Notes under the pieces: model-generated
The model's database searches: none
Seen by the model: the letters and a program-made list of their open reading frames with translations, nothing else
Told to the model about the DNA's origin: nothing
Program-made: the position numbers and the translations under genes
Assembly (NCBI GenBank): GCA_041674925.1
Contig: JBAYUW010000005.1
Location: 1 to 51,432, forward strand
Origin: Minisyncoccota bacterium
GTDB taxonomy: Bacteria; Patescibacteriota; Minisyncoccia; Phycocordibacterales; GWA1-40-21
Length of the DNA stretch: 51,432 nucleotides
Direction of reading: 5' to 3'
Shown: positions 1 through 51,432 of the stretch, in pieces
How positions within the stretch are numbered: position 1 is the first letter of the stretch
Layout of the letters: every line of letters begins with the position of its first letter

Positions 1-1003
1 CAATCTTTTCAATTAAATTCATCGCCTGTAAATCAGCCACGACTTTCGCTCTGGCCTCTTTAAACTTTAATCCATTATATTTACCAGTTTTTTCGTTTAG
101 ACGTCCATTTTTGTCTATAACTTCAACAAAAGGTAAATTAAATTTTTCCGCCAATTTAGAATCGTTTGGATCATGTGCCGGCGTCACTTTCAGAGCTCCC
201 GTTCCGAATTCCATTTCGACAATATCATCAGCAATAACTTTTAATTTAAGTTTACCAATTGGATTTTCAACCTCAATCTCTTGTCCAATTAATTTTTTAT
301 ATCTTTCATCGGCGGGATTGACTGCGACTGCTACGTCACCAAAGATGGTCTCTGGTCTTACCGTTGCCACAATAAAGGGGCCATATTTGAGATAATAGAG
401 TTTATCAGTTTGTTCAATATAAGCGCACTCAAGGTCAGATAGGGAAGTCTGGTGTTTAACACACCAGTTTACGATTCTTTTACCTCGATATAAAAGTTTG
501 TCCTCAGATAATTTCTTAAAAGTATCATAAACAGTATTGATGATATCAGAGTCTAAAGTAAATTTTTCTCTAGACCAATCACAAGAGGCTCCCAATTGTC
601 GAATTTGCCCTTCCATGAATTTTTTATTTTCTAAAGTAAAGGCCATTATTTCTTCTCGTAATTTGTCGGGGTCCATACCAAATCTAGATCGGCCCTCTTT
701 TTCTAATTTTTTTTCATACACCACCTGTGTTTCAAAACCAGCATGATCGGCACCTGGTAACCACAAGGTTTTAAAACCTCGCATTCTTTTAAAACGAATA
801 AGTAAGTCTTCCAAAGTGACAAACGCCGCGTGACCAACGTGAAGAGAGCCGTTGGCATTCGGCGGTGGCATAATAATGGTGTAAGGCTCCTGGTGTCGAG
901 CGGGTAAATTGTCGGGATTAAAAAAACCGCTTTCCTCCCACATTTTGTAAATTCGTGGCTCGGTTTCTTGGGGATTATAGGGTTTTAAAAACTTGTCGTT
1001 CAT
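1..1003 (-). CDS. valS: valine--tRNA ligase, N-terminal ~334 aa (rest lies beyond the left edge)
   Basis: My reverse-strand translation from ATG 1003..1001 gives MNDKFLKPYNPQETEPRIYKMWEESGFF...IIMPPPNANGSLHVGHA...LWLPGADHAGFETQ, a class I HIGH motif in ValRS-type context. Not in the ORF track because it is open at the window edge. Confidence 0.85.
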   Translation of the reverse strand, partial: MNDKFLKPYNPQETEPRIYKMWEESGFFNPDNLPARHQEPYTIIMPPPNANGSLHVGHAAFVTLEDLLIRFKRMRGFKTLWLPGADHAGFETQVVYEKKLEKEGRSRFGMDPDKLREEIMAFTLENKKFMEGQIRQLGASCDWSREKFTLDSDIINTVYDTFKKLSEDKLLYRGKRIVNWCVKHQTSLSDLECAYIEQTDKLYYLKYGPFIVATVRPETIFGDVAVAVNPADERYKKLIGQEIEVENPIGKLKLKVIADDIVEMEFGTGALKVTPAHDPNDSKLAEKFNLPFVEVIDKNGRLNEKTGKYNGLKFKEARAKVVADLQAMNLIEKI

Positions 1004-1033
1004 CTGGGTATTCTAGCAGAAAAAACACTAATT

Positions 1034-2239
1034 TTAAAGACTCAAATTACCATTCGCTTTGAACTCAGTTTCGGCATTTTGACCATTTTTGAGATTGATA
1101 TAACCAGCCAGTGCAATCATCAAAGCATTATCCGTTGAAGCAGAAATTTCTGGTAAACAAAAATCAACCTGCTTTTCTTGGGCTAGTTGTCTTAAAGCCT
1201 CGCGAATCACTTTATCAGCAATCACTCCACCGCCGACAATCAAAGTCTGCGCGCCGTATTTTTCGAGCGCCATTCTGGTCTTGCTGACAAGTACATCCAC
1301 CACTGCTTCTTTAAAAGCAAAAGCAATTTCTTGTTTTATTTCCTCCGTCATTTCTGGAATTTTTTGCACAGTGTAAAGCACCGCGGTTTTTAAACCGGAA
1401 AAAGAAAAATCTAAATCAGGTGAATGGATCATCGGGCGGGGGAATTTAAAGCGTTCATTTTTCTTGCCACCTTGAATCCAAGCCTCGGCATACCGCGCAA
1501 TTTCCGGACCGCCGGGATAGGGGAGGCCGAGCAGACGCGCGACTTTATCACCCGCTTCACCAACAGCGTCATCTCGAGTATTTCCGACAATTTCATAATC
1601 TAGACTACTTTTTACTAAGACTAATTGTGTATGTCCACCGCTGATTAAAAGAGCGATCGCGGGATATTTTATTTCTTTGATTTCATAAGAAAGTTTTTCC
1701 ACCACCCCGTCCTCAGAATGACACCCCTCCTTAATCAAGGAGGGGAAAGGGGACAAAGACGCGACCAAAATATGTCCCTCCATGTGGTTTGTGGGGTATA
1801 CAGGAATGTTCCATAGCGCCGACAAGGCTTTGGCAAAACTGACACCAACCCACAAAGCTGGCTCCAAACCCGGCCCGTGTGTCACCGCAATCGCATCAAT
1901 ATCTGGACGCTCAATTTTTTCCGCGAATTTTAATAGGTCAGTTCCCAAATCATTTTCACGTTCGAGAATTTTTAGAATTTCCTCGCCCGCCGAAGCTTTC
2001 TTAAGCGAAGGCGGGCTGATCATCCCCGCTTCTCTCATCGCCTGTTCAAGAATCGGCACCAGATTTTTGGTATGCTCTCTTTTGGCCAGCATCGGAAAAA
2101 CGCCACCAAACTCTTTATGTTTCGCGATCTGAGAATATAGGGCATTACCCAGTATGGTTACTCTATCGTTCTTCTCGGACGCGTGTAAAATACAAATCGC
2201 CGTTTCGTCACAAGATGTCTCAATACCTAAAATTTTCAT
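1034..2239 (-). CDS. tsaD: tRNA N6-adenosine threonylcarbamoyltransferase TsaD (Kae1/Gcp family), unusually long
   Basis: MKILGIETSCDETA, THGPGLEPALWVG, HMEGH and LLISGGHTQLV motifs. At 401 aa it is about 60 aa longer than usual because of insertions, one encoded by the palindrome at 1724..1745. Confidence 0.9.
   Translation of the reverse strand: MKILGIETSCDETAICILHASEKNDRVTILGNALYSQIAKHKEFGGVFPMLAKREHTKNLVPILEQAMREAGMISPPSLKKASAGEEILKILERENDLGTDLLKFAEKIERPDIDAIAVTHGPGLEPALWVGVSFAKALSALWNIPVYPTNHMEGHILVASLSPFPSLIKEGCHSEDGVVEKLSYEIKEIKYPAIALLISGGHTQLVLVKSSLDYEIVGNTRDDAVGEAGDKVARLLGLPYPGGPEIARYAEAWIQGGKKNERFKFPRPMIHSPDLDFSFSGLKTAVLYTVQKIPEMTEEIKQEIAFAFKEAVVDVLVSKTRMALEKYGAQTLIVGGGVIADKVIREALRQLAQEKQVDFCLPEISASTDNALMIALAGYINLKNGQNAETEFKANGNLSL
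1724..1745. repeat. palindromic element CCCCTCCTT-aatc-AAGGAGGGG inside the tsaD reading frame
   Basis: Perfect 9-bp inverted repeat with a 4-nt loop. It encodes part of the SPFPSLIKEGCHSED insertion. Related to the elements at 19027 and 39667. Confidence 0.7.
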
Positions 2240-2290
2240 ATTTTCTTTATACCATTTGTGTGAAGTTTTATCAAAATTTTAAATTTTTAA

Positions 2291-2322
2291 TAAAAAAGAC
2301 CCCAACCGTGTGGCTGGGGCTC
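2291..2322 (-). terminator. intrinsic terminator downstream of the HAD gene
   Basis: On the minus strand, GAGCCCCAGCC-ACAC-GGTTGGGGTC is followed by TTTTTT (the A-run at 2292..2297 on the plus strand). Confidence 0.6.
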
Positions 2323-2354
2323 TGGGTGGGTCCTTTGGCCCACATTTTTCTTAT

Positions 2355-2984
2355 TCAGTGTGTAAGGATCGTTGCGAGATCCTGGAGATCGATGATGCAA
2401 TGCCGAGCACCATTTCTTCTCAAGACTTCGTCGGTCCCACATCCTCTTGTGATACCGATCGGGACAACCCCCGCTTTCACTGCGGAGCGCATATCGTCAC
2501 CGAAATCACCCACGTACCAAACGTTTTCAGGAGCGATCGCTTGCTCTTCACAAAACTGAGTCAAAGCCACCGTTTTGTTGAGTGCACCACCCCGAATCAT
2601 TTCGAGGTGACGTTGGAGACCGGCCTGAGCACACCGCCCCTTGACGCGTTCCTCAGTGTTCGCGCTGAGGATACCCATCATCATTGGTTTGAGTTGTGCT
2701 AGCTCCTGAAGTGTCGAGGGTACGTCGTGAAAGAACGGCCACACCTCCGCCTCCATGACATCGTAGTAGAGGCGATTGATCGTTGCCTCATCATGGGTAA
2801 CACCGCGTTGGCGATAGAAATCCATGTATGGGGGCGCGAAATACTCGCAGAACTCTAGAAAACTCGGTGGCCATAACTCTTCCAACTTGTTGGTCCTAAA
2901 AATTCGACAGACACCACGGTAGGCCGGCAAAATGCTAGCCAGCAGAGTGCCGTCGAAATCAAAGAGCAATGCCTTAGGTTTCAT
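2355..2984 (-). CDS. HAD-superfamily hydrolase (phosphoglycolate phosphatase-like)
   Basis: DFDGTLL (motif I), ILSANT (motif II), K in GGALNKT, GDFGDDM (motif IV). SD AGGAGA 8 nt upstream of the ATG. Visibly GC-richer than the flanks. Confidence 0.8.
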   Translation of the reverse strand: MKPKALLFDFDGTLLASILPAYRGVCRIFRTNKLEELWPPSFLEFCEYFAPPYMDFYRQRGVTHDEATINRLYYDVMEAEVWPFFHDVPSTLQELAQLKPMMMGILSANTEERVKGRCAQAGLQRHLEMIRGGALNKTVALTQFCEEQAIAPENVWYVGDFGDDMRSAVKAGVVPIGITRGCGTDEVLRRNGARHCIIDLQDLATILTH

Positions 2985-3111
2985 CTCTTATTTCTCCTGT
3001 TTTTTCATCACGCTGACATTATTCTAGTCCTTATATAAAGTAACAAAAAAAGGCGGTGGTTGTCAATTAATCTGAGTATTTTTCCAGCTTAATTTCTGAT
3101 AAGATTAATTT

Positions 3112-3366
3112 ATGAAAATAATCGTGAAAGTTAAAACCCGTGCCAAAGTCGAAAGTATTGAAAGGGTGGGGCAAGATGGTTTTGCTTTGAAGGGAATTAA
3201 TAATGATTTACCGATTTATAAAATTTCTGTCAAAGAAGCTCCTGTCGCCGGCCGAGCCAATGAAGCCATCATCAAACTCCTCGCCGACTATTTTAAAATT
3301 GCCCCTGCCCGCATTCAGCTGCTATCCGGCCAGACATCGAAGCAAAAGGTGTTTGAGGTGGTATAA
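3112..3366 (+). CDS. DUF167 / YggU-family small protein
   Basis: 84 aa with KVKTRAK...ISVKEAPVAGRANEAIIKLLADYF...QKVFEV, typical of UPF0235/DUF167. TGaTAAGAT box lies 6 nt upstream of the ATG. Confidence 0.7.
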   Translation: MKIIVKVKTRAKVESIERVGQDGFALKGINNDLPIYKISVKEAPVAGRANEAIIKLLADYFKIAPARIQLLSGQTSKQKVFEVV

Positions 3367-3402
3367 AAAAAGAGCCCGCGGGTATCGCTACCGTTGGGCT
3401 CC
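3364..3402 (-). terminator. intrinsic terminator after the 210-aa ORF
   Basis: GAGCCC...GGGCTC stem with inner CGGGTA/TACCG pairing. U-tract on the minus strand (A-run 3365..3371). Confidence 0.5.
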
Positions 3403-3410
3403 AAAGGTCT

Positions 3411-4043
3411 TCAGCTCGGTATAGTCACCGGCTCACCATTTGCCAGAAGAAATGGGTTTTTCGTTTCAGGCAATCCGTCACCGCACCAGCCATAGGTGTT
3501 CGAAAAACACTCGTCACAGACGTGCATGGGATACACTGAACCCCATACGTTCCAGAGAGTGGCCCGTGTCGCTATTGACGGACAACCCTGACGGAAACAT
3601 CGATAAGCTGAGGAAGTTGAAGATACTCCTTTTGGCCAACCAAACAAGATGTGGTATCTGTTTCGAAAGATCCGTTCGGCCAGAGTCTTGATACTCCAGT
3701 TGTCTTGCACAATCAATTCCTCTGGTCTAAAAAATCTGACTCGCGGGCACTGTTGCCATATGGCGTCTTGCAAAAGAAATGACCAATCGCCAGTCGTTAG
3801 ATTCTTTTCGTATTGCGTTTCCCAGTCGGTCACTTCAGATCGAGAAAAGTTGAAACGATCAGCGCTAACCTCTTTTCCGAAAAAGACAGCGACAGTGTAC
3901 CCATCGTCCTCTTTGTCTGAAAAGGGAGCGACAACATAGCCTTCAAAACTACTCCAAGGACCCATCTTATCCTTCATCCCCACAATCGTTCCGGCAATAA
4001 TGGGTCTACCATCAGCCGCGACAACTTGATCAGTCGTATTCAT
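3411..4043 (-). CDS. hypothetical protein with a Cys-rich C-terminus (GC-rich islet)
   Basis: Long ORF. I prefer ATG 4043 (MNTTDQ) over GTG 4049 because AAGGGG lies 6 nt upstream. C-terminal CFRQGC...HVCDECF...WCGDG cysteine cluster. No family recognised. Confidence 0.5.
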   Translation of the reverse strand: MNTTDQVVAADGRPIIAGTIVGMKDKMGPWSSFEGYVVAPFSDKEDDGYTVAVFFGKEVSADRFNFSRSEVTDWETQYEKNLTTGDWSFLLQDAIWQQCPRVRFFRPEELIVQDNWSIKTLAERIFRNRYHILFGWPKGVSSTSSAYRCFRQGCPSIATRATLWNVWGSVYPMHVCDECFSNTYGWCGDGLPETKNPFLLANGEPVTIPS

Positions 4044-4105
4044 GAGCACCCCTTTGTGTTAGAACATCCAATAATTAGTCTACTCCTTTTTATTTTAAAG
4101 GCAAG

Positions 4106-4132
4106 AAAAACCGCTCCCCCGAAGGGAAGCGG
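4106..4132 (-). terminator. intrinsic terminator after the 84-aa ORF
   Basis: On the minus strand, CCGCTTCCC-TTCG-GGGGAGCGG is followed by TTTTT. Confidence 0.65.
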
Positions 4133-4167
4133 TATGGGTGGGTGCACGATTCATGAATGAATGCGGA

Positions 4168-4422
4168 CTAATCTCCTGATGGATTCAAGCCGCCCATCGA
4201 TCTTCGGTACTCCCTTTTTTCATGTTGCCGATTAAGTTGCCTCGCTAGCCTCTGATTTTCAGGCACGTATCCACGACCTTGACGACACTCGACGAGGGTT
4301 TTCTTTTTGCCGCTAAGGAGACTGTTGGCCCGATCGCCCAAATCTTCCTCAACCTCCTCATCAGTAAAATCGTGTTCAGTTTCCTGCCAGCCACAGTGTT
4401 TACAAAGTATACCGTCAGCCAT
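4168..4422 (-). CDS. hypothetical small protein (84 aa, CxxC N-terminus, acidic then basic)
   Basis: Perfect SD AAGGAGGTG 5 nt upstream of ATG 4422. Has its own terminator. MADGILCKHCGW... No family recognised. Confidence 0.5.
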   Translation of the reverse strand: MADGILCKHCGWQETEHDFTDEEVEEDLGDRANSLLSGKKKTLVECRQGRGYVPENQRLARQLNRQHEKREYRRSMGGLNPSGD

Positions 4423-4484
4423 CTCACACCTCCTTGTATTGAGAATCTAATATTAATATTACTCTCTTTAATAAAAAGAACAAG

Positions 4485-4509
4485 AAAAACAGCGACTCGT
4501 GAGTCGCTG
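4485..4509 (-). terminator. intrinsic terminator / possible attenuator between the structured element and the 84-aa ORF
   Basis: On the minus strand, CAGCGACT-CACG-AGTCGCTG is followed by TTTTT (A-run 4485..4489 on the plus strand). Confidence 0.65.
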
Positions 4510-4518
4510 GGCGCCTCC

Positions 4519-4641
4519 GGAAGGTGGGAGACGGTGTGCACACAATAGAGGGTGCCTCCATTATGAGGATCAACCTGAGGACTGATCCATCACGGAAGCC
4601 ATGTCTTGACTCGCGCGGTCATCCTCTCGTCCCCACCTTCC
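4519..4641 (-). ncRNA. candidate structured RNA (unclassified ncRNA or riboswitch-like leader)
   Basis: GGAAGGTGGGAGACG (4519..4533) pairs with CGTCCCCACCTTCC (4628..4641), giving 14 bp with one bulge. The stem encloses local hairpins GTGTGCACAC, GAGG-GTG-CCTC and GGATCA-N10-TGATCC. A minus-strand terminator follows at 4485..4509. GC-rich in an AT-rich context. Strand assignment is from the terminator polarity only. Confidence 0.3.
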
Positions 4642-4702
4642 TTCGGCGAAGTCTTAATGGTAGCATAGTCGATTTAACTTTGTCAAAAGTACATCAAAAC
4701 CG

Positions 4703-4736
4703 CGAACGGCTCAACATAAAATAGCTGAGCCGTTCG
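4703..4736. repeat. hairpin CGAACGGCTCA-N12-TGAGCCGTTCG (probable tRNA-Glu terminator; shares arms with the repeats at 31072 and 38880)
   Basis: 11-bp perfect stem. On the minus strand it is followed by GGTTTTG. The AACGGCTCA arm is shared with the island-flanking repeats. Confidence 0.5.
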
Positions 4737-4748
4737 TAAATTTTACAG

Positions 4749-4823
4749 TGGTGACCCTACCGGGGATCGAACCCGGGTTCACAGATTGAAAACCTGTTGT
4801 CCTAACCACTAGACGATAGGGCC
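4749..4823 (-). tRNA. tRNA-Glu (anticodon UUC), CCA encoded
   Basis: The reverse complement GGCCCTATCGTCTAGTGGTTAGGACAACAGGTTTTCAATCTGTGAACCCGGGTTCGATCCCCGGTAGGGTCACCA folds as a cloverleaf. Anticodon loop is TTTTCAA. Confidence 0.93.
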
Positions 4824-4911
4824 GAAAAGAACCTTGCTCAATATAACATTTTTTGTAAAAAAAGCAAAATACTATAATTATACTTTTAAAAAGTGTAGAC
4901 AGGTTGATTAA

Positions 4912-5709
4912 ATGCTACACGAAAGATATAATACTTATATGAAGAAAAATATAAACAAAAAAGTGTTAGCCGGTAGTTTGGGTGGATTAGCTAGGTTCAG
5001 AAAACATGGTAATTTTGGCACTCCCGAGGGTAGGAGACTCGGTGGTCTAAGATCATTAAAAACTCATAAATTAAAACCATCTGGTTTTATTCAGCTGAAG
5101 AAAATTATAATACCGAGGAGAAGCTCAAATCTGGCGGAATTGTTGGGAATTTTAATCGGTGACGGTCACCTAAGTCGTTATCAGGTTTTATTCACTACCA
5201 ACTCAGATACTGACAGCGAGCATGCTCAATATGTGAGTCTTTTATTTAACAAACTATTTTCTATTAACACTTTAATTAAAAAGAGAAAAAATAAAAAAGC
5301 CGTAGATATTATCGTTTCGTCTGCAAACTTAGTTAGATATTTAAACAAGCTTGGTATGCCGATCGGTAATAAATTAACTATTGGTCTTAAAGTACCTTTG
5401 TGGATAAAGAGAAATCGTTCATTTTCCAGAGCTTTTATTCGTGGTCTTTTTGATACAGACGGTTGTGTATTTATTGATACCCATAAGTACAAAGATCGGA
5501 CATATAGATATCTTGGCTGGACTTTTACTAGCTATGATGATAAATTTCTTAATGAGATCAAGGAGTTGTTGGTAAATTTTGGATTTAATCCAACCCTTAC
5601 CTCAAAACAAAGGTCAGTGTATTTAAGGAAACAGTCGGAGATAAAGGAATATTTTGATCTTATAGGTACAAGTAATTTAAAACACAAGAGTAGATTTTTA
5701 AGAATTTGA
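4912..5709 (+). CDS. free-standing LAGLIDADG-family homing endonuclease-like protein
   Basis: Two LAGLIDADG-type motifs: LLGILIGDGHL and FIRGLFDTDGCVF. Sits between tRNA-Glu and tRNA-Ser and not inside any recognisable intron or intein. Confidence 0.8.
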   Translation: MLHERYNTYMKKNINKKVLAGSLGGLARFRKHGNFGTPEGRRLGGLRSLKTHKLKPSGFIQLKKIIIPRRSSNLAELLGILIGDGHLSRYQVLFTTNSDTDSEHAQYVSLLFNKLFSINTLIKKRKNKKAVDIIVSSANLVRYLNKLGMPIGNKLTIGLKVPLWIKRNRSFSRAFIRGLFDTDGCVFIDTHKYKDRTYRYLGWTFTSYDDKFLNEIKELLVNFGFNPTLTSKQRSVYLRKQSEIKEYFDLIGTSNLKHKSRFLRI

Positions 5710-5712
5710 CAG

Positions 5713-5799
5713 GGAGAGATGTCGGAGTGGTCTAACGAGCCAGTTTCGAAAACTGGTAGGGGTGAAAGCCTCTCGAGGGTTCGAATCCCTCTCTCTCCG
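5713..5799 (+). tRNA. tRNA-Ser (anticodon CGA), long variable arm, no encoded CCA
   Basis: GGAGAGA acceptor stem pairing with TCTCTCC, anticodon stem-loop CCAGT-TTCGAAA-ACTGG, long extra arm, GGTTCGAATCC T-loop. Confidence 0.93.
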
Positions 5800-5833
5800 C
5801 TCGTGATCTGTATTATTAATTTAATAAAATTTT

Positions 5834-6157
5834 ATGGGCAAAATAAAAGAGCAAATTACTGGTTTTATTGATTTCATTCGCACCCAAGGTGTCGTCGGTT
5901 TCGCCGTCGCCTTTATTTTAGGTGGCGCGGTTTCGGTTTTAGTTACTTCTTTAGTGAATAATTTAGTCAATCCGATTTTAGGTGTACTACTTGGTAGTGC
6001 CAAGGACTTAGCGGCCAATTCAATCAAGTTCTTTGATGCCAATATTATGTACGGAAAATTTTTAAACGACTTGATCAACTTTTTCGTCATCGCCTTTGTC
6101 GTATATTTTGGTGTAAAGAAGCTTGGCCTTGATAAGTTGGATAAACCAAAACAATAA
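5834..6157 (+). CDS. mscL: large-conductance mechanosensitive channel
   Basis: GFIDFIRTQGVVGFAVAFILGGAVSVLVTSLVNNLVNPILG aligns with the MscL TM1 signature. The 107 aa size is typical. Confidence 0.9.
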   Translation: MGKIKEQITGFIDFIRTQGVVGFAVAFILGGAVSVLVTSLVNNLVNPILGVLLGSAKDLAANSIKFFDANIMYGKFLNDLINFFVIAFVVYFGVKKLGLDKLDKPKQ

Positions 6158-7357
6158 ATGTATCATCCTAATAAAAAAATTCTAGAAAGGTATGCTGACG
6201 TGCTTATTAATTACGCCTTAAATTCTGGAAAGGGAGTGAAAAAAGGCGAGACGGTTTTATTGCAGGTCCCAGAAAGCGCTAAACCAATGCTCGTGGAATT
6301 GCACAAAACTGTTTTGAGAGCTGGTGCACACCCCTTGATTCAGTTTGTGCCAGACGGCATGAGTCGTGACTTTTTCAACTTTGCTAATAGTGAACAGGTG
6401 AGCTTTTTTCCAGCTAGATTTCTGAAGGGTAGAATAGATCAGATTGATCATTTAATCGCAATTATTGCTGATAGTGACAAGCACGAACTGGAGGGAATTG
6501 ATCCAAAGATGATTATGGAAAAGTCCAAAGCTTTTAAGCCATATATGGACTGGCGAAATAAAAAAGAGAGCGCTGGAAAATTTACTTGGACTTTGGCGTT
6601 ATACGGCACGAAATCCGGCGCGGATGAAGCGAAAATGAGCGAAAAAGAATATTGGAATCAGATTATCAAAGCTTGTTATTTAAATGAAAAAAATCCGGTA
6701 CAGACTTGGAAAAAAGTGGCGGGTGAAATAGAGAGAGTGAAAGATAAATTAAATTCTCTGAAGATAGAGAAGGTGAGAATTCAAGCCAAAAATACCGACT
6801 TGATTGTTCAGCTCGGCAAAAATCGTCAATGGATGGGAGGGTCCGGTCGCAATATTCCCAGTTTCGAAGTTTTCATTTCGCCAGATTGGCGAGGGACGGA
6901 AGGGTATATTCAATTCACTGAGCCCTTGTACCGCTATGGTAATTTAATTGATGATGTCTATCTTGAATTTAAAAATGGGCAAGTTATAAATGCAACAGCG
7001 AAGAAGGGTGAAAAAGTTTTAAAGCAAATGATTGCTAATAAAAATGCTGATAAAATTGGCGAGTTTTCTTTGACTGATTCACGTCTCTCAAAAATCACAA
7101 AATTTATGGCCGAGACTTTATTTGATGAAAATGTTGGAGGAAAATACGGGAATACTCATATTGCTTTGGGTAATGCTTATCAAGATTCATACCCTGGCAA
7201 TCCGGGCAAAATCAGCAAAGCTCAGTGGGCCAAAATGGGGTATAACGAATCAGTTGTCCACACTGATATTGTCAGCACGGAAAATAGAACTGTCACCGCG
7301 TGGCTGCCGGATGGCACAATGAAAGTGATATATAAAGACGGGAAGTTTACTATCTAA
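6158..7357 (+). CDS. aminopeptidase, M29 (AmpS/PepS, thermophilic metalloprotease) family
   Basis: 399 aa. N-terminal LERYADVLINYALNSGKGVKKGETVLL and C-terminal GNTHIALGNAY...HTDIV are typical of M29 aminopeptidases. Confidence 0.8.
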   Translation: MYHPNKKILERYADVLINYALNSGKGVKKGETVLLQVPESAKPMLVELHKTVLRAGAHPLIQFVPDGMSRDFFNFANSEQVSFFPARFLKGRIDQIDHLIAIIADSDKHELEGIDPKMIMEKSKAFKPYMDWRNKKESAGKFTWTLALYGTKSGADEAKMSEKEYWNQIIKACYLNEKNPVQTWKKVAGEIERVKDKLNSLKIEKVRIQAKNTDLIVQLGKNRQWMGGSGRNIPSFEVFISPDWRGTEGYIQFTEPLYRYGNLIDDVYLEFKNGQVINATAKKGEKVLKQMIANKNADKIGEFSLTDSRLSKITKFMAETLFDENVGGKYGNTHIALGNAYQDSYPGNPGKISKAQWAKMGYNESVVHTDIVSTENRTVTAWLPDGTMKVIYKDGKFTI

Positions 7358-7359
7358 TG

Positions 7360-7432
7360 TGGGCGGTAAGGGATTCGAACCCCTGACATCGTCAACGTCA
7401 ATGACGCGCTCTACCAACTGAGCTAACCGCCC
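7360..7432 (-). tRNA. tRNA-Val (anticodon GAC)
   Basis: The reverse complement GGGCGGTTAGCTCAGTTGGTAGAGCGCGTCATTGACGTTGACGATGTCAGGGGTTCGAATCCCTTACCGCCCA folds as a cloverleaf. Anticodon loop is TTGACGT. Confidence 0.93.
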
Positions 7433-7457
7433 GTGAACTGAATCTTACACTATTTTA

Positions 7458-8384
7458 TTATTTTTTCAACCATCGATAAATATCCTCCAAGGCTTTGATG
7501 GCATCGCCGACGGCGATATTGTTTTGCTGATAGAGGCCGTCGGTGCAATCACCAGCGGACCAAATACCTGACAGGGAAGTACGTTGGGTTTTGTGGTCGA
7601 TTTTGATATTGCCTTCGGGGGTGGTTTCGACTAAATCTTTGGCAAAAGAGGTGGATGGAATATGGCCGATTTCGACAAAAATACCCTCTATGGCTAATTC
7701 TGTTTGTTCGTTAGTCTCGAGATTTTTAACAACTAAAGATTTTACAAAATTATCGCCCTTCACCTCTACAGGTATAGTATTTTTTAGGATTTTCAGTTTA
7801 GGATTCTCTGACGCTTTCTGGACCGTGATTGGATCGGCGCGGAATTCATTTCGTCTGTTTATTAAAGTGACTGATTTGCAATAATCGAAAAGCTGAATCG
7901 CGCTTTCAAAAGCGGAATTTCCTCCACCAATAACTACCACATTTTTATCACCAAAAAGAGGCGCATCGCAGGTGGCGCAATAGACTATCCCTTTACCCTC
8001 ATATTTATCGGCTCCGACAATATTTAGTTTTTTTCTCTGACTGCCGGTGGTAATCAGGACCGCCTTGGCCGAATAAGAATTTTTGGCTGTTTTGATTTCA
8101 AAATTGTCCTCCTTTTTGGAAACAGCAGTGACTTTTTCTTTGGTCTTAATTGTGACGGAGTCGCCGGCGTAAGCACGCAAATGAGCCTCGAGTTTCTTGG
8201 TTAAATCATTACCGGAAATAGCACTTTCGCCTATCCAATTTTGAATTTCCAGTGACACGGTACTTTGACTTTCAAAAGTATCGGTCAGAAAAATAGTTTT
8301 GATTTTTTTACGCGCAGCATAAACACCAGCGGCTACACCTGCCGGCCCACCACCAATAATTGCTAGATCAAAAGTTTCAGGCAT
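7458..8384 (-). CDS. trxB: thioredoxin-disulfide reductase
   Basis: GGGPAG FAD-binding motif, redox-active CATCDA, GGGNSA NADPH-binding motif, GDC near the C-terminus. Confidence 0.85.
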   Translation of the reverse strand: MPETFDLAIIGGGPAGVAAGVYAARKKIKTIFLTDTFESQSTVSLEIQNWIGESAISGNDLTKKLEAHLRAYAGDSVTIKTKEKVTAVSKKEDNFEIKTAKNSYSAKAVLITTGSQRKKLNIVGADKYEGKGIVYCATCDAPLFGDKNVVVIGGGNSAFESAIQLFDYCKSVTLINRRNEFRADPITVQKASENPKLKILKNTIPVEVKGDNFVKSLVVKNLETNEQTELAIEGIFVEIGHIPSTSFAKDLVETTPEGNIKIDHKTQRTSLSGIWSAGDCTDGLYQQNNIAVGDAIKALEDIYRWLKK

Positions 8385-8398
8385 TAAGTAAGTTTACT

Positions 8399-9580
8399 CT
8401 ATTTTTTCTGTCTTCTCAAGAAGGCAGGAACCGCACCCCAATCATTGTCATCATCAAAATCATTTTTCAGATTTTTCTTTTCCTCGACGACTGGTGGTTG
8501 GCTGCTTTGGGTCTCGACTCTAATTTCTTTTTCCGCCCCAGAACTCAAACCGCCAAATATTTTACTCTTTTTTTCCTCTTCTTTAGTCCCAGTAATATTT
8601 TGGAATAAAGATTTTTTGTTTGTCACGTCAGAAAAACCAGAAGCAATAACGGTAATCTTTAATTCATTTTTCTTCAAGCGTTCATCGTGAACTGTACCGA
8701 AAATAACTTTGGCATTTGGATCAATCGATTCGGTGATCAATTTGGCGGCATCTTGAATTTCAAACATCGTCAAATCATCGCCACCGGCAATCGAGAACAG
8801 TACGCCTTTAGCTCCAGCAATTGAGAGTTCGAGAAGTGGGGAGCTGATGGCCAGTTTAGCGGCTTCAATCGCTCGATTTTCACCACCGGCAATACCAATA
8901 CCCATAAGAGCTGACCCAGCATTTTCCATGATGGCGCGAATATCAGCAAAGTCGGTATTGATAATACCAGGCATAGTAATCAAATCAGAAATACCCTCAA
9001 CCGCTTGCTTCAAAATATCATCACACATCGCAAAAGCTTGTCTGGCGGTAGTCTCACGAGAAATAGTGGAAAGTAAGCGATCGTTGGGGATAATGATCAG
9101 AGCATCAACGGCCTTGCGTAATTCATCCAAACTTTGCTCAGCAATTTTCATTCTTTGAATACCTTCGAAAAAGAAAGGCTTGGTAACGACAGCCACTGTC
9201 AAAATTCCCATTTCTTTTGCAACTTTGGAAATAATAGGACCGCTACCAGAACCAGTACCACCACCCGCACCATAAGCAATGAAAACCATATCGGATCCCT
9301 TCAGCGCTTCTTGAATTTCCTCTTTAGTTTCTTCCGCCGCTCTTTTTCCTAAATCAGGATTCATACCAGTACCGAGACCACGAGTGAGATTTTTTCCAAT
9401 GTGAATTTTTTTCGATGGGAGAGAGTTGTGTAAGTCTTGAGCATCAGTATTAACCGCGATAAATTCTACTCCTTTGACTTTGGAGTTGATCATGTGATTG
9501 ACCGCATTCTTGCCGGAACCACCAATACCGATGACTTTGATACGAGCGAATGCTTCTACTTCTGGTTTGATTTGTGGCAT
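8399..9580 (-). CDS. ftsZ: cell division protein FtsZ
   Basis: GIGGSGKNAVNHM and the tubulin signature GGGTGSGSGP. Low-complexity C-terminal linker and a conserved terminal peptide. Confidence 0.95.
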   Translation of the reverse strand: MPQIKPEVEAFARIKVIGIGGSGKNAVNHMINSKVKGVEFIAVNTDAQDLHNSLPSKKIHIGKNLTRGLGTGMNPDLGKRAAEETKEEIQEALKGSDMVFIAYGAGGGTGSGSGPIISKVAKEMGILTVAVVTKPFFFEGIQRMKIAEQSLDELRKAVDALIIIPNDRLLSTISRETTARQAFAMCDDILKQAVEGISDLITMPGIINTDFADIRAIMENAGSALMGIGIAGGENRAIEAAKLAISSPLLELSIAGAKGVLFSIAGGDDLTMFEIQDAAKLITESIDPNAKVIFGTVHDERLKKNELKITVIASGFSDVTNKKSLFQNITGTKEEEKKSKIFGGLSSGAEKEIRVETQSSQPPVVEEKKNLKNDFDDDNDWGAVPAFLRRQKK

Positions 9581-9669
9581 ATCAATATAAAAGCCGAATT
9601 TTTTTCAGCCGATTAAAAACTAATAAATTATTAAATAATTCCTACTTAGATGATAGCAAAAAGGAGTGG

Positions 9670-10854
9670 CTATGGCAAGAATTGCTTGAACCAATTTAAG
9701 ACTTTATTTCTTGCTTTGCCGACACCGACCGAGGCGCCAAAGGGTATTTCCTCGCCGTTGCCCAAGCCCCAAATACAAAGACCATAGGCCACTGACCAAG
9801 AAGAGTCTCGAATCTGGCAATTCTTTAGACTAGTTGTAAAGTTTAGGGAGCCAATTTTCGAGGGTAATTTCAAGGTCGCTTTAGCCAAGTCTTCAATTGT
9901 GGATACACCCGAAGTTCCACCGGTGATAATGATTCCGGCAGGCAAAAGACCACTGCGTCCTAATTTCTTTAAATGTGATTCGATTAAATCAAAAATATCC
10001 GACAGTCGAGCGAGAATAATTTCTTCCAATTTTTTCTTGGGATAATCACTTTCTTTATCACTATTCATTTTTAAATTTTCCGCTTCTTCGATTGGAATTT
10101 TTAGACCCAAAGCGATATCGTTGGTAATATCGGTTCCGCCGATTGGGAAGACTTCCAAAGAAATCGGAATATTGTTTTCAAAGACAACGATGGAAACTGT
10201 TTCTGAGCCAATATTGGCCAAAACACAACCAGCAATTTTCTGGGTTTTATTTAAAATGACCATTGAACCGGCCAAAGGAGAAGCCATAATATTTACCACT
10301 TCGATACCTAAATCTTCGACGGTATCGATCAAGTCATTTAGGTGGTGTTCGAGACAGGTGATGAATAGAGCTTTGACTTCAAATTTAATACCTTTCATGC
10401 CAACTGGTCGACCTAAGACAATTCGTCCATCTATCTTATAAGAAATAGGAATGGTATGGATAATCTTTTTATTTAAAGAAATATTGGAGGGAATCTCGCT
10501 TTCCGCCACGGCCAGTACGTTTTTGACATCAATATCGGTGATTTCCGAATCAGCGCGCGGAATGATAATCGAGCCTTGTGAGACAACGCTTCCCACCCCG
10601 ATACCACCAATTGAGAGAAAAGCTCTTTTGATTTTATAACCAGAACTTCGTTCGGCTTCCGCTAGAGCAATACTTAGACTTTTGGCTGTATCACCGGCAT
10701 TGATAATATAACCGTGACGCAAGCCTTTAGATTCCGCAAAACCAGTACCAATTATTTTATTAGAAATTTTTCCATCTTCGCGGACACTTTCCACCACCAC
10801 AATTTTAATTTGGTAGGTACCAATATCTATTCCCACTGAAATATTCTTCGCCAT
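9670..10854 (-). CDS. ftsA: cell division protein FtsA
   Basis: Actin-fold N-terminus VGIDIGTYQIKIVV, and GGTSGV. Lies immediately upstream of ftsZ. Confidence 0.9.
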   Translation of the reverse strand: MAKNISVGIDIGTYQIKIVVVESVREDGKISNKIIGTGFAESKGLRHGYIINAGDTAKSLSIALAEAERSSGYKIKRAFLSIGGIGVGSVVSQGSIIIPRADSEITDIDVKNVLAVAESEIPSNISLNKKIIHTIPISYKIDGRIVLGRPVGMKGIKFEVKALFITCLEHHLNDLIDTVEDLGIEVVNIMASPLAGSMVILNKTQKIAGCVLANIGSETVSIVVFENNIPISLEVFPIGGTDITNDIALGLKIPIEEAENLKMNSDKESDYPKKKLEEIILARLSDIFDLIESHLKKLGRSGLLPAGIIITGGTSGVSTIEDLAKATLKLPSKIGSLNFTTSLKNCQIRDSSWSVAYGLCIWGLGNGEEIPFGASVGVGKARNKVLNWFKQFLP

Positions 10855-10888
10855 TTGCTCTTATTATATAACAAAGGGCTTTGAGATG

Positions 10889-11230
10889 CTAGACCTTAAA
10901 TTTCATTCGAAATTTTTCTTCCAACTTTTCCATTTTTGGACCGTGGTAGTAGCCTTTTAGGTGTACACAGCCGTGGATAAAAAGATAAAGCAGAAAATTT
11001 TTATAAGAGCGATCAAAATCAGGGGCCATTTTTTTGGTTTCACTTTTGCAAATAAAAATCTCCCCGCTGTTTTTGGAAAGAGGGAAGCTTAAAATATCGG
11101 TTGGTTTATTGATTTGGCGATAAGTTTTATTTAACTCTTTAATTTTGGCTGAAGAAATATAAACAAAACTAAGCTCGTATTTTTTACCGAGCACTGCCTC
11201 TTTTATTTGTACCAGTTGGCGATTAAGCAT
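10889..11230 (-). CDS. ybeY: rRNA maturation endoribonuclease YbeY (short form)
   Basis: HGCVHLKGYYH zinc-binding motif (H..H.....H), 113 aa. Confidence 0.8.
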   Translation of the reverse strand: MLNRQLVQIKEAVLGKKYELSFVYISSAKIKELNKTYRQINKPTDILSFPLSKNSGEIFICKSETKKMAPDFDRSYKNFLLYLFIHGCVHLKGYYHGPKMEKLEEKFRMKFKV

Positions 11231-11467
11231 TTAGGAGTGACGCTGATCTGCTCTTTTGCCCATTTTGATTTCTTCCATAATTTCGGCTTTGCGGGCGAGA
11301 TTTTTTAAGGTATTTTTCTTGACTTTGTAGAACGACAAGTCTCTTTGGCTATATCTTTTAGAGCGAACTTTTGGTAAGACACCAGAACCCTGCACTTTTT
11401 TAGTAAAGCGTCTGATGACACCGAGATTATTTTCGTTTGGATTTTTGGTTACTTCAACGTTTATCAT
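11231..11467 (-). CDS. rpsU: 30S ribosomal protein bS21
   Basis: 78 aa, basic. VIRRFTKKVQGSGVLPKVRSKRYSQR matches the S21 core pattern. Confidence 0.8.
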   Translation of the reverse strand: MINVEVTKNPNENNLGVIRRFTKKVQGSGVLPKVRSKRYSQRDLSFYKVKKNTLKNLARKAEIMEEIKMGKRADQRHS

Positions 11468-11510
11468 GGGGTCTAATTTAGCACAGTCTCGTGAATTTTA
11501 CAAGGTCGTT

Positions 11511-12770
11511 CTATTTAAAGAGCTTTTTTAGATGGATTGGTAAATCAACAATCAAGATCGTTTCTTGTGAGCGAGTGGCCACATCGCGAATCATAATGGT
11601 ATTTTCCATCGCTTCTTTTTTACCCATAATCAGAATATATGGGGTTTTGGTGCGGTCGGCGAGAGCCAGCTGTCCAGCCATTTTGTCTCGGCCGAGTGAA
11701 TGATGAACGTAAATATCTTCTTGTCGCAAAATGTCGATGACTTTCAAGCTCTTGTGTTTAGCTTCATCGCCGAGTTGGATGAAAAAGACCGACGCTCTCT
11801 TTATTTTTGGTAATAATCTTTTTTCGGACTCGCTTTTAAAGCAAATTTTCATACCAATCGCTGGGACATCTTTTTTAAAGCCCAACTTTTTGCAAATGCC
11901 ATCATAACGAAAACCAATTGCTAAAGAAATATCAGGCAGTTTCGGATTTTCATTTCTTTGTTTGATTTCAAAAACCGAACCACTGGCATAACGGCGGTCA
12001 GATAAGAGATAATCATTTATTTTATAGGGGATATTTAAACCTTCCAAATATTCTAGGATTTCTTTAAAGTAAGCGCGACTTTCATCTGACAAACAGCCGA
12101 CTGGTTTTGGTGCTTCATCTTTTATCAAATTACATTTTTCATTTTGACAAGTCAGAGCTAGAAGTGGGTCTTTTTTGAAGGCCTGGCGACAAGAAGCGGG
12201 CATGGCATTTATATTTTTTCGGAAATAAGCGGTGAGTTCTCGGATGAAGCGAGCACAGGATTCGCGATCACCCAGGCTATTAATCTCGACATAAAGATTA
12301 TCCAGCCCATTGTCTGCTAAGATGGCCATCGCAGTTTTAATGATAATCGCCTCAGAAATACTATTATTGGAGCCGATAATTTCCAAACCAATTTTTCTTT
12401 GTTTCCCTTGGCCCTTTTCACCACCTTCATCGATAAAACCATTGTAGGTGATCATGATTGGCTGAGGCATGATGGCGAGATTGGTATTGAAATAGTTTCT
12501 CAAAATCGCCGCTTTTTCTTCTGGTCGATTGCTGATCTTTTCATTGGCACCAATTTTGATGATCGGCTCGCCGTCTTTCAAAGCTTTGATTCGATCGCGA
12601 TCCTCTTTCTCAATCTTAGGAATTTCTATTGGCAAGAAACCATAATACACAGCGGCTTCGGTGGTGCGATCAATATTTTTTAAGTCTAAGAATTTGGATT
12701 CTTTGGTTTTTGTTTTTTTATTTTTTGCTTTCATAAAATTAATTATCGATTTGACCTGGAAAAAGCTCAA
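11511..12770 (-). CDS. hisS: histidine--tRNA ligase-like protein (divergent class II core plus anticodon-binding domain)
   Basis: HisRS-like elements are present: RPEEKAAILRNY, RRYASGSVFEI, GFRYDGICKKLG...PAIGMKI, and the C-terminal PYILIMGKKEAMENTIMIRD. Motif 2 residues look degenerate. An alternative start at ATG 12734 (MKAKNKK) would remove the overlap with lepB. Confidence 0.55.
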   Translation of the reverse strand: MSFFQVKSIINFMKAKNKKTKTKESKFLDLKNIDRTTEAAVYYGFLPIEIPKIEKEDRDRIKALKDGEPIIKIGANEKISNRPEEKAAILRNYFNTNLAIMPQPIMITYNGFIDEGGEKGQGKQRKIGLEIIGSNNSISEAIIIKTAMAILADNGLDNLYVEINSLGDRESCARFIRELTAYFRKNINAMPASCRQAFKKDPLLALTCQNEKCNLIKDEAPKPVGCLSDESRAYFKEILEYLEGLNIPYKINDYLLSDRRYASGSVFEIKQRNENPKLPDISLAIGFRYDGICKKLGFKKDVPAIGMKICFKSESEKRLLPKIKRASVFFIQLGDEAKHKSLKVIDILRQEDIYVHHSLGRDKMAGQLALADRTKTPYILIMGKKEAMENTIMIRDVATRSQETILIVDLPIHLKKLFK

Positions 12771-13293
12771 TCGTATTAAATGGGAAAAGACGCAAGAATG
12801 GGCGACCAGTAATTAATTCTTGCTTGACCGAGCCCCAAATGCGCGAATCCGAACTGACCAAGCGATTATCTCCGAGCACAAAAAATTCACCAATCGGTAA
12901 GGTGACCTTGGTGTTTGCTCGTGGTGGATTTAGTTTATCAACATTGATGTATGGTTCGTCTAAGACGACACCATTGATGCTGACAATATTGTTTTTAATC
13001 TCGACAGTCTCACCAGGCAAACCAACTACTCTTTTTATGAAATATTTTTTTGTGTCCAGAGGATATTTAAAGATGACGACTTCGCCTCGCTGTGGCGCTC
13101 GAGTGTGATAGGTGAATTGATCGACGATTAAATACTGTCCGTCGGCGAAAGCGGTGTCCATGGATGGTCCACTGACCAAGAATGGTTGAGCAACATAAAT
13201 CCGGAATGGTATCACTATCACCAGAGAAATAACAATAATTTGCAGGATTTCGCCAACAAAGCTTTGGGAAAACTTTTTAAACATTATCGCCAT
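12739..13293 (-). CDS. lepB: signal peptidase I
   Basis: GPSMDTAF (catalytic Ser box), KRVVGLPGE, FVLGDNRLVSSDSR. I start at the internal ATG 13293 (MAIMFKK) because the longer ORF would run through the csoR promoter and start codon. Confidence 0.85.
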   Translation of the reverse strand: MAIMFKKFSQSFVGEILQIIVISLVIVIPFRIYVAQPFLVSGPSMDTAFADGQYLIVDQFTYHTRAPQRGEVVIFKYPLDTKKYFIKRVVGLPGETVEIKNNIVSINGVVLDEPYINVDKLNPPRANTKVTLPIGEFFVLGDNRLVSSDSRIWGSVKQELITGRPFLRLFPFNTIELFPGQIDN

Positions 13294-13352
13294 TGTATTA
13301 CAGAAAGCCGTTTGACACAAGGTGGTATGATATGTTCCTGATAAAACACGAC

Positions 13353-13380
13353 TTGACAATACCCTAGGGGGGTATATACT
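13353..13380 (+). promoter_or_regulatory. csoR-cop promoter with CsoR operator
   Basis: TTGACA (13353..13358), a 16-nt spacer, then TATACT (13375..13380). The spacer is the GC-rich palindrome ATACCC-TAGG-GGGGTAT (13359..13375), which matches the known CsoR operator type TACCC-N-GGGGTA. The ATG lies 6 nt after the -10 box. Confidence 0.65.
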
Positions 13381-13386
13381 GGATAT

Positions 13387-13650
13387 ATGAATAAAGACAA
13401 ACAAAAAATTATGCGTCGCTTAAAAATTGTCGAAGGTCAAGTGCGTGGTCTACAAGAGATGGTCAATAATGATAAATATTGTATCGATATTATCACCCAG
13501 ACTTCGGCGGTGAAACAAGCTCTATCAGGAATCGAAGACACTTTAATGGAAGGCCATCTAAAAACTTGTGTTATTGATCAAATTCAAAAAGGTAAAGAAC
13601 AAAAAGCCCAAGCCGAAATACTCAAAGTTTATCGTTTAAAAAGAAAATAA
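13387..13650 (+). CDS. csoR: copper-sensing transcriptional repressor CsoR (DUF156 family)
   Basis: LKIVEGQVRGLQEMV...YCIDIITQ...EGHLKTC, the C-H-C ligand pattern of CsoR/RcnR. Confidence 0.9.
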   Translation: MNKDKQKIMRRLKIVEGQVRGLQEMVNNDKYCIDIITQTSAVKQALSGIEDTLMEGHLKTCVIDQIQKGKEQKAQAEILKVYRLKRK

Positions 13651-13661
13651 AATTAATAATT

Positions 13662-14225
13662 ATGAATAAAATATCACTTACATTATCTGTGGCGTTGATG
13701 ATTATCTCCGTAATTGTCGGTTTGAGTATTGGTTATTTTATTACTCCTGAATATCAATCCAGTATGTTTGAGAAGGATACTATGGGTCTGGGTAAATCTG
13801 ACAAGAATCTTGATTTAAGATATATAAATTCAATGATCGCTCATCATCGTGGAGCTATGCTTTTGGCAGAACAAGCTTCAACAAAAACCAAACGCCAAGA
13901 AATAAAAGATTTGTCAGCTATAATCTTGAAAGATGAACCAAGTGCTATAGCAGAACTATATTCTTGGAAGAAAGATTGGTACAACGATACGCGTAAGGTA
14001 AAAGATCCTGTCGTATCAAATCTCGGTAATTATGATGAGAAATATGATTTAAGATTTCTCAATGCTCTTATCGCGCACCATGAATTGGGATTATCCATGG
14101 TAGAAGAGGTCAATACAAAATCAAGCAGAACAGAAATTTTAAATAATGTTGATGCTGTAAATACGTTCCTAACGACAACATTGAATATATTTAAGGATTG
14201 GAGAACAAAGTGGTATAACATTTAA
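13662..14225 (+). CDS. DUF305-family protein (copper-resistance associated four-helix bundle)
   Basis: N-terminal TM helix. Duplicated MIAHHRGAM and LIAHHELGL motifs are characteristic of DUF305. Confidence 0.75.
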   Translation: MNKISLTLSVALMIISVIVGLSIGYFITPEYQSSMFEKDTMGLGKSDKNLDLRYINSMIAHHRGAMLLAEQASTKTKRQEIKDLSAIILKDEPSAIAELYSWKKDWYNDTRKVKDPVVSNLGNYDEKYDLRFLNALIAHHELGLSMVEEVNTKSSRTEILNNVDAVNTFLTTTLNIFKDWRTKWYNI

Positions 14226-14238
14226 TTTTTAAATTAAT

Positions 14239-16497
14239 ATGATAAACCAAACATTGAAAGTTAAAGGTATGCATTGCGCCAGCTGTGCCAATATCATTTG
14301 CAAAAAAATCTCAAAATGTGATGGTGTAAAAAGCGTGAATATTAATTTTGCTACTGAAAAAGCAAAAATAGAATTTGATTCTGAAAAAACGTCAGTCAAA
14401 AAATTGAACGAGGAAATCGAGAAACTGGGTTATTTATTTGTAGGGCCAGAAAGTGATATGAAAATGGGGGGAACTGGTGAAGACCATAGTGCTCATACTG
14501 ACATAGGACAATCAAAAGCCGAAAAACTCAAAGAACTTTCAGAGATGAAATCTAAAGTCGATTTTGTTTTTCCAGTTTCTATTTTAATTTTTATTCTTAT
14601 GATGTGGGATATAGGTGCAAAAACTTTTTCATTTATTCCTAATTTACCTATACCGATGGTGTTGTTTAACACAATTGGAATGTTGCTATCTACTGTGGTT
14701 TTGTTTTGGATTGGTCAGCCCTTTCTCACTGGTGTTATGAAGTTTATTCGATATCGTGTCGCTAATATGGATACCCTTATCGGTATTGGTACCTTAGTTG
14801 CCTATATCTACAGTGTGATTATTACTTTGTTACCTCAGGTTCGGGTATTGTTTCAACTACCAGAGTATACGTACTTTGATGTGACTATCGTTGTGATTGG
14901 TTTTGTTGTTTTGGGTAAATATCTCGAAGCCCGCTCAAAAATAAAAACCGGCGATGCGATTGAAAAATTATTTAGTTTGCAAGCAAAGACGGCTTTGTTG
15001 TGGCGTGATAATCAGGAAATTGAAATATCAATTAGCGAAGTTAAGATTGGCGATATTATTATTGTTAAACCTGGTATGAAAATTCCGGTTGATGGAAAGA
15101 TTATTGAAGGACAGTCGGCGATTGATGAAAGCATGATTACTGGTGAATCAATACCGGTGGATAAAAAAGTGGGAGATGTGGTGGTCGGGGCGACGATAAA
15201 TAAACAAGGCAGTTTTAAATTTCAGGCCACCAAAATCGGCTCAGATACGGTCTTGGCGCAAATTATTAAAATGGTGGAAGAAGCGCAAGGCTCCAAAGCG
15301 CCGATTCAGGCTTTAGCGGACAAGATTTCAGCTGTTTTTGTGCCGATCGTGTTGGTCATTGCTTTTTTGACTTTAGGGGTGTGGATTTTGGCGGGGTCTT
15401 TGTCATTTGGTTTATTATCGTTTGTCGGCATTTTAGTTATTGCCTGTCCTTGTGCTTTGGGTTTGGCAACGCCAACCGCGATTATTGTCGGAGTTGGTAA
15501 AGGAGCAGAATACGGAATTTTAATCAAGAGTGCCGAAAGTTTAGAGAAGCTAAGTAAGGTAACGACGATTGTCTTTGATAAAACTGGTACGATTACGAAA
15601 GGTGAGCCGACAGTCACAGATATTATTATTTTAGATAAAACTTTAAATCGAAATAATATTTTACAGATTGCGGGTAGTTTGGAAAATCAGAGTGAGCATC
15701 CTTTAGCTCAAGCGATTGTTAAACAAACTAAACAAGAAAAAATTAGTTTAGACAGTGTGCAGAATTTTACGGCGCTTGAAGGAGTGGGTGTGCGGGGAGA
15801 AATTTCTTCAGTAATATTTGATATTCATAAACCACAAAAAACTGATGCGCATATTTCAGAAATTGATACGTTACAAAAACAAGGCAAGACCGTGGTTATC
15901 GTCAAGAAAAATAATGTGCAAATCGGTTTGATTGCCCTAGCCGATACTTTAAAAGACGAAGCCATTCAAGCCTTGAAGGATTTACACAAGAAAGGTTTGG
16001 AAACGATTATGCTCACTGGCGATAATAAATTAGCGGCTAGACATATTGCTGATCTGGCCGGAATCGATGAAATAATTGCCGAGGTTTTGCCATCGGAAAA
16101 GGCCTTGAAAATTAAAGAATTGCAGGCTCAAGGGAAAATCGTGGCGATGGCGGGGGATGGAATTAACGACGCGCCGGCCTTAGTTCAAGCCGACATTGGT
16201 ATCGCGATGGCGACGGGCACGGACGTGGCGATTGAATCGGCGGGCATTACTTTACTTGGTGGGGATATTTTGAAAGTGGCTCAAGCTGTTACCCTGGCCA
16301 AGTCCACCATGAGCACCGTCAAACAAAATTTATTTTGGGCATTCATATATAATGTAGTGGGGATTCCGATTGCTGCTGGCTTACTGTATCCAATTTGGGG
16401 TATACTTTTAAATCCGATCTTTGCTGGGCTTGCGATGGCTGGTAGTAGTGTGTCGGTGGTATCCAATTCATTGCGCTTAAAAACTAAAAAATTATAA
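14239..16497 (+). CDS. copA: copper-translocating P1B-type ATPase
   Basis: N-terminal HMA domain GMHCASC, CPC transmembrane metal site ([11 protein letters not shown]), DKTGT phosphorylation site, GDGINDAP hinge. Confidence 0.95.
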
Positions 16498-16505
16498 TTA
16501 TTACA

Positions 16506-17546
16506 ATGACTCAAGAAACAAAACAAAGTCAAAAATACATTTTTCACATTCACGGTATGCATTGTAATGCCTGTATTCTAATGACCGAAAGTGAGGTGGG
16601 TGAATTACCAAATATTACTTCCGTTAAATCAAATTTGCATAATCACACCATGGAAGTAGTCGGAAATTTTGGTGACCAGACGCTGGATCAAATTATGGCT
16701 GGTTTAAATGTCGTCCTAAAACCAAAAGGTTATACGGTTTCGCTTGAAAGACAAATTAAGGAAAAAAAGTGGGCGGATTTTAAAATTGCAATACCGATTG
16801 CACTGGCTTTTGCTGTTTTATTTATTATCCTACAAAAAATTGGTTTAGTTAATTTGGTAACTGCTGGCAATGTTACTTATGGCACCGCTTTTGTAATTGG
16901 TATCATTGCTTCACTTTCAACCTGTATGGCAGTGGTTGGCGGTTTAGTTTTATCAATGTCAGCCACTTTTGCTAAAGAAGGCGATAAAGTTCGACCCCAA
17001 CTAATGTTCCACGGCGGGCGAATAGTTTCGTTCTTTGTTTTTGGTGGAGTAATCGGAATGATTGGTTCAGCCTTTACTCTAAACTCTTTTGCTACTTTTA
17101 TTCTAAGTTTGATCATAGGTATAGTGATGTTGATTCTGGGAATTAATTTGCTCGATACTTTTCATTGGGCAAAAAAACTTCAACCCTCGATGCCCAGGTT
17201 TATTGCCAAACACGCTCACGGAGTGTCAAAATTTAATCATACCCTAACTCCATTACTGGTCGGTATAGCGACTTTTTTCTTGCCTTGTGGTTTTACTCAA
17301 TCGATGCAATTATATACTTTATCAACTGGAAATTTTCTGACTGGAGGATTAACTATGCTAGCTTTTGCTTTAGGTACACTACCAGTATTGGCCCTAGTCA
17401 GTTTCAGTTCATTTAGTATTAAAAATAGTTCGAAATCGGGAGTGTTCTTTAAGTCGGCTGGTCTAGTAGTAATAATGTTTGCGGTATTTAATTTAATCAA
17501 CAGTTTGGCCGTTATTGGTTTGATTCCACCAGTCTTTAATTTCTAG
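16506..17546 (+). CDS. HMA-domain protein fused to a TauE/SafE (DsbD-like) membrane transporter domain
   Basis: N-terminal HGMHCNAC metal-binding motif followed by about 6 TM helices of sulfite-exporter TauE/SafE type. Cop operon context. Confidence 0.7.
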   Translation: MTQETKQSQKYIFHIHGMHCNACILMTESEVGELPNITSVKSNLHNHTMEVVGNFGDQTLDQIMAGLNVVLKPKGYTVSLERQIKEKKWADFKIAIPIALAFAVLFIILQKIGLVNLVTAGNVTYGTAFVIGIIASLSTCMAVVGGLVLSMSATFAKEGDKVRPQLMFHGGRIVSFFVFGGVIGMIGSAFTLNSFATFILSLIIGIVMLILGINLLDTFHWAKKLQPSMPRFIAKHAHGVSKFNHTLTPLLVGIATFFLPCGFTQSMQLYTLSTGNFLTGGLTMLAFALGTLPVLALVSFSSFSIKNSSKSGVFFKSAGLVVIMFAVFNLINSLAVIGLIPPVFNF

Positions 17547-17559
17547 TATAATGTAAAAT

Positions 17560-17958
17560 ATGAAAGGAATAATGATTTCCATTTTAATCGTCGTCGGTTT
17601 GATCAGTGTGGCTATTTTCATGTCGCCAAAAAATCCAACTGTGGACAATTCAACTCCTGTGAATTCGGTTGATAATGTCAGTATCGTAAATGGTCAGCAG
17701 ATAATTGAATTGAATGCCAAGGGCGGTTATCAACCGAGAAAAAGTGTAGCTAAAGCTGGTTTATCAACCACTATTCGCTTTAATACCAGAGGGACATTCG
17801 ATTGTTCATCTTCTGTTCGCATTCCTAGTTTAAATATTAGTAAATTTTTACCTCAAACTGGCAGTACTGATATTGATATTGGTGTTCAGTCGGCCGGTAT
17901 CTTTAAAGGATCTTGTGGTATGGGTATGTATCCATTTGAAATCGATTTTCAAAATTAG
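17560..17958 (+). CDS. secreted cupredoxin-like domain protein
   Basis: Signal/TM anchor followed by a beta-rich domain ending in GIFKGSCGMGMYPFEIDF (C-x-M-x-M ligand-like motif). Last gene of the cop cluster. Confidence 0.5.
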   Translation: MKGIMISILIVVGLISVAIFMSPKNPTVDNSTPVNSVDNVSIVNGQQIIELNAKGGYQPRKSVAKAGLSTTIRFNTRGTFDCSSSVRIPSLNISKFLPQTGSTDIDIGVQSAGIFKGSCGMGMYPFEIDFQN

Positions 17959-17977
17959 TTATGTTAATATATAAATT

Positions 17978-18574
17978 ATGCAATACATTATCATCGGTTT
18001 AGGTAACCCTGGGGAAGAATATGTCGGCACGCGTCACAATGTCGGCCGAATGGTACTTGAGGCTTTTGCGAAGGCTAATGATTTGGCTGATTGGAAGGAA
18101 GACAAGAAATTAAAATCTCTAGTCACTCAAGGTAAAGTCGGAAAAAACAAAGCGATGTTTTTACAGCCAGAAACTTTTATGAATAAAAGTGGGGAAGCAG
18201 TAAAATCTTTAGTTAAAAGTAAAAAAGCCGCTGAAACCTTAATTGTCATTCATGATGATCTTGATATTCCTCTTGGCAAATTAAAAATATCTTTCAATAA
18301 AAGTTCGGGTGGACATCGCGGTGTCGAATCTATTATTAAGACCGTAAAAACCGAAGCCTTCACTAGAATCAGAATTGGTATTTCGGGTGAAACGGCGTCG
18401 GGGAAAATAAAAAAACCGCAAGGTGAGGAAAAAGTGATTGATACGATTCTCGGCGAATTCAAAAAAACCGAAGAATTAGAATTGAAAAAAATAATCAAAA
18501 AATCCGTCACGGCTTTGTCTATGGTCATCAAAGACGGTTGGTCTATTGCGGCGAGCCAGTTGGGGAATTTGTAA
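17978..18574 (+). CDS. pth: peptidyl-tRNA hydrolase
   Basis: IIGLGNPGEEYVGTRHNVG and GGHRGV motifs. Confidence 0.95.
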   Translation: MQYIIIGLGNPGEEYVGTRHNVGRMVLEAFAKANDLADWKEDKKLKSLVTQGKVGKNKAMFLQPETFMNKSGEAVKSLVKSKKAAETLIVIHDDLDIPLGKLKISFNKSSGGHRGVESIIKTVKTEAFTRIRIGISGETASGKIKKPQGEEKVIDTILGEFKKTEELELKKIIKKSVTALSMVIKDGWSIAASQLGNL

Positions 18575-18638
18575 TTGACTTCATATTTTTATTGAGTAGT
18601 ATTAATTTCAGAAACACAAACCAGAAAGGGTGGTGTGT

Positions 18639-18965
18639 ATGAGAATTAGACTCATTGCCGTCTTGGGCGTCCCTGGAAACATGCAATATTATGGCGGACC
18701 AAACCCCGCCATCTTCAAGTTTTTTGGTGAGGTAAATGTAGATATCACGGCAAATGCCCTTGGCGATATTATCACCAACAAACGTGTCATGATAAAAATT
18801 GCCGGAGCCTGGGTCCATCTTTATCGCTTCAAGCGGAGAAATAAGGTGTTCCACGGCACCGGTCAGATTGCCTCGACTGAACCAGATCGCCTTAAGGCTT
18901 TGGTGAAAGCTGGTTGGAGACCAGATCTGACCGCCCTGCATTACTACGGTCTTAGTCTGGAGTAG
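18639..18965 (+). CDS. hypothetical protein (GC-rich islet)
   Basis: ATG 18639 (MRIRLIAVLG) is preceded by AAAGGGTGG. The stop is followed by a plus-strand terminator at 18983..19017. The overlapping minus-strand ORF 18543..18977 lacks such signals. Confidence 0.4.
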   Translation: MRIRLIAVLGVPGNMQYYGGPNPAIFKFFGEVNVDITANALGDIITNKRVMIKIAGAWVHLYRFKRRNKVFHGTGQIASTEPDRLKALVKAGWRPDLTALHYYGLSLE

Positions 18966-18982
18966 ACATTGAGTCATCGAAA

Positions 18983-19017
18983 AACCGCGGACCCCTTTGG
19001 GATCGCGGTTCTTTTTT
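18983..19017. terminator. bidirectional intrinsic terminator
   Basis: AACCGCG...CGCGGTT stem with inner CCC/GGG pairing, flanked by an A-run (18979..18984) and a T-run (19012..19017). Sits between convergent genes. Confidence 0.7.
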
Positions 19018-19026
19018 ATACTCTTT

Positions 19027-19075
19027 ACCCTCTCCTTTTCTAAGGAGAGGGTGGCGTTCTGACGCCGGGTGAGGT
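19027..19075. repeat. palindromic repeat element (intergenic copy)
   Basis: ACCCTCTCCTT-ttct-AAGGAGAGGGT, then GGCGT-tctg-ACGCC, then GGGTGAGGT. The core and tail are shared with 39667..39705 inside dnaE. Confidence 0.75.
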
Positions 19076-20551
19076 CTAATCAATCTCAATCGTCTCGGTC
19101 GCATCATTGTTGTCGCGTTCGTCTTCATCTAGATCATTGTTGGGATCGATTTCAACACGAAAGCGATTAGTACCGGTATCGCTCGCATCTTCAAATTCGA
19201 CAGTGACGGTGACACTTTCACCTGGATCAAGGGCCGACATATTTCTCTTAGTATATTCATCACCGGTAAATGAAGGAGTCAATCTCACTTCATAATCCCA
19301 ACGATCTGATTCCTCATCACCTTCATTTGTGACACGGAAACGAACCGCGGCGGTATCGCCTTCATTAATAGTATCATCCTCGACAAAGTTACCCGAAGAA
19401 TTTATTTTTCCAACTTTCAAAATTTCTACTGCCAAATCTACTTCATCGTTATTATTGTCATTGTCATAATAATCATCACAATTGTAAGTCAACCAACCGT
19501 TGATATAACAAGTATCATTATTATTATCATTGCTACCGGTGCTGGTAATAGTGATAGTTTGCGCATTATTGTTTTCATTACTTTCACGCACCAAACCATT
19601 TTGATCAGCGCGGACGGTAATTAGATTACTACCAGTTCGACTTAAATTGCTGAAACCAAGAGTGTAGATAATACTTTCACCGGGACGCAAAGAAATTTGT
19701 GCATTAGAATTGTACATCGGATTTGACGTCGATGGTAAAATCGCGGAGAAATACCAGATACCAGTATTGGCATCGCCATCGTTTCGAATTTCAAATTTAA
19801 TTCCTACAAGATCAGATTCATCGAATCGAGTTTGGCTCGTGATCTGATTATTGTATTGATTCAAAAGACCTGTTTGTAATACTCGTACAGCCAAATCTGG
19901 TTTACCATAATAAACTGGAGCCGGTTGGGATGGAATATATGGTGTGGTTGGGGCGGGAGTAACAGAAGTAGAAGTCGCCACAATCACTGAGGTATCATCT
20001 ACCACTGGTCCAGACGCATCATTTTTAACGGTGATACGAACAACTCCGACATTCTCAATTTTTTGTGTCTCATTGTTTTCCAAAGCCCCGGTTAAGACAA
20101 GACGATAGACATTTTCATTTTCGGTAATCGCTCGCAAAGTGATGGTTCCACTATCGCTTAAAATATAGTAAGGCTTGTTACAGGTCACATTCTTTAAGCC
20201 GTTATTTTCAATCGCCAATAAAGTCAAATTAGCATCACAGTCATAAGACAGACTAAAGATACCATCGGTGTCTGCCCCTTTATCAAAAGTGACATTAAAA
20301 TTTTCTCCAGAGTTCACAATTTTCTTGTCGGCCGTCATGGTCGCATTTTCAGCTGGCACAAAAATAGAATAGAGAGCCGCGGAGAGGGAAGAAGAAGCTC
20401 GGCTAATCAGCTTTGGTAAATACGGCACCGACATCAAGACGATAATGATAATTATCACAATGATAATAAATCGAAGTAAACCCGTCAAAGTCAGGTTTTT
20501 GAACCATTCATAGATTCTGGTGAATATTCCTTTTTGCTCTTTGTTTTCCAT
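19076..20551 (-). CDS. N-terminally anchored surface protein with CARDB-like domains
   Basis: TM helix at residues ~20-45. Two DLAV..-initiated beta domains (DLAVRVLQTG...FEIRNDGDANTG and DLAVEILKVG...FRVTNEGDEESD) resemble CARDB domains. Acidic C-terminus. Confidence 0.6.
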   Translation of the reverse strand: MENKEQKGIFTRIYEWFKNLTLTGLLRFIIIVIIIIIVLMSVPYLPKLISRASSSLSAALYSIFVPAENATMTADKKIVNSGENFNVTFDKGADTDGIFSLSYDCDANLTLLAIENNGLKNVTCNKPYYILSDSGTITLRAITENENVYRLVLTGALENNETQKIENVGVVRITVKNDASGPVVDDTSVIVATSTSVTPAPTTPYIPSQPAPVYYGKPDLAVRVLQTGLLNQYNNQITSQTRFDESDLVGIKFEIRNDGDANTGIWYFSAILPSTSNPMYNSNAQISLRPGESIIYTLGFSNLSRTGSNLITVRADQNGLVRESNENNNAQTITITSTGSNDNNNDTCYINGWLTYNCDDYYDNDNNNDEVDLAVEILKVGKINSSGNFVEDDTINEGDTAAVRFRVTNEGDEESDRWDYEVRLTPSFTGDEYTKRNMSALDPGESVTVTVEFEDASDTGTNRFRVEIDPNNDLDEDERDNNDATETIEID

Positions 20552-20614
20552 ATGTGTTAAACTGTATTAACTGATAAACTTGCTTAAAATTAGTATATCG
20601 GGTATTATACTACA

Positions 20615-21247
20615 ATGCTTAAAAAAAGTCAAATCAAATTTCTTTCTTACGCTATAGTCATATTTTTGGTCCTTTTTACCTTGCTATTCTTGGCTGGTTT
20701 GGTGCCCGAGTCACTTAAACCACAACAAGAGGATTCATTTAGGACTCTATGGGATAAGACGCAGGCCGAGCGAATAAATGACCAACAAAAAAATAATGGC
20801 GTCTTGGTTGGTGAGAATCCTACCAAAATCGTCATTGAAAAAATTGGCGTAAATATTGCTGTTATCAATCCAAACACGACAAATGTGGCAACTTTGGATA
20901 GTTACCTTAAACAAGGTGCCGTGCGCTATCCTGGATCGGGGACTCTGGGCCTCGGTAATATGTTTATCTTTGGTCACAGCGCCGAAGCTTATGGCGTGAT
21001 TAATAATCCCGCCTATCGCGCCTTTGACGGTTTGAATAAATTGCAAGTGGGGGACACGATCAAGGTTTTCGGTACTAATCAGACCTATATTTATCGTGTT
21101 ACTTCCGTAGATTTGGTCAATCAAGACCAGGCTTTGGTGGAATTCAATCAAAACAAGAATATGTTGACACTATCAACCTGCAACACCTTTGGTGCCAAAG
21201 AAGATCGTTATGTGATTGAGGCCGATTTTGCTGGTGTAATGAAATAG
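20615..21247 (+). CDS. sortase-family transpeptidase
   Basis: N-terminal TM anchor, catalytic His (FIFGHSAEAYG), TLSTC cysteine motif, conserved Arg (EDRYVIEA). Confidence 0.85.
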   Translation: MLKKSQIKFLSYAIVIFLVLFTLLFLAGLVPESLKPQQEDSFRTLWDKTQAERINDQQKNNGVLVGENPTKIVIEKIGVNIAVINPNTTNVATLDSYLKQGAVRYPGSGTLGLGNMFIFGHSAEAYGVINNPAYRAFDGLNKLQVGDTIKVFGTNQTYIYRVTSVDLVNQDQALVEFNQNKNMLTLSTCNTFGAKEDRYVIEADFAGVMK

Positions 21248-21298
21248 CCTTATTCTACGTCTTATATTATAGATCGATTCGAGGAAGTGGATAAAAGC

Positions 21299-21327
21299 TT
21301 GACTTTTTATCCGTTTAGGTATATAAT
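21299..21327 (+). promoter_or_regulatory. sigma70-type promoter for the PKD-repeat surface protein
   Basis: TTGACT (21299..21304), a 17-nt spacer, then TATAAT (21322..21327). This argues for the ATG 21347 start rather than GTG 21287. Confidence 0.6.
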
Positions 21328-21346
21328 ATGGGGGTTAATAAAAAAT

Positions 21347-23053
21347 ATGCAAAATATGATTATAAAAAAGAATATAACGATCTTTGTTCTGGCTTTGGCC
21401 ATTATCTTTGGATTATTTAGTTTTTCCACGGTTTCGGCCGATTCCTATTGTGCTAGTAGTTCAACTATGACTTATGATGAAGTCTTAAATGCTCAAGCCG
21501 ACGGTATGGTCAGTTACAGTATTTCCATTAATGGTTCAACCGCTAAATCTTCTATTGTGAATAAAACCGATTGTTATTTTACTGTCGAATTAGCTTCTTG
21601 GAACATGTATGATCGAGTGTTGGAAAATCAAACTCTATATTCGAGTTCGGGTGTTCAGAGCATTGCTCCAAAATCAAATAAAACTATTACTACGACTCTG
21701 CCATCTTGTATGGCTCAAGTAGACTTGTACTATGATAGTGCGCCAAATTCCCCAGAACAAGCTGAAGAATTAGCTTGGGACTATAGTCGTATGACTGGTG
21801 GTTCCAGTTATAGTGATGCCTCTGGACCTTTTTGTAGTAATGCTGTGACCGTGCCTTTAACCGGATCCTGTTATGCTTCTCCTTCTAATCCAAAAGTTGG
21901 TGAGGAAGTAAAGTGGACAGCTGATGCCACGGGTGGTGCTGGCGGTCATACTTATTCTTGGACTGGTAGCGAGAATCTTTACAGTAGTGGTAATCATTAT
22001 GCTTTTAAAACTTATAATAATTCTGGAACAAAAAATGTAACTGTCACGATCAGTGATATTGCTTATGGTGGTACACAGACTATTACCACTAATTGTAGTG
22101 TCTATGTCAGTGCAAATCAGACGACTCCAGATCCAGATTCAGCTTATGCCACTTGTGGTAGTGCGGCCAATAAACCAACCGCAACTGCTCCGAAAGATAA
22201 TTTTTGTAAACTTGGTCATTTAGTAGAAGGTCCAGCGACAACTGGCGATGGTACTAATCGTTGGTGGTGGGGTTGTGATTTGACACCGAGTGCTCCAGCT
22301 GTCACTTATTGTTTTGCGCCAAAAACTCAAATTGATGATAACGATGATTTAAATGTTTCTTGTGAAGCCGATGATTCGAACGTTGATGTGGATGAAGATG
22401 TCTATTGGTCAGCGACGGTCTCTGGTGGTAATGGAAATTATTCTTACGATTGGGATGGTACTGACGGTTTAAATAGCTCACGTCAAAATGTGACTTGGAG
22501 CTATGATGATGATGGTACCAAAACTGCGACCGTGACTGTTACTTCTGGCGGTAAAACTGCTAGTGATTCATGTACGGTTAGAGTAGAAGAAGATGAAGAT
22601 GATAATGATGATGATCTAGAAGTATCTTGTTATGCTAATCCGTCTGATCCGGACGTGGGTGAGCAGATGAATTGGTATGTTCGTGTTTCTGGTGGTGATG
22701 GCGATTATGATTATGATTGGACTGGTACAAATGGTCTAAATAGCTCAAGTCGTTCACCTTCGAAAACTTATACCACAACCGGACGCAAAACTGCGACCGT
22801 GACTGTTGAAGATGGTGATGGTAATGAAGAATCAGATACTTGTTCGGTTACCGTCAATCAAAACAGCGTCTTAGCTTTTAGCGAATACAATCAGACCCCA
22901 TATCAAGAAGCGATTTATCTTAGTCAGGTTCCTTATACTGGTGCGGCTGAAGATTGGTCGTTTGCCCTTTTCCTAGCTGGTCTATCTTTATTTAGTGCCT
23001 ATGTCGCTTATGTGGTTATCGCTTACAAAAAGAATAACGGTGAGTTGAATTAA
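21347..23053 (+). CDS. secreted PKD-repeat surface protein with a C-terminal sortase-type sorting signal (VPYTG)
   Basis: Signal peptide ...FSFSTVSA. Three about 85-aa repeats (SC.A.P....VGE...W...VSGG.G.Y.Y.W.G...TATVTV), PKD-like. C-terminus is VPYTG followed by a hydrophobic helix and KKNNGELN. Confidence 0.75.
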   Translation: MQNMIIKKNITIFVLALAIIFGLFSFSTVSADSYCASSSTMTYDEVLNAQADGMVSYSISINGSTAKSSIVNKTDCYFTVELASWNMYDRVLENQTLYSSSGVQSIAPKSNKTITTTLPSCMAQVDLYYDSAPNSPEQAEELAWDYSRMTGGSSYSDASGPFCSNAVTVPLTGSCYASPSNPKVGEEVKWTADATGGAGGHTYSWTGSENLYSSGNHYAFKTYNNSGTKNVTVTISDIAYGGTQTITTNCSVYVSANQTTPDPDSAYATCGSAANKPTATAPKDNFCKLGHLVEGPATTGDGTNRWWWGCDLTPSAPAVTYCFAPKTQIDDNDDLNVSCEADDSNVDVDEDVYWSATVSGGNGNYSYDWDGTDGLNSSRQNVTWSYDDDGTKTATVTVTSGGKTASDSCTVRVEEDEDDNDDDLEVSCYANPSDPDVGEQMNWYVRVSGGDGDYDYDWTGTNGLNSSSRSPSKTYTTTGRKTATVTVEDGDGNEESDTCSVTVNQNSVLAFSEYNQTPYQEAIYLSQVPYTGAAEDWSFALFLAGLSLFSAYVAYVVIAYKKNNGELN

Positions 23054-23091
23054 AAGTTTTTAAACTTTAAACTCCAAAACTAATGTCTGAT

Positions 23092-23121
23092 CAAAATCGC
23101 CTTCAGTAATGAAGGCGATTT
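23092..23121. terminator. bidirectional terminator between convergent genes
   Basis: AAAATCGCCTTCA-gtaa-TGAAGGCGATTTT, a perfect 13-bp stem whose A and T tracts serve both strands. Confidence 0.75.
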
Positions 23122-23125
23122 TGAT

Positions 23126-24343
23126 TTAGAGTGGAAAGCTTGGTTTCGGTAAAACCCAAGCCGTGGCCCCAGTGTCAAAATCTGTATGCTCGGTTACTGA
23201 CGAAACGTTCCAGCCACTCAAGTCTTGATTAAAATCGGACTCATGGAACATTCGACTCATATCGGTGACAGCGCTGACATCCCAACCAGAAATATCTCCA
23301 GCAAAACGAATACCTAAAAAGCCAATAGTCTCATCTTCATAAAACATGCCACTTAAGTTGGTTGTGCCAGCTAAATCGAGATTATCTGTGGCGGTTAGGT
23401 CAAGATTTCCGCAATTAGAAAAATAGTCACCGTTGTTACCAACGTTTAAGTCTCCCCATTGGGAAATTTCATAAATTTTCAACTTATCACCACCGTTGGC
23501 AAAATTAAAACCGATGATTGTACCTTCGATTGATAAATTATATTCCCCAAACGTCTCATAGGTATGAGTAACTTCTGGCTGGTCCCAGGAAGTAATATGG
23601 CTAGTTGTTTCATCACCCCAATCGACGATAAAATCATACTCACCGTCGGATTCAAGAGGAAGTCTAATTTGATCATCTTCGCTGGAACCATCGGAAATAC
23701 TGTGAGTTTTCCAGATAGACAGAAAAGGGTTTGGAGTTTCTAGTGTATAAGTTCCTTCTGTCCCTAAATATGTCACACCACTTCTCACACTTGCTGCTTT
23801 TGCTTCTCCCAAATCAAGTAAGGCATTGTAGATTTCAGTTAGAGTGTGCTGAGTTCCGGTTGGAGCCTCTGTTGGTGCATAATCATGATTTTCGGGAGTG
23901 GTGGTGGCACCCGAATCAATTAAATTCCAGATATCATCCAGGGTATAGCCCGTTACATCTCCAGCTGAACCGATTGGGTCAAGGGTAGAAGAGATAACTG
24001 TTGTGGTGGCGTAGTCAGGATCTTCATTATCAAAGTCTCCAATAATATTTAGATACTCAATACCAGTCTCGACGTTTTCTCTCTTTACCAGATTGGCGAG
24101 ATCAGCATAAAGTTGAGAGACAGAATATGATGATAGAGTGTCGGGTGTGGTGCTGGCTGACAATGGGTGTTCACCTTCTGTCGCTGTTCCAGAATTGTGA
24201 ATTAGATTATAAATATCGGTCAAAGTATACATGGTCGCGGTAGGCGAACCAGCATCAGGAGTGAGATTACCAGCCAGAGCAAAAAAACTGATGGTAGCAA
24301 TTAACAAAATAAGTATTACTAGACCAGAGAGCGACTTCTTCAT
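23126..24343 (-). CDS. secreted DUF285 (BspA-like repeat) protein
   Basis: Signal/TM at the N-terminus (start taken at MKKSLSGL, ATG 24343). C-terminal GDISGWDVSAVTDMSRMF and FNQDLSGWNVSSVTEHTDF repeats are typical of DUF285. N-terminal YTL(T/D)DI(Y/W)NLI repeats. Confidence 0.65.
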   Translation of the reverse strand: MKKSLSGLVILILLIATISFFALAGNLTPDAGSPTATMYTLTDIYNLIHNSGTATEGEHPLSASTTPDTLSSYSVSQLYADLANLVKRENVETGIEYLNIIGDFDNEDPDYATTTVISSTLDPIGSAGDVTGYTLDDIWNLIDSGATTTPENHDYAPTEAPTGTQHTLTEIYNALLDLGEAKAASVRSGVTYLGTEGTYTLETPNPFLSIWKTHSISDGSSEDDQIRLPLESDGEYDFIVDWGDETTSHITSWDQPEVTHTYETFGEYNLSIEGTIIGFNFANGGDKLKIYEISQWGDLNVGNNGDYFSNCGNLDLTATDNLDLAGTTNLSGMFYEDETIGFLGIRFAGDISGWDVSAVTDMSRMFHESDFNQDLSGWNVSSVTEHTDFDTGATAWVLPKPSFPL

Positions 24344-24350
24344 GCCACTA

Positions 24351-26105
24351 TTATAACACAATTCGCTCTTTTATTTCTTTTAGCAATCTTTCTTTTAATT
24401 TTTCCAAACTGATCTTTTCTTGCTTGCCCTCTTTCTCCGTACCTCTAATTTCTAAAGTCAATTCATTTGATTCCATTTCTTTATCACCAATCACGAGCAT
24501 ATATGGCACCTTCATATTTTTCCCCGCGCGAATTTTCTTGCCCATGCCTTCATCAGTATTATCAAAATCTACGCGAATATCTAAAGCCTTCAATTCATCC
24601 GCAATCTTTTTTGCATAGTCATTATGATTATCCCGCACTGGAATAATCTTGATCTGTGTTGGCGCGAGCCAGGTAGGAAAGTTGCCGGCATAGTGTTCGA
24701 TCATCACCCCCATAAATCTCTCAAGCGCACCTGAGACTGCACGATGAATTACAACTGGTCTTTCTTTTTCACCCTTCTCGTTTACGAAAGTTAAATCAAA
24801 CCTTTCTGGTAAATTAAAATCGCATTGAATCGTCGCTAATTGCCATTCACGACCGATTGCATCCTTAAACATAAAGTCTAATTTTGGTCCATAAAAAGCC
24901 GCTTCACCCTCAACTCTTTTATAGTTCAGTTTATTTTCCTTGGCCGCCTTTTCTAAAGCTGTTTCTGCTTTTTCCCAAACCTCATCGCCGCCTAAATATT
25001 TACTTTTATCATCACCACGAACAGAAAGTCTTACCCAATAATCACTCATCATGTTCATGGTAGTGTAAAACTTTTTTATAATCTCAACAATTGTACCTAC
25101 CTCCTCTGATATTTGATTGATACGACAGAACAAGTGCCCATCGTCTTGAGTAATTGCTCGAACGCGAGTGAGGCCAGCTAGTTGACCAGCTTTTTCATAA
25201 CGATAAACGGTGGCGGGTTCAAAATATCTAACCGGCATATCACGATAAGAGAATTGATTATCAGAAAAGATTTGCATGTGATGCGGGCAGTTCATTGGCT
25301 TCATGTAAAATTCTTCGTCGCCACCTTTGACGCGGAAAAGTTCTTCGCCAAATTTAGCCGCATGACCAGAAGTTTCATAAAGATTTTTCTTGGTGATATG
25401 CGGTGTCCAAACACGATCATAACCTTTATCTTTATGTAATTCCCAAAGATAATCTTCTACTGCTTTTCGAATAATCATTCCGTTTGGTTGCATCATCGGT
25501 AATCCAGCGCCAACCAAATCAGAGAGGGTAAATAATTTTAATTCCTTTCCTAATTTTCTATGATCTCTTTTTTTTGCTTCTTCCTGTTGAATTAAATATG
25601 CTTCAAGCTCGGCCTTTGTCTCAAACGCCAAGCCGTAAACACGAGTGAGCATTTTATTTTTTTCATCTCCACGCCAGTAAGCGCCAGCAATTCGGTCTAG
25701 TTTAAACGAACCTGATTCGATTTCTTTGGTACTAGCAACATGACCACCACCACATAGGTCAGTAAAATCACCCGAAGTATAAACGGTGATCTTTTCGCCC
25801 TCTTTCACAATCCCATCGATCAATTCTAATTTATAGGGATTACCAGCAAAAAATTCTCGTGCTTCTTTTTCCGAAATTTCTTTACCCTCGAATGTTGACC
25901 ATTTTTTTAAAAGCTCGCGCATCTTCTGTTCAATCTTTCCAAGATCCTTGTCACTAATTGGTGCAGAAAAATCAAAATCATAATAAAAACCGTTATCAAT
26001 CGCTGGGCCAATGGCTAGTTTAGTATCGGGATAGAAACTTAAGACTACCGCGGCTAATAAATGAGAAAGTGAGTGCCTCTTTTTATATAAATTGTTTATT
26101 TCCAT
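24351..26105 (-). CDS. thrS: threonine--tRNA ligase lacking the N-terminal TGS domain
   Basis: RHSLSHLLAAVV (editing/SAD domain), class II motifs (FRVKGGDEEFYMKPMNCPHH, RVRAITQDDGHLF, GPKLDF), and the anticodon-binding domain. Start taken at ATG 26105 (MEINNLY); the TTG at 26144 would overlap the divergent gene. Confidence 0.9.
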   Translation of the reverse strand: MEINNLYKKRHSLSHLLAAVVLSFYPDTKLAIGPAIDNGFYYDFDFSAPISDKDLGKIEQKMRELLKKWSTFEGKEISEKEAREFFAGNPYKLELIDGIVKEGEKITVYTSGDFTDLCGGGHVASTKEIESGSFKLDRIAGAYWRGDEKNKMLTRVYGLAFETKAELEAYLIQQEEAKKRDHRKLGKELKLFTLSDLVGAGLPMMQPNGMIIRKAVEDYLWELHKDKGYDRVWTPHITKKNLYETSGHAAKFGEELFRVKGGDEEFYMKPMNCPHHMQIFSDNQFSYRDMPVRYFEPATVYRYEKAGQLAGLTRVRAITQDDGHLFCRINQISEEVGTIVEIIKKFYTTMNMMSDYWVRLSVRGDDKSKYLGGDEVWEKAETALEKAAKENKLNYKRVEGEAAFYGPKLDFMFKDAIGREWQLATIQCDFNLPERFDLTFVNEKGEKERPVVIHRAVSGALERFMGVMIEHYAGNFPTWLAPTQIKIIPVRDNHNDYAKKIADELKALDIRVDFDNTDEGMGKKIRAGKNMKVPYMLVIGDKEMESNELTLEIRGTEKEGKQEKISLEKLKERLLKEIKERIVL

Positions 26106-26147
26106 AAGTCTTTCAATTTTATAGTATGAGATGCTATAATGCAAATC

Positions 26148-26696
26148 ATGAAAAAGTATGTCCTATCGTTTTTAGTCGTGGCTTCGTTTGTGGTATATGT
26201 TTTGTATTCCCGAGATATTTTCGTTGGGCTTTTTAAAGAAGATGATGAAGAAGAGCAAATAGTTAAAATTCCAGAGCCAGTAATTGCTACACCCACTCCG
26301 GTTATTGTAAAAAAACCACCAGTTGTGGTGAAGCCAACCCCAATCCCAATACCAACTCCGATTGTAGTCACCCCACCAGTCCAAATGCCAATGATGAACC
26401 CACCGATGATGGGTCAATACAAAGATGGTTCCTATACTGGAAATAGCGTCTATAACTATCATGGTTATATTCAAGTTCAAGCGATTATTAGTGGTGGAAA
26501 AATTTCTGATGTCGTGTTTCTTGATTATCCCAATAGTGGTGATTCGCGATCGATCAATAGGCGAGCGATGCCAAAATTAACTCAAGAGGCGATCGTGGCA
26601 CAAAGTTCCAAGGTTAATACAATTTCTGGAGCAACCGATACCAGTGGCGCTTTTCGAACTTCGCTTGAATCGGCTTTGGTTTTAGCGAGAAATTAA
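26148..26696 (+). CDS. membrane-anchored extracytoplasmic FMN-binding domain protein (flavinylation substrate)
   Basis: TM helix, Pro/Val-rich linker, and a C-terminal FMN_bind-type domain with the flavinylation motif TISGATDTS. Start taken at ATG 26148 because TGcTATAAT (26132..26140) overlaps the upstream ATG 26139. Confidence 0.7.
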   Translation: MKKYVLSFLVVASFVVYVLYSRDIFVGLFKEDDEEEQIVKIPEPVIATPTPVIVKKPPVVVKPTPIPIPTPIVVTPPVQMPMMNPPMMGQYKDGSYTGNSVYNYHGYIQVQAIISGGKISDVVFLDYPNSGDSRSINRRAMPKLTQEAIVAQSSKVNTISGATDTSGAFRTSLESALVLARN

Positions 26697-26700
26697 TAAG

Positions 26701-27462
26701 ATGAAGCAGACCAAAATCATGATGGGGATGACGATTAATGTAGAGATCGTCGATCCGCAAGCCAAACAGTCTGATCTTGATCGTGTTTACGCTTATTTTG
26801 ATTATGTGGATAAAAAGTTTAGCCCATTTAAGCCCGACAGTGAACTCATGAAAATTAACCGGGGTGAAATTTCCAAACCAGAATACAGTCCAGATATGCA
26901 AGAGATTTTAAAATTAGCGGAACAAACAAAAAAAGAAACCGATGGTTTTTTTGATGTGGTCAATCGTCGAGGCGCACTAAATCCTTCTGGTATCGTGAAA
27001 GGTTGGGCGATTTTTCAAGCCGCTCAAATCTTGTGGCGCGCTGGTCTGAATCATTTTTTTATTGACGCTGGTGGTGATATTCAAACGTCTGGTAAAAACG
27101 ATCAGGGTGAACCTTGGACCGTGGGAATTCGTAACCCCTTCAAGCCCGAAACGGAAATTGTGAAAGTTTTAGAATTAAAAAATAATGAAGGCGTCGCGAC
27201 CTCCGGCACCTATGCTCGCGGTCAACATGTGTATAATCCGAAAAACAAAAATGCCTCACTGACCGAGATTGTGAGTCTGACGGTTATCGGTCCCAATGTG
27301 TATGAAGCCGATCGTTTTGCGACCGCGGTTTTGGCAATGGAACGTGAAGGGATTAATTTTCTCGAGAACCAGGCGAACCTCGAAGGTTATGCGATCGACC
27401 AAAAAGGTGTTGCGACGATGACGAGCGGATTTGAAAAGTATGTTAAAATAGATACTAAATAA
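26701..27462 (+). CDS. apbE: FAD:protein FMN transferase (ApbE family)
   Basis: MGT.I.V-type N-terminus (MGMTINVEIVD), DAGGDI, GVATSGTY...H..NPK motifs. Confidence 0.85.
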   Translation: MKQTKIMMGMTINVEIVDPQAKQSDLDRVYAYFDYVDKKFSPFKPDSELMKINRGEISKPEYSPDMQEILKLAEQTKKETDGFFDVVNRRGALNPSGIVKGWAIFQAAQILWRAGLNHFFIDAGGDIQTSGKNDQGEPWTVGIRNPFKPETEIVKVLELKNNEGVATSGTYARGQHVYNPKNKNASLTEIVSLTVIGPNVYEADRFATAVLAMEREGINFLENQANLEGYAIDQKGVATMTSGFEKYVKIDTK

Positions 27463-27463
27463 A

Positions 27464-28954
27464 ATGTTAAAAATAATTGATAATTTTTTAAATAGAATTA
27501 CGATGTACAAATTTATTTTGTACTATCTGCTTTTGATTTTTGTTTCGGCGTTGGCTCTGAGTTTGTTTGGTGTCTTATCTTATCAACCTTTATTGCTTTT
27601 ATTCTCCGCGATTTTTATCACAGTTATCTGTTGGGTCGTGAATCGTCTCTTTGCCTGGGCCTTCAAGGCTCCAGCTAACGTCGAGTCGGTCTATATTACC
27701 GCCTTAATTTTATTTTTAATTATTACTCCACTGTCGGACTTTTCTGATTTCACCTATTTCAGTTTGGCTTTTTGGGCTTCGGTTCTAGCCATGGCCTCAA
27801 AATATATTTTGGCCATCAATAAAAAACATATCTTTAATCCTGTGGCTATCGCTCTGGTGTTGACGGCTTTCTTTTTAAATCAATCGGCCAGTTGGTGGGT
27901 GGGGACGAGTGTCTTGGCCCCGGTTGTTTTGGTCGGTGGTCTGCTCTTGATGCGAAAAATAATTCGCCTAGATTTAATCCTCAGTTTTATTTTGGTCGCC
28001 CTCCCATTAACTATTTTTTCTTTTGTCAGAAATGATGTGGCCTTGATGCAAAGTTTATGGATGGCTGTGACCGGTACAGCGATCCTCTTTTTTGCTTTTA
28101 CGATGCTGACCGAGCCATTGACTACACCTCCGACTCGTCTATCTCGCATTTTATATGGTGTCGTGACCGGTATATTGTTTTTCTTTTTTACACCAGTGGT
28201 GGCTTTGGCCGTCGGTAATATCTTTTCCTATTTAATTAGTCCAAAACAAAAACTCGTCCTGACTCTTAAAAAGAAAATTAAATCCGCCGAAGATATATAT
28301 GATTTTGTTTTCATTCCCGATCAGAAATTAAAGTTCCGCGCTGGACAATATTTAGAATGGACTATCGACGGCCGGGGCGCTGATAGTCGCGGTAATCGAC
28401 GTTATTTTACGATCGCCTCATCACCAACCGAAGAGGTGATTGTCTTGTCGGCTCGTTTTTATCCCGAGTCCAGTACTTTTAAAAAGAATTTAATGGCTCT
28501 TCAACCGGGCGACAAGATTACCGCTTCACAGCTGGCCGGGGATTTTGTCTTACCAAAAGATGTGAATAAAAAAATAGTCTTGATCGCCGGTGGTATCGGC
28601 ATCACTCCATATTATAGTATGATTAAAAATACGATTGATACCGGAGAAAAACGAGATATTGTTTTATTGTACTCAAACAAACTTTCTTCAGATGCCATTT
28701 ATCAATTTCTCTGGGATGAAGCAAAAGAAAAAATTGGACTCAAGACGATTTACGCCGTCACTGATCAGACTGATCCAAAATACACCGGGCGAATTACTCC
28801 CGAATTGATTCAAAAAGAAATTCCTGATTATCTAGAACGCTATTTCTATCTATCCGGCCCACACAATCTGGTTGTCTCATTTGAGGACACACTCAAATCT
28901 CTCGGTGTCCATCGTTCTCACATCAAGATCGACTTTTTCCCAGGGTTTGTGTAA
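27464..28954 (+). CDS. polytopic membrane domain (RnfD/NqrB-like) fused to an FNR-type FAD/NAD(P)H oxidoreductase
   Basis: About 8 TM helices with TEPLTTPP (compare the TDP.T.P of RnfD/NqrB). C-terminal RRYFTIASSP (FAD RxYS/T motif) and IAGGIGITP (NAD(P) binding). Confidence 0.65.
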   Translation: MLKIIDNFLNRITMYKFILYYLLLIFVSALALSLFGVLSYQPLLLLFSAIFITVICWVVNRLFAWAFKAPANVESVYITALILFLIITPLSDFSDFTYFSLAFWASVLAMASKYILAINKKHIFNPVAIALVLTAFFLNQSASWWVGTSVLAPVVLVGGLLLMRKIIRLDLILSFILVALPLTIFSFVRNDVALMQSLWMAVTGTAILFFAFTMLTEPLTTPPTRLSRILYGVVTGILFFFFTPVVALAVGNIFSYLISPKQKLVLTLKKKIKSAEDIYDFVFIPDQKLKFRAGQYLEWTIDGRGADSRGNRRYFTIASSPTEEVIVLSARFYPESSTFKKNLMALQPGDKITASQLAGDFVLPKDVNKKIVLIAGGIGITPYYSMIKNTIDTGEKRDIVLLYSNKLSSDAIYQFLWDEAKEKIGLKTIYAVTDQTDPKYTGRITPELIQKEIPDYLERYFYLSGPHNLVVSFEDTLKSLGVHRSHIKIDFFPGFV

Positions 28955-29037
28955 GGGACTAAGTTGAAGTTCCATCTTAATTTTGCTAGGATAATCATAG
29001 ATCGTTCGGAGGTGCAAATAGTAGATGGAGGAGTAAG

Positions 29038-29280
29038 ATGAAGAAGGTAGCAGTCCTAAACTTCCCAAGTGAATCGCCGATCAGGGTGGTTCTTCATGCC
29101 GAATGGCAGCGTCAGCGCGGCCGACAGCCATCGATGCCGTATCGGGGGATTCTTAACCCTCGTGAAGCACATCTGGTGGCCATGATTGACGCGGCCGCAC
29201 TGCTCGCTGAGGCGCTCGAGGATCTTCTGGCAAAGTCGCTCCAGAAGGAAGAAGCGCAAACGGCATCAGTTCCAGCCTAG
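29038..29280 (+). CDS. hypothetical small protein (GC-rich islet)
   Basis: SD GGAGGAG 4-5 nt upstream of the ATG. Followed by a GC-rich hairpin at 29299..29332. No family recognised. Confidence 0.45.
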   Translation: MKKVAVLNFPSESPIRVVLHAEWQRQRGRQPSMPYRGILNPREAHLVAMIDAAALLAEALEDLLAKSLQKEEAQTASVPA

Positions 29281-29298
29281 CGCCTAGCGGCTGAATCA

Positions 29299-29340
29299 GG
29301 GGACCGGCTTTTCTCACGAAAGGCCGGTCCCCAAACTTTT
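29299..29340 (+). terminator. putative intrinsic terminator
   Basis: GGGGACCGGC...GCCGGTCCCC 10-bp stem followed by AAACTTTT (weak U-tract). Confidence 0.5.
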
Positions 29341-29462
29341 ATGTTGGATAAATTATTAACTTTTTGTTACCGATATTATCGGTGGGGGTGGTGAAGAGGT
29401 GGTGGAACCTCGGCCGAGTTATCCACATTTGGTCTGGGTGACTGGTGTGTTAGAATGTGGCC

Positions 29463-30125
29463 GTGAAAATTTTAGACTTGCCAAAAATTGATCGACCGCG
29501 AGAAAAATTAGAGAAATACGGCATTAGTCGATTAACTGATGTTGAAATCGTCGCAATTCTAATTCGTACCGGGATCAAAGGGACCAATGTCTTGGAATTG
29601 TCTAAGCAGATTTTAAAAAAGATTTCACAAGTTGGTGTCGAAAAAATTGCCATAAAAGATTTACTGGAAATTAAAGGCCTGGGTCAAATCAAAGCCGGAC
29701 AAATTATTGCCAGCCTCGAACTGTGGTCTCGTTTATTTCAGAACAAAAAAACCGAGCTTTTACTATCACCACAAAGTGTCTGGCTGGAAATGAAAGATTT
29801 ACGAGCTAGTCGAAAAGAACACTTTGTCGTTTTCTATTTAGATACTCAGAATCAAATTATTCAAAGAGAAATTGTCTCCATTGGCACCTTAAACGCCAGC
29901 CTGGTCCACCCTCGTGAAGTTTTCGAACCCGCCATTCGTCATTCGACCGCCCAAATTATCTTAGCCCATAATCATCCTTCCGATAGTACGGAACCGTCGG
30001 AGGAAGATATCGCCGTTTCTCGTCGTTTGATGGAGGTGGGGAAGATCATGGGAATAGATATCCTCGATCACGTCATCGTGACAAAAAGTAGTTATGTCAG
30101 TATGAAAGAACTTGGCTTGCTTTAA
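29463..30125 (+). CDS. radC: RadC-family JAB-domain protein
   Basis: ILDLPKIDRPREKL...LTDVEIVAILIRTG N-terminus and JAMM motif HNHPSDSTEPSEED. The ORF track starts at GTG 29457. I prefer GTG 29463, which is 6 nt after TGtTAGAAT (29448..29456). Confidence 0.85.
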   Translation: MKILDLPKIDRPREKLEKYGISRLTDVEIVAILIRTGIKGTNVLELSKQILKKISQVGVEKIAIKDLLEIKGLGQIKAGQIIASLELWSRLFQNKKTELLLSPQSVWLEMKDLRASRKEHFVVFYLDTQNQIIQREIVSIGTLNASLVHPREVFEPAIRHSTAQIILAHNHPSDSTEPSEEDIAVSRRLMEVGKIMGIDILDHVIVTKSSYVSMKELGLL

Positions 30126-30145
30126 TTTTAGGTGTACGTTATAAT
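30117..30145 (+). promoter_or_regulatory. promoter of the Phd/RelE operon
   Basis: TTGCTT (30117..30122), a 17-nt spacer, then TATAAT (30140..30145). GTAC-N8-GTAC flanks the -10 box and may be an autoregulation site. Confidence 0.5.
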
Positions 30146-30179
30146 GTACCTGTATTAATTTAATAACAATTTTAAAAAT

Positions 30180-30548
30180 ATGAATATAAAAATGAAGAAC
30201 ATTATCTCTATCACCGAAGCCCGAAGCAGTATTTTCGATATTGCCGAGAATGTTCAAAAATTAGGTAATCATTATCTTTTCACTGAAGGTGGTAAACCCA
30301 AAATGGTTGTGATGTCGGCCGAGGAATATGATAATTTGATGGAGGATTTGGCCCTGGCCGCTGATCCCAAGTTTGCCGCTAGGATGAAGAAGGCACACGA
30401 AGATATCGCCAGTGGCGACTATGTCACTTTAGATGAATTCAGACAAGAACTGGGGCTCGGATCTGGTAAAAAAATTGAGAATGCTATGGTGATGGATAAA
30501 AGTAAGAAGGCATATAAGACCAGACACACTGGTAAAAAGAAGAAATAA
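30180..30548 (+). CDS. type II antitoxin, Phd/YefM family (long basic tail)
   Basis: ISITEARSSIFDIAENVQ...KPKMVVMSAEEYDNLMEDL is a classic Phd/YefM N-terminal domain. Lies directly upstream of a RelE/ParE-like ORF. Confidence 0.8.
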   Translation: MNIKMKNIISITEARSSIFDIAENVQKLGNHYLFTEGGKPKMVVMSAEEYDNLMEDLALAADPKFAARMKKAHEDIASGDYVTLDEFRQELGLGSGKKIENAMVMDKSKKAYKTRHTGKKKK

Positions 30549-30560
30549 TATTTTATTATT

Positions 30561-30818
30561 ATGTATTATGTTTACATTCCAAATCAGATAAAAAGGGCGA
30601 CTAAAAAATTTCCGAGACCAATTCAAGAAAGGATAGAAGAAGTTTTGACTTTGCTGGAAACAAATCCTTATCTCGGTTCAAAAATGCATGGGGTAATGGA
30701 TGAGCAGAGGAAAATAAAGATTTCAAATTACCGTATTATTTATCAAATAATCGAATCAAAAATCGTTATTGAAATTTTAGAAATCGAAAGTCGTGGTAAT
30801 ACCTCGTATGATCGGTAA
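30561..30818 (+). CDS. type II toxin, RelE/ParE family
   Basis: 85 aa with KKFPRPIQERI...YRIIYQIIESKIVIEILEIESRGNTSY, the typical RelE/ParE fold signature. Confidence 0.8.
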   Translation: MYYVYIPNQIKRATKKFPRPIQERIEEVLTLLETNPYLGSKMHGVMDEQRKIKISNYRIIYQIIESKIVIEILEIESRGNTSYDR

Positions 30819-30829
30819 AAATCCATAAT

Positions 30830-31099
30830 ATGAAAAAATCTTGTGCTATTTGTGGCAAGAAAATAAAGATCATCCTATATACAGATAAAAGTTACCGCGG
30901 TGGTCATTATTTTGGAAAGATAGAGATCTGCTCAAAAAAGGAGGAGGCTAAAGCTCTTAGGCTCGGCACACATCCATATAAAATCGCCGGCCGTGTTTTT
31001 GATGTCTTAAATTACGATCCTAAACCCTATAAATACCTAGAGTATTGGGAGTGTCCCAAGTGCTATTGGGGCCAACGGCTCAACCCAAAGGCCCGTTGA
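30830..31099 (+). CDS. hypothetical zinc-ribbon protein
   Basis: CAIC...CPKC four-Cys pattern. The last 9 codons (GQRLNPKAR*) are encoded by the left copy of the island-flanking hairpin repeat. Confidence 0.45.
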   Translation: MKKSCAICGKKIKIILYTDKSYRGGHYFGKIEICSKKEEAKALRLGTHPYKIAGRVFDVLNYDPKPYKYLEYWECPKCYWGQRLNPKAR

Positions 31100-31107
31100 G
31101 CCGTTGG
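31072..31107. repeat. left copy of the 32-nt hairpin direct repeat flanking the R-M island
   Basis: CCAACGGCTCAAC-ccaaaggccc-GTTGAGCCGTTGG. The core AACGGCTCAACCCAAAGGCCCGTTGAGCCGTT (31074..31105) recurs at 38882..38913 with one mismatch. Confidence 0.85.
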
Positions 31108-31153
31108 TGGGTGGCTTTAAGTATGAGGGTTTTTGTGGTAGGATTTAGGAATT

Positions 31154-32977
31154 ATGAAAAAGTATCTAGAGAAAGTAGCTAAGACGTCTGAAAATATTGA
31201 AAACGAAAATTTGCAGAAATTACGGGCGGTTTTTCCTAATTTTGTTAAGGATGGACAGGTAGATTTTGATGCCTTGCAAAAATTTTTTGATAAGGAAGGT
31301 ATTTTATCTGGGGAAGAAAAGTTTGGTTTGAATTGGGCTGGTAAAAGTAATGCCTTCAAAGCTATTCGTACTCCAGCCATTGGTACGCTTGTTCCTCAAC
31401 CAGAAGAAAGTAAGAATTGGGATTCTACTGAGAATGTTTTTATTGAAGGAGATAATCTTGAAGTTTTGAAACTTCTTCAGAAGAATTACAGAGAGAAGAT
31501 AAAAATGATTTATATTGATCCGCCGTACAATACCGGTAAGGATTTTGTGTATAAGGATAATTTTACCCAGGACGTGTCTGATTATTATGAGCAAACGGGA
31601 CAGACAAAGGGCGGTATAAAAATGACCGCTAATACTGAAAAGAATGGTCGTTATCATAGTGACTGGTTGACCATGATGTATCCACGTCTTTTTCTTGGTA
31701 GAAATTTACTTAAAGATGACGGAGTAATTTTTGTATCTATTGATGATAATGAGGTGGCAAACCTAAGAATGATAATGGATGAAATTTTTGGAGAGGAAAA
31801 TTTTGTAGCACAAATCGTATGGCATAGTAAATATACAGTTGCAAACGATACAAGATATTTATCTCAACAACATGAATATGTTTTGTGTTATGCAAAAAAT
31901 AAAGAGAATATAGATAAACTAAGATTACCTAGAACTCAAAAAATGGATGACCGATATACTAATCCTGATAATGACCCAAGAGGTCCGTGGAAAGCCACCC
32001 CACTACACGCAAAAAGTGGAAATGGCGAAAGTTATACATATATATTTAGTAATGGTGTAAAATGGAAAGCTCCGCAAGGAAGATATCCAAGATACGGATT
32101 AATAACATTAAGAAGGCTTGATGAAGAAAACAGATTATGGTTTGGAAAGGATTTAAAAACAACACCCTCTGTAAAAACTTATTTATCAGAACTTTCTACC
32201 GATGGTTGTGTTTCTGGTGATGTCTGGCATTTTGATGACGTTGGACATACACATTCTTCAAATGAAGAATTGGCTGATGTTTTGGGTAAGGGGATGTTTG
32301 ATAATCCAAAGCCAACACGACTCGTAATGAAAGCAATTCAATTATCATGCAATGAAAATGATTTGGTTTTAGATTTTTTTGGGGGTTCGGGTACTACAGC
32401 GCATGCAGTAATGCAATTGAATGCCAAGAAAGAGGGTGTTGAAAATAGAAAGTGGATTTGTGTTCAATTACCAGAAGTTACAGATGAAGACAGTGAAGCT
32501 TATAAAGCTGGATATAAAACAATAGCTGAAATTTCTCGCGAGAGAATTCGTCGAGCTGGAGACAAGATTAAGAAGGGGGATATTGGTTTCAAATCCTACA
32601 AACTTTCTACTTCAAATTACCGCCAGTGGAATGTTTCTGGTGTACAAAATGAGAAAGAAATATTAAAAACATCAAAATTATTTCTTGAAAATCCTTTGGT
32701 TGATAAATATGATGAGAAGTCAGTCGTATATGAAATTCTTTTGAAAGAAGGTTTTGATTTGAATTCTAAAATTGAACAGCAAAAAAGTGATTTGAAATCA
32801 TGGATTGTTATTGATGGAGACAAAAACCTTTTTGTCACATTTGTCGAAAATGTCACAAAAGAACAAGTCGAAAAACTTGGACTTTCTGAAAACGACACTT
32901 TTGTTTGTTTTGATAGCTCTTTGGATGACACAACAAAGGTCAATTTAGGGAGGTATATTAATGTAAAGGTGATATAA
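31154..32977 (+). CDS. mod: type III restriction-modification methyltransferase (Mod), beta-class N6A/N4C
   Basis: IYIDPPYNTG (motif IV) lies upstream of DFFGGSGTTAHA (motif I), the permuted order typical of type III Mod. 607 aa. Confidence 0.9.
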   Translation: MKKYLEKVAKTSENIENENLQKLRAVFPNFVKDGQVDFDALQKFFDKEGILSGEEKFGLNWAGKSNAFKAIRTPAIGTLVPQPEESKNWDSTENVFIEGDNLEVLKLLQKNYREKIKMIYIDPPYNTGKDFVYKDNFTQDVSDYYEQTGQTKGGIKMTANTEKNGRYHSDWLTMMYPRLFLGRNLLKDDGVIFVSIDDNEVANLRMIMDEIFGEENFVAQIVWHSKYTVANDTRYLSQQHEYVLCYAKNKENIDKLRLPRTQKMDDRYTNPDNDPRGPWKATPLHAKSGNGESYTYIFSNGVKWKAPQGRYPRYGLITLRRLDEENRLWFGKDLKTTPSVKTYLSELSTDGCVSGDVWHFDDVGHTHSSNEELADVLGKGMFDNPKPTRLVMKAIQLSCNENDLVLDFFGGSGTTAHAVMQLNAKKEGVENRKWICVQLPEVTDEDSEAYKAGYKTIAEISRERIRRAGDKIKKGDIGFKSYKLSTSNYRQWNVSGVQNEKEILKTSKLFLENPLVDKYDEKSVVYEILLKEGFDLNSKIEQQKSDLKSWIVIDGDKNLFVTFVENVTKEQVEKLGLSENDTFVCFDSSLDDTTKVNLGRYINVKVI

Positions 32978-32981
32978 GGTT

Positions 32982-34391
32982 ATGAAAAAAATTTGGTCTG
33001 AAAAAATTTCCATAGATAAGTTAAATCTTTGGGATGAAAATGCCCGTTTCCCCGAGGAGTATTTTAATAAGTCAGAAAAATATCTGATTGATTATTTTCT
33101 TAAAAAGAAGGATTTTAAGATAGAATCTCTCGCCAAAGAAGTTGTTGATGAATTTGACTTACCTCAACTTGAAAAGATTGTCGTATATAGGTATAAAAAC
33201 AAAAATATTATTCTAGAAGGTAATAGACGCGTCGTTGTTTATAAATTACTTTCTGAACCAACTCTGACAAACGACACGAACATACAGTCATTTTTTCATG
33301 CTCTTTCCGGGAAAGTAAAAATAAATAATAGTTTTCAACTTGAAACTCTAGTCACAACTGACAAGGATTCTGGGTTAAAATATGTAGATCGAAAACATAC
33401 CAAACATAATAATGAAGTAGGTTGGGGTGAACCAGAACGACATAATTATAAAGTAAGAAGAGGTAATGCGAGTGCAAAGACGGAGGTATTTAGATATGAA
33501 TTAGGTAAGTTAGTTAAAAAACTTGATTTGCCAGAAGAAATAAAGGAAGCTGTTCTTGGTAAGGGGTCAGTATCAACTTTCTATCGTTTAGTAGATAGTG
33601 AACCAGCGTTAAAATTATTAGGTGTTCAAAAAAATGATGATGGAACTATTAAAATTAAGAATCAGAAGGAATTTAGCGAAAAGCTTAAAGTAATTATTTT
33701 TGATATAGTTACAAAACGTATTATTGATGGTGAAAAATTGGACTCTCGTTTTCTTAATAAAACAAATGAAAAAGAAAAATATCTGAAGTCTATTGGTGAA
33801 GGGGATAAAAAAAGAGTAGAGAAAGAAATTAAAAAGAATACTTCTACAGATATATTTGGTAATAAGATCATTGATATAAGGACGGAAAAAGGTGGTTCTA
33901 TTTATTCTGAAAGAGTCAGACAATTTCAATCTTTAATCGATCCTACCTTGTTGTTACCAGCAGTTAGTCTCGATAAAATAAAAGAAATTTTCAGTGAATT
34001 ACAAAAGGTTAATTTAGAAGCATGTCCCACAGCGGGAGCTTTATTGTTAAGGACATTGATGGAAATATCAGTCAAAGAGTTTGCATCAAAGGTTAGTATA
34101 AGAATTGATAAGGATGGATATTTTAGAACCGATACTGGAAAAGCAAAACAATCCTTAAAAGAAAAAATTGATTATATTTCTGAAAAATATGCACCGCAGG
34201 ATATCAAAGATATTGTTAAAATTTTTAATGGAAATTCAGTCTTTACCGATAATCTAAATAATATTGCACATAGCAGACATATATTTTCATCAAAAGATAC
34301 AGTTAAAAGTTTATGGAAAAATTCAAAATGTTTTTGGGAATTTTTAATTGCAAAAATTATTGAAATTGAAAAGACAAAAAAACAATTATGA
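32982..34391 (+). CDS. ParB/Srx-like N-terminal domain protein, C-terminal region unknown
   Basis: ISIDKLNLWDENARF and IILEGNRRVVVYKLL resemble the ParB N-terminal box and the G-x-R-R arginine patch. The remaining roughly 350 aa were not recognised. Starts 4 nt after mod and overlaps dam by ATGA. Confidence 0.45.
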   Translation: MKKIWSEKISIDKLNLWDENARFPEEYFNKSEKYLIDYFLKKKDFKIESLAKEVVDEFDLPQLEKIVVYRYKNKNIILEGNRRVVVYKLLSEPTLTNDTNIQSFFHALSGKVKINNSFQLETLVTTDKDSGLKYVDRKHTKHNNEVGWGEPERHNYKVRRGNASAKTEVFRYELGKLVKKLDLPEEIKEAVLGKGSVSTFYRLVDSEPALKLLGVQKNDDGTIKIKNQKEFSEKLKVIIFDIVTKRIIDGEKLDSRFLNKTNEKEKYLKSIGEGDKKRVEKEIKKNTSTDIFGNKIIDIRTEKGGSIYSERVRQFQSLIDPTLLLPAVSLDKIKEIFSELQKVNLEACPTAGALLLRTLMEISVKEFASKVSIRIDKDGYFRTDTGKAKQSLKEKIDYISEKYAPQDIKDIVKIFNGNSVFTDNLNNIAHSRHIFSSKDTVKSLWKNSKCFWEFLIAKIIEIEKTKKQL

Positions 34392-35236
34392 AATTTTATT
34401 CACCATTAAGATATCCTGGGGGTAAAAATAAACTGGCCAAGTTTGTGGCTTTATTATGCGAGAAAAACCATATTAATGGTCATTATATTGAACCTTATGC
34501 TGGCGGAGCCTCGGTTGCACTATTTTTGTTATTAGAAGGATATGTAAAAGAGATAACAATAAACGATCTAGATAGAGCTATATATGCTTTTTGGTATTCT
34601 ATGCTTAATGATACAAAAAGGTTTTGTAATATGATATTAAAAACTGATATAACAGTAAAAAATTGGCATAAATTTAAAAAAATACACAAAAATAAGGAGA
34701 AAGTAGATTTATTTGATTTAGGTTTCGCCACCTTTTTTTTGAATAGAACAAACCACTCTGGGGTTATTGATGGTGGAATAATAGGGGGATATCAACAAAA
34801 AGGAGACTATAAGATAGATTGCCGCTTTAATAAAATAGATTTAATCAATAGAATTAAATTGATTAGTGGTTATAAAGATAGAATTCATGTCAAAAATTTG
34901 GACGCACTTGATCTAATTGACGTGTCCCAAAAAAGTAGTCGTAGTAAAAATACTATTTTTTATTTTGATCCGCCATATTTTATGAAGGGACAATCACTTT
35001 ATATGAATTCGTATCAGCCGAATGATCACAGGGAAGTTAGCGAGAAAATTAAAAATATAAATAATGCTAGATGGATAGTGTCGTACGATGATGTTTTACC
35101 TATTAGAAAATTATATAAAGATAAAAAAATAAAAAGTATGAAGCAAGAAATTATATATACAGCGCATACGGTTAGTCTTGGCAAGGAGATTATGTTTTTT
35201 GACCGAGGTTTGTTAGTACCTAAATACGCAAAATAA
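34388..35236 (+). CDS. dam: DNA adenine methyltransferase, D12 (Dam) class
   Basis: SPLRYPGGKNKL (motif I region) and FYFDPPYF (motif IV). Confidence 0.85.
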   Translation: MKFYSPLRYPGGKNKLAKFVALLCEKNHINGHYIEPYAGGASVALFLLLEGYVKEITINDLDRAIYAFWYSMLNDTKRFCNMILKTDITVKNWHKFKKIHKNKEKVDLFDLGFATFFLNRTNHSGVIDGGIIGGYQQKGDYKIDCRFNKIDLINRIKLISGYKDRIHVKNLDALDLIDVSQKSSRSKNTIFYFDPPYFMKGQSLYMNSYQPNDHREVSEKIKNINNARWIVSYDDVLPIRKLYKDKKIKSMKQEIIYTAHTVSLGKEIMFFDRGLLVPKYAK

Positions 35237-35239
35237 TTT

Positions 35240-35947
35240 ATGGACAAGATATTAGATAATGAAATAACAAATTCTGTAAAGAATGAAGTAAAAAAAAGAT
35301 TAAGTTCATCTATTTATGGAACTTTTGTTATTTTTTGGTTAGTTTGTCATTGGAGATTTGTACTAACAATCTTTTTTGTTAGTGAGGATTTGATTTTGAA
35401 GCAAACTGGTCTCTTAAAGAACGATTATCTTCTCTTTAATTATTTCGATGTTGGTAGTTTATATTTTTGGTCTTCGTGGTCGTTACCATTTTTATTTACT
35501 TATGCTGCTATATGGATGTTACCGAAATATGTACTAATTCCAGCTTTTAAGAAAGAGGCACAAGATCAAACAATAAAAAAAGTATTTGAACTTAATGAAG
35601 AGAAGCTTGTCATCGTTGCGCAAACAAATTTAGAAAAAGAAAATGCTAAACAAGTGACAGAGGTGGCTAAGCAAGTCGTTCAGGAGAAAAAAATTAGAGA
35701 TACAAATCCAAAAATTGAGTGGGATGCAGATTATATTAATTTTTCAAAAAATGGTTATGCAAATATTTTTTTAAATTTTCTTAATAAATTTTACTCCGGG
35801 GATAGATATCTTCATTATTTTAGCCCAAATGATGTTTCTTATTTTGACGCCCTGGGTCTAATTAAAATCGATAAAAATAGTGTCGATACCTTAAGTGATA
35901 AAGGTAAGTATTTTGCTTTAAAAATAAAGGATAAAGAAAGTTTTTAA
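35240..35947 (+). CDS. hypothetical membrane protein (two or three TM helices, coiled coil, C-terminal globular part)
   Basis: Hydrophobic segments YGTFVIFWLVCHWRFVLTIFFV and FWSSWSLPFLFTYAAIWMLP. Charged helix EAQDQ...QEKKIRD. Embedded between dam and res with 3-nt and 1-nt gaps. Confidence 0.45.
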   Translation: MDKILDNEITNSVKNEVKKRLSSSIYGTFVIFWLVCHWRFVLTIFFVSEDLILKQTGLLKNDYLLFNYFDVGSLYFWSSWSLPFLFTYAAIWMLPKYVLIPAFKKEAQDQTIKKVFELNEEKLVIVAQTNLEKENAKQVTEVAKQVVQEKKIRDTNPKIEWDADYINFSKNGYANIFLNFLNKFYSGDRYLHYFSPNDVSYFDALGLIKIDKNSVDTLSDKGKYFALKIKDKESF

Positions 35948-35948
35948 G

Positions 35949-38555
35949 ATGAAATTTAAATTTTCCAAAAACTTAGATTATCAGTTGGACGCCATTGATG
36001 CGGTGGTGGGGATTTTTGATACTGGGAAAAATATTGCAAAAAAAGAAAGTGGTTTTGTCCTGCAGAATGCTAGAGCGATCATTGCAAATGAGTTGGAGGT
36101 CGATAGTGATAGGGTTTTAAGAAATGTGCGGGCTTTGCAGGAACAAAATAAAATAGAGCCAAAGGTAGATAAAATAGAATCTTTGGATTTTTCTGTGGAA
36201 ATGGAAACTGGTACCGGTAAAACCTATGTTTATTTAAGAACTGTTTTGGAATTAAATAATAAGTATGGTTTAAAGAAATTTATTATTCTTGTACCGTCGG
36301 TAGCTATCCGTGAAGGGGTGCTTAAAACTATTGAGCAAACCAAGGATCATTTCAGAGAAATATACAATACTAATTTTGGGTATTTTGCTTATGACTCAGA
36401 TAAACTTTCCCAAGTTCGGGATTATATTCAGTCAAATGATATACAGATCATGATAATGACCGTTCAATCATTTAGAACAGATACAAATATACTTCGCACA
36501 AGCCCAGATCGTTTTAATGGTGAAAAACCCATTAATTTAATTGCTGAAATTAGACCCGTGGTAATAATGGATGAACCACAAAATATGGAAGCCGATCAAA
36601 CAAGAGAAGCTATAGAATTATTAAAACCTCTTTTCAAACTTCGCTATAGTGCTACTCACAGAGAAATACATAACCTTGTATATAAATTGACTCCAGTGGA
36701 GGCCTATAGGAGAGGTCTAGTAAAGAAAATATCTGTTTTTGGGGTAAAGGAGGACAATGCCGGAGTTTTTCTTTTTAAGGTTAAGGAAATAACAACTAAG
36801 AAAGGAGAAAATCCAAAAGCAAAGGTTTTGATTGAGGTTAAAAAAGCCGATGGAACTTATGAACAGAAAGAAGTAAATCTTCAGGCTGGAAAGGATTTAT
36901 ATAGAGAATCAAAAAAGAATGATAAGTATGAGGGTTTATTGGTCCAAGATATAGATGCAAATCATAATAGAGTAGAACTTTCTGATGGAAAATATTACGA
37001 ACTTGATCAGGCTGATGAAAATAAGGAAGTAATATTTAGAACACAAATTAGGGAAACTATCAAAGCGCATTTTGATAAGCAAAAAGAGATAGGGGAAGAT
37101 GTAAAGGTACTTTCTCTTTTCTTTATAGATAGAGTTGATAATTATATTCATGAGGATTCTTTATTAAGAAATATTTTTAATGAAGAATTCGAAAAACTGC
37201 AGGGAAACTATGCAAAATTTAAAAATGTAGATGTTAAAACCGTTCACAAGGGTTATTTTGCTAGTAAGAAAGTTAAGGGGGAAATAGAGTATAAAGACAG
37301 TACGAGTGGGAGCTCAAAAGAAGATAGGGAGGCTTACGATTTGATCATGAAAAATAAAGAGCAACTATTATCTTTTGTGGAACCTGTATCTTTTATATTT
37401 TCTCACTCTGCCTTGAAAGAAGGTTGGGATAATCCGAATATTTTTCAAATCTGTACTTTACGAGAGACTAAATCTTTAATGAAGAAAAGGCAGGAGATAG
37501 GGCGTGGACTTCGATTGCCAGTTGATATAAATGGAACTAGAATTACTGATAATCCAGAAATCTCTGTTTTAACGGTTATTGCTAACTCTAGTTATGAGGA
37601 ATACGCTGGAGGCTTGCAACAAGAATTTGAAGAGGCTGGTTATAAAGGTCAGACAGATATTAGAAACGCTAAAGAAAAGAAGATTAAAGTAAAAACTACC
37701 AGATACTTGGACTCCGAAGAGTTTAAAGAATTATGGAAAAGAATTAGTAAGCGAACCAAGTTCAGTCTAGAAGTTTTGACCGATACATTAGTAAAGAGGG
37801 CGGTAGAGGAAATAAATAGATTAAATATTAAAAATATCACCGTGACGGTGGAAAAAGGTCAGATATATTTTGATAAAGAGGGAAATTTAAAAAATATTCG
37901 CCAAGCAAGTTCTTCTGGTTATAAAATAAGTAAAAAGGCTAATTTGCCAAATATTGTTTATCGAATTTCTAAGGAGGTGGGGATTACTCGAGGGACTGTT
38001 TATAGTATCTTGTCTCAAATAGAAAATATGGATTTGATCTTTGATAATACCGAAGAATTTATCAGAAGTATTATTTTAATTATAAAGACAGAATTGAATA
38101 ATTTATTAGTGAATGATGGTCTGAAATATATTCCTACAGGAGATTCCTGGGAAATTAAACTTTTATTTAGTGATTTTGAAGCTTTACCTAGTAAAACCGT
38201 AAAAAGTGATCGGTCAGTGTTTGATAGGGTGGTCTTTGACAGTAAAGGTGAAGAGGACTTTGCTGTTAGTCTCGAGAATAGTCGGAACGTAAAAGTTTAT
38301 ACAAAACTTCCGAGAGGTTTTGAGGTGGATACACCGCTAGGTAAATACATTCCAGATTGGGCTATAGTTTGGAATACTGATGAAGGTGATAAACTTTATT
38401 TGGTAAGAGAAACAAAGTTTGAGTATAATAATTTAGATCATGAACTGACCTGGGAAGAAAATAATAAAATAAAGTGTGCGGAAAAGCATTTCAATACTAT
38501 TAGAGTAGATTATAAAATATGTGAAGCAAAAGATTTAAAAGATTTATTAAAATAA
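35949..38555 (+). CDS. res: type III restriction endonuclease Res subunit (SF2 helicase plus PD-(D/E)xK nuclease)
   Basis: METGTGKTYVY (motif I), VIMDEPQNM (motif II), YSATH (III), LKEGWDNPN (V), QEIGRGLRL (VI). C-terminal IPDWAIVW...LVRETKF nuclease motif. Confidence 0.9.
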   Translation: MKFKFSKNLDYQLDAIDAVVGIFDTGKNIAKKESGFVLQNARAIIANELEVDSDRVLRNVRALQEQNKIEPKVDKIESLDFSVEMETGTGKTYVYLRTVLELNNKYGLKKFIILVPSVAIREGVLKTIEQTKDHFREIYNTNFGYFAYDSDKLSQVRDYIQSNDIQIMIMTVQSFRTDTNILRTSPDRFNGEKPINLIAEIRPVVIMDEPQNMEADQTREAIELLKPLFKLRYSATHREIHNLVYKLTPVEAYRRGLVKKISVFGVKEDNAGVFLFKVKEITTKKGENPKAKVLIEVKKADGTYEQKEVNLQAGKDLYRESKKNDKYEGLLVQDIDANHNRVELSDGKYYELDQADENKEVIFRTQIRETIKAHFDKQKEIGEDVKVLSLFFIDRVDNYIHEDSLLRNIFNEEFEKLQGNYAKFKNVDVKTVHKGYFASKKVKGEIEYKDSTSGSSKEDREAYDLIMKNKEQLLSFVEPVSFIFSHSALKEGWDNPNIFQICTLRETKSLMKKRQEIGRGLRLPVDINGTRITDNPEISVLTVIANSSYEEYAGGLQQEFEEAGYKGQTDIRNAKEKKIKVKTTRYLDSEEFKELWKRISKRTKFSLEVLTDTLVKRAVEEINRLNIKNITVTVEKGQIYFDKEGNLKNIRQASSSGYKISKKANLPNIVYRISKEVGITRGTVYSILSQIENMDLIFDNTEEFIRSIILIIKTELNNLLVNDGLKYIPTGDSWEIKLLFSDFEALPSKTVKSDRSVFDRVVFDSKGEEDFAVSLENSRNVKVYTKLPRGFEVDTPLGKYIPDWAIVWNTDEGDKLYLVRETKFEYNNLDHELTWEENNKIKCAEKHFNTIRVDYKICEAKDLKDLLK

Positions 38556-38569
38556 TATTTAAAACACCC

Positions 38570-38869
38570 ATGCAAACTATCACCTTAATAATCATCGGAC
38601 TTGTCGCTATCGGATTTGGATATTGGCTGGGGAAAAGGGGGAGATTGGAGAAGCCTCGGGTGACACAAACCGAAGAGAAAAAACAGAATTTGGAGGCGAT
38701 AATGGGATTGATGGAGAGCGGGAATCAGCCTTTGACGAACTATCAGGTCGAGCAGATGCTTGGCATACCGGAATCGACAGTGACGAGGTATTTTGATGAG
38801 CTGGAGAAAGCAGGGAAGGTGCGTCAGGTGGGGACGACTGGGCAAGGGGTATTTTATGAGAAAATATAA
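38570..38869 (+). CDS. membrane-anchored winged-helix (MarR/ArsR-like HTH) small protein
   Basis: N-terminal TM helix TITLIIIGLVAIGFGYWLG, then LTNYQVEQMLGIPESTVTRYFDELEKAGKV. GC-rich, unlike the preceding R-M genes. Confidence 0.5.
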   Translation: MQTITLIIIGLVAIGFGYWLGKRGRLEKPRVTQTEEKKQNLEAIMGLMESGNQPLTNYQVEQMLGIPESTVTRYFDELEKAGKVRQVGTTGQGVFYEKI

Positions 38870-38879
38870 GGCTTAATCG

Positions 38880-38915
38880 GGAACGGCTCAACCCAAAGGT
38901 CCGTTGAGCCGTTCC
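38880..38915. repeat. right copy of the hairpin direct repeat flanking the R-M island
   Basis: GGAACGGCTCAAC-ccaaaggtcc-GTTGAGCCGTTCC. The core matches 31074..31105 at 31 of 32 positions. Confidence 0.85.
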
Positions 38916-38925
38916 TAAAATATCT

Positions 38926-41900
38926 TTACCCCAACTCCTTTACCTTATCCACGATCAAACTGACCTCGCCATTGCGTAGGGAGATTTTGCCTTTGACGGC
39001 GACGGCTTTGTCTTTGACTAAAATATTTTTAAATTCAGTCATGGTGCGGGGGAAAACTACGGTTTCCAAAGTATCGTTGAAATCTGATAATTTTAAGAAA
39101 GCCATATTGTCGCCTTTTTTGGTCACGATGGCGCGGATGTCTTCAATCATTCCCGCCACCACGCATTCTTTACCTTCTTTTGGATCAGTTTTAACTTGGC
39201 TGATTTTATAATTTTTTTCTTCAATGATCTTTCTAAATTTATCTAAAGGATGGCCAGACAAATACAAACCGAGTAGTTCTCTTTCCCAATTCAATTTCTC
39301 GGTGGCGGTGGCCGGTGGGGCGTCTTGCAGTTTAAAATTATTGACATCAGTATTTAGGCCGGGGACATAGGCACCAAATAGAGAGTCCTGATTTTCACTT
39401 TGCTGGCCTGCTTCTCTGGAATAAGTCAGCATATTTTCGACATTGGCCATCATAACTCCACGTTCGCCGAATTCATCGAGAGCGCCGACTTTGATTAGGG
39501 CTTCGAGAGATTTTTTATTTAAGTTTTTGTCTTTGATTCTGGTCAAGAAATTTGAGAGATCTTTGAACTTACCATTCTTTTTTCTTTCTTCAATAATAGT
39601 ATTAGCAATTCCTTCACCAAAGTTTTTAATTGTAGTTAATCCAAATCTGATGGTGTCGTTCTTCTCCCCCTCTCCTTGTTTAAGGAGAGGGGTTAGGGGT
39701 GAGGTTGTCACCACTGTAAAATCCTGAAAACTTTCATTCACATTTGGTGGCAAGACGGGAATGTTCATGCGTTTACAATCACCGATAAATTCAGCAATTT
39801 TTTCGACATCACCAGCATCAGCTGTCAGCACGCAGGCCATATAAATCGCGGGGAAATTAGCCTTCATATAAGCGGTTTGATAAGCCACTCGGCCATAGCT
39901 GGCGGCATGAGCTTTGTTGAATCCATAAGCGGCAAATGGTTCGATCAAGGCCCACAGTTCATCAGCTTTCTCCTGACTCATCCCCTTTTTAATCAGACCT
40001 TCTTTTAGTTTTTCTTTTTGCGCTTCCATTTCTTTCGGAATTTTTTTACCCATCGCTTTGCGCAACTTGTCGGCTTCGAGCCAAGAATAGCCGGCCAGAT
40101 GAATCGCGATGAGCATGACATCGTCTTGATAGGTGATCACACCGAAAGACTGCGACAAAATATCTTTCATTCGTGGATCGAGAAAACGAATAGTCCGCGA
40201 ATTATGTTTTCTTTTAATATATTCTGGAATGGATTCGATCGGTCCTGGGCGATACAAAGCCACCATCGCATTGATATCGTGAATCGTCGAAGGTTTCAGA
40301 TCTTTTAAATATTTAGTCATACCCTGGCCGTTCAATTGAAACAAACCGGTTGTCTCACCTCTAGCCAATAGGTCGAAAGTTTTTTGATCATTAATCGGAA
40401 TATTTTCAATATCAATTTCTTGACCCTCAATTTTTTTTGCTAAAGCTACGGCATTGGAAAGGATCGCTAGGTTTTTAATTCCCAAAAAGTCGAATTTTAA
40501 TAAACCGGCGTCTTCGATCGCATGCATATCGTATTGAGTAATAATTTTTTCTTCACCTTTGGTATCAAACTGCAAAGGAGTAAAATCGGTCAGTGGTCGA
40601 GGGGCCATCACCACACCAGCGGCATGAACCGAAATATGTCGAGCACAACCTTCAATCTTTTTCGCCATATCAATAATGATTTTCACATCGGCTTCTTTGT
40701 TATACATTTCTTGAAGCTCCTTGGTTTCTTTCAAAGCTCGATCGATAGTCATCGGAAAACCTTGCGCTCCCATCGGAATTAATTTAGAAATGCGATCACC
40801 GAGAGTGTAAGGATAGCCCATGGCTCGCGCCACATCTTTGACCGAACCGCGCGCCATCATGGTTCCAAAAGTACCGATTTGGGCCACTTTATCTGCGCCG
40901 TATTTTTTCTTGGCATACTCAATCACTTCATCACGGCGATTATCGGCATAGTCCATATCAATATCGGGAGCGGAAGGTCTTTCGGGATTCAAAAATCTTT
41001 CGAAGGGGAGTTTATAATCAATCGGATCGACGTTGGTAATTTTGGTTAAATAAGTCGTGAGCGAACCGGCGACCGACCCTCTGATGTTTGTCAAAATTTT
41101 ATTTTCATGAGCAAAGCGCAAAAGGTCAGCCACCACCAAGAAATACGGCGAATAGCCTTTATCTTTAATCACTTTCAATTCATACTCTAATCGATCAACA
41201 TATTCTTTCGTTTGCTCCAGATTTCTTTTGGCAAAACCTTCATAAGCTAATCTCTTTAATTCTTCATCTGGCGTCAAACCGCTAATCACTTTAAAATCAG
41301 GAAACACCCATGAACCCAATTCTAATTCTAATTCGCACATTTCAGCAATCTTCAATGTGTTTTCTAAGGCTTCTGGCGTGTCTCTGAAAAGTTCTTCGGC
41401 TTTTTCGGAAGTGATAAAAGAAAAATCTTCTTCGTTACTGTCAGAATTTCGATCTGAGAAATCGCTGTTCGTATTCACCAACAATAAAGTGTCCCGAGCT
41501 TTTTTATCTTCCTGATGTAAATAATACACGTCATGGGCCGCGACCAGTGGCGTATTAGTTTCTTTTCCTAAAGCGATAACTTTTTTCATCAGTTCTTCAT
41601 GGCCTTCGATTTCAGGATGGTGGGTGAGTTCCAAGAAAAAGTTTTTTTCGCCATACACTTCCTTATACCAAGCGACCAATCTTTTCGCTTCAGCCACGTC
41701 GCCGTTTTTTAAAGCTTGGCTGGTGGCCCCAGAAAAAGACGGTGAAATGCAAATCAAACCGAATTTATGTTTTTCGATCAGTTCTTTATCAATGCGGGGT
41801 TTATAGTAAAAGCCTTCGAGGTTGGCGAAAGTGACAAGTTTAATTAAATTTTTATAACCGTCCAAATCGCGGGCTAAAAGAATTAAACGCGATCGGCGAT

Positions 41901-42150
41901 TGTCCACTCCGCCTTGTTTATCATTTCGCGTGCGAGCCGCGACATACATATCGGCGCCGATGATCGGCTTGATCTCATTTTTTTTGCATGTTTTGTAAAA
42001 CTCAATCGCGCCGTATAAATTGGCATTGTCAGTTAAAGCCAAAGCCGGCATGCCATTTTTCTTGGCTTCTTTTATCAAGTCATCAATTTTTGGTAGGGCA
42101 TTAAGCAGGGAATAATGCGAGTGGGTATGTAGATGCACAAATTTTGACAT
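38926..42150 (-). CDS. dnaE: DNA polymerase III alpha subunit
   Basis: PHP domain FVHLHTHSHYSLL, polymerase core (GLLKFDFLGI, FNKAHAASY), OB fold at the C-terminus. Start taken at ATG 42150 (MSKFVHLH); the TTG-extended ORF to 42246 runs through a terminator hairpin. Confidence 0.95.
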   Translation of the reverse strand: MSKFVHLHTHSHYSLLNALPKIDDLIKEAKKNGMPALALTDNANLYGAIEFYKTCKKNEIKPIIGADMYVAARTRNDKQGGVDNRRSRLILLARDLDGYKNLIKLVTFANLEGFYYKPRIDKELIEKHKFGLICISPSFSGATSQALKNGDVAEAKRLVAWYKEVYGEKNFFLELTHHPEIEGHEELMKKVIALGKETNTPLVAAHDVYYLHQEDKKARDTLLLVNTNSDFSDRNSDSNEEDFSFITSEKAEELFRDTPEALENTLKIAEMCELELELGSWVFPDFKVISGLTPDEELKRLAYEGFAKRNLEQTKEYVDRLEYELKVIKDKGYSPYFLVVADLLRFAHENKILTNIRGSVAGSLTTYLTKITNVDPIDYKLPFERFLNPERPSAPDIDMDYADNRRDEVIEYAKKKYGADKVAQIGTFGTMMARGSVKDVARAMGYPYTLGDRISKLIPMGAQGFPMTIDRALKETKELQEMYNKEADVKIIIDMAKKIEGCARHISVHAAGVVMAPRPLTDFTPLQFDTKGEEKIITQYDMHAIEDAGLLKFDFLGIKNLAILSNAVALAKKIEGQEIDIENIPINDQKTFDLLARGETTGLFQLNGQGMTKYLKDLKPSTIHDINAMVALYRPGPIESIPEYIKRKHNSRTIRFLDPRMKDILSQSFGVITYQDDVMLIAIHLAGYSWLEADKLRKAMGKKIPKEMEAQKEKLKEGLIKKGMSQEKADELWALIEPFAAYGFNKAHAASYGRVAYQTAYMKANFPAIYMACVLTADAGDVEKIAEFIGDCKRMNIPVLPPNVNESFQDFTVVTTSPLTPLLKQGEGEKNDTIRFGLTTIKNFGEGIANTIIEERKKNGKFKDLSNFLTRIKDKNLNKKSLEALIKVGALDEFGERGVMMANVENMLTYSREAGQQSENQDSLFGAYVPGLNTDVNNFKLQDAPPATATEKLNWERELLGLYLSGHPLDKFRKIIEEKNYKISQVKTDPKEGKECVVAGMIEDIRAIVTKKGDNMAFLKLSDFNDTLETVVFPRTMTEFKNILVKDKAVAVKGKISLRNGEVSLIVDKVKELG
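39667..39705. repeat. palindromic repeat element inserted in frame in dnaE
   Basis: CCCCTCTCCTT-gttt-AAGGAGAGGGG followed by ...GGGTGAGGT. It encodes TTSPLTPLLKQGEGEK inside the DnaE sequence FQDFTVV...IRFGLTTIKNFG. Confidence 0.8.
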
Positions 42151-42202
42151 AAAAGCATTATAACTTTTTTTAGATAAATCCCAAACATTGACAAAATTAT
42201 AG

Positions 42203-42230
42203 CCCGGCGAGTCGTTGTTGACTCGCCGGG
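42203..42230 (-). terminator. hairpin terminator after the 127-aa ORF
   Basis: CCCGGCGAGTC-N6-GACTCGCCGGG, a perfect 11-bp stem. The minus-strand downstream tract CTATAATTTT is only a weak U-run. Confidence 0.5.
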
Positions 42231-42249
42231 CCGCAGGCCACGCCAAGTG

Positions 42250-42633
42250 TTAGAACTTGTCTACGTGGAATGCCCCGCCTCGGTAAGGCTTACACCAGAC
42301 TGAGGGGCGTCCGACACGACGGTGAAGAGACTTGAAGTGGCGCTCAAACTGACGTCTGATATCGTCGATCAAAGCCTCCTGAACCTCGACAGATGGGTCA
42401 AAGATACCCTTGCCATACTCGTCGGTCCCTGCGGTGTATCGGATCTCAATCTGGATTTGCGCTTCGCCTTTCGTCCGCGCGGCGTGTATGACAGTCGTCG
42501 CAATGTCTTGCTCTTCAACGATGTCAAATCGTTTCGAGACACACAGTCCCACCCTTTCGAGAAAGGCGTCGATTTCCAACTCGGTGCATTCTCTCTGGGC
42601 TTCTTTGCCAATAATGGCATATACTTGTGGCAT
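42250..42633 (-). CDS. hypothetical protein (GC-rich islet), possibly tautomerase-superfamily-like
   Basis: SD AGGAGG 6 nt upstream of the ATG. N-terminal MPQVYAIIGKEAQ... (Met-Pro followed by a beta strand) and a second IQIEIRYTAG segment are reminiscent of tandem beta-alpha-beta tautomerase units. This is a weak visual impression only. Confidence 0.45.
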   Translation of the reverse strand: MPQVYAIIGKEAQRECTELEIDAFLERVGLCVSKRFDIVEEQDIATTVIHAARTKGEAQIQIEIRYTAGTDEYGKGIFDPSVEVQEALIDDIRRQFERHFKSLHRRVGRPSVWCKPYRGGAFHVDKF

Positions 42634-42795
42634 CGTAACCTCCTGTTTGTTGTTCTGACACTGTATTTCGAGATACTAAATCTGTTACCAGTATACACCC
42701 ATATACATATTTTGTCAAGGTTTAATGTATATTACATTTTATCCACAACCGACCAGTCGCTTTTCTTCATCATTCTATGCTAGGATACCGCCGCG

Positions 42796-43236
42796 ATGAT
42801 AAAAGATTTTGATAAATGGAACGAGAAGAAGAAAAGTATTCATTGGACTAACCAACCCACAATTTTTCATGAACGAGAAATTTGGTGGTGTGCCCTTGGA
42901 GTCAATATTGGATTTGAGGAAGATGGCAAGAACGAAAATTTTGAAAGACCTGTTTTAATAATCAAAAAGTTTAATAGACACGTTGCCTGGATTATACCCT
43001 TAACGACTCAAAAACATAATGATGTTTTTCATTATCAACTTAAAACCAGTAAAACTTTTATCATCTTATCGCAACAAACATCGATCAGTTCAAAGAGATT
43101 AGTGCGTTTTATTGAGAAAATTTCCGAAGATGAAATTCTATTCATTTTTGAACTACTAAAAAGTTTTTATACTTTGAAACACATTTCTACAAAAAGCGAT
43201 TCCCGCCCTTTTGGGGCGGGATCTCCGTTGGCCTAA
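42796..43236 (+). CDS. PemK/MazF-family toxin-like protein, no adjacent antitoxin recognised
   Basis: REIWWCALGVNIGFEEDGKNENFERPVLIIKKF...WIIPLTTQ matches the MazF/PemK core (G.E..G..RP.L.I...PLT). Confidence 0.6.
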   Translation: MIKDFDKWNEKKKSIHWTNQPTIFHEREIWWCALGVNIGFEEDGKNENFERPVLIIKKFNRHVAWIIPLTTQKHNDVFHYQLKTSKTFIILSQQTSISSKRLVRFIEKISEDEILFIFELLKSFYTLKHISTKSDSRPFGAGSPLA

Positions 43237-43332
43237 CGGCCATTTATGAATCAAGTATATATCAATCAACACAAAAGTCAAAGCGATAAAAGTGGATAAC
43301 TTTAATACAAAAATTAAGCTATAATACCAACC

Positions 43333-45021
43333 ATGACACAATCTGAGGCTTTAGATATTTTAAAACTTGGACACAATGTTTTTTTGACTGGACCGGCGGG
43401 GAGCGGTAAGACTTTTGTGTTGAATGAATATATTAAATTTTTACGCGAGAATTTGGTGGATGTGGGGATTACCGCGAGCACGGGAATCGCCGCCACGCAT
43501 ATGAACGGCACGACGATTCACTCTTGGACGGGGATGGGTATCAAGGATGTTTTGACTAAAGCAGATTTGGCCGAATTAAAAACCCGCCGATATTTAAAAG
43601 ATCGTTTTGCTCGGACGCAGGTCTTGGTCATTGATGAAGTTTCGATGCTTCATCATTATCGTCTGGATTTGATCGACGAGGTTTGTCGATATATGAAAGA
43701 TAGTGACGAACCGTTTGGTGGCTTGCAAATTATTTTATGTGGTGACTTCTTTCAATTACCCCCTGTCGCACGCTTTGGTGAACCGACCGCTTTGTTTGCT
43801 TATGAAAGTGAGATCTGGCAGAAAGCTAATTTAAAGATTTGTTATTTAGAAGAACAACATCGTCAAACTGATTTAGCTTTTTTGAAAGTCTTAAACGAGA
43901 TTCGAAAAAATAATTTGTCTGATGATGGGCTCAAGCATTTGATGTCTCGACACGTTAAAAATAGAAAGAAAGAAGAAGTCCTAATCGAGCCGACACTGCT
44001 GCACACTCACAATATTGATGTGGATACTATCAATCAAAAGGAATTAGAAAGATTAACTGGTCAGCAGCGAGAGTTTGAAATGGAAAGTCGAGGGAGGCAA
44101 CCACTGGTGGACCTCTTGAAAAAAAGTTGCTTGGCGCCAGCAACTTTGAAGTTAAAGGTTGGAGCCAAAGTGATGTTTGTGAAAAATAATTTTGAAGAAG
44201 GCTATGTGAATGGCACTTTAGGCATAATAGTTGGCTTTGACCATGAGGGACCGATTGTGCAAACGGTGCGAGGTAAAAATATACATGTTAAACCAGCCAA
44301 TTGGATGATTGAAGAAGAGGGTAAAATGAAGGCAAGTATCGGCCAATATCCTCTGCGTCTAGCTTGGGCGATTACCGTCCATAAAAGTCAGGGTATGAGT
44401 CTCGACGCTATTGAAGTCGATTTGTCCAAATCGTTTGAAAAAGGTATGGGCTATGTCGCTCTATCTCGCGTACGGTCTCTGGATGGTTTGCACCTGATTG
44501 GTTTAAATGACACTGCCGTCAAAGTTCGTGATGAAGTATTGGTATTTGATGAGAGTTTAAAAAAGGTTTCTAACAAGCATTTAGCCGAAATGCTGAGTCT
44601 GACCAATGAAGAAAAAAAGCAAAAGCAAAAAGAATTTTTACAAAAAATTTCTCCGGCCAGGACGGCTAGCGGTAAAATTAAGAAAATAAGAATTTCACCA
44701 ACCGAAGAGACTAGAAAAATGCTGGAGGCGGGAATGAGTCTTAATGAGATGGCGAATTTGCGTGGAGTAAAAACCGAAACCATTTTGGATCACATTGAGA
44801 AATTATTGGCTGATGATCCTCGTCTTGATTTTAGACATTTAGAAAACGAAATTTCAGTGGCAAAGTTTAAAAAAATCTATCGCGCTTTCAATGATATTTA
44901 CGGCGATAATCGGGAATTGCGTTTGGCGCCCGTGATGAAAGTCTTAGGGGGAGAAAAATCTGGCCTATCCTTTCCTGAACTTCGTCTTGTCCGTCTATTT
45001 CTGAAAAAAAGAGGAATGTAA
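43333..45021 (+). CDS. Pif1/RecD-family SF1B DNA helicase with a C-terminal HTH-like domain
   Basis: GPAGSGKTF (Walker A), LVIDEVSM (Walker B), CGDFFQLPPV, QHRQTD..FLKVLNEIR (Pif1 signature region), TVHKSQGMSLD. Confidence 0.85.
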   Translation: MTQSEALDILKLGHNVFLTGPAGSGKTFVLNEYIKFLRENLVDVGITASTGIAATHMNGTTIHSWTGMGIKDVLTKADLAELKTRRYLKDRFARTQVLVIDEVSMLHHYRLDLIDEVCRYMKDSDEPFGGLQIILCGDFFQLPPVARFGEPTALFAYESEIWQKANLKICYLEEQHRQTDLAFLKVLNEIRKNNLSDDGLKHLMSRHVKNRKKEEVLIEPTLLHTHNIDVDTINQKELERLTGQQREFEMESRGRQPLVDLLKKSCLAPATLKLKVGAKVMFVKNNFEEGYVNGTLGIIVGFDHEGPIVQTVRGKNIHVKPANWMIEEEGKMKASIGQYPLRLAWAITVHKSQGMSLDAIEVDLSKSFEKGMGYVALSRVRSLDGLHLIGLNDTAVKVRDEVLVFDESLKKVSNKHLAEMLSLTNEEKKQKQKEFLQKISPARTASGKIKKIRISPTEETRKMLEAGMSLNEMANLRGVKTETILDHIEKLLADDPRLDFRHLENEISVAKFKKIYRAFNDIYGDNRELRLAPVMKVLGGEKSGLSFPELRLVRLFLKKRGM

Positions 45022-45108
45022 AACCAGTTTGACACAAAGCTAATTTACTGTATGATATTCTTGGGTAGTTCTTCGACGTTTGCGTGTCGGTTAACAATAA
45101 GGAGACTC

Positions 45109-45621
45109 ATGAAAGCATTCATGAAGCGTGGGAGTTTGTTCATAACACTTGTCTACGTGGCGGTTTGTACCATTGGTGGTAGCCGATTGCCAAAAGGTTT
45201 CTTTAGACTTTACGAATTTTTGGGAGTGGGTATGAGCATGCTCACTTGCCAAATTCTGGTCGCTCTGACGATTTGGATACTTTTTGGCGCCTGGGCGGTT
45301 TATTCGATGACGACACCACCAAAGTGGCTCTGGGGTGTAAGGGCAAACTTCAAGAGAATTGTGTTCTGGACCTGCTTCTATCTCAGTCTACCGATTTTGC
45401 TGAGATGGGTCAATCTTCAGGGAACACAGCGGTCGGCAATGGTGGTAATTCCACTCGTCGCCTTGGTCTATTGGGTGATGCGTTCACTTCACCCGAGCAA
45501 TATCGAGTGGGGTAACGACGACGATCATCTAAGCGCCGTTCAGCAAGTGGATTGTAGGCTCGGTGTCATTGAAGATGGACGAGATGATGAACTTGAGGGT
45601 GCTGGGCGAGATCGGGTCTGA
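45109..45621 (+). CDS. hypothetical four-TM membrane protein (GC-rich islet)
   Basis: Start taken at ATG 45109, preceded by AAGGAGA. Four hydrophobic helices and an acidic C-terminal tail. Confidence 0.45.
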   Translation: MKAFMKRGSLFITLVYVAVCTIGGSRLPKGFFRLYEFLGVGMSMLTCQILVALTIWILFGAWAVYSMTTPPKWLWGVRANFKRIVFWTCFYLSLPILLRWVNLQGTQRSAMVVIPLVALVYWVMRSLHPSNIEWGNDDDHLSAVQQVDCRLGVIEDGRDDELEGAGRDRV

Positions 45622-45633
45622 GAGGAGGCGACT

Positions 45634-45891
45634 ATGTTCCAGGCTGTTCGAGATGTTTGGGGTATGATTCGAGAACGAATATCGGCCGTAGAAGATCGGT
45701 CTTCTGATGACGAAACACTCGTCGTTGGACAGCGGTCACGAACGCTCGGTGTCGAGATGCTCGAAGAAGATGGGTCCGGGAATCATTGGCGTGAACTTGA
45801 CGAACTGGACTTCAAACACCGAGAAAGTCCGACCGCCCGCCTGTTTCATCCGAAAGTGAAGCGGGTGTGTGATGATTCGAGTTTGATGTGA
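45634..45891 (+). CDS. hypothetical acidic small protein (GC-rich islet)
   Basis: SD GAGGAGG 5 nt upstream of the ATG. Lies 12 nt after the preceding ORF and is followed by the hairpin at 45910..45946. Confidence 0.45.
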   Translation: MFQAVRDVWGMIRERISAVEDRSSDDETLVVGQRSRTLGVEMLEEDGSGNHWRELDELDFKHRESPTARLFHPKVKRVCDDSSLM

Positions 45892-45909
45892 ACGCATTGC
45901 TGCTGAGTG

Positions 45910-45946
45910 GAGGGTATCATGGGATACCCTCGCTCGACGGTTTTTT
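45910..45946 (+). terminator. putative terminator of the two-gene GC-rich cassette
   Basis: GAGGGTATC-atgg-GATACCCTC stem. The T6 run starts 9 nt downstream, which is a non-canonical spacing. Confidence 0.4.
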
Positions 45947-45962
45947 GTGCTATAATTTTATT

Positions 45963-47060
45963 ATGTTGCTGAATAAATTTTCTGATTTTTATAAACGCTT
46001 TGAAAAATATATTTCACCGATTGGTTTGATCTACGGATTTATTTTTACTTCTTTGACTCTGACTCGAGTAGATAAATGGTTGGAAAATTTTTGGATTGTC
46101 GTCCATTTACTGATCGCCGCTGGGGGCATTACCGTCTTAACCTTATATGAAAATCGCGCCGAAAAAAGAAGTCTTCCCGAGGTCGAGCGTCAAAAATTTC
46201 ATTTTTATTTAACCCTCATTATTCAGTTTGCTTTCGGTGGTCTCTTTTCGACCTTTTTCGTTTTTTACTTACGTAGTTCTTCTTTCTTCGAGAGCTGGCT
46301 TTTTCTTTTAATTCTGGTTGTCTTATTGGTCGGCAATGAATTATGGAAAAAGCATTATTCCCGTCTCGCTTTCCAAATCAGCGTCTTTTTTGTTTCCGTC
46401 TATTTATTTTTAATTTTTCTTTTACCAGTTTTATTTCACCGTCTCGGCGCCGATTTATTTATCGCCAGTGGTATCATTAGTTTGATTATCGTGGCTTTTT
46501 TCTTATTCTTATTAAAAAAAGTCGCGGAAGAAAAATTCCGTCAAAATCACAACATTTTAAAAGTCAGCATTATTGGTATTTTTATTTTGATGAACGTCTT
46601 GTATTTTACTAATATTATTCCTCCAATCCCTCTTTCCTTAAAAAATTCTGGTGTTTATCATAATCTTGTGAAAACCAGCGATGGTAATTATCAAGCTCAG
46701 GCCGAGCCAACTGATTGGCGCGATTATTTTATTCGCTATCCTGTTTTTCATCAGGTGGCGGGGGAGTCGGTCTATGCTTTCAGTGCGGTCTTTTCGCCTG
46801 TAAATTTTGGAACGCAAATTGTCCATCAGTGGCAGTATTATGATGAAGAAAAAAAAGATTGGCTTGATTCTAGCCGAGTGACTTTGCCGATCGTCGGCGG
46901 TCGCGACGGTGGTTTTCGTACTTATTCTATTAAATCAAATTTGACGGCTGGACAGTGGCGAGTGAAAGTCACGACTTTACGTGGACAAGTGATCGGACGC
47001 ATTAATTTTCAAGTGGTGGAGGGGGAACCTCGTCCAACTTATCCACAGGTGATCAATTGA
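45963..47060 (+). CDS. polytopic membrane protein with a C-terminal beta-rich domain (possibly DUF2914-type)
   Basis: Start taken at ATG 45963, after the terminator and TGcTATAAT (45948..45956). About 6 TM helices, then a soluble domain ending in GQWRVKVTTLRGQVIGRINFQV. Confidence 0.55.
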   Translation: MLLNKFSDFYKRFEKYISPIGLIYGFIFTSLTLTRVDKWLENFWIVVHLLIAAGGITVLTLYENRAEKRSLPEVERQKFHFYLTLIIQFAFGGLFSTFFVFYLRSSSFFESWLFLLILVVLLVGNELWKKHYSRLAFQISVFFVSVYLFLIFLLPVLFHRLGADLFIASGIISLIIVAFFLFLLKKVAEEKFRQNHNILKVSIIGIFILMNVLYFTNIIPPIPLSLKNSGVYHNLVKTSDGNYQAQAEPTDWRDYFIRYPVFHQVAGESVYAFSAVFSPVNFGTQIVHQWQYYDEEKKDWLDSSRVTLPIVGGRDGGFRTYSIKSNLTAGQWRVKVTTLRGQVIGRINFQVVEGEPRPTYPQVIN

Positions 47061-47095
47061 CGGTCAAGGCGGTTTTCCTGTAGGATGCCGCCGTC

Positions 47096-49672
47096 ATGAA
47101 AAAAATATTTTATCGACTGGGTCTGACTTTCTTTTTATTATTAATTTTCTTCTCTGTTTCCTCTTCCTCGCGTGTTGAAGCAATCATGTTTGTGCCATAT
47201 TTGGACGTGCACATTATCACCAAAACTATCGGTGGCGATGCGACTTTCAATTATTCTTTTGGTGTGTACACACCGCCCAGTCCTGCCCCAGATATTCACG
47301 AAGATTTTTCTCTAACAACTGCCAGCGGTACGGCTAGTTATTTTATTCCCAGCGATTCTGGCCCTTCAAATCGAGCGATAATTAGTCAGGATTTATTATC
47401 AGATTGGGAGCTATCAATTTTTTGCACGAGTGACAATGAAGAGGTGACTTTTGAGTATAAATCAGATTATGTCTCGATGGTCGTGCACCCTTTCACAACT
47501 ATCACCTGTACTTTCACCAATACCAAAAAACAGCGAACGCCGGTGATTATAATTCCCGGCATTTTATCAAGTCATCTGAATCGCAATGATAATGAAAAAA
47601 CGGAACTATGGCCCAGTCTCGGTCAAGCTTTATTCGGCTGGCCCGGGGATAAATATTTAGAAGAGCTCAGCCTCGACGAAATCGGGCAACCAAATTTATC
47701 TTACCCCGTCGTCTTGCCAACTGATATTATTCGTAAAATTCGAAACAAAGATTTCTTTGATGGTTTCATTAAAAAATTAATCAGTGAAGGTTATGAAGAA
47801 GATAGAGATTTGTTTATTTTTCCTTATGACTGGCGTCTGGATATTCGGGATTCGGTAGACAGTATTTATTCACCGATTTTGATTTCTTTGAAAGATAAAA
47901 TTACTCAGATTCAAACTCAAACCGGTCAATCGAAAGTCGATATTGTCGCTCATAGTATGGGTGGTTTGCTTTCAAAATATTATATTAAGAATTACGGCAC
48001 GGGTAGGATAGATAAATTTATTGATATAGGTACGCCACACTTGGGTGCGCCGAGTGCTCTAAAAACTTTAATGTTTGGTGATGATCTGGGTATCAAGTTT
48101 GGTTGGTTTGGTTTAAATCCTGAACGAGTGAAAAGTATTTCGCAAAATATGCCATCTGCGTATCAACTTTTGCCTAGCGAAAATTATTTTTCCACCAGCT
48201 CACCGGATTATAAATATTATTTGTTTGATATGGATGATGTGGATAAAGACGGAGTACGTGGGCGTTTGGATTTTGCTCAAACAAATCAATTTTTAAAAAA
48301 CACTGGCCGTAATGAATTTCTCTTAGATCGAGCACCAAATATTCACAATGATTTAGATTTTGTTAACCCCGCTGATTATGGGGTGAAAGCCTACAATATC
48401 GTTGGTTGTGGTGTACCGACGATTGGTAAGTTTTTCTCACTTGGTCAAAAGTATAATGGTCAGTATTATGATGTGGCTTATATCTCTGGTGACGGCACCG
48501 TGCCGGAAAAAAGCGCGCGGGGTTTTCCTTCGATTGAAGAATATCAAGTCACTGGCGTGAATCACAGTGGCCTGACAAGTGCTGAAGGGGTGGGGTCTTT
48601 GATTTCCTCATTGCTATTAGATAAAGTCTCAGAATTTGATTTTGTCACTTATGAATATATTTCGACGAGCACTCCTTTATGCAATGTCCCTGATGGCGAT
48701 TTAATTAGTTTTCATGGACCAGTAGAATTACCAGGGGATTTCGGACAAAATATTCCAGACTTGGCTTATGATTATATTCCCAATAATATTTTTATCTTTC
48801 TTCCTCTATCAGTCACCGATCAGGCAGAAATAAAAGTGACGGCCAAGAAAAAAGGCAAGGCCAGCTCGCATATTAAAAAGTTTCGTAATGGGGAAGTTAC
48901 TCAGACAATATATTACGATGATCTTCCACTCGATTCAGCCAGTTCAACGGTTGAAATCAAGTTTGAAGACGATGAACCGATTGTGATTGATGATTCAATT
49001 ATTGTTCCAACACCACCAACTATCGAGGGTGATTCTCTTGATGATTTAGAACCACCACTGACCACCATTCATATTGATCAACCAACGCCGACTTCAACTG
49101 CCGCTATTACTTTTACAACTGAAGATGATGATACTCTGGTGACTGAATATTCGATTGATGGGGGAGAGACATTTATTGTCGCCAGCTCAAGCCTTCCCAT
49201 CATTATTTCTAATATCGGCACGACGACTATTATTTATCATTCAACCGACACATCAGGAAATATTGAAAACATACAACAGGTTGAAATAGTGATTCTACCA
49301 TCGCCACCAGCGCCAGTGCCAGAAATTATCGCTCCCATCGTCGAAGAGTCCAAATTGACTCATGGATCAATAAGAAAGAAAAAAGAAAAAGAAACTGAAA
49401 CTATAACCGAAGTTGAAGCGGAAATAAAAAAGGCGACAGAAATTGCTGCGGTTTTTTTACCGAATCCAATAATAGATAAAATTGATGATGTCAGCGTCGA
49501 ACCCATGAATACTGTAATTACCGATCCAATCATACCTTATTACGCTTATACTTTGAATTCTGGTCTTGATTTCAAGAATTTTCTCTGGTTGTTCTTGTTA
49601 ATCTTAATTCTAATTTTATGTCTATTATTACTCGGTCGAAGTTTCTTGAAAAATGATAGAATAAAGAGATGA
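47096..49672 (+). CDS. secreted, C-terminally anchored alpha/beta-hydrolase (LCAT/PGAP1-like lipase/acyltransferase)
   Basis: Signal peptide, PGILSS, the FPYDWRLD motif typical of the LCAT family, nucleophile elbow AHSMGG. Long Ig-like/low-complexity C-terminal region and a terminal TM helix. Confidence 0.65.
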   Translation: MKKIFYRLGLTFFLLLIFFSVSSSSRVEAIMFVPYLDVHIITKTIGGDATFNYSFGVYTPPSPAPDIHEDFSLTTASGTASYFIPSDSGPSNRAIISQDLLSDWELSIFCTSDNEEVTFEYKSDYVSMVVHPFTTITCTFTNTKKQRTPVIIIPGILSSHLNRNDNEKTELWPSLGQALFGWPGDKYLEELSLDEIGQPNLSYPVVLPTDIIRKIRNKDFFDGFIKKLISEGYEEDRDLFIFPYDWRLDIRDSVDSIYSPILISLKDKITQIQTQTGQSKVDIVAHSMGGLLSKYYIKNYGTGRIDKFIDIGTPHLGAPSALKTLMFGDDLGIKFGWFGLNPERVKSISQNMPSAYQLLPSENYFSTSSPDYKYYLFDMDDVDKDGVRGRLDFAQTNQFLKNTGRNEFLLDRAPNIHNDLDFVNPADYGVKAYNIVGCGVPTIGKFFSLGQKYNGQYYDVAYISGDGTVPEKSARGFPSIEEYQVTGVNHSGLTSAEGVGSLISSLLLDKVSEFDFVTYEYISTSTPLCNVPDGDLISFHGPVELPGDFGQNIPDLAYDYIPNNIFIFLPLSVTDQAEIKVTAKKKGKASSHIKKFRNGEVTQTIYYDDLPLDSASSTVEIKFEDDEPIVIDDSIIVPTPPTIEGDSLDDLEPPLTTIHIDQPTPTSTAAITFTTEDDDTLVTEYSIDGGETFIVASSSLPIIISNIGTTTIIYHSTDTSGNIENIQQVEIVILPSPPAPVPEIIAPIVEESKLTHGSIRKKKEKETETITEVEAEIKKATEIAAVFLPNPIIDKIDDVSVEPMNTVITDPIIPYYAYTLNSGLDFKNFLWLFLLILILILCLLLLGRSFLKNDRIKR

Positions 49673-49797
49673 AGAAGAAAGACAAGATTTTAATGGTCAC
49701 TGTGATTGTTTTGCTTATTTTAATTGTAACTATTTTTTTAAGTCGTGAGGCAATCTTGGATTATATGGTAAACACCATGGACATACGTTTTTTTTAA
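49669..49797 (+). CDS. possible 42-aa single-TM peptide
   Basis: The ATG overlaps the upstream stop (ATGA). MKKKDKILMVTVIVLLILIVTIFL... Too short for the ORF track. Weak evidence. Confidence 0.2.
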   Translation: MKKKDKILMVTVIVLLILIVTIFLSREAILDYMVNTMDIRFF

Positions 49798-49895
49798 ACT
49801 TGCCAAAATTTTAATTAAATGGTAGTATTTTTGTGGAACCGGAACCGACCGGTCAGAGGAGAAACGGTACACAGTACAAAGTAGAGGAGGAGTCA

Positions 49896-50099
49896 ATGGC
49901 CCGAAAAAGTAGGATTGTGGGTTTTTTCATTCACGAGGTGAATTCCGGTTGTTTTGAGGAGGAACTTCCTGCGGAAACACGAACTGCGATTCGGCAGGTA
50001 ACTTGTCCGCAGATGACGCAACGGATCGAGTGTTTCATTAAGCGTCTCGATCGGAAGTGTGGATGTAAGCAGACCAAGAAACCGAAGGGCAAGAAGTAG
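49896..50099 (+). CDS. hypothetical small Cys-containing basic protein (GC-rich islet)
   Basis: SD GAGGAGGAG 5 nt upstream of ATG 49896 (MARKSRIV). Terminator at 50130..50162. Confidence 0.4.
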   Translation: MARKSRIVGFFIHEVNSGCFEEELPAETRTAIRQVTCPQMTQRIECFIKRLDRKCGCKQTKKPKGKK

Positions 50100-50129
50100 A
50101 GGTCGCTCTGATTCCAGAGAGTGAACCGA

Positions 50130-50162
50130 GGGGGCGGGGTTAACCATACCGCTCCCTTTTTT
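50130..50162 (+). terminator. intrinsic terminator
   Basis: GGGGGCGG...CCGCTCCC stem (8 bp including one G-U pair) followed by TTTTTT. Confidence 0.65.
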
Positions 50163-50255
50163 ATTTCCTAAAATTGACTTTGAATAATTTAGGTCTATGA
50201 TTGTCTATGGATCTGAACATTAGTGAACCTTGAAAAACCCGAAAGAGGTAATTCT

Positions 50256-51023
50256 ATGAGCGTGACTAAAACCGATCTGGAGCCGAAGTCGGCTGACTTC
50301 GAAGCTCGGAAAGAATACGATCGTCAGAACATGATCGCACCTTGGCCAGAGCAGTTCAAAAAAATGGGGGCGATTTGGAGACATGACGGAAACCACTTAA
50401 AACCGCACGTGAAGTTTTCGGCGAACGGAAATCACGGGGGAAGTTATTTCAACTCTCGGATGGTGACAAAAAACGCCACCATTCTGAATCATGCGGCCAC
50501 TGAACTGGTTGGCAAGCTTCGATTCAACCACTACGATCCCAGGAACAGAATTGGTCTAGACGATGTCGATTTGGTGGTCGGCCCGGCGATGGGGGCTTGT
50601 TCTCTGGTTGTCTGTGTTGCTCTTAACATCACTCATTGGTGTGGACGAGAAGATGTTGAGATGGTTCATGTAAACATTGGTCAATATCAAGCTGGCCGTA
50701 AGTCTGTGATCTTTGATCACCCAGCAATTCAGCCAGGAAAACGAGTCCTGATCGTCGATGACGGTCTGACGACGGGTGGCACGACTCGGCTTATAGCCAA
50801 GGCAATTGAGCGGGCTGGTGGGATTGTTCTACCTGTAATGCTCGTCATGATAAACAGTTGTGGTGAAGACGTCTTGGACGGTCGAAGCATCATCAGTCTG
50901 GTAAAAGAGGAACTGCCAACTTGGGCACCAGTGGAGTGTCCACTGTGTGCGGCTGGCTCAGAAGCTCTCCTTCTTTCAGCGCAAGAAGCTGGAAACTGGG
51001 CGTTGCTGACCTCTCAGCCTTGA
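50256..51023 (+). CDS. type I phosphoribosyltransferase-domain protein (OPRT-like) with a C-terminal CPLC motif
   Basis: PRPP-binding loop VLIVDDGLTTGGTTR. Start taken at ATG 50256, preceded by AAGAGG. GC-rich. Confidence 0.65.
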   Translation: MSVTKTDLEPKSADFEARKEYDRQNMIAPWPEQFKKMGAIWRHDGNHLKPHVKFSANGNHGGSYFNSRMVTKNATILNHAATELVGKLRFNHYDPRNRIGLDDVDLVVGPAMGACSLVVCVALNITHWCGREDVEMVHVNIGQYQAGRKSVIFDHPAIQPGKRVLIVDDGLTTGGTTRLIAKAIERAGGIVLPVMLVMINSCGEDVLDGRSIISLVKEELPTWAPVECPLCAAGSEALLLSAQEAGNWALLTSQP

Positions 51024-51034
51024 TGGCGAGGGCG

Positions 51035-51076
51035 AATCCCCGTGGGGGTGCATAGGCACCTTCGCGGGATTTTTTT
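51035..51076 (+). terminator. intrinsic terminator after the PRTase-like gene
   Basis: Compound GC-rich hairpin (AATCCC.G...CGGGATT enclosing GGTGC-atag-GCACC) followed by T7. Confidence 0.6.
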
Positions 51077-51096
51077 ATGAAAGGAAAAAATAGACA

Positions 51097-51136
51097 AAAC
51101 AAAACCACCTTGATTTTATTCAAGATGGTTTTGTTT
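51097..51136. terminator. bidirectional terminator (serves cspA on the minus strand)
   Basis: AAAACCACCTTGA-ttttat-TCAAGATGGTTTT with flanking A and T tracts. Confidence 0.6.
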
Positions 51137-51143
51137 AAAGCAA

Positions 51144-51341
51144 TTACGCTTTGCTGACGTTGACGGCTGCTGGACCCTTTGGGGTCTCTTCAGTCTCAAA
51201 AGAAACAGTATCACCCTCGCGAAGATCCGCGAAAGCTACACCGTTCAAAGAGTTGCTATGGAAAAATAAATCCTTAGCTAAACCTTCGGCGGTGATGAAA
51301 CCGAAACCTTTGTCAGTCAACTTTTTGATAGTTCCTGTCAT
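51144..51341 (-). CDS. cspA: cold-shock protein (CspA family)
   Basis: GTIKKLTDKGFGFITAEG...DLFFH contains the RNP1 (KGFGFI) and RNP2 (FFH) motifs. 65 aa. Confidence 0.95.
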   Translation of the reverse strand: MTGTIKKLTDKGFGFITAEGLAKDLFFHSNSLNGVAFADLREGDTVSFETEETPKGPAAVNVSKA

Positions 51342-51432
51342 GTTTTTGATTTTTTCACTCTACTAAATTACAAATGAACGATATGTTGAGAAAATGACTA
51401 CTTTTTTCGAACCACAACTTCTTTTTGTACTA

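Follow-up and report, generated by a model that had tools for sequence, protein, structure and literature searches.

What are the short GC-rich genes that interrupt this AT-rich bacterial DNA, and how did they come to be there? The whole stretch analysed (the window, 51,432 nucleotides; GC 0.393) is a chromosome piece of an uncultured Paceibacteria (CPR) bacterium. It carries core genes, among them those for DnaE (pol III alpha), TsaD, FtsZ/FtsA and tRNAs, and its nearest loci are Paceibacteria/Parcubacteria MAGs. A preliminary description listed nine GC-rich stretches and proposed either repeated acquisition of single-gene cassettes from a GC-richer donor using Shine-Dalgarno (SD) sites, or a distinct expression class. 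The presence of GC-rich, SD-led, terminator-capped islets is confirmed, and the interpretation is partly supported. With a probability of about two in three, this chromosome of a CPR (Patescibacteria) member of the Paceibacteria carries the islets as accessory mini-cassettes exchanged by horizontal transfer.

Composition and expression signals

The islets are GC-richer than their neighbours, as had been claimed. The 11 ORFs of the nine listed stretches have a GC content of 0.47-0.57 and a GC3 of 0.46-0.59, versus 0.32-0.45 and 0.26-0.45 for 34 backbone ORFs, a full separation without overlap (Mann-Whitney p=4e-7) in a test that is partly circular because GC was the criterion for picking the islets. 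Two further contrasts, codon choice and dinucleotide signature, do not depend on GC. TTA supplies 3% of Leu codons in islets versus 31% in the backbone, AAC 61% versus 21% of Asn codons, and CGG 21% versus 4% of Arg codons. In dinucleotide signature (delta*) the islets lie 96 away from the backbone, compared with 34 +/- 11 (maximum 68 in 500 draws) for size-matched backbone samples. In the favoured reading, the raised GC and the deviant codon and dinucleotide usage are traits of imports that have not fully ameliorated, and the strong difference in GC3 and codon usage leaves the acquisition idea standing.

The two groups also differ in expression signals. A predicted SD, defined as a duplex at or below -6 kcal/mol with CACCUCCU (the host itself may lack an anti-SD), precedes 9/11 islet ORFs versus 2/39 other ORFs (Fisher p=1e-6). 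The count becomes 10/11, the ten reported earlier, once the start that the pipeline called at 45109 (AAGGAGA) is used, and the duplex scan likewise leaves the 38570 ORF as the sole islet ORF without an SD. Some ORF starts were corrected, to 4043, 18639, 45109 and 49896, on which gene calls agree, and to 50256, which is the analyst's reading of an SD-led ATG. TTGACA-like and TATAAT-like boxes, read or scanned, were located 35-60 nt upstream in nine units; the best predicted promoters (42718-42690 and 45029-45056) each match 11/12 consensus positions. Although the islets make up only ~11% of the window, they hold 8 of its 11 strongest terminator-like hairpins (2320-2299, 2326-2343, 4133-4110, 4509-4490, 4736-4703, 29299-29332, 42232-42201 and 51039-51068), and most islet ORFs have a GC-rich terminator hairpin of their own, together with a leader of 35-60 nt and a promoter of sigma-70-like type.

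The usual backbone pattern is a start without SD and with a TATAAT-like box 3-9 nt 5' of the ATG; in 19/34 backbone ORFs, 3-13 nt separate the end of a TANNNT box from the start codon. Most backbone transcripts are probably leaderless, judging from these sequence signals, in line with the earlier account of an AT-rich, largely leaderless backbone. The core genome lacks SDs here and in all dnaE-linked relatives, and leadered core genes such as csp lack them too. This SD-less core fits the SD-poor Parcubacteria of Tsurumaki et al. (2022), in which the CCUCCU anti-SD was undetected in about half of 16S rRNAs (PMC9297842); the passages of that paper drawn on here mention neither a minority of SD-led genes nor a link of SDs to accessory GC-richer genes. 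Overlapping ORFs on both strands occur in the GC-rich DNA of the window. The islets cover ~11% of the window, and a restriction-modification island adds 7.8 kb.

Anatomy of the units

The promoters and terminators given below are predicted. The HAD-hydrolase cassette (2240..3074, minus strand) contains an ORF (2355-2984; GC 0.52, GC3 0.57) matching Pfam HAD_2 at 7e-18, with a promoter-like sequence (3046-3018), the SD AGGAGA (-7.1 kcal/mol) and two hairpins (2343-2326 and 2320-2299). Beyond the DUF167 gene (3112-3366), which lies within the second listed stretch and is backbone-like, follows the 210-aa cassette (3390..4104, minus strand; ORF 3411-4043; promoter TTGCCT-16-TAGACT at 4104-4077; SD AAAGGGG), which shares one hairpin with this convergent gene. 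Its family has ~60 representatives; one of 10 closer homologues is named Candidatus Paceibacterota. The protein, with several conserved Cys, was modelled at an AF2 pLDDT of 93.7, and the model matched no PDB fold except for a weak SH3-like N-terminal barrel. The cassette of an 84-aa CxxC protein (4110..4483, minus strand) contains an ORF at 4168-4422, called identically by the annotation pipeline, a promoter TTGTTC-16-TAATAT (4483-4456), the SD AAGGAGGTG (-13.8 kcal/mol) and a terminator (4133-4110); its homologues are ~80 aa long and ~50% identical to it. A GC-rich non-coding unit (4486..4686, minus strand; promoter 4686-4657; terminator 4509-4490) is predicted to produce a structured RNA of ~145 nt (MFE -82.3 kcal/mol, z=-6.3 vs shuffles), for which Rfam gave no match even at E<=1 and every fetched locus lacks a copy.

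Three plus-strand cassettes encode ORFans, each finding only itself among 1.84 billion representatives. The 108-aa cassette (18572..19076) comprises promoter TTGACT-16-TAGTAT (18575-18602), SD AAGGGTGG, ORF 18639-18965 and a terminator at ~18984-19016. The 80-aa cassette (28955..29340) comprises a promoter-like TTGAAG-17-TAGGAT (28964-28992), SD GGAGGAG, ORF 29038-29280 (GC 0.57; GC1/GC2/GC3 = 0.72/0.42/0.58) and a 15-pair terminator (29299-29332). The cassette of a 67-aa Cys-rich protein (49791..50165) comprises promoter TTGCCA-17-TAGTAT (49800-49828), SD GAGGAGGAG, ORF 49896-50099 and a terminator at ~50130-50162. Next to it, the PRTase-domain cassette (50166..51090, plus strand) contains promoter TTGACT-16-TATGAT (50174-50201), SD AAGAGG, terminator 51039-51068 and an ORF (50256-51023) matching Pfam Pribosyltran at 7e-8.

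The tautomerase-superfamily ("MPQ") cassette (42151..42736, minus strand) contains ORF 42250-42633, promoter TTGACA-17-TATACT (42718-42690), a CA-rich leader of 46 nt, SD AGGAGG and terminator 42232-42201. The protein was modelled at an AF2 pLDDT of 92.3; Foldseek returned 63 matches at E<=0.001, with CHMI, MIF and fused 4-OT at E ~3e-5 and below, and Pro2 is near-invariant in the family. Behind this cassette, dnaE starts at ATG 42150 with TATAAT 6 nt upstream and is probably leaderless. The only two-gene cassette (45022..45945, plus strand) has promoter TTGACA-16-TATGAT (45029-45056), ORF1 (45109-45621, SD AAGGAGA), ORF2 (45634-45891, SD GAGGAGG) and a terminator at ~45910-45945. ORF1 is predicted to encode a 170-aa multi-pass membrane protein, a length with which the pipeline call agrees, and has the homologues P0032, P0057 and P0060.

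One listed stretch, 38560..38915, belongs to a different element. Its membrane-anchored winged-helix ORF (38570..38869, plus strand; HTH Pfam hits) has neither an SD nor a promoter of its own that could be found, and is the final gene of a low-GC restriction-modification island (31106-38881) enclosed by 32-nt direct repeats (31074-31105 and 38882-38913, 97% identical). It was rejected as an independent cassette.

Presence and absence among relatives

Are the islets conserved at the same positions? They are not, in comparisons that all use MAGs or metagenome contigs. In the sister genome L003 (DnaE 83% identical), 83 bp stand in place of 49790-51156, the 67-aa and PRTase units, and the slots 45020-45942, 42148-43332 and 28954-38925 are occupied by non-homologous ORFs of GC 0.55-0.59. 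At the 45-kb slot, L003 has a GC-rich gene (152 aa) unrelated to those of the window, and the relative L077 (DnaE 86%) has a third unrelated one (306 aa), SD-led and of GC 0.50. An hhalign comparison of the window and L003 membrane proteins of this slot gave a weak hint of remote homology (probability 23%).

Contigs of relatives in the same metagenome, at least 80% alike to the window, skip four cassettes almost exactly (2240-3074, 18572-19076, 42145-42736 and 45097-45889); the ends of these joints are approximate, since the unitigs that show them are short and were aligned at >=80%. At the HAD cassette, 2239 is joined to 3075 with 23 other letters between (depth 11.3). The 108-aa unit is precisely lost where 18571 joins 19077 (depth 4.4, 4 bases common at the joint), and the MPQ cassette is missing where 42144 joins 42737 (depth 9.6). 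At 45 kb, 45096 is joined to 45890, so that both ORFs are gone and promoter, leader and terminator are kept (depth 8.46 vs 8.4 for the cassette). The relatives' contigs begin to diverge at 51085. Islet depth is 8-14, that of this genome alone, versus 25-160 on most core flanks, and 11.4 at the 18.6-kb islet versus 25-64 in its left flank. That the islets are not conserved in position and deviate in GC3 and codon usage supports the view that single-gene units have been gained and lost repeatedly.

Could the islets be artefacts, either GC-richer foreign DNA brought in by chimeric assembly or binning, or GC-rich non-coding DNA in which ORFs arise by chance? Many related populations are present in the metagenome, and strain-switching chimeras occur (L117 is 100% identical to the window over 1-7450, then ~80%). 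However, zero-mismatch unitigs of uniform depth 11-14 cross both junctions of the HAD (2192-3121), 18.6-kb, 29-kb (28603-30149), MPQ and 49.8-51.1-kb units (47076-50235 across the 67-aa cassette, 50206-51386 across the PRTase unit), and the left islets were exactly reproduced in a second assembly. The junctions at 3121-3144 and 4537-4840 lie outside the exact spans; at the 45-kb slot these cover the left junction, the right one lying on a unitig of depth ~2. The overlapping frames of GC-rich DNA would suit chance ORFs, but SD, ATG and terminator are correctly placed, codon-position GC is of coding type, and two families fold at pLDDT >92 with conserved homologues. An artefact is thus extremely improbable.

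Recurrence in other Paceibacteria

Other AT-rich Paceibacteria contain members of two of the cassette families, again SD-led and GC-richer than their surroundings. The MPQ cassette was found in three other AT-rich lineages (L077-L082) with TTGACA-N17-TGTATAAT, a CA-rich leader, AAGGAG and a GC-rich terminator, next to different core-gene neighbours and with gene GC 0.08-0.15 above that of the locus. MPQ gene GC exceeds flank GC in 24/25 metagenome loci and tracks host genome GC (r=0.87); homologues whose context was read lie on Patescibacteria-like or unassigned contigs. A single GC-rich, SD-using donor is therefore an over-simplification, while the repeated gain and loss contained in that proposal holds. 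In L077 and the window, the MPQ cassette has the same two core-gene neighbours, and MPQ identity is 45% versus 76-86% for neighbouring genes, which fits ancestry plus fast divergence; this cassette (42250-42633) may be older. The 210-aa family in L114-L116 is likewise GC-richer and SD-led, with AAAGGAG-like sites and a GC3 0.11-0.15 above the backbone.

Among 115 independently called genes of six other Paceibacteria loci, 15 are SD-led; compared with the others, these are higher in GC3 (p=3e-4), are followed by far stronger hairpins (-21 vs -9.6 kcal/mol in the rest, p=5e-6), are shorter, and in 13/15 cases lack a Pfam domain. An SD, a terminator and raised GC3 accompany small proteins of unknown kind across the clade, a syndrome that is not specific to the window. 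A distinct expression class is accordingly true as a description, and the density of about one islet per 6 kb, first called unusual, is not so for the clade.

This recurrence would suit a native ancestral class, in which selection, or GC-biased gene conversion at hot spots of recombination, has kept long-resident Paceibacteria genes GC-richer and SD-led, patchiness being differential loss; selection might act through translational control by the SD, through mRNA stability, or through membership in a regulon for stress or host contact. Besides the same syndrome in different lineages, the synteny of MPQ with L077 and a class-specific SD use that passes over even leadered core genes such as csp, this explanation can draw on SD cores kept in 25/25 MPQ homologues despite divergent leaders, and on a GC3 excess of the 210-aa family that is consistent (+0.1 to +0.15) in four lineages and could come from a systematic force (selection, biased gene conversion) instead of transfer timing. 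It is nevertheless unlikely: 4/11 islet ORFs match only themselves among the 1.84 billion representatives, one slot holds three unrelated genes in three related genomes, and the dinucleotide signature is foreign beyond GC. Further, enrichment of CGG, AAG and GAG is a typical compositional shift and not translational selection, and ribosomal-protein genes of L079 are not GC3-enriched.

Comparison with known mobile systems

Phage "morons" (the Hendrix/Juhala concept) are single extra genes between conserved neighbours, with their own sigma-70 promoter and intrinsic terminator, a composition unlike the surroundings, and presence in some relatives and absence in others. The cassettes share all of this textbook anatomy. 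Toxin-antitoxin genes and the restriction-modification island lie close to them, and the PRTase ORF has a weak PADLOC ShosT match (3e-4), which would suit morons or prophage/defence-island remnants in the chromosome. Yet phage structural, integrase and replication genes were not found within the window, no phage family matches, and the cassettes sit on a CPR chromosome among core housekeeping genes. PHROG matches of islet ORFs are generic HTH only, PADLOC matches are generic HTH and the weak PRTase only, and the MPQ family was not found in 2.9 million viral contigs. Unlike in morons, the cassette SDs contrast with the leaderless or SD-less signals of the host. A phage origin is very doubtful.

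Integron cassettes are normally promoterless, with an attC end, in an array beside intI/attI. The units described here resemble them as single-ORF mobile units accumulating in a genome, but are scattered and individually equipped with a promoter and a terminator, and no attC-like shared repeat or integrase was found among them in the window. At 0.4-0.9 kb they also fall far below the size of classical islands, and they have no integrases. In Patescibacteria, hundreds of horizontal transfer events, mostly intra-phylum and reaching 13% of genome length, have been reported, with Paceibacteria restriction-modification systems on islands detected by composition and phylogeny (Gios et al., 2025; PMC12455944). 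The ~11% of the window that is GC-rich, together with its 7.8-kb restriction-modification island, is similar; the passages of that study used here describe no promoter, leader, SD or terminator packaging and no contrast with an SD-less core.

How might the cassettes move?

In the favoured reading of horizontally exchanged mini-cassettes, each islet would be a self-sufficient, insulated, moron-like transcription unit from a flexible gene pool. Its predicted parts are a sigma-70 promoter close to consensus, a C/A-rich leader of 35-60 nt, an SD that precedes the ATG by 3-8 nt, a single small ORF (a pair in one cassette) and a strong intrinsic terminator. The units fit exactly between a core-gene stop codon and the next gene's promoter or stop, and the same intergenic slots would see cassettes arrive, disappear and replace one another. 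Exchange would need no integrase or att-type site, and no mobility genes or repeats were found flanking the cassettes in the window. The likely routes are DNA uptake followed by homologous recombination within conserved genes on either side, and illegitimate recombination, from a pool that may be common mainly to Patescibacteria of higher GC. SD, promoter and terminator would be portable expression signals moving with the gene. Overall, since even closely related genomes differ in which cassettes they carry, the cassettes are best read as horizontal gene flux of an ordinary kind in unusually tidy packaging.

Genomic setting

The window (51.4 kb, 39.3% GC) contains core genes for DnaE (pol III alpha), TsaD, FtsZ/FtsA, peptidase M29 and a Cu-ATPase, together with tRNA-Glu, tRNA-Ser and tRNA-Val. 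A DnaE scan of the genome collection returned 76 loci, nearly all from Patescibacteria MAGs labelled Paceibacterota, Parcubacteria or (loosely) Saccharibacteria. Thus, given its bacterial core genes and these nearest DnaE loci, the window is part of a CPR/Paceibacteria chromosome. The nearest locus in the genome collection is L003 (DnaE 83% identical), and the metagenome contig L077 is nearer still (86%). The window sequence is present in just one sequencing run, a DNA run from a landfill metagenome; the search of sequencing runs found no RNA run containing it. The 401-aa TsaD (1034–2239) aligns to its Pfam model in three separate pieces, a pattern suggestive of an insertion that typical TsaD proteins lack.

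Composition of the islets

Per-ORF composition separated 34 backbone ORFs (GC 0.32–0.45, GC3 0.26–0.45) from 11 ORFs in short GC-rich islets, or cassettes (GC 0.47–0.57, GC3 0.46–0.59), and revealed a third class, a five-gene block at 31154–38555 (GC 0.28–0.34). The split in GC between islets and backbone is complete, but the islets had been chosen by GC, and GC-independent signals were therefore sought in codon choice and dinucleotides. Islet and backbone ORFs differ in the use of TTA (3% vs 31%), AAC (61% vs 21%) and CGG (21% vs 4%), and Arg, Cys and Trp are raised in the islet proteins while Lys, Ile and Asn are lowered. In dinucleotide relative abundance, islets and backbone lie 96 apart, whereas backbone samples of matched size give 34 ± 11 (maximum 68). 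The compositional distinctness claimed in the preliminary description is confirmed. Translational selection was rejected as the source of the high GC3, because CGG, AAG and GAG also rise and because relatives show no GC3 enrichment in their ribosomal-protein genes. The DUF167 gene (3112–3366), in the second of the listed stretches, is backbone-like. Nor is the density of the cassettes unusual, as had been proposed: their share of the window, ~11%, falls within the range for Patescibacteria given in the cited part of a published survey (PMC12455944), and relatives are similar (8 of 18 genes in L077).

Two sets of expression signals

A Shine-Dalgarno (SD) duplex at or below −6 kcal/mol lies upstream of 9 of the 11 islet ORFs and of 2 of the 39 other ORFs (Fisher p=1e-6). 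With the database-called start at 45109, SD sites are found upstream of 10 of the 11 islet ORFs, in agreement with the ten originally listed. A TTGACA-like and TATAAT-like pair lies 35–60 nt upstream of the ATG in nine units, and 8 of the 11 strongest terminator-like hairpins in the window fall inside islets. Single genes in the cassettes are flanked by a predicted promoter and a predicted factor-independent terminator, and this design is kept in homologous cassettes. Backbone genes instead either carry a TATAAT or TAGGAT box only a few nucleotides upstream of the ATG or directly abut the previous gene; a TANNNT box ending 3–13 nt before the start was found for 19 of 34 backbone ORFs, and the dnaE start (ATG at 42150) has TATAAT 6 nt upstream. 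The description of SD-led, terminator-capped GC-rich units in an SD-less, promoter-abutted backbone is upheld, and from their sequence the backbone genes are predicted to be leaderless.

The cited part of Tsurumaki et al. (PMC9297842) reports that the CCUCCU anti-SD was undetected in about half of Parcubacteria, and no 16S 3′ end from which to read the anti-SD was found among all 118 sequences searched. The SD cores are kept at a fixed distance though the leaders diverge, which argues that the SD is likely to be functional in the hosts of these cassettes.

Gene content and soundness of the assembly

When 1.84 billion representatives were scanned with full HMMER, the same islet ORFs came back as called genes, and families were found for four islet proteins (210, 84, 127 and 170 aa); the ORFs at 18639–18965, 29038–29280, 45634–45891 and 49896–50099 returned self-matches only. 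The ORF at 2355–2984 matches Pfam HAD_2 (65.8 bits vs a cutoff of 23.8), and that at 50256–51023 matches Pribosyltran (32.4 vs 26.3). The 210-aa protein (3411–4043, reverse strand) has an AF2 pLDDT of 94 and several conserved Cys residues, and its PDB search gave no significant neighbour apart from a weakly matching SH3-like barrel.

Zero-mismatch unitigs of even depth (11–14) span most islet/backbone junctions, so an assembly artefact is a poorly supported origin for the islets. The right edge of the two-gene cassette at 45 kb is carried by a unitig of depth ~2. The left islets are reproduced in L117, a second public assembly of 78.9 kb. It matches the window at 100% identity over positions 1 to ~7450 and at only ~80% past tRNA-Val, with the change at 7432–7458. 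Either one of the two assemblies is a chimera that changes strain at this point, or a 7.4-kb segment was recently shared by recombination. L117 also carries another mild cassette at 18027–18437, ~6–6.2 kb left of the window start, with an unassigned 136-aa ORF (GC3 0.55), AAGAAAGGAAGA upstream and a strong terminator in common with murJ.

Variable occupancy of the islet sites

In contigs of related populations from the same metagenome, at least 80% alike, four cassettes are skipped. One relative's contig joins 2239 to 3075 and lacks the HAD cassette; others join 18571 to 19077 through 4 shared bases (18.6-kb cassette), 42144 to 42737 (the cassette of MPQ, a gene described below) and 45096 to 45890 (45-kb cassette, with promoter, leader and terminator retained). 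Each joint deletes one cassette almost exactly. Sequencing depth agrees in that the islets are at the depth of this genome alone, whereas most core flanks are two- to ten-fold higher owing to relatives.

In L003, the two cassettes at 49790–51156 are represented by 83 bp, and the slots corresponding to 45020–45942, 42148–43332 and 28954–38925 hold different ORFs (GC 0.55–0.59) with no detectable similarity to those of the window; the membrane proteins of the 45-kb slot aligned in hhalign with a probability of 23%. In L077, yet another unrelated gene (306 aa, GC 0.50, SD-led) occupies the slot flanked by the PIF1-like helicase and DUF2914 genes. The islets are thus variable among relatives, as expected from the preliminary description, and these indels and replacements show that the clade does not keep them at fixed positions. 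Within 45567–45891, the 45-kb cassette's second ORF contains the motif TLGVEMLEEDGSGNHWRELD, which in the homologous protein P0032 belongs to the membrane protein's own C-terminal tail; this suggests a partial duplication or a split of the membrane-protein gene.

The MPQ family and recurrence in other Paceibacteria

The MPQ protein (127 aa; 42250–42633, reverse strand) has no Pfam match. Its AF2 model (pLDDT 92.3) has the order E-H-H-E-E-H-E, consistent with two beta-alpha-beta units of a predicted tautomerase-superfamily fold, and Foldseek matched it to CHMI, fused 4-OT, MIF and cis-CaaD (63 matches at E≤0.001). The N-terminus M1-P2-Q3 is kept in at least 90% of 30 homologues, and the gene starts with ATG/GTG CCN CAR in all 25 metagenome loci, giving a putative catalytic Pro-1 after Met removal.

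MPQ homologues in other AT-rich Patescibacteria-type contigs adjoin different core genes. Three distinct contexts were examined in detail at five loci (L077–L081): beside S9/L13 and GrpE/DnaK, beside a kinase and SmpB and, as in the window, upstream of dnaE (L077). At these five loci the gene is 0.08–0.15 above its locus in GC and is carried with TTGACA-N17-(TG)TATAAT, a CA-rich leader of 40–75 nt and a GC-rich hairpin. AAGGGAG stands immediately 5′ of ATG-CCN-CAR in L077 and L079/L080; the L081 start was mis-called by the pipeline, the true start being further inside. Among the 25 metagenome loci, all copies have an SD, and the GC of the gene tracks that of its flanks (r=0.87) and exceeds it in 24.

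In the main rival explanation, the islets could be a native, selected expression class and the indels the result of differential loss. The regularity of the pattern across the clade, the constant GC3 offset and the synteny of MPQ between the window and L077 (45% identity vs 76–86% for the neighbours) keep this reading viable. On the other side, the composition and dinucleotide signature of the cassettes say that they are foreign in origin, and, as whole cassettes recur in other Patescibacteria, the pool is probably largely intra-phylum, in agreement with the cited part of the survey of HGT in Patescibacteria (PMC12455944).

The design extends beyond MPQ. In three Paceibacterota contigs, homologues of the 210-aa protein have a GC3 excess of +0.11 to +0.15 and AAAGGAG-like sites, among SD-less, promoter-abutted housekeeping genes. 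Among 115 pipeline-called genes pooled from six loci with MPQ or 210-aa homologues, the query genes left out, 15 are SD-led; these are higher in GC3 (p=3e-4) and shorter, are followed by far stronger hairpins (median −21 vs −9.6 kcal/mol, p=5e-6), and 13 have no Pfam domain. A crude ORF-based count gave SD use of 0–25% in all dnaE-linked Paceibacteria at any GC and of 30–55% in some contigs where the MPQ gene has 'native' GC, a difference that is suggestive only.

Comparison with known mobile elements

The cassettes share with phage morons a predicted promoter and factor-independent terminator around one gene, deviant composition relative to the neighbours and variable presence among relatives. 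Morons, however, are located in phages or prophages between conserved phage genes, whereas the cassettes adjoin core genes (dnaE, tsaD, PIF1-like helicase, csp and tRNAs). The islets had no PHROG match except a generic HTH, and no viral contig with the MPQ family was found, so a phage origin was rejected. PADLOC returned a generic HTH match and a weak PRTase/ShosT match alone, and defence-system membership was likewise rejected. Phage-moron and defence-island origins are thus both poorly supported.

Integron cassettes have a 3′ attC with intI/attI nearby, and classical genomic islands have an integrase, direct repeats and often a tRNA target; the GC-rich cassettes fit neither definition. No transposase, integrase, attC-like site or flanking repeat was found for them in the window, no integrase among the window ORFs scanned against Pfam, no repeat family common to the cassettes in a repeat search, and no direct repeats or shared att site at their flanks. 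The cluster at 2.3–4.7 kb abuts tRNA-Glu, but no second copy of the tRNA end was seen. A shared att site or flanking repeat for the cassettes was rejected; the one direct repeat of note encloses a low-GC restriction-modification island.

This 7.8-kb island lies between copies of a 32-nt repeat at 31074–31105 and 38882–38913 (AACGGCTCAACCCAAAGGyCCGTTGAGCCGTT), itself a perfect terminator hairpin; a related hairpin is seen at 4703–4736. The low-GC island (0.28–0.34) comprises an N6/N4 methylase, a D12 methylase, a ResIII helicase with endonuclease, two unassigned ORFs and a winged-helix ORF; no integrase was found within 31074–38913, and the slot in L003 is just 3.6 kb. The winged-helix ORF (38570–38869) was correctly singled out as lacking an SD, but it is not an independent cassette, having no promoter of its own and being the last gene of the repeat-flanked segment.

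Other elements were observed in the window. At 4486–4686 (reverse strand), between tRNA-Glu and the 84-aa cassette, a promoter, a structured GC-rich RNA of ~145 nt and a terminator are predicted (MFE −82 kcal/mol, z=−6.3); there was no Rfam match at E≤1 for 4486–4652 and no copy of the element in other loci. A free-standing LAGLIDADG endonuclease ORF (4912–5709, GC 0.33) between tRNA-Glu and tRNA-Ser is missing in a relative, whose contig joins 4869 to 5740. Downstream of dnaE are RadC, a Phd/ParE toxin-antitoxin pair and a Zn-ribbon ORF (29457–31099); upstream is a solitary MazF/PemK-like toxin gene (42796–43236), missing from the contig of a relative, which joins 42803 to 43288, and found on the opposite side of dnaE in L003. 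The L077 dnaE (11121–15620; 1499 aa) is split by a LAGLIDADG-domain intein, and the window dnaE has no intein.

Origin and significance

The feature is real and well defined. The best-supported reading is that the islets are a flexible gene pool of the lineage, packaged as autonomous, terminator-insulated, SD-led units. Such cassettes would be inserted or exchanged at the 3′ end of a core transcription unit. Replacement within slots would likely follow DNA uptake and proceed by recombination in the conserved flanks; a second likely route is illegitimate recombination, to which the 4-bp joint points.

What is new in these islets? HGT in CPR bacteria and moron-like HGT islets are of an already known kind. 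The strict coupling of acquisition with an initiation mode foreign to the core, and the recurrence of that coupling across Paceibacteria, appear to be undescribed in the literature searched. The locus adds a clean, sequence-readable signature of HGT, in which imports arrive as insulated single-gene expression units whose initiation signal is unused by the core genome and whose packaging recurs in other Paceibacteria. It also flags two well-folded families so far found mainly in these bacteria, one Pro-1 tautomerase-like and the other SH3-like and Cys-rich. If general, the signature would provide a simple divider of flexible and core genome in CPR MAGs, gene finders would need two start models per genome, and it would become a testable question how Parcubacteria reported to have lost the anti-SD translate, and regulate as a class, their SD-led genes.

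A broader reading, which we put forward tentatively and consider rather unlikely, is that AT-rich Paceibacteria would run two initiation regimes per cell, with a leaderless or SD-independent core and the whole mobile, fast-turnover pool built as standardised SD-led 'plug-and-play' modules. Each module would then consist of a consensus promoter, CA-rich leader, SD, ORF and strong terminator. If the anti-SD is missing here, the cassettes would be silent imports or be translated via some other, novel route; if it is kept, SD use would be almost wholly reserved for accessory genes. In a lineage of which half the members reportedly have no recognisable anti-SD, SD dependence would mark out the flexible genome and might also be a point of its control.

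Follow-up and report, generated by a model that had tools for sequence, protein, structure and literature searches.

The window, the stretch of 51,432 nucleotides analysed here, comes from a Patescibacteria (CPR) genome and contains what, judged by its sequence, is a type III restriction-modification (R-M) operon that carries PD-lambda-5, a phage-defence system, and TM235, a membrane protein, between its mod and res genes. We consider it likely, with a probability of about 0.75, that the mod-res junction of this lineage is a slot for promoterless, co-directional defence cassettes, and that PD-lambda-5 and TM235 occupy it here as independent modules. This reading builds on direct observations, namely the gene identities, their order and packing, and the independent occurrence of each module elsewhere.

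Five co-directional open reading frames (ORFs) on the plus strand cover approximately 100% of the interval 31154-38555:

31154..32977, + strand: mod, type III (beta-class) N6-adenine DNA methyltransferase, 607 aa (Pfam, PADLOC, motifs)
32982..34391, + strand: PD-lambda-5 A-like protein, 469 aa (PADLOC, phrog, AlphaFold model), 4-nt gap after mod
34388..35236, + strand: PD-lambda-5 B, D12/Dam-class N6-adenine DNA methyltransferase, 282 aa, ATGA overlap with A
35240..35947, + strand: TM235, membrane protein, 235 aa (hydrophobic segments, model), 3-nt gap after B
35949..38555, + strand: res, type III restriction subunit, 868 aa (Pfam, PADLOC, motifs), 1-nt gap after TM235

The junctions measure +4, -4, +3 and +1 nt and lie exactly where a first-pass annotation of this DNA had placed them (32977/32982, 34388..34391, 35236/35240 and 35947/35949). 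Its basic observation, a type III Mod and Res that are not adjacent and have three ORFs between them, is confirmed by the ORF calls and by Pfam and PADLOC matches; the distance from mod to res is 2,972 nt. The five ORFs all have their full length and preserve their catalytic motifs, and their GC content is uniformly low (0.28-0.34), slightly lower in the inserted genes, or cargo, than in mod and res. Scans for sigma-70 promoters and terminators, which are uninformative in this AT-rich CPR sequence, yielded no internal signals above chance.

Type III R-M enzymes cleave DNA in an ATP-dependent manner at inversely oriented unmodified sites, while Mod hemimethylates its targets. Mod matches Pfam N6_N4_Mtase (3.7e-43) and, over its full length, PADLOC MTase_III (3e-195); its DPPY motif (motif IV, residue 122) stands ahead of FGGSG (motif I, FxGxG, residue 409), an order that points to the beta class. 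Res matches Pfam ResIII (5.2e-17), DEAD (6.2e-10) and RE_endonuc (1.5e-32, residues 755-858) as well as PADLOC REase_III (8e-223), and with GTGKT at residue 88 and DEPQ at residue 208 it has the predicted make-up of an SF2 helicase core with a C-terminal PD-(D/E)xK endonuclease. It is 88% identical to the Res of a syntenic locus, L005. The central segment of mod (31813-32357) has no nucleotide homology to L005, whereas both of its flanks are 83-86% identical, a pattern that fits a swapped target-recognition domain.

The 469-aa and 282-aa proteins, hereafter A and B, constitute PD-lambda-5, a named and validated two-gene phage-defence system. A matches PADLOC PD-Lambda-5_A (3.9e-48) with residues 1-455 on a model of 466 positions, and phrog_9592 (2.9e-28) over its full length. 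B matches PADLOC PD-Lambda-5_B (6e-115), the DNA methyltransferase family phrog_56 (1.5e-48) and Pfam MethyltransfD12 (8.4e-18), the last of which, together with DPPY at residue 194, bears out its earlier description as a Dam-class methylase. For A, the earlier label 'ParB-like' finds support at the level of the fold, but not at that of the sequence, where A has no match in Pfam (ParBc included) or in the PDB. The AlphaFold model (pLDDT 85.4) predicts an N-terminal ParB/Srx-like domain and a helical C-terminal domain, and the top 23 matches in a Foldseek search of the PDB are all ParB, Noc, KorB, Spo0J or sulfiredoxin (Srx) folds; the probability is at least 0.9 for the top 16, but E-values range from 0.01 to 0.6 and query TM-scores do not exceed 0.25. 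ParB/Srx proteins carry a GxxR nucleotide-binding motif; in A, the motif EGNRR (residues 79-83) is invariant. While a HEPN domain is listed for the non-methylase PD-lambda-5 protein (bioRxiv 10.1101/2024.10.26.620412), a search of A against Pfam HEPN gave no match, even with the isolated C-terminal 150 aa and E-values up to 10.

On comparative grounds, A and B are a self-contained unit without fixed partner genes. They occur in a different defence island in L009 (A 91% identical), among housekeeping genes in L116/L117 (72%) and after a type I R-M system in L119/L120 (79%), and no conserved third gene was found after B among the A+B loci compared. At the nucleotide level, the window and L009 are homologous (81% over 2,135 nt) from only 10 nt before the start codon of A onwards, as expected of a promoterless cassette. 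Between mod and res, the pair is found in four or five loci: the window, L010, L011, L118 and the fragmentary L032.

TM235 has two N-terminal hydrophobic segments (approximately residues 24-53 and 82-100), in agreement with its earlier designation as a membrane protein. Its model is confident (pLDDT 87.6) and helical; one long helix spans residues 74-155, and the C-terminal domain has the order H-H-H-beta-beta. Structural matches to this model are weak (E-values of at least 0.5) and mostly to winged-helix domains; the predicted picture is that of a protein anchored in the membrane, whose long helical stalk leads to a small, winged-helix-like cytoplasmic domain. The protein has no Pfam or NCBIfam match and represents an unannotated family of 1,267 representative clusters. 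Eight distinct loci have it between mod and res, and six more have it next to other R-M genes; of about 19 distinct contexts, about 14 place it beside an R-M or methylase gene. In at least 13 loci it is not embedded, but stands alone or beside R-M genes, and in many of these its neighbours are EcoRI-type, C5 or LexA-fused methylases, hsdS or R.HinP1I. TM235 is an independent module from a roaming family, whose usual neighbours are type I, II or III R-M genes.

The split arrangement itself is universal in the clade, while the contents of the slot differ between relatives. In each of the 21 informative loci of the Res scan whose Res reaches an identity of at least 54%, one to five tightly packed, co-directional genes lie between mod and res, and the same is true of L005 and the window; on the Res tree, these loci form one clade. 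The first-pass annotation had named adjacency of mod and res in homologues as a finding that would speak against it, yet mod and res are apart in all informative close relatives, and the cargo is a different one in each. Over 38 split loci with 107 junctions, junctions have a median length of 7 nt, and a median of 97% of the mod-res gap is taken up by co-directional ORFs, a recurrence which implies that the tight packing is not due to chance. Among the more distant relatives sampled, mod and res lie 3-224 nt apart in 22 of 36, and 3-35 nt apart in 20 of those, frequencies that hold for relatives of this particular Res and not for type III systems at large. The cargo comprises about 50 families, mostly singletons, which include SIR2+HerA, Mrr, GmrSD_N, SLFN/HATPase_c_4, NYN, CHAT, a trypsin-like protease, DUF3800, HEC-01 and the HEPN proteins AbiU2, RiboL-PSP, ApeA and HepT; about half of the individually examined cargo proteins, TM235 among them, have no Pfam match. 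In L005, the slot holds TM235 and an unrelated 213-aa gene, and neither A nor B; its flanks are 82-86% identical to those of the window at the nucleotide level, and the cargo differs. No recombination sites were found at cargo junctions.

The whole locus lies in a variable genomic island, for which the following features could be delineated:

28954..38925, strand not assigned: variable genomic island of approximately 10 kb, between an NQR-like gene and dnaE
31074..31105, strand not assigned: hairpin direct repeat, left copy, 32 nt, stem of approximately 14 bp, -30 kcal/mol
38570..38869, + strand: small winged-HTH protein, 99 aa (Pfam HTH_IclR, 8.1e-6), start 14 nt past the res stop
38882..38913, strand not assigned: hairpin direct repeat, right copy, 32 nt, -24.7 kcal/mol, z-score -4.9

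L111, the closest relative (DnaE 87% identical), is homologous to the window at the nucleotide level up to 28953 and again from 38925. At the position of the island, L111 has four small genes, L112 none and L113 a Y1 transposase; in the window, the island also carries RadC (29457-30125) and Phd/ParE (30180-30818). The two hairpin repeats are identical at 31 of 32 positions and bracket the R-M block, with the right copy between the winged-HTH gene and the convergent dnaE. They are the only copies in the window, the repeat does not arise in shuffled sequences, and it is absent from the 110 related loci compared. The winged-HTH gene has a homologue (42% identical) downstream of res in three other loci (L017, L095 and L096), and its GC content of 0.47, against 0.28-0.34 for mod through res, points to a different history; it is possibly a sixth operon gene or a regulator.

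The first-pass annotation saw the extra genes as functionally integrated in a composite system. On this reading, the five genes would be parts of one new system that co-evolved and act as a single machine. Operon-tight junctions and a shared low GC content agree with this, as does the recurrence of a four-gene version, Mod-A-B-Res, in L010, L011 and L118. However, the conserved co-occurrence that the annotation proposed to look for was not found: among more than 110 related loci, the five-gene combination is present only in the window, which argues against a fixed composite system. Furthermore, unrelated contexts are known for each of A, B and TM235, L005 lacks A and B although its Res is 88% identical, and in L010 and L011 A is only 27% identical to that of the window while B is 63-66% identical, so that even these parts have different histories. 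We consider the single-machine reading very improbable, as the comparative data largely refute it. The opposite view, namely that an accidental insertion uncoupled mod from res in a decaying or inactive R-M system, is hardly credible. The locus does lie in a variable island at a hotspot, the cargo has its slightly lower GC content, and mod and TM235 of L005 seem interrupted; yet those interruptions coincide with a scaffold N-run, the five ORFs of the window are intact, and the whole clade, with Res identities that span 54% to 88%, has kept the split state, a sign of purifying selection.

A further alternative is that the cargo, although made of interchangeable modules, depends functionally on its host, lying latent under Mod and Res or sensing them, and fires when a phage disables restriction. 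This guardian or backup coupling would have a precedent in PrrC, an R-M-embedded effector activated by anti-restriction (PMC12707154). The slot is filled in every clade member, many cargo genes encode Abi- or toxin-type effectors (HEPN, NYN, SIR2, proteases), and the preference of TM235 for R-M and methylase neighbours would fit as well. Even so, we regard such coupling as unlikely: PD-lambda-5 was validated as a stand-alone system and A+B stands free in L009 and L116, the slot also holds complete known systems (SIR2-HerA and Mrr, for example), the cargo is too diverse to share one physical interface, and PADLOC and Pfam give no PrrC/RloC-type match (ABC ATPase plus anticodon nuclease) in the three cargo proteins. 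In our view, the locus is thus probably not a chance insertion that happened once, and not a new system of five fixed genes either; its mod-res junction is best described as a slot that takes exchangeable defence cassettes. The earlier observation stands, and its interpretation is partly supported: the alternative it had offered, a nested second R-M system, is essentially right, since two of the inserted genes are PD-lambda-5 and RM+Abi-like, whereas its statement that no named type fits the locus does not hold in view of the PADLOC assignment of A+B. A known self-contained system among the inserted genes was also one of the findings that the annotation had listed as refuting it, and A+B is such a system.

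If the slot reading is correct, five or six genes would be transcribed from a single promoter upstream of mod. Mod and Res would function as an ordinary type III enzyme, to which PD-lambda-5 would add a further methylation mark as well as an independent effector, and TM235 a third layer; these layers would work in parallel, sharing regulation and inheritance, rather than as one machine. Cassettes may be exchanged via recombination in the conserved 3' flank of mod and 5' flank of res. The constant occupancy of the slot, together with the presence of A+B in four or five slots, could also mean that cargo is functionally necessary to this R-M lineage. In its strongest form, type III R-M in this CPR-centred clade would be a platform with obligatory, functionally tied mod-res cargo, and TM235 a new R-M-associated defence component, which we offer only as a tentative possibility. 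The cargo might then be, for example, a guardian that fires on blocked restriction or a spacer that delays Res expression, and TM235 a membrane-tethered, DNA-binding (winged-helix) sensor or effector working with R-M systems of types I, II and III.

These considerations also have practical consequences. The clade belongs for the most part to Patescibacteria and further uncultured lineages, and as its junction is always occupied, it is a cheap and well-delimited place for finding new defence genes. Annotation tools that require mod-res adjacency may miss or split such systems, and PADLOC or DefenseFinder would call two overlapping systems here, not a new one.

Canonical type III systems of the EcoP1I/EcoP15I type encode mod and res as an adjacent two-gene unit. 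The locus shares with them the domain architecture of Mod and Res and the order of mod before res on one strand; it differs in that three genes (2,972 nt) separate the two. PD-lambda-5 is an experimentally validated two-gene system, described by its discoverers as compact and RM+Abi-like, with phage resistance demonstrated for the E. coli prototype only (Vassallo et al. 2022, PMC9519451). Like the prototype, the pair in the window has A directly upstream of and overlapping B, full-length PADLOC HMM matches and a D12-class methylase as B. However, the prototype is an autonomous unit of an E. coli prophage with its own promoter, whereas the window pair has no visible promoter and is nested in another R-M operon in a CPR genome. 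An accessory defence gene inside an R-M operon is also known from PrrC, which is embedded in the EcoprrI type Ic R-M locus and activated by anti-restriction (PMC12707154); PrrC is an anticodon nuclease physically masked by its type I R-M system, whereas the host here is of type III.

The closest parallel is the guilt-by-embedding study of Payne, Hughes, Fineran and Jackson (bioRxiv 10.1101/2024.01.29.577857), which reports embedded defence genes as 96.7% co-oriented with their host system and, in its main text, gives Hma, BREX, DISARM and type I R-M as the host systems. Variable defence genes of the same orientation, placed between host components and also found non-embedded elsewhere, are common to both cases, and our locus displays each of these traits at the sequence level: same-orientation nesting, variable slot content and non-embedded occurrence. 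Shared cargo families include HEC-01 (AAA_21 + DUF4276) and GmrSD-like proteins. The host here is a type III system, which is absent from the main-text hosts and may be covered in supplementary Figure S8, and the slot is a single junction, that of mod and res, filled in every member of a CPR-centred clade. Guilt-by-embedding would therefore extend to type III R-M, and we suggest that the locus represents this published phenomenon, fixed here in a type III clade.

The mod-res junction of this type III restriction-modification (R-M) lineage is best understood as a slot for promoterless defence cassettes, a reading to which we give a probability of roughly three in four. In the window, the junction carries three genes:

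31154-32977, + strand: Mod, a beta-class methylase (Pfam N6_N4_Mtase 3.7e-43; PADLOC MTase_III 3e-195)
32982-34391, + strand: A protein, 469 aa, 4-nt gap after Mod
34388-35236, + strand: B protein, 282 aa, ATGA overlap with the A ORF; D12-class methylase (8.4e-18)
35240-35947, + strand: TM235, 235 aa, 3-nt gap after B
35949-38555, + strand: Res, 1-nt gap after TM235 (ResIII 5.2e-17; PADLOC REase_III 8e-223)

The coordinates of these ORFs and junctions match the first-pass annotation exactly, and its gene assignments are borne out for the type III Mod, with DPPY (residue 122) ahead of FGGSG (409), for the Dam-class methylase, and for Res as an SF2 helicase (GTGKT at 88, DEPQ at 208) with a C-terminal nuclease (RE_endonuc domain, 1.5e-32). 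Promoter and terminator scans of the locus were uninformative, since their counts equalled those in shuffled sequence, and a search of mod and res for phase-variation repeats yielded none. Against L005, the syntenic locus, the centre of mod (31813-32357) shows no nucleotide homology between flanks of 83-86% identity, a pattern that fits a swap of what is presumably the target-recognition domain and, with it, a different specificity. A 99-aa winged-HTH gene (38570-38869), starting 14 nt past res, has a GC content of 0.47 (GC3 0.57), compared with 0.28-0.34 in the operon. Three related loci (L017, L095, L096) have a homologue of 42% identity after res, L002 has another near TM235, and the gene is a possible regulator of the locus.

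Homologous mod-res pairs had been presumed to be normally adjacent, a premise that fails in this lineage. A Res scan in which each GTDB species was represented by one genome returned 80 loci, several of the compared ones being MAG contigs; it was seeded with the window's Res, and its embedding frequencies are not general type III rates. A gap of 0.65-5.6 kb parts mod from res in L005, in the window and in 21 of the 21 informative loci whose Res is at least 54% identical. In a rough neighbour-joining tree of Res, the loci at this identity form one uniformly split clade, whose sister, from a nanoarchaeote (L034), is also split. The other large clade has Res at 37-42% identity and a mod-res spacing of 3-224 nt in 22 of its loci (3-35 nt in 20 of them); 14 further loci, dispersed over several lineages, are split, and a few of these, holding nothing but small ORFs, may be spurious. 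Judged by these comparisons, a split arrangement is the norm in this lineage. Across 38 split loci, the median spacing at 107 junctions is 7 nt (20 nt or less in 72), and co-directional ORFs take up a median of 97% of the mod-res gap.

The cargo in these gaps falls into about 50 families, mostly singletons, and consists mainly of defence, Abi and toxin modules; about half of the individually examined proteins have no Pfam match. Examples from related loci are:

L026, 7112-9999: complete SIR2 + HerA pair between type III mod and res (junctions 7, -4 and 1 nt)
L019: Mrr + DUF3800 + TM235
L060: GmrSD_N
L014, L029, L031: Schlafen/AlbA_2 with HATPase_c_4
L012: trypsin-like protease + HEPN_AbiU2
L018, L022: NYN
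L027: HEPN RiboL-PSP
L015: CHAT protease
L054, L055: AAA_21 + DUF4276 (PADLOC HEC-01 match)
Further cargo: RhuM, Fic, ApeA, HepT

While the first-pass annotation could not map the window's locus to a named type, PADLOC models assign two of the inserted genes to PD-lambda-5: A matches PD-Lambda-5_A over its full length (3.9e-48) and B matches PD-Lambda-5_B (6e-115). PD-lambda-5 is a two-gene system that emerged from a functional selection in E. coli and protected against nearly all phages tested; the prototype required an mrr-deleted host (PMC9519451), a need that would fit an active methylase. The A protein has a further full-length match in the phage family phrog_9592 (2.9e-28), and its own family shares an invariant EGNRR motif. 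Its earlier label, 'ParB-like', holds at the fold level only. The top 23 PDB matches of its AlphaFold model (52-sequence alignment, pLDDT 85.4) are all ParB/Noc/KorB/Spo0J/sulfiredoxin, with weak E-values of 0.01-0.6, and thus hint at a ParB-like fold, whereas searches of Pfam and NCBIfam (whole and by domain, E up to 10) gave nothing useful and PDB sequence searches with the single protein and the 52-sequence profile found no relative. PD-Lambda-5 figures in a preprint's list of HEPN-containing systems (bioRxiv 10.1101/2024.10.26.620412); a Pfam search by domain (E up to 10) gave no HEPN match in the C-terminal domain of A.

The pair occurs in several other settings. The nearest A homologue, in L009 (A 91%, B 66% identical to the window), makes up a free-standing pair with its own methylase in another defence island, amid Eco57I-type, T5orf172/ResIII, ThsB-TIR and GmrSD genes, and the nucleotide-level match with the window (81% over 2,135 nt) starts only 10 nt upstream of the A start codon. 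The pair is free-standing amid housekeeping genes in L116/L117 (72%), lies downstream of a type I R-M in L119/L120 (79%), and is embedded as Mod-A-B-Res, with TM235 absent, in L118 (69%). An IMG/VR scan with the A profile found no relatives, and the A homologues in phage and plasmid collections are only 22-24% identical and have no annotated methylase alongside. In L010/L011, A is only 27% identical to that of the window, yet B is 63-66% identical; on these identities, the parts of the pair have different histories. A conserved third gene after B was considered and rejected, as those in this position in L010, L116 and L119 are related neither to one another nor to TM235. In L119 (2418-3491) and L120, a Shedu-type SduA_C gene is itself embedded between hsdS and hsdR of the type I R-M, ahead of a YgjP-like gene and the A+B pair, another stacked, embedded case.

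TM235 is the 'membrane protein' of the first-pass annotation, and its confident model (pLDDT 87.6) agrees with that description: there are two hydrophobic helices at the N-terminal end (~24-53 and 82-100), one very long helix (residues 74-155), and a C-terminal domain built as helix-helix-helix-beta-hairpin, in which the KGK of an "LTxKGKYF" motif is invariant. It has no Pfam or NCBIfam match (whole and by domain, E up to 10) and no convincing PADLOC match; a CARF6 match (1.9e-4) was discounted because it falls in a charged coiled-coil region. A Foldseek search of PDB and BFVD returned no significant match (E at least 0.5) and mostly winged-helix DNA-binding domains, a faint pointer to a winged-helix-like fold. 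The full profile search gave 1,267 representative clusters (E up to 1e-3), and since most of the matches listed are full-length (~230-260 aa), TM235 represents a real, sizeable, unannotated family; a metagenome scan used a profile from a tighter subset of the full alignment. Homologues occupy the mod-res gap of eight distinct loci (window, L005, L013, L016, L017/L096, L019, L092, L095). Others adjoin an EcoRI-type methylase, hsdS, a C5 methylase with R.HinP1I, LexA-fused N6/N4 methylases, a C5 methylase or Schlafen-like genes; a few are in surroundings that show no R-M gene, and no conserved partner gene was found among the contexts compared.

The first-pass annotation had taken the five genes to be functionally integrated, as a composite system. 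Their combination was seen nowhere else among the loci examined, while A+B and TM235 each occur elsewhere, and the syntenic L005, whose RadC, Mod and Res are 66%, 68% and 88% identical to those of the window, has TM235 (49%) and an unrelated 213-aa gene in its slot, without A+B. By gene content, the arrangement is thus not a unit, and a fixed five-gene machine is poorly supported and improbable; that the R-M is decaying and disrupted is likewise poorly supported, and still less probable. The L005 mod contains an N-run (scaffold gap, 4651-4661), so the apparent interruptions in its mod and TM235 may be assembly artefacts rather than pseudogenes. The main rival is that the cargo stands to its R-M in a PrrC-like guardian relationship. 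It would accord with a slot that is always occupied and with the recurrent association of TM235 with R-M genes, but we consider it unlikely.

If the junction is instead a slot for promoterless cassettes, these would ride on the transcription and inheritance of the host operon, and the window would hold three stacked, mechanistically independent layers: type III R-M, PD-lambda-5 and TM235. Co-transcription, enzymatic activity and the independence of the layers are what we infer here. Cassette turnover by recombination in conserved flanks is plausible: a comparison of the window with L005 shows 82-86% nucleotide identity in res and in the 5' and 3' parts of mod, but different cargo. No recombination sites or repeats were found at the cargo junctions of the locus; the one repeat of note is the 32-nt hairpin pair around the whole R-M block.

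On a larger scale, the operon lies in a variable region. Further features of the window are:

29457-30125: RadC-like JAB-domain gene
30180-30818: Phd/YefM-ParE toxin-antitoxin pair, shortly before the R-M block
31074-31105 and 38882-38913: 32-nt hairpin direct repeat, 31/32 identical
42796-43236: PemK/MazF-like toxin gene, beyond dnaE

DnaE homologues at ~70-72% identity carry the names Minisyncoccia, Paceibacterota, Taylorbacteria and Parcubacteria, placing the window in Patescibacteria. Homology to the closest relative, L111 (DnaE 87%), ends at 28953, the end of an NQR-like gene, and returns at 38925, the dnaE stop; the R-M operon, RadC, the Phd/ParE pair and a small ORF thus form a variable ~10-kb island by dnaE. 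At this site, dnaE is directly followed by thrS in L112, and L113 has an IS200-type Y1 transposase; on these alignments, the site is a hotspot. The 32-nt repeat (~14-bp stem, -24 to -30 kcal/mol) has exactly two copies in the window, flanking the block from mod through the winged-HTH gene, is absent from 110 related loci, and may represent either an att-like scar left by insertion or an element of the terminator/REP type. RadC-like genes lie upstream of mod in six related loci (window, L005, L010, L011, L024, L029), adjoining it directly in L005 and separated from it by the Phd/ParE pair and an 89-aa ORF in the window, and their association with this type III clade may be conserved. Upstream of dnaE in the close relative L112, a reverse transcriptase (RVT_1) adjoins a bAvd gene (5651-6994), which looks like a diversity-generating retroelement. 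The close DnaE homologues P0175, P0178, P0181, P0189, P0221, P0251 and P0257 (~1,430-1,530 aa) contain intein and LAGLIDADG domains (PF14890, PF14528), which the window's DnaE does not have.

The arrangement in the window matches the published embedding of defence genes: Payne et al. (bioRxiv 10.1101/2024.01.29.577857) describe such genes within the multi-gene systems Hma, BREX, DISARM and type I R-M, and report 96.7% of them to be co-oriented. Type III is not among the hosts named in the main text of that study, and our literature search found no description of embedding between mod and res. PD-lambda-5 is already known, and TM235 is a new defence candidate picked out through embedding. Relative to the embedding described in that main text, what is new here is the type III host, the single, well-defined slot and its fixation across a clade.
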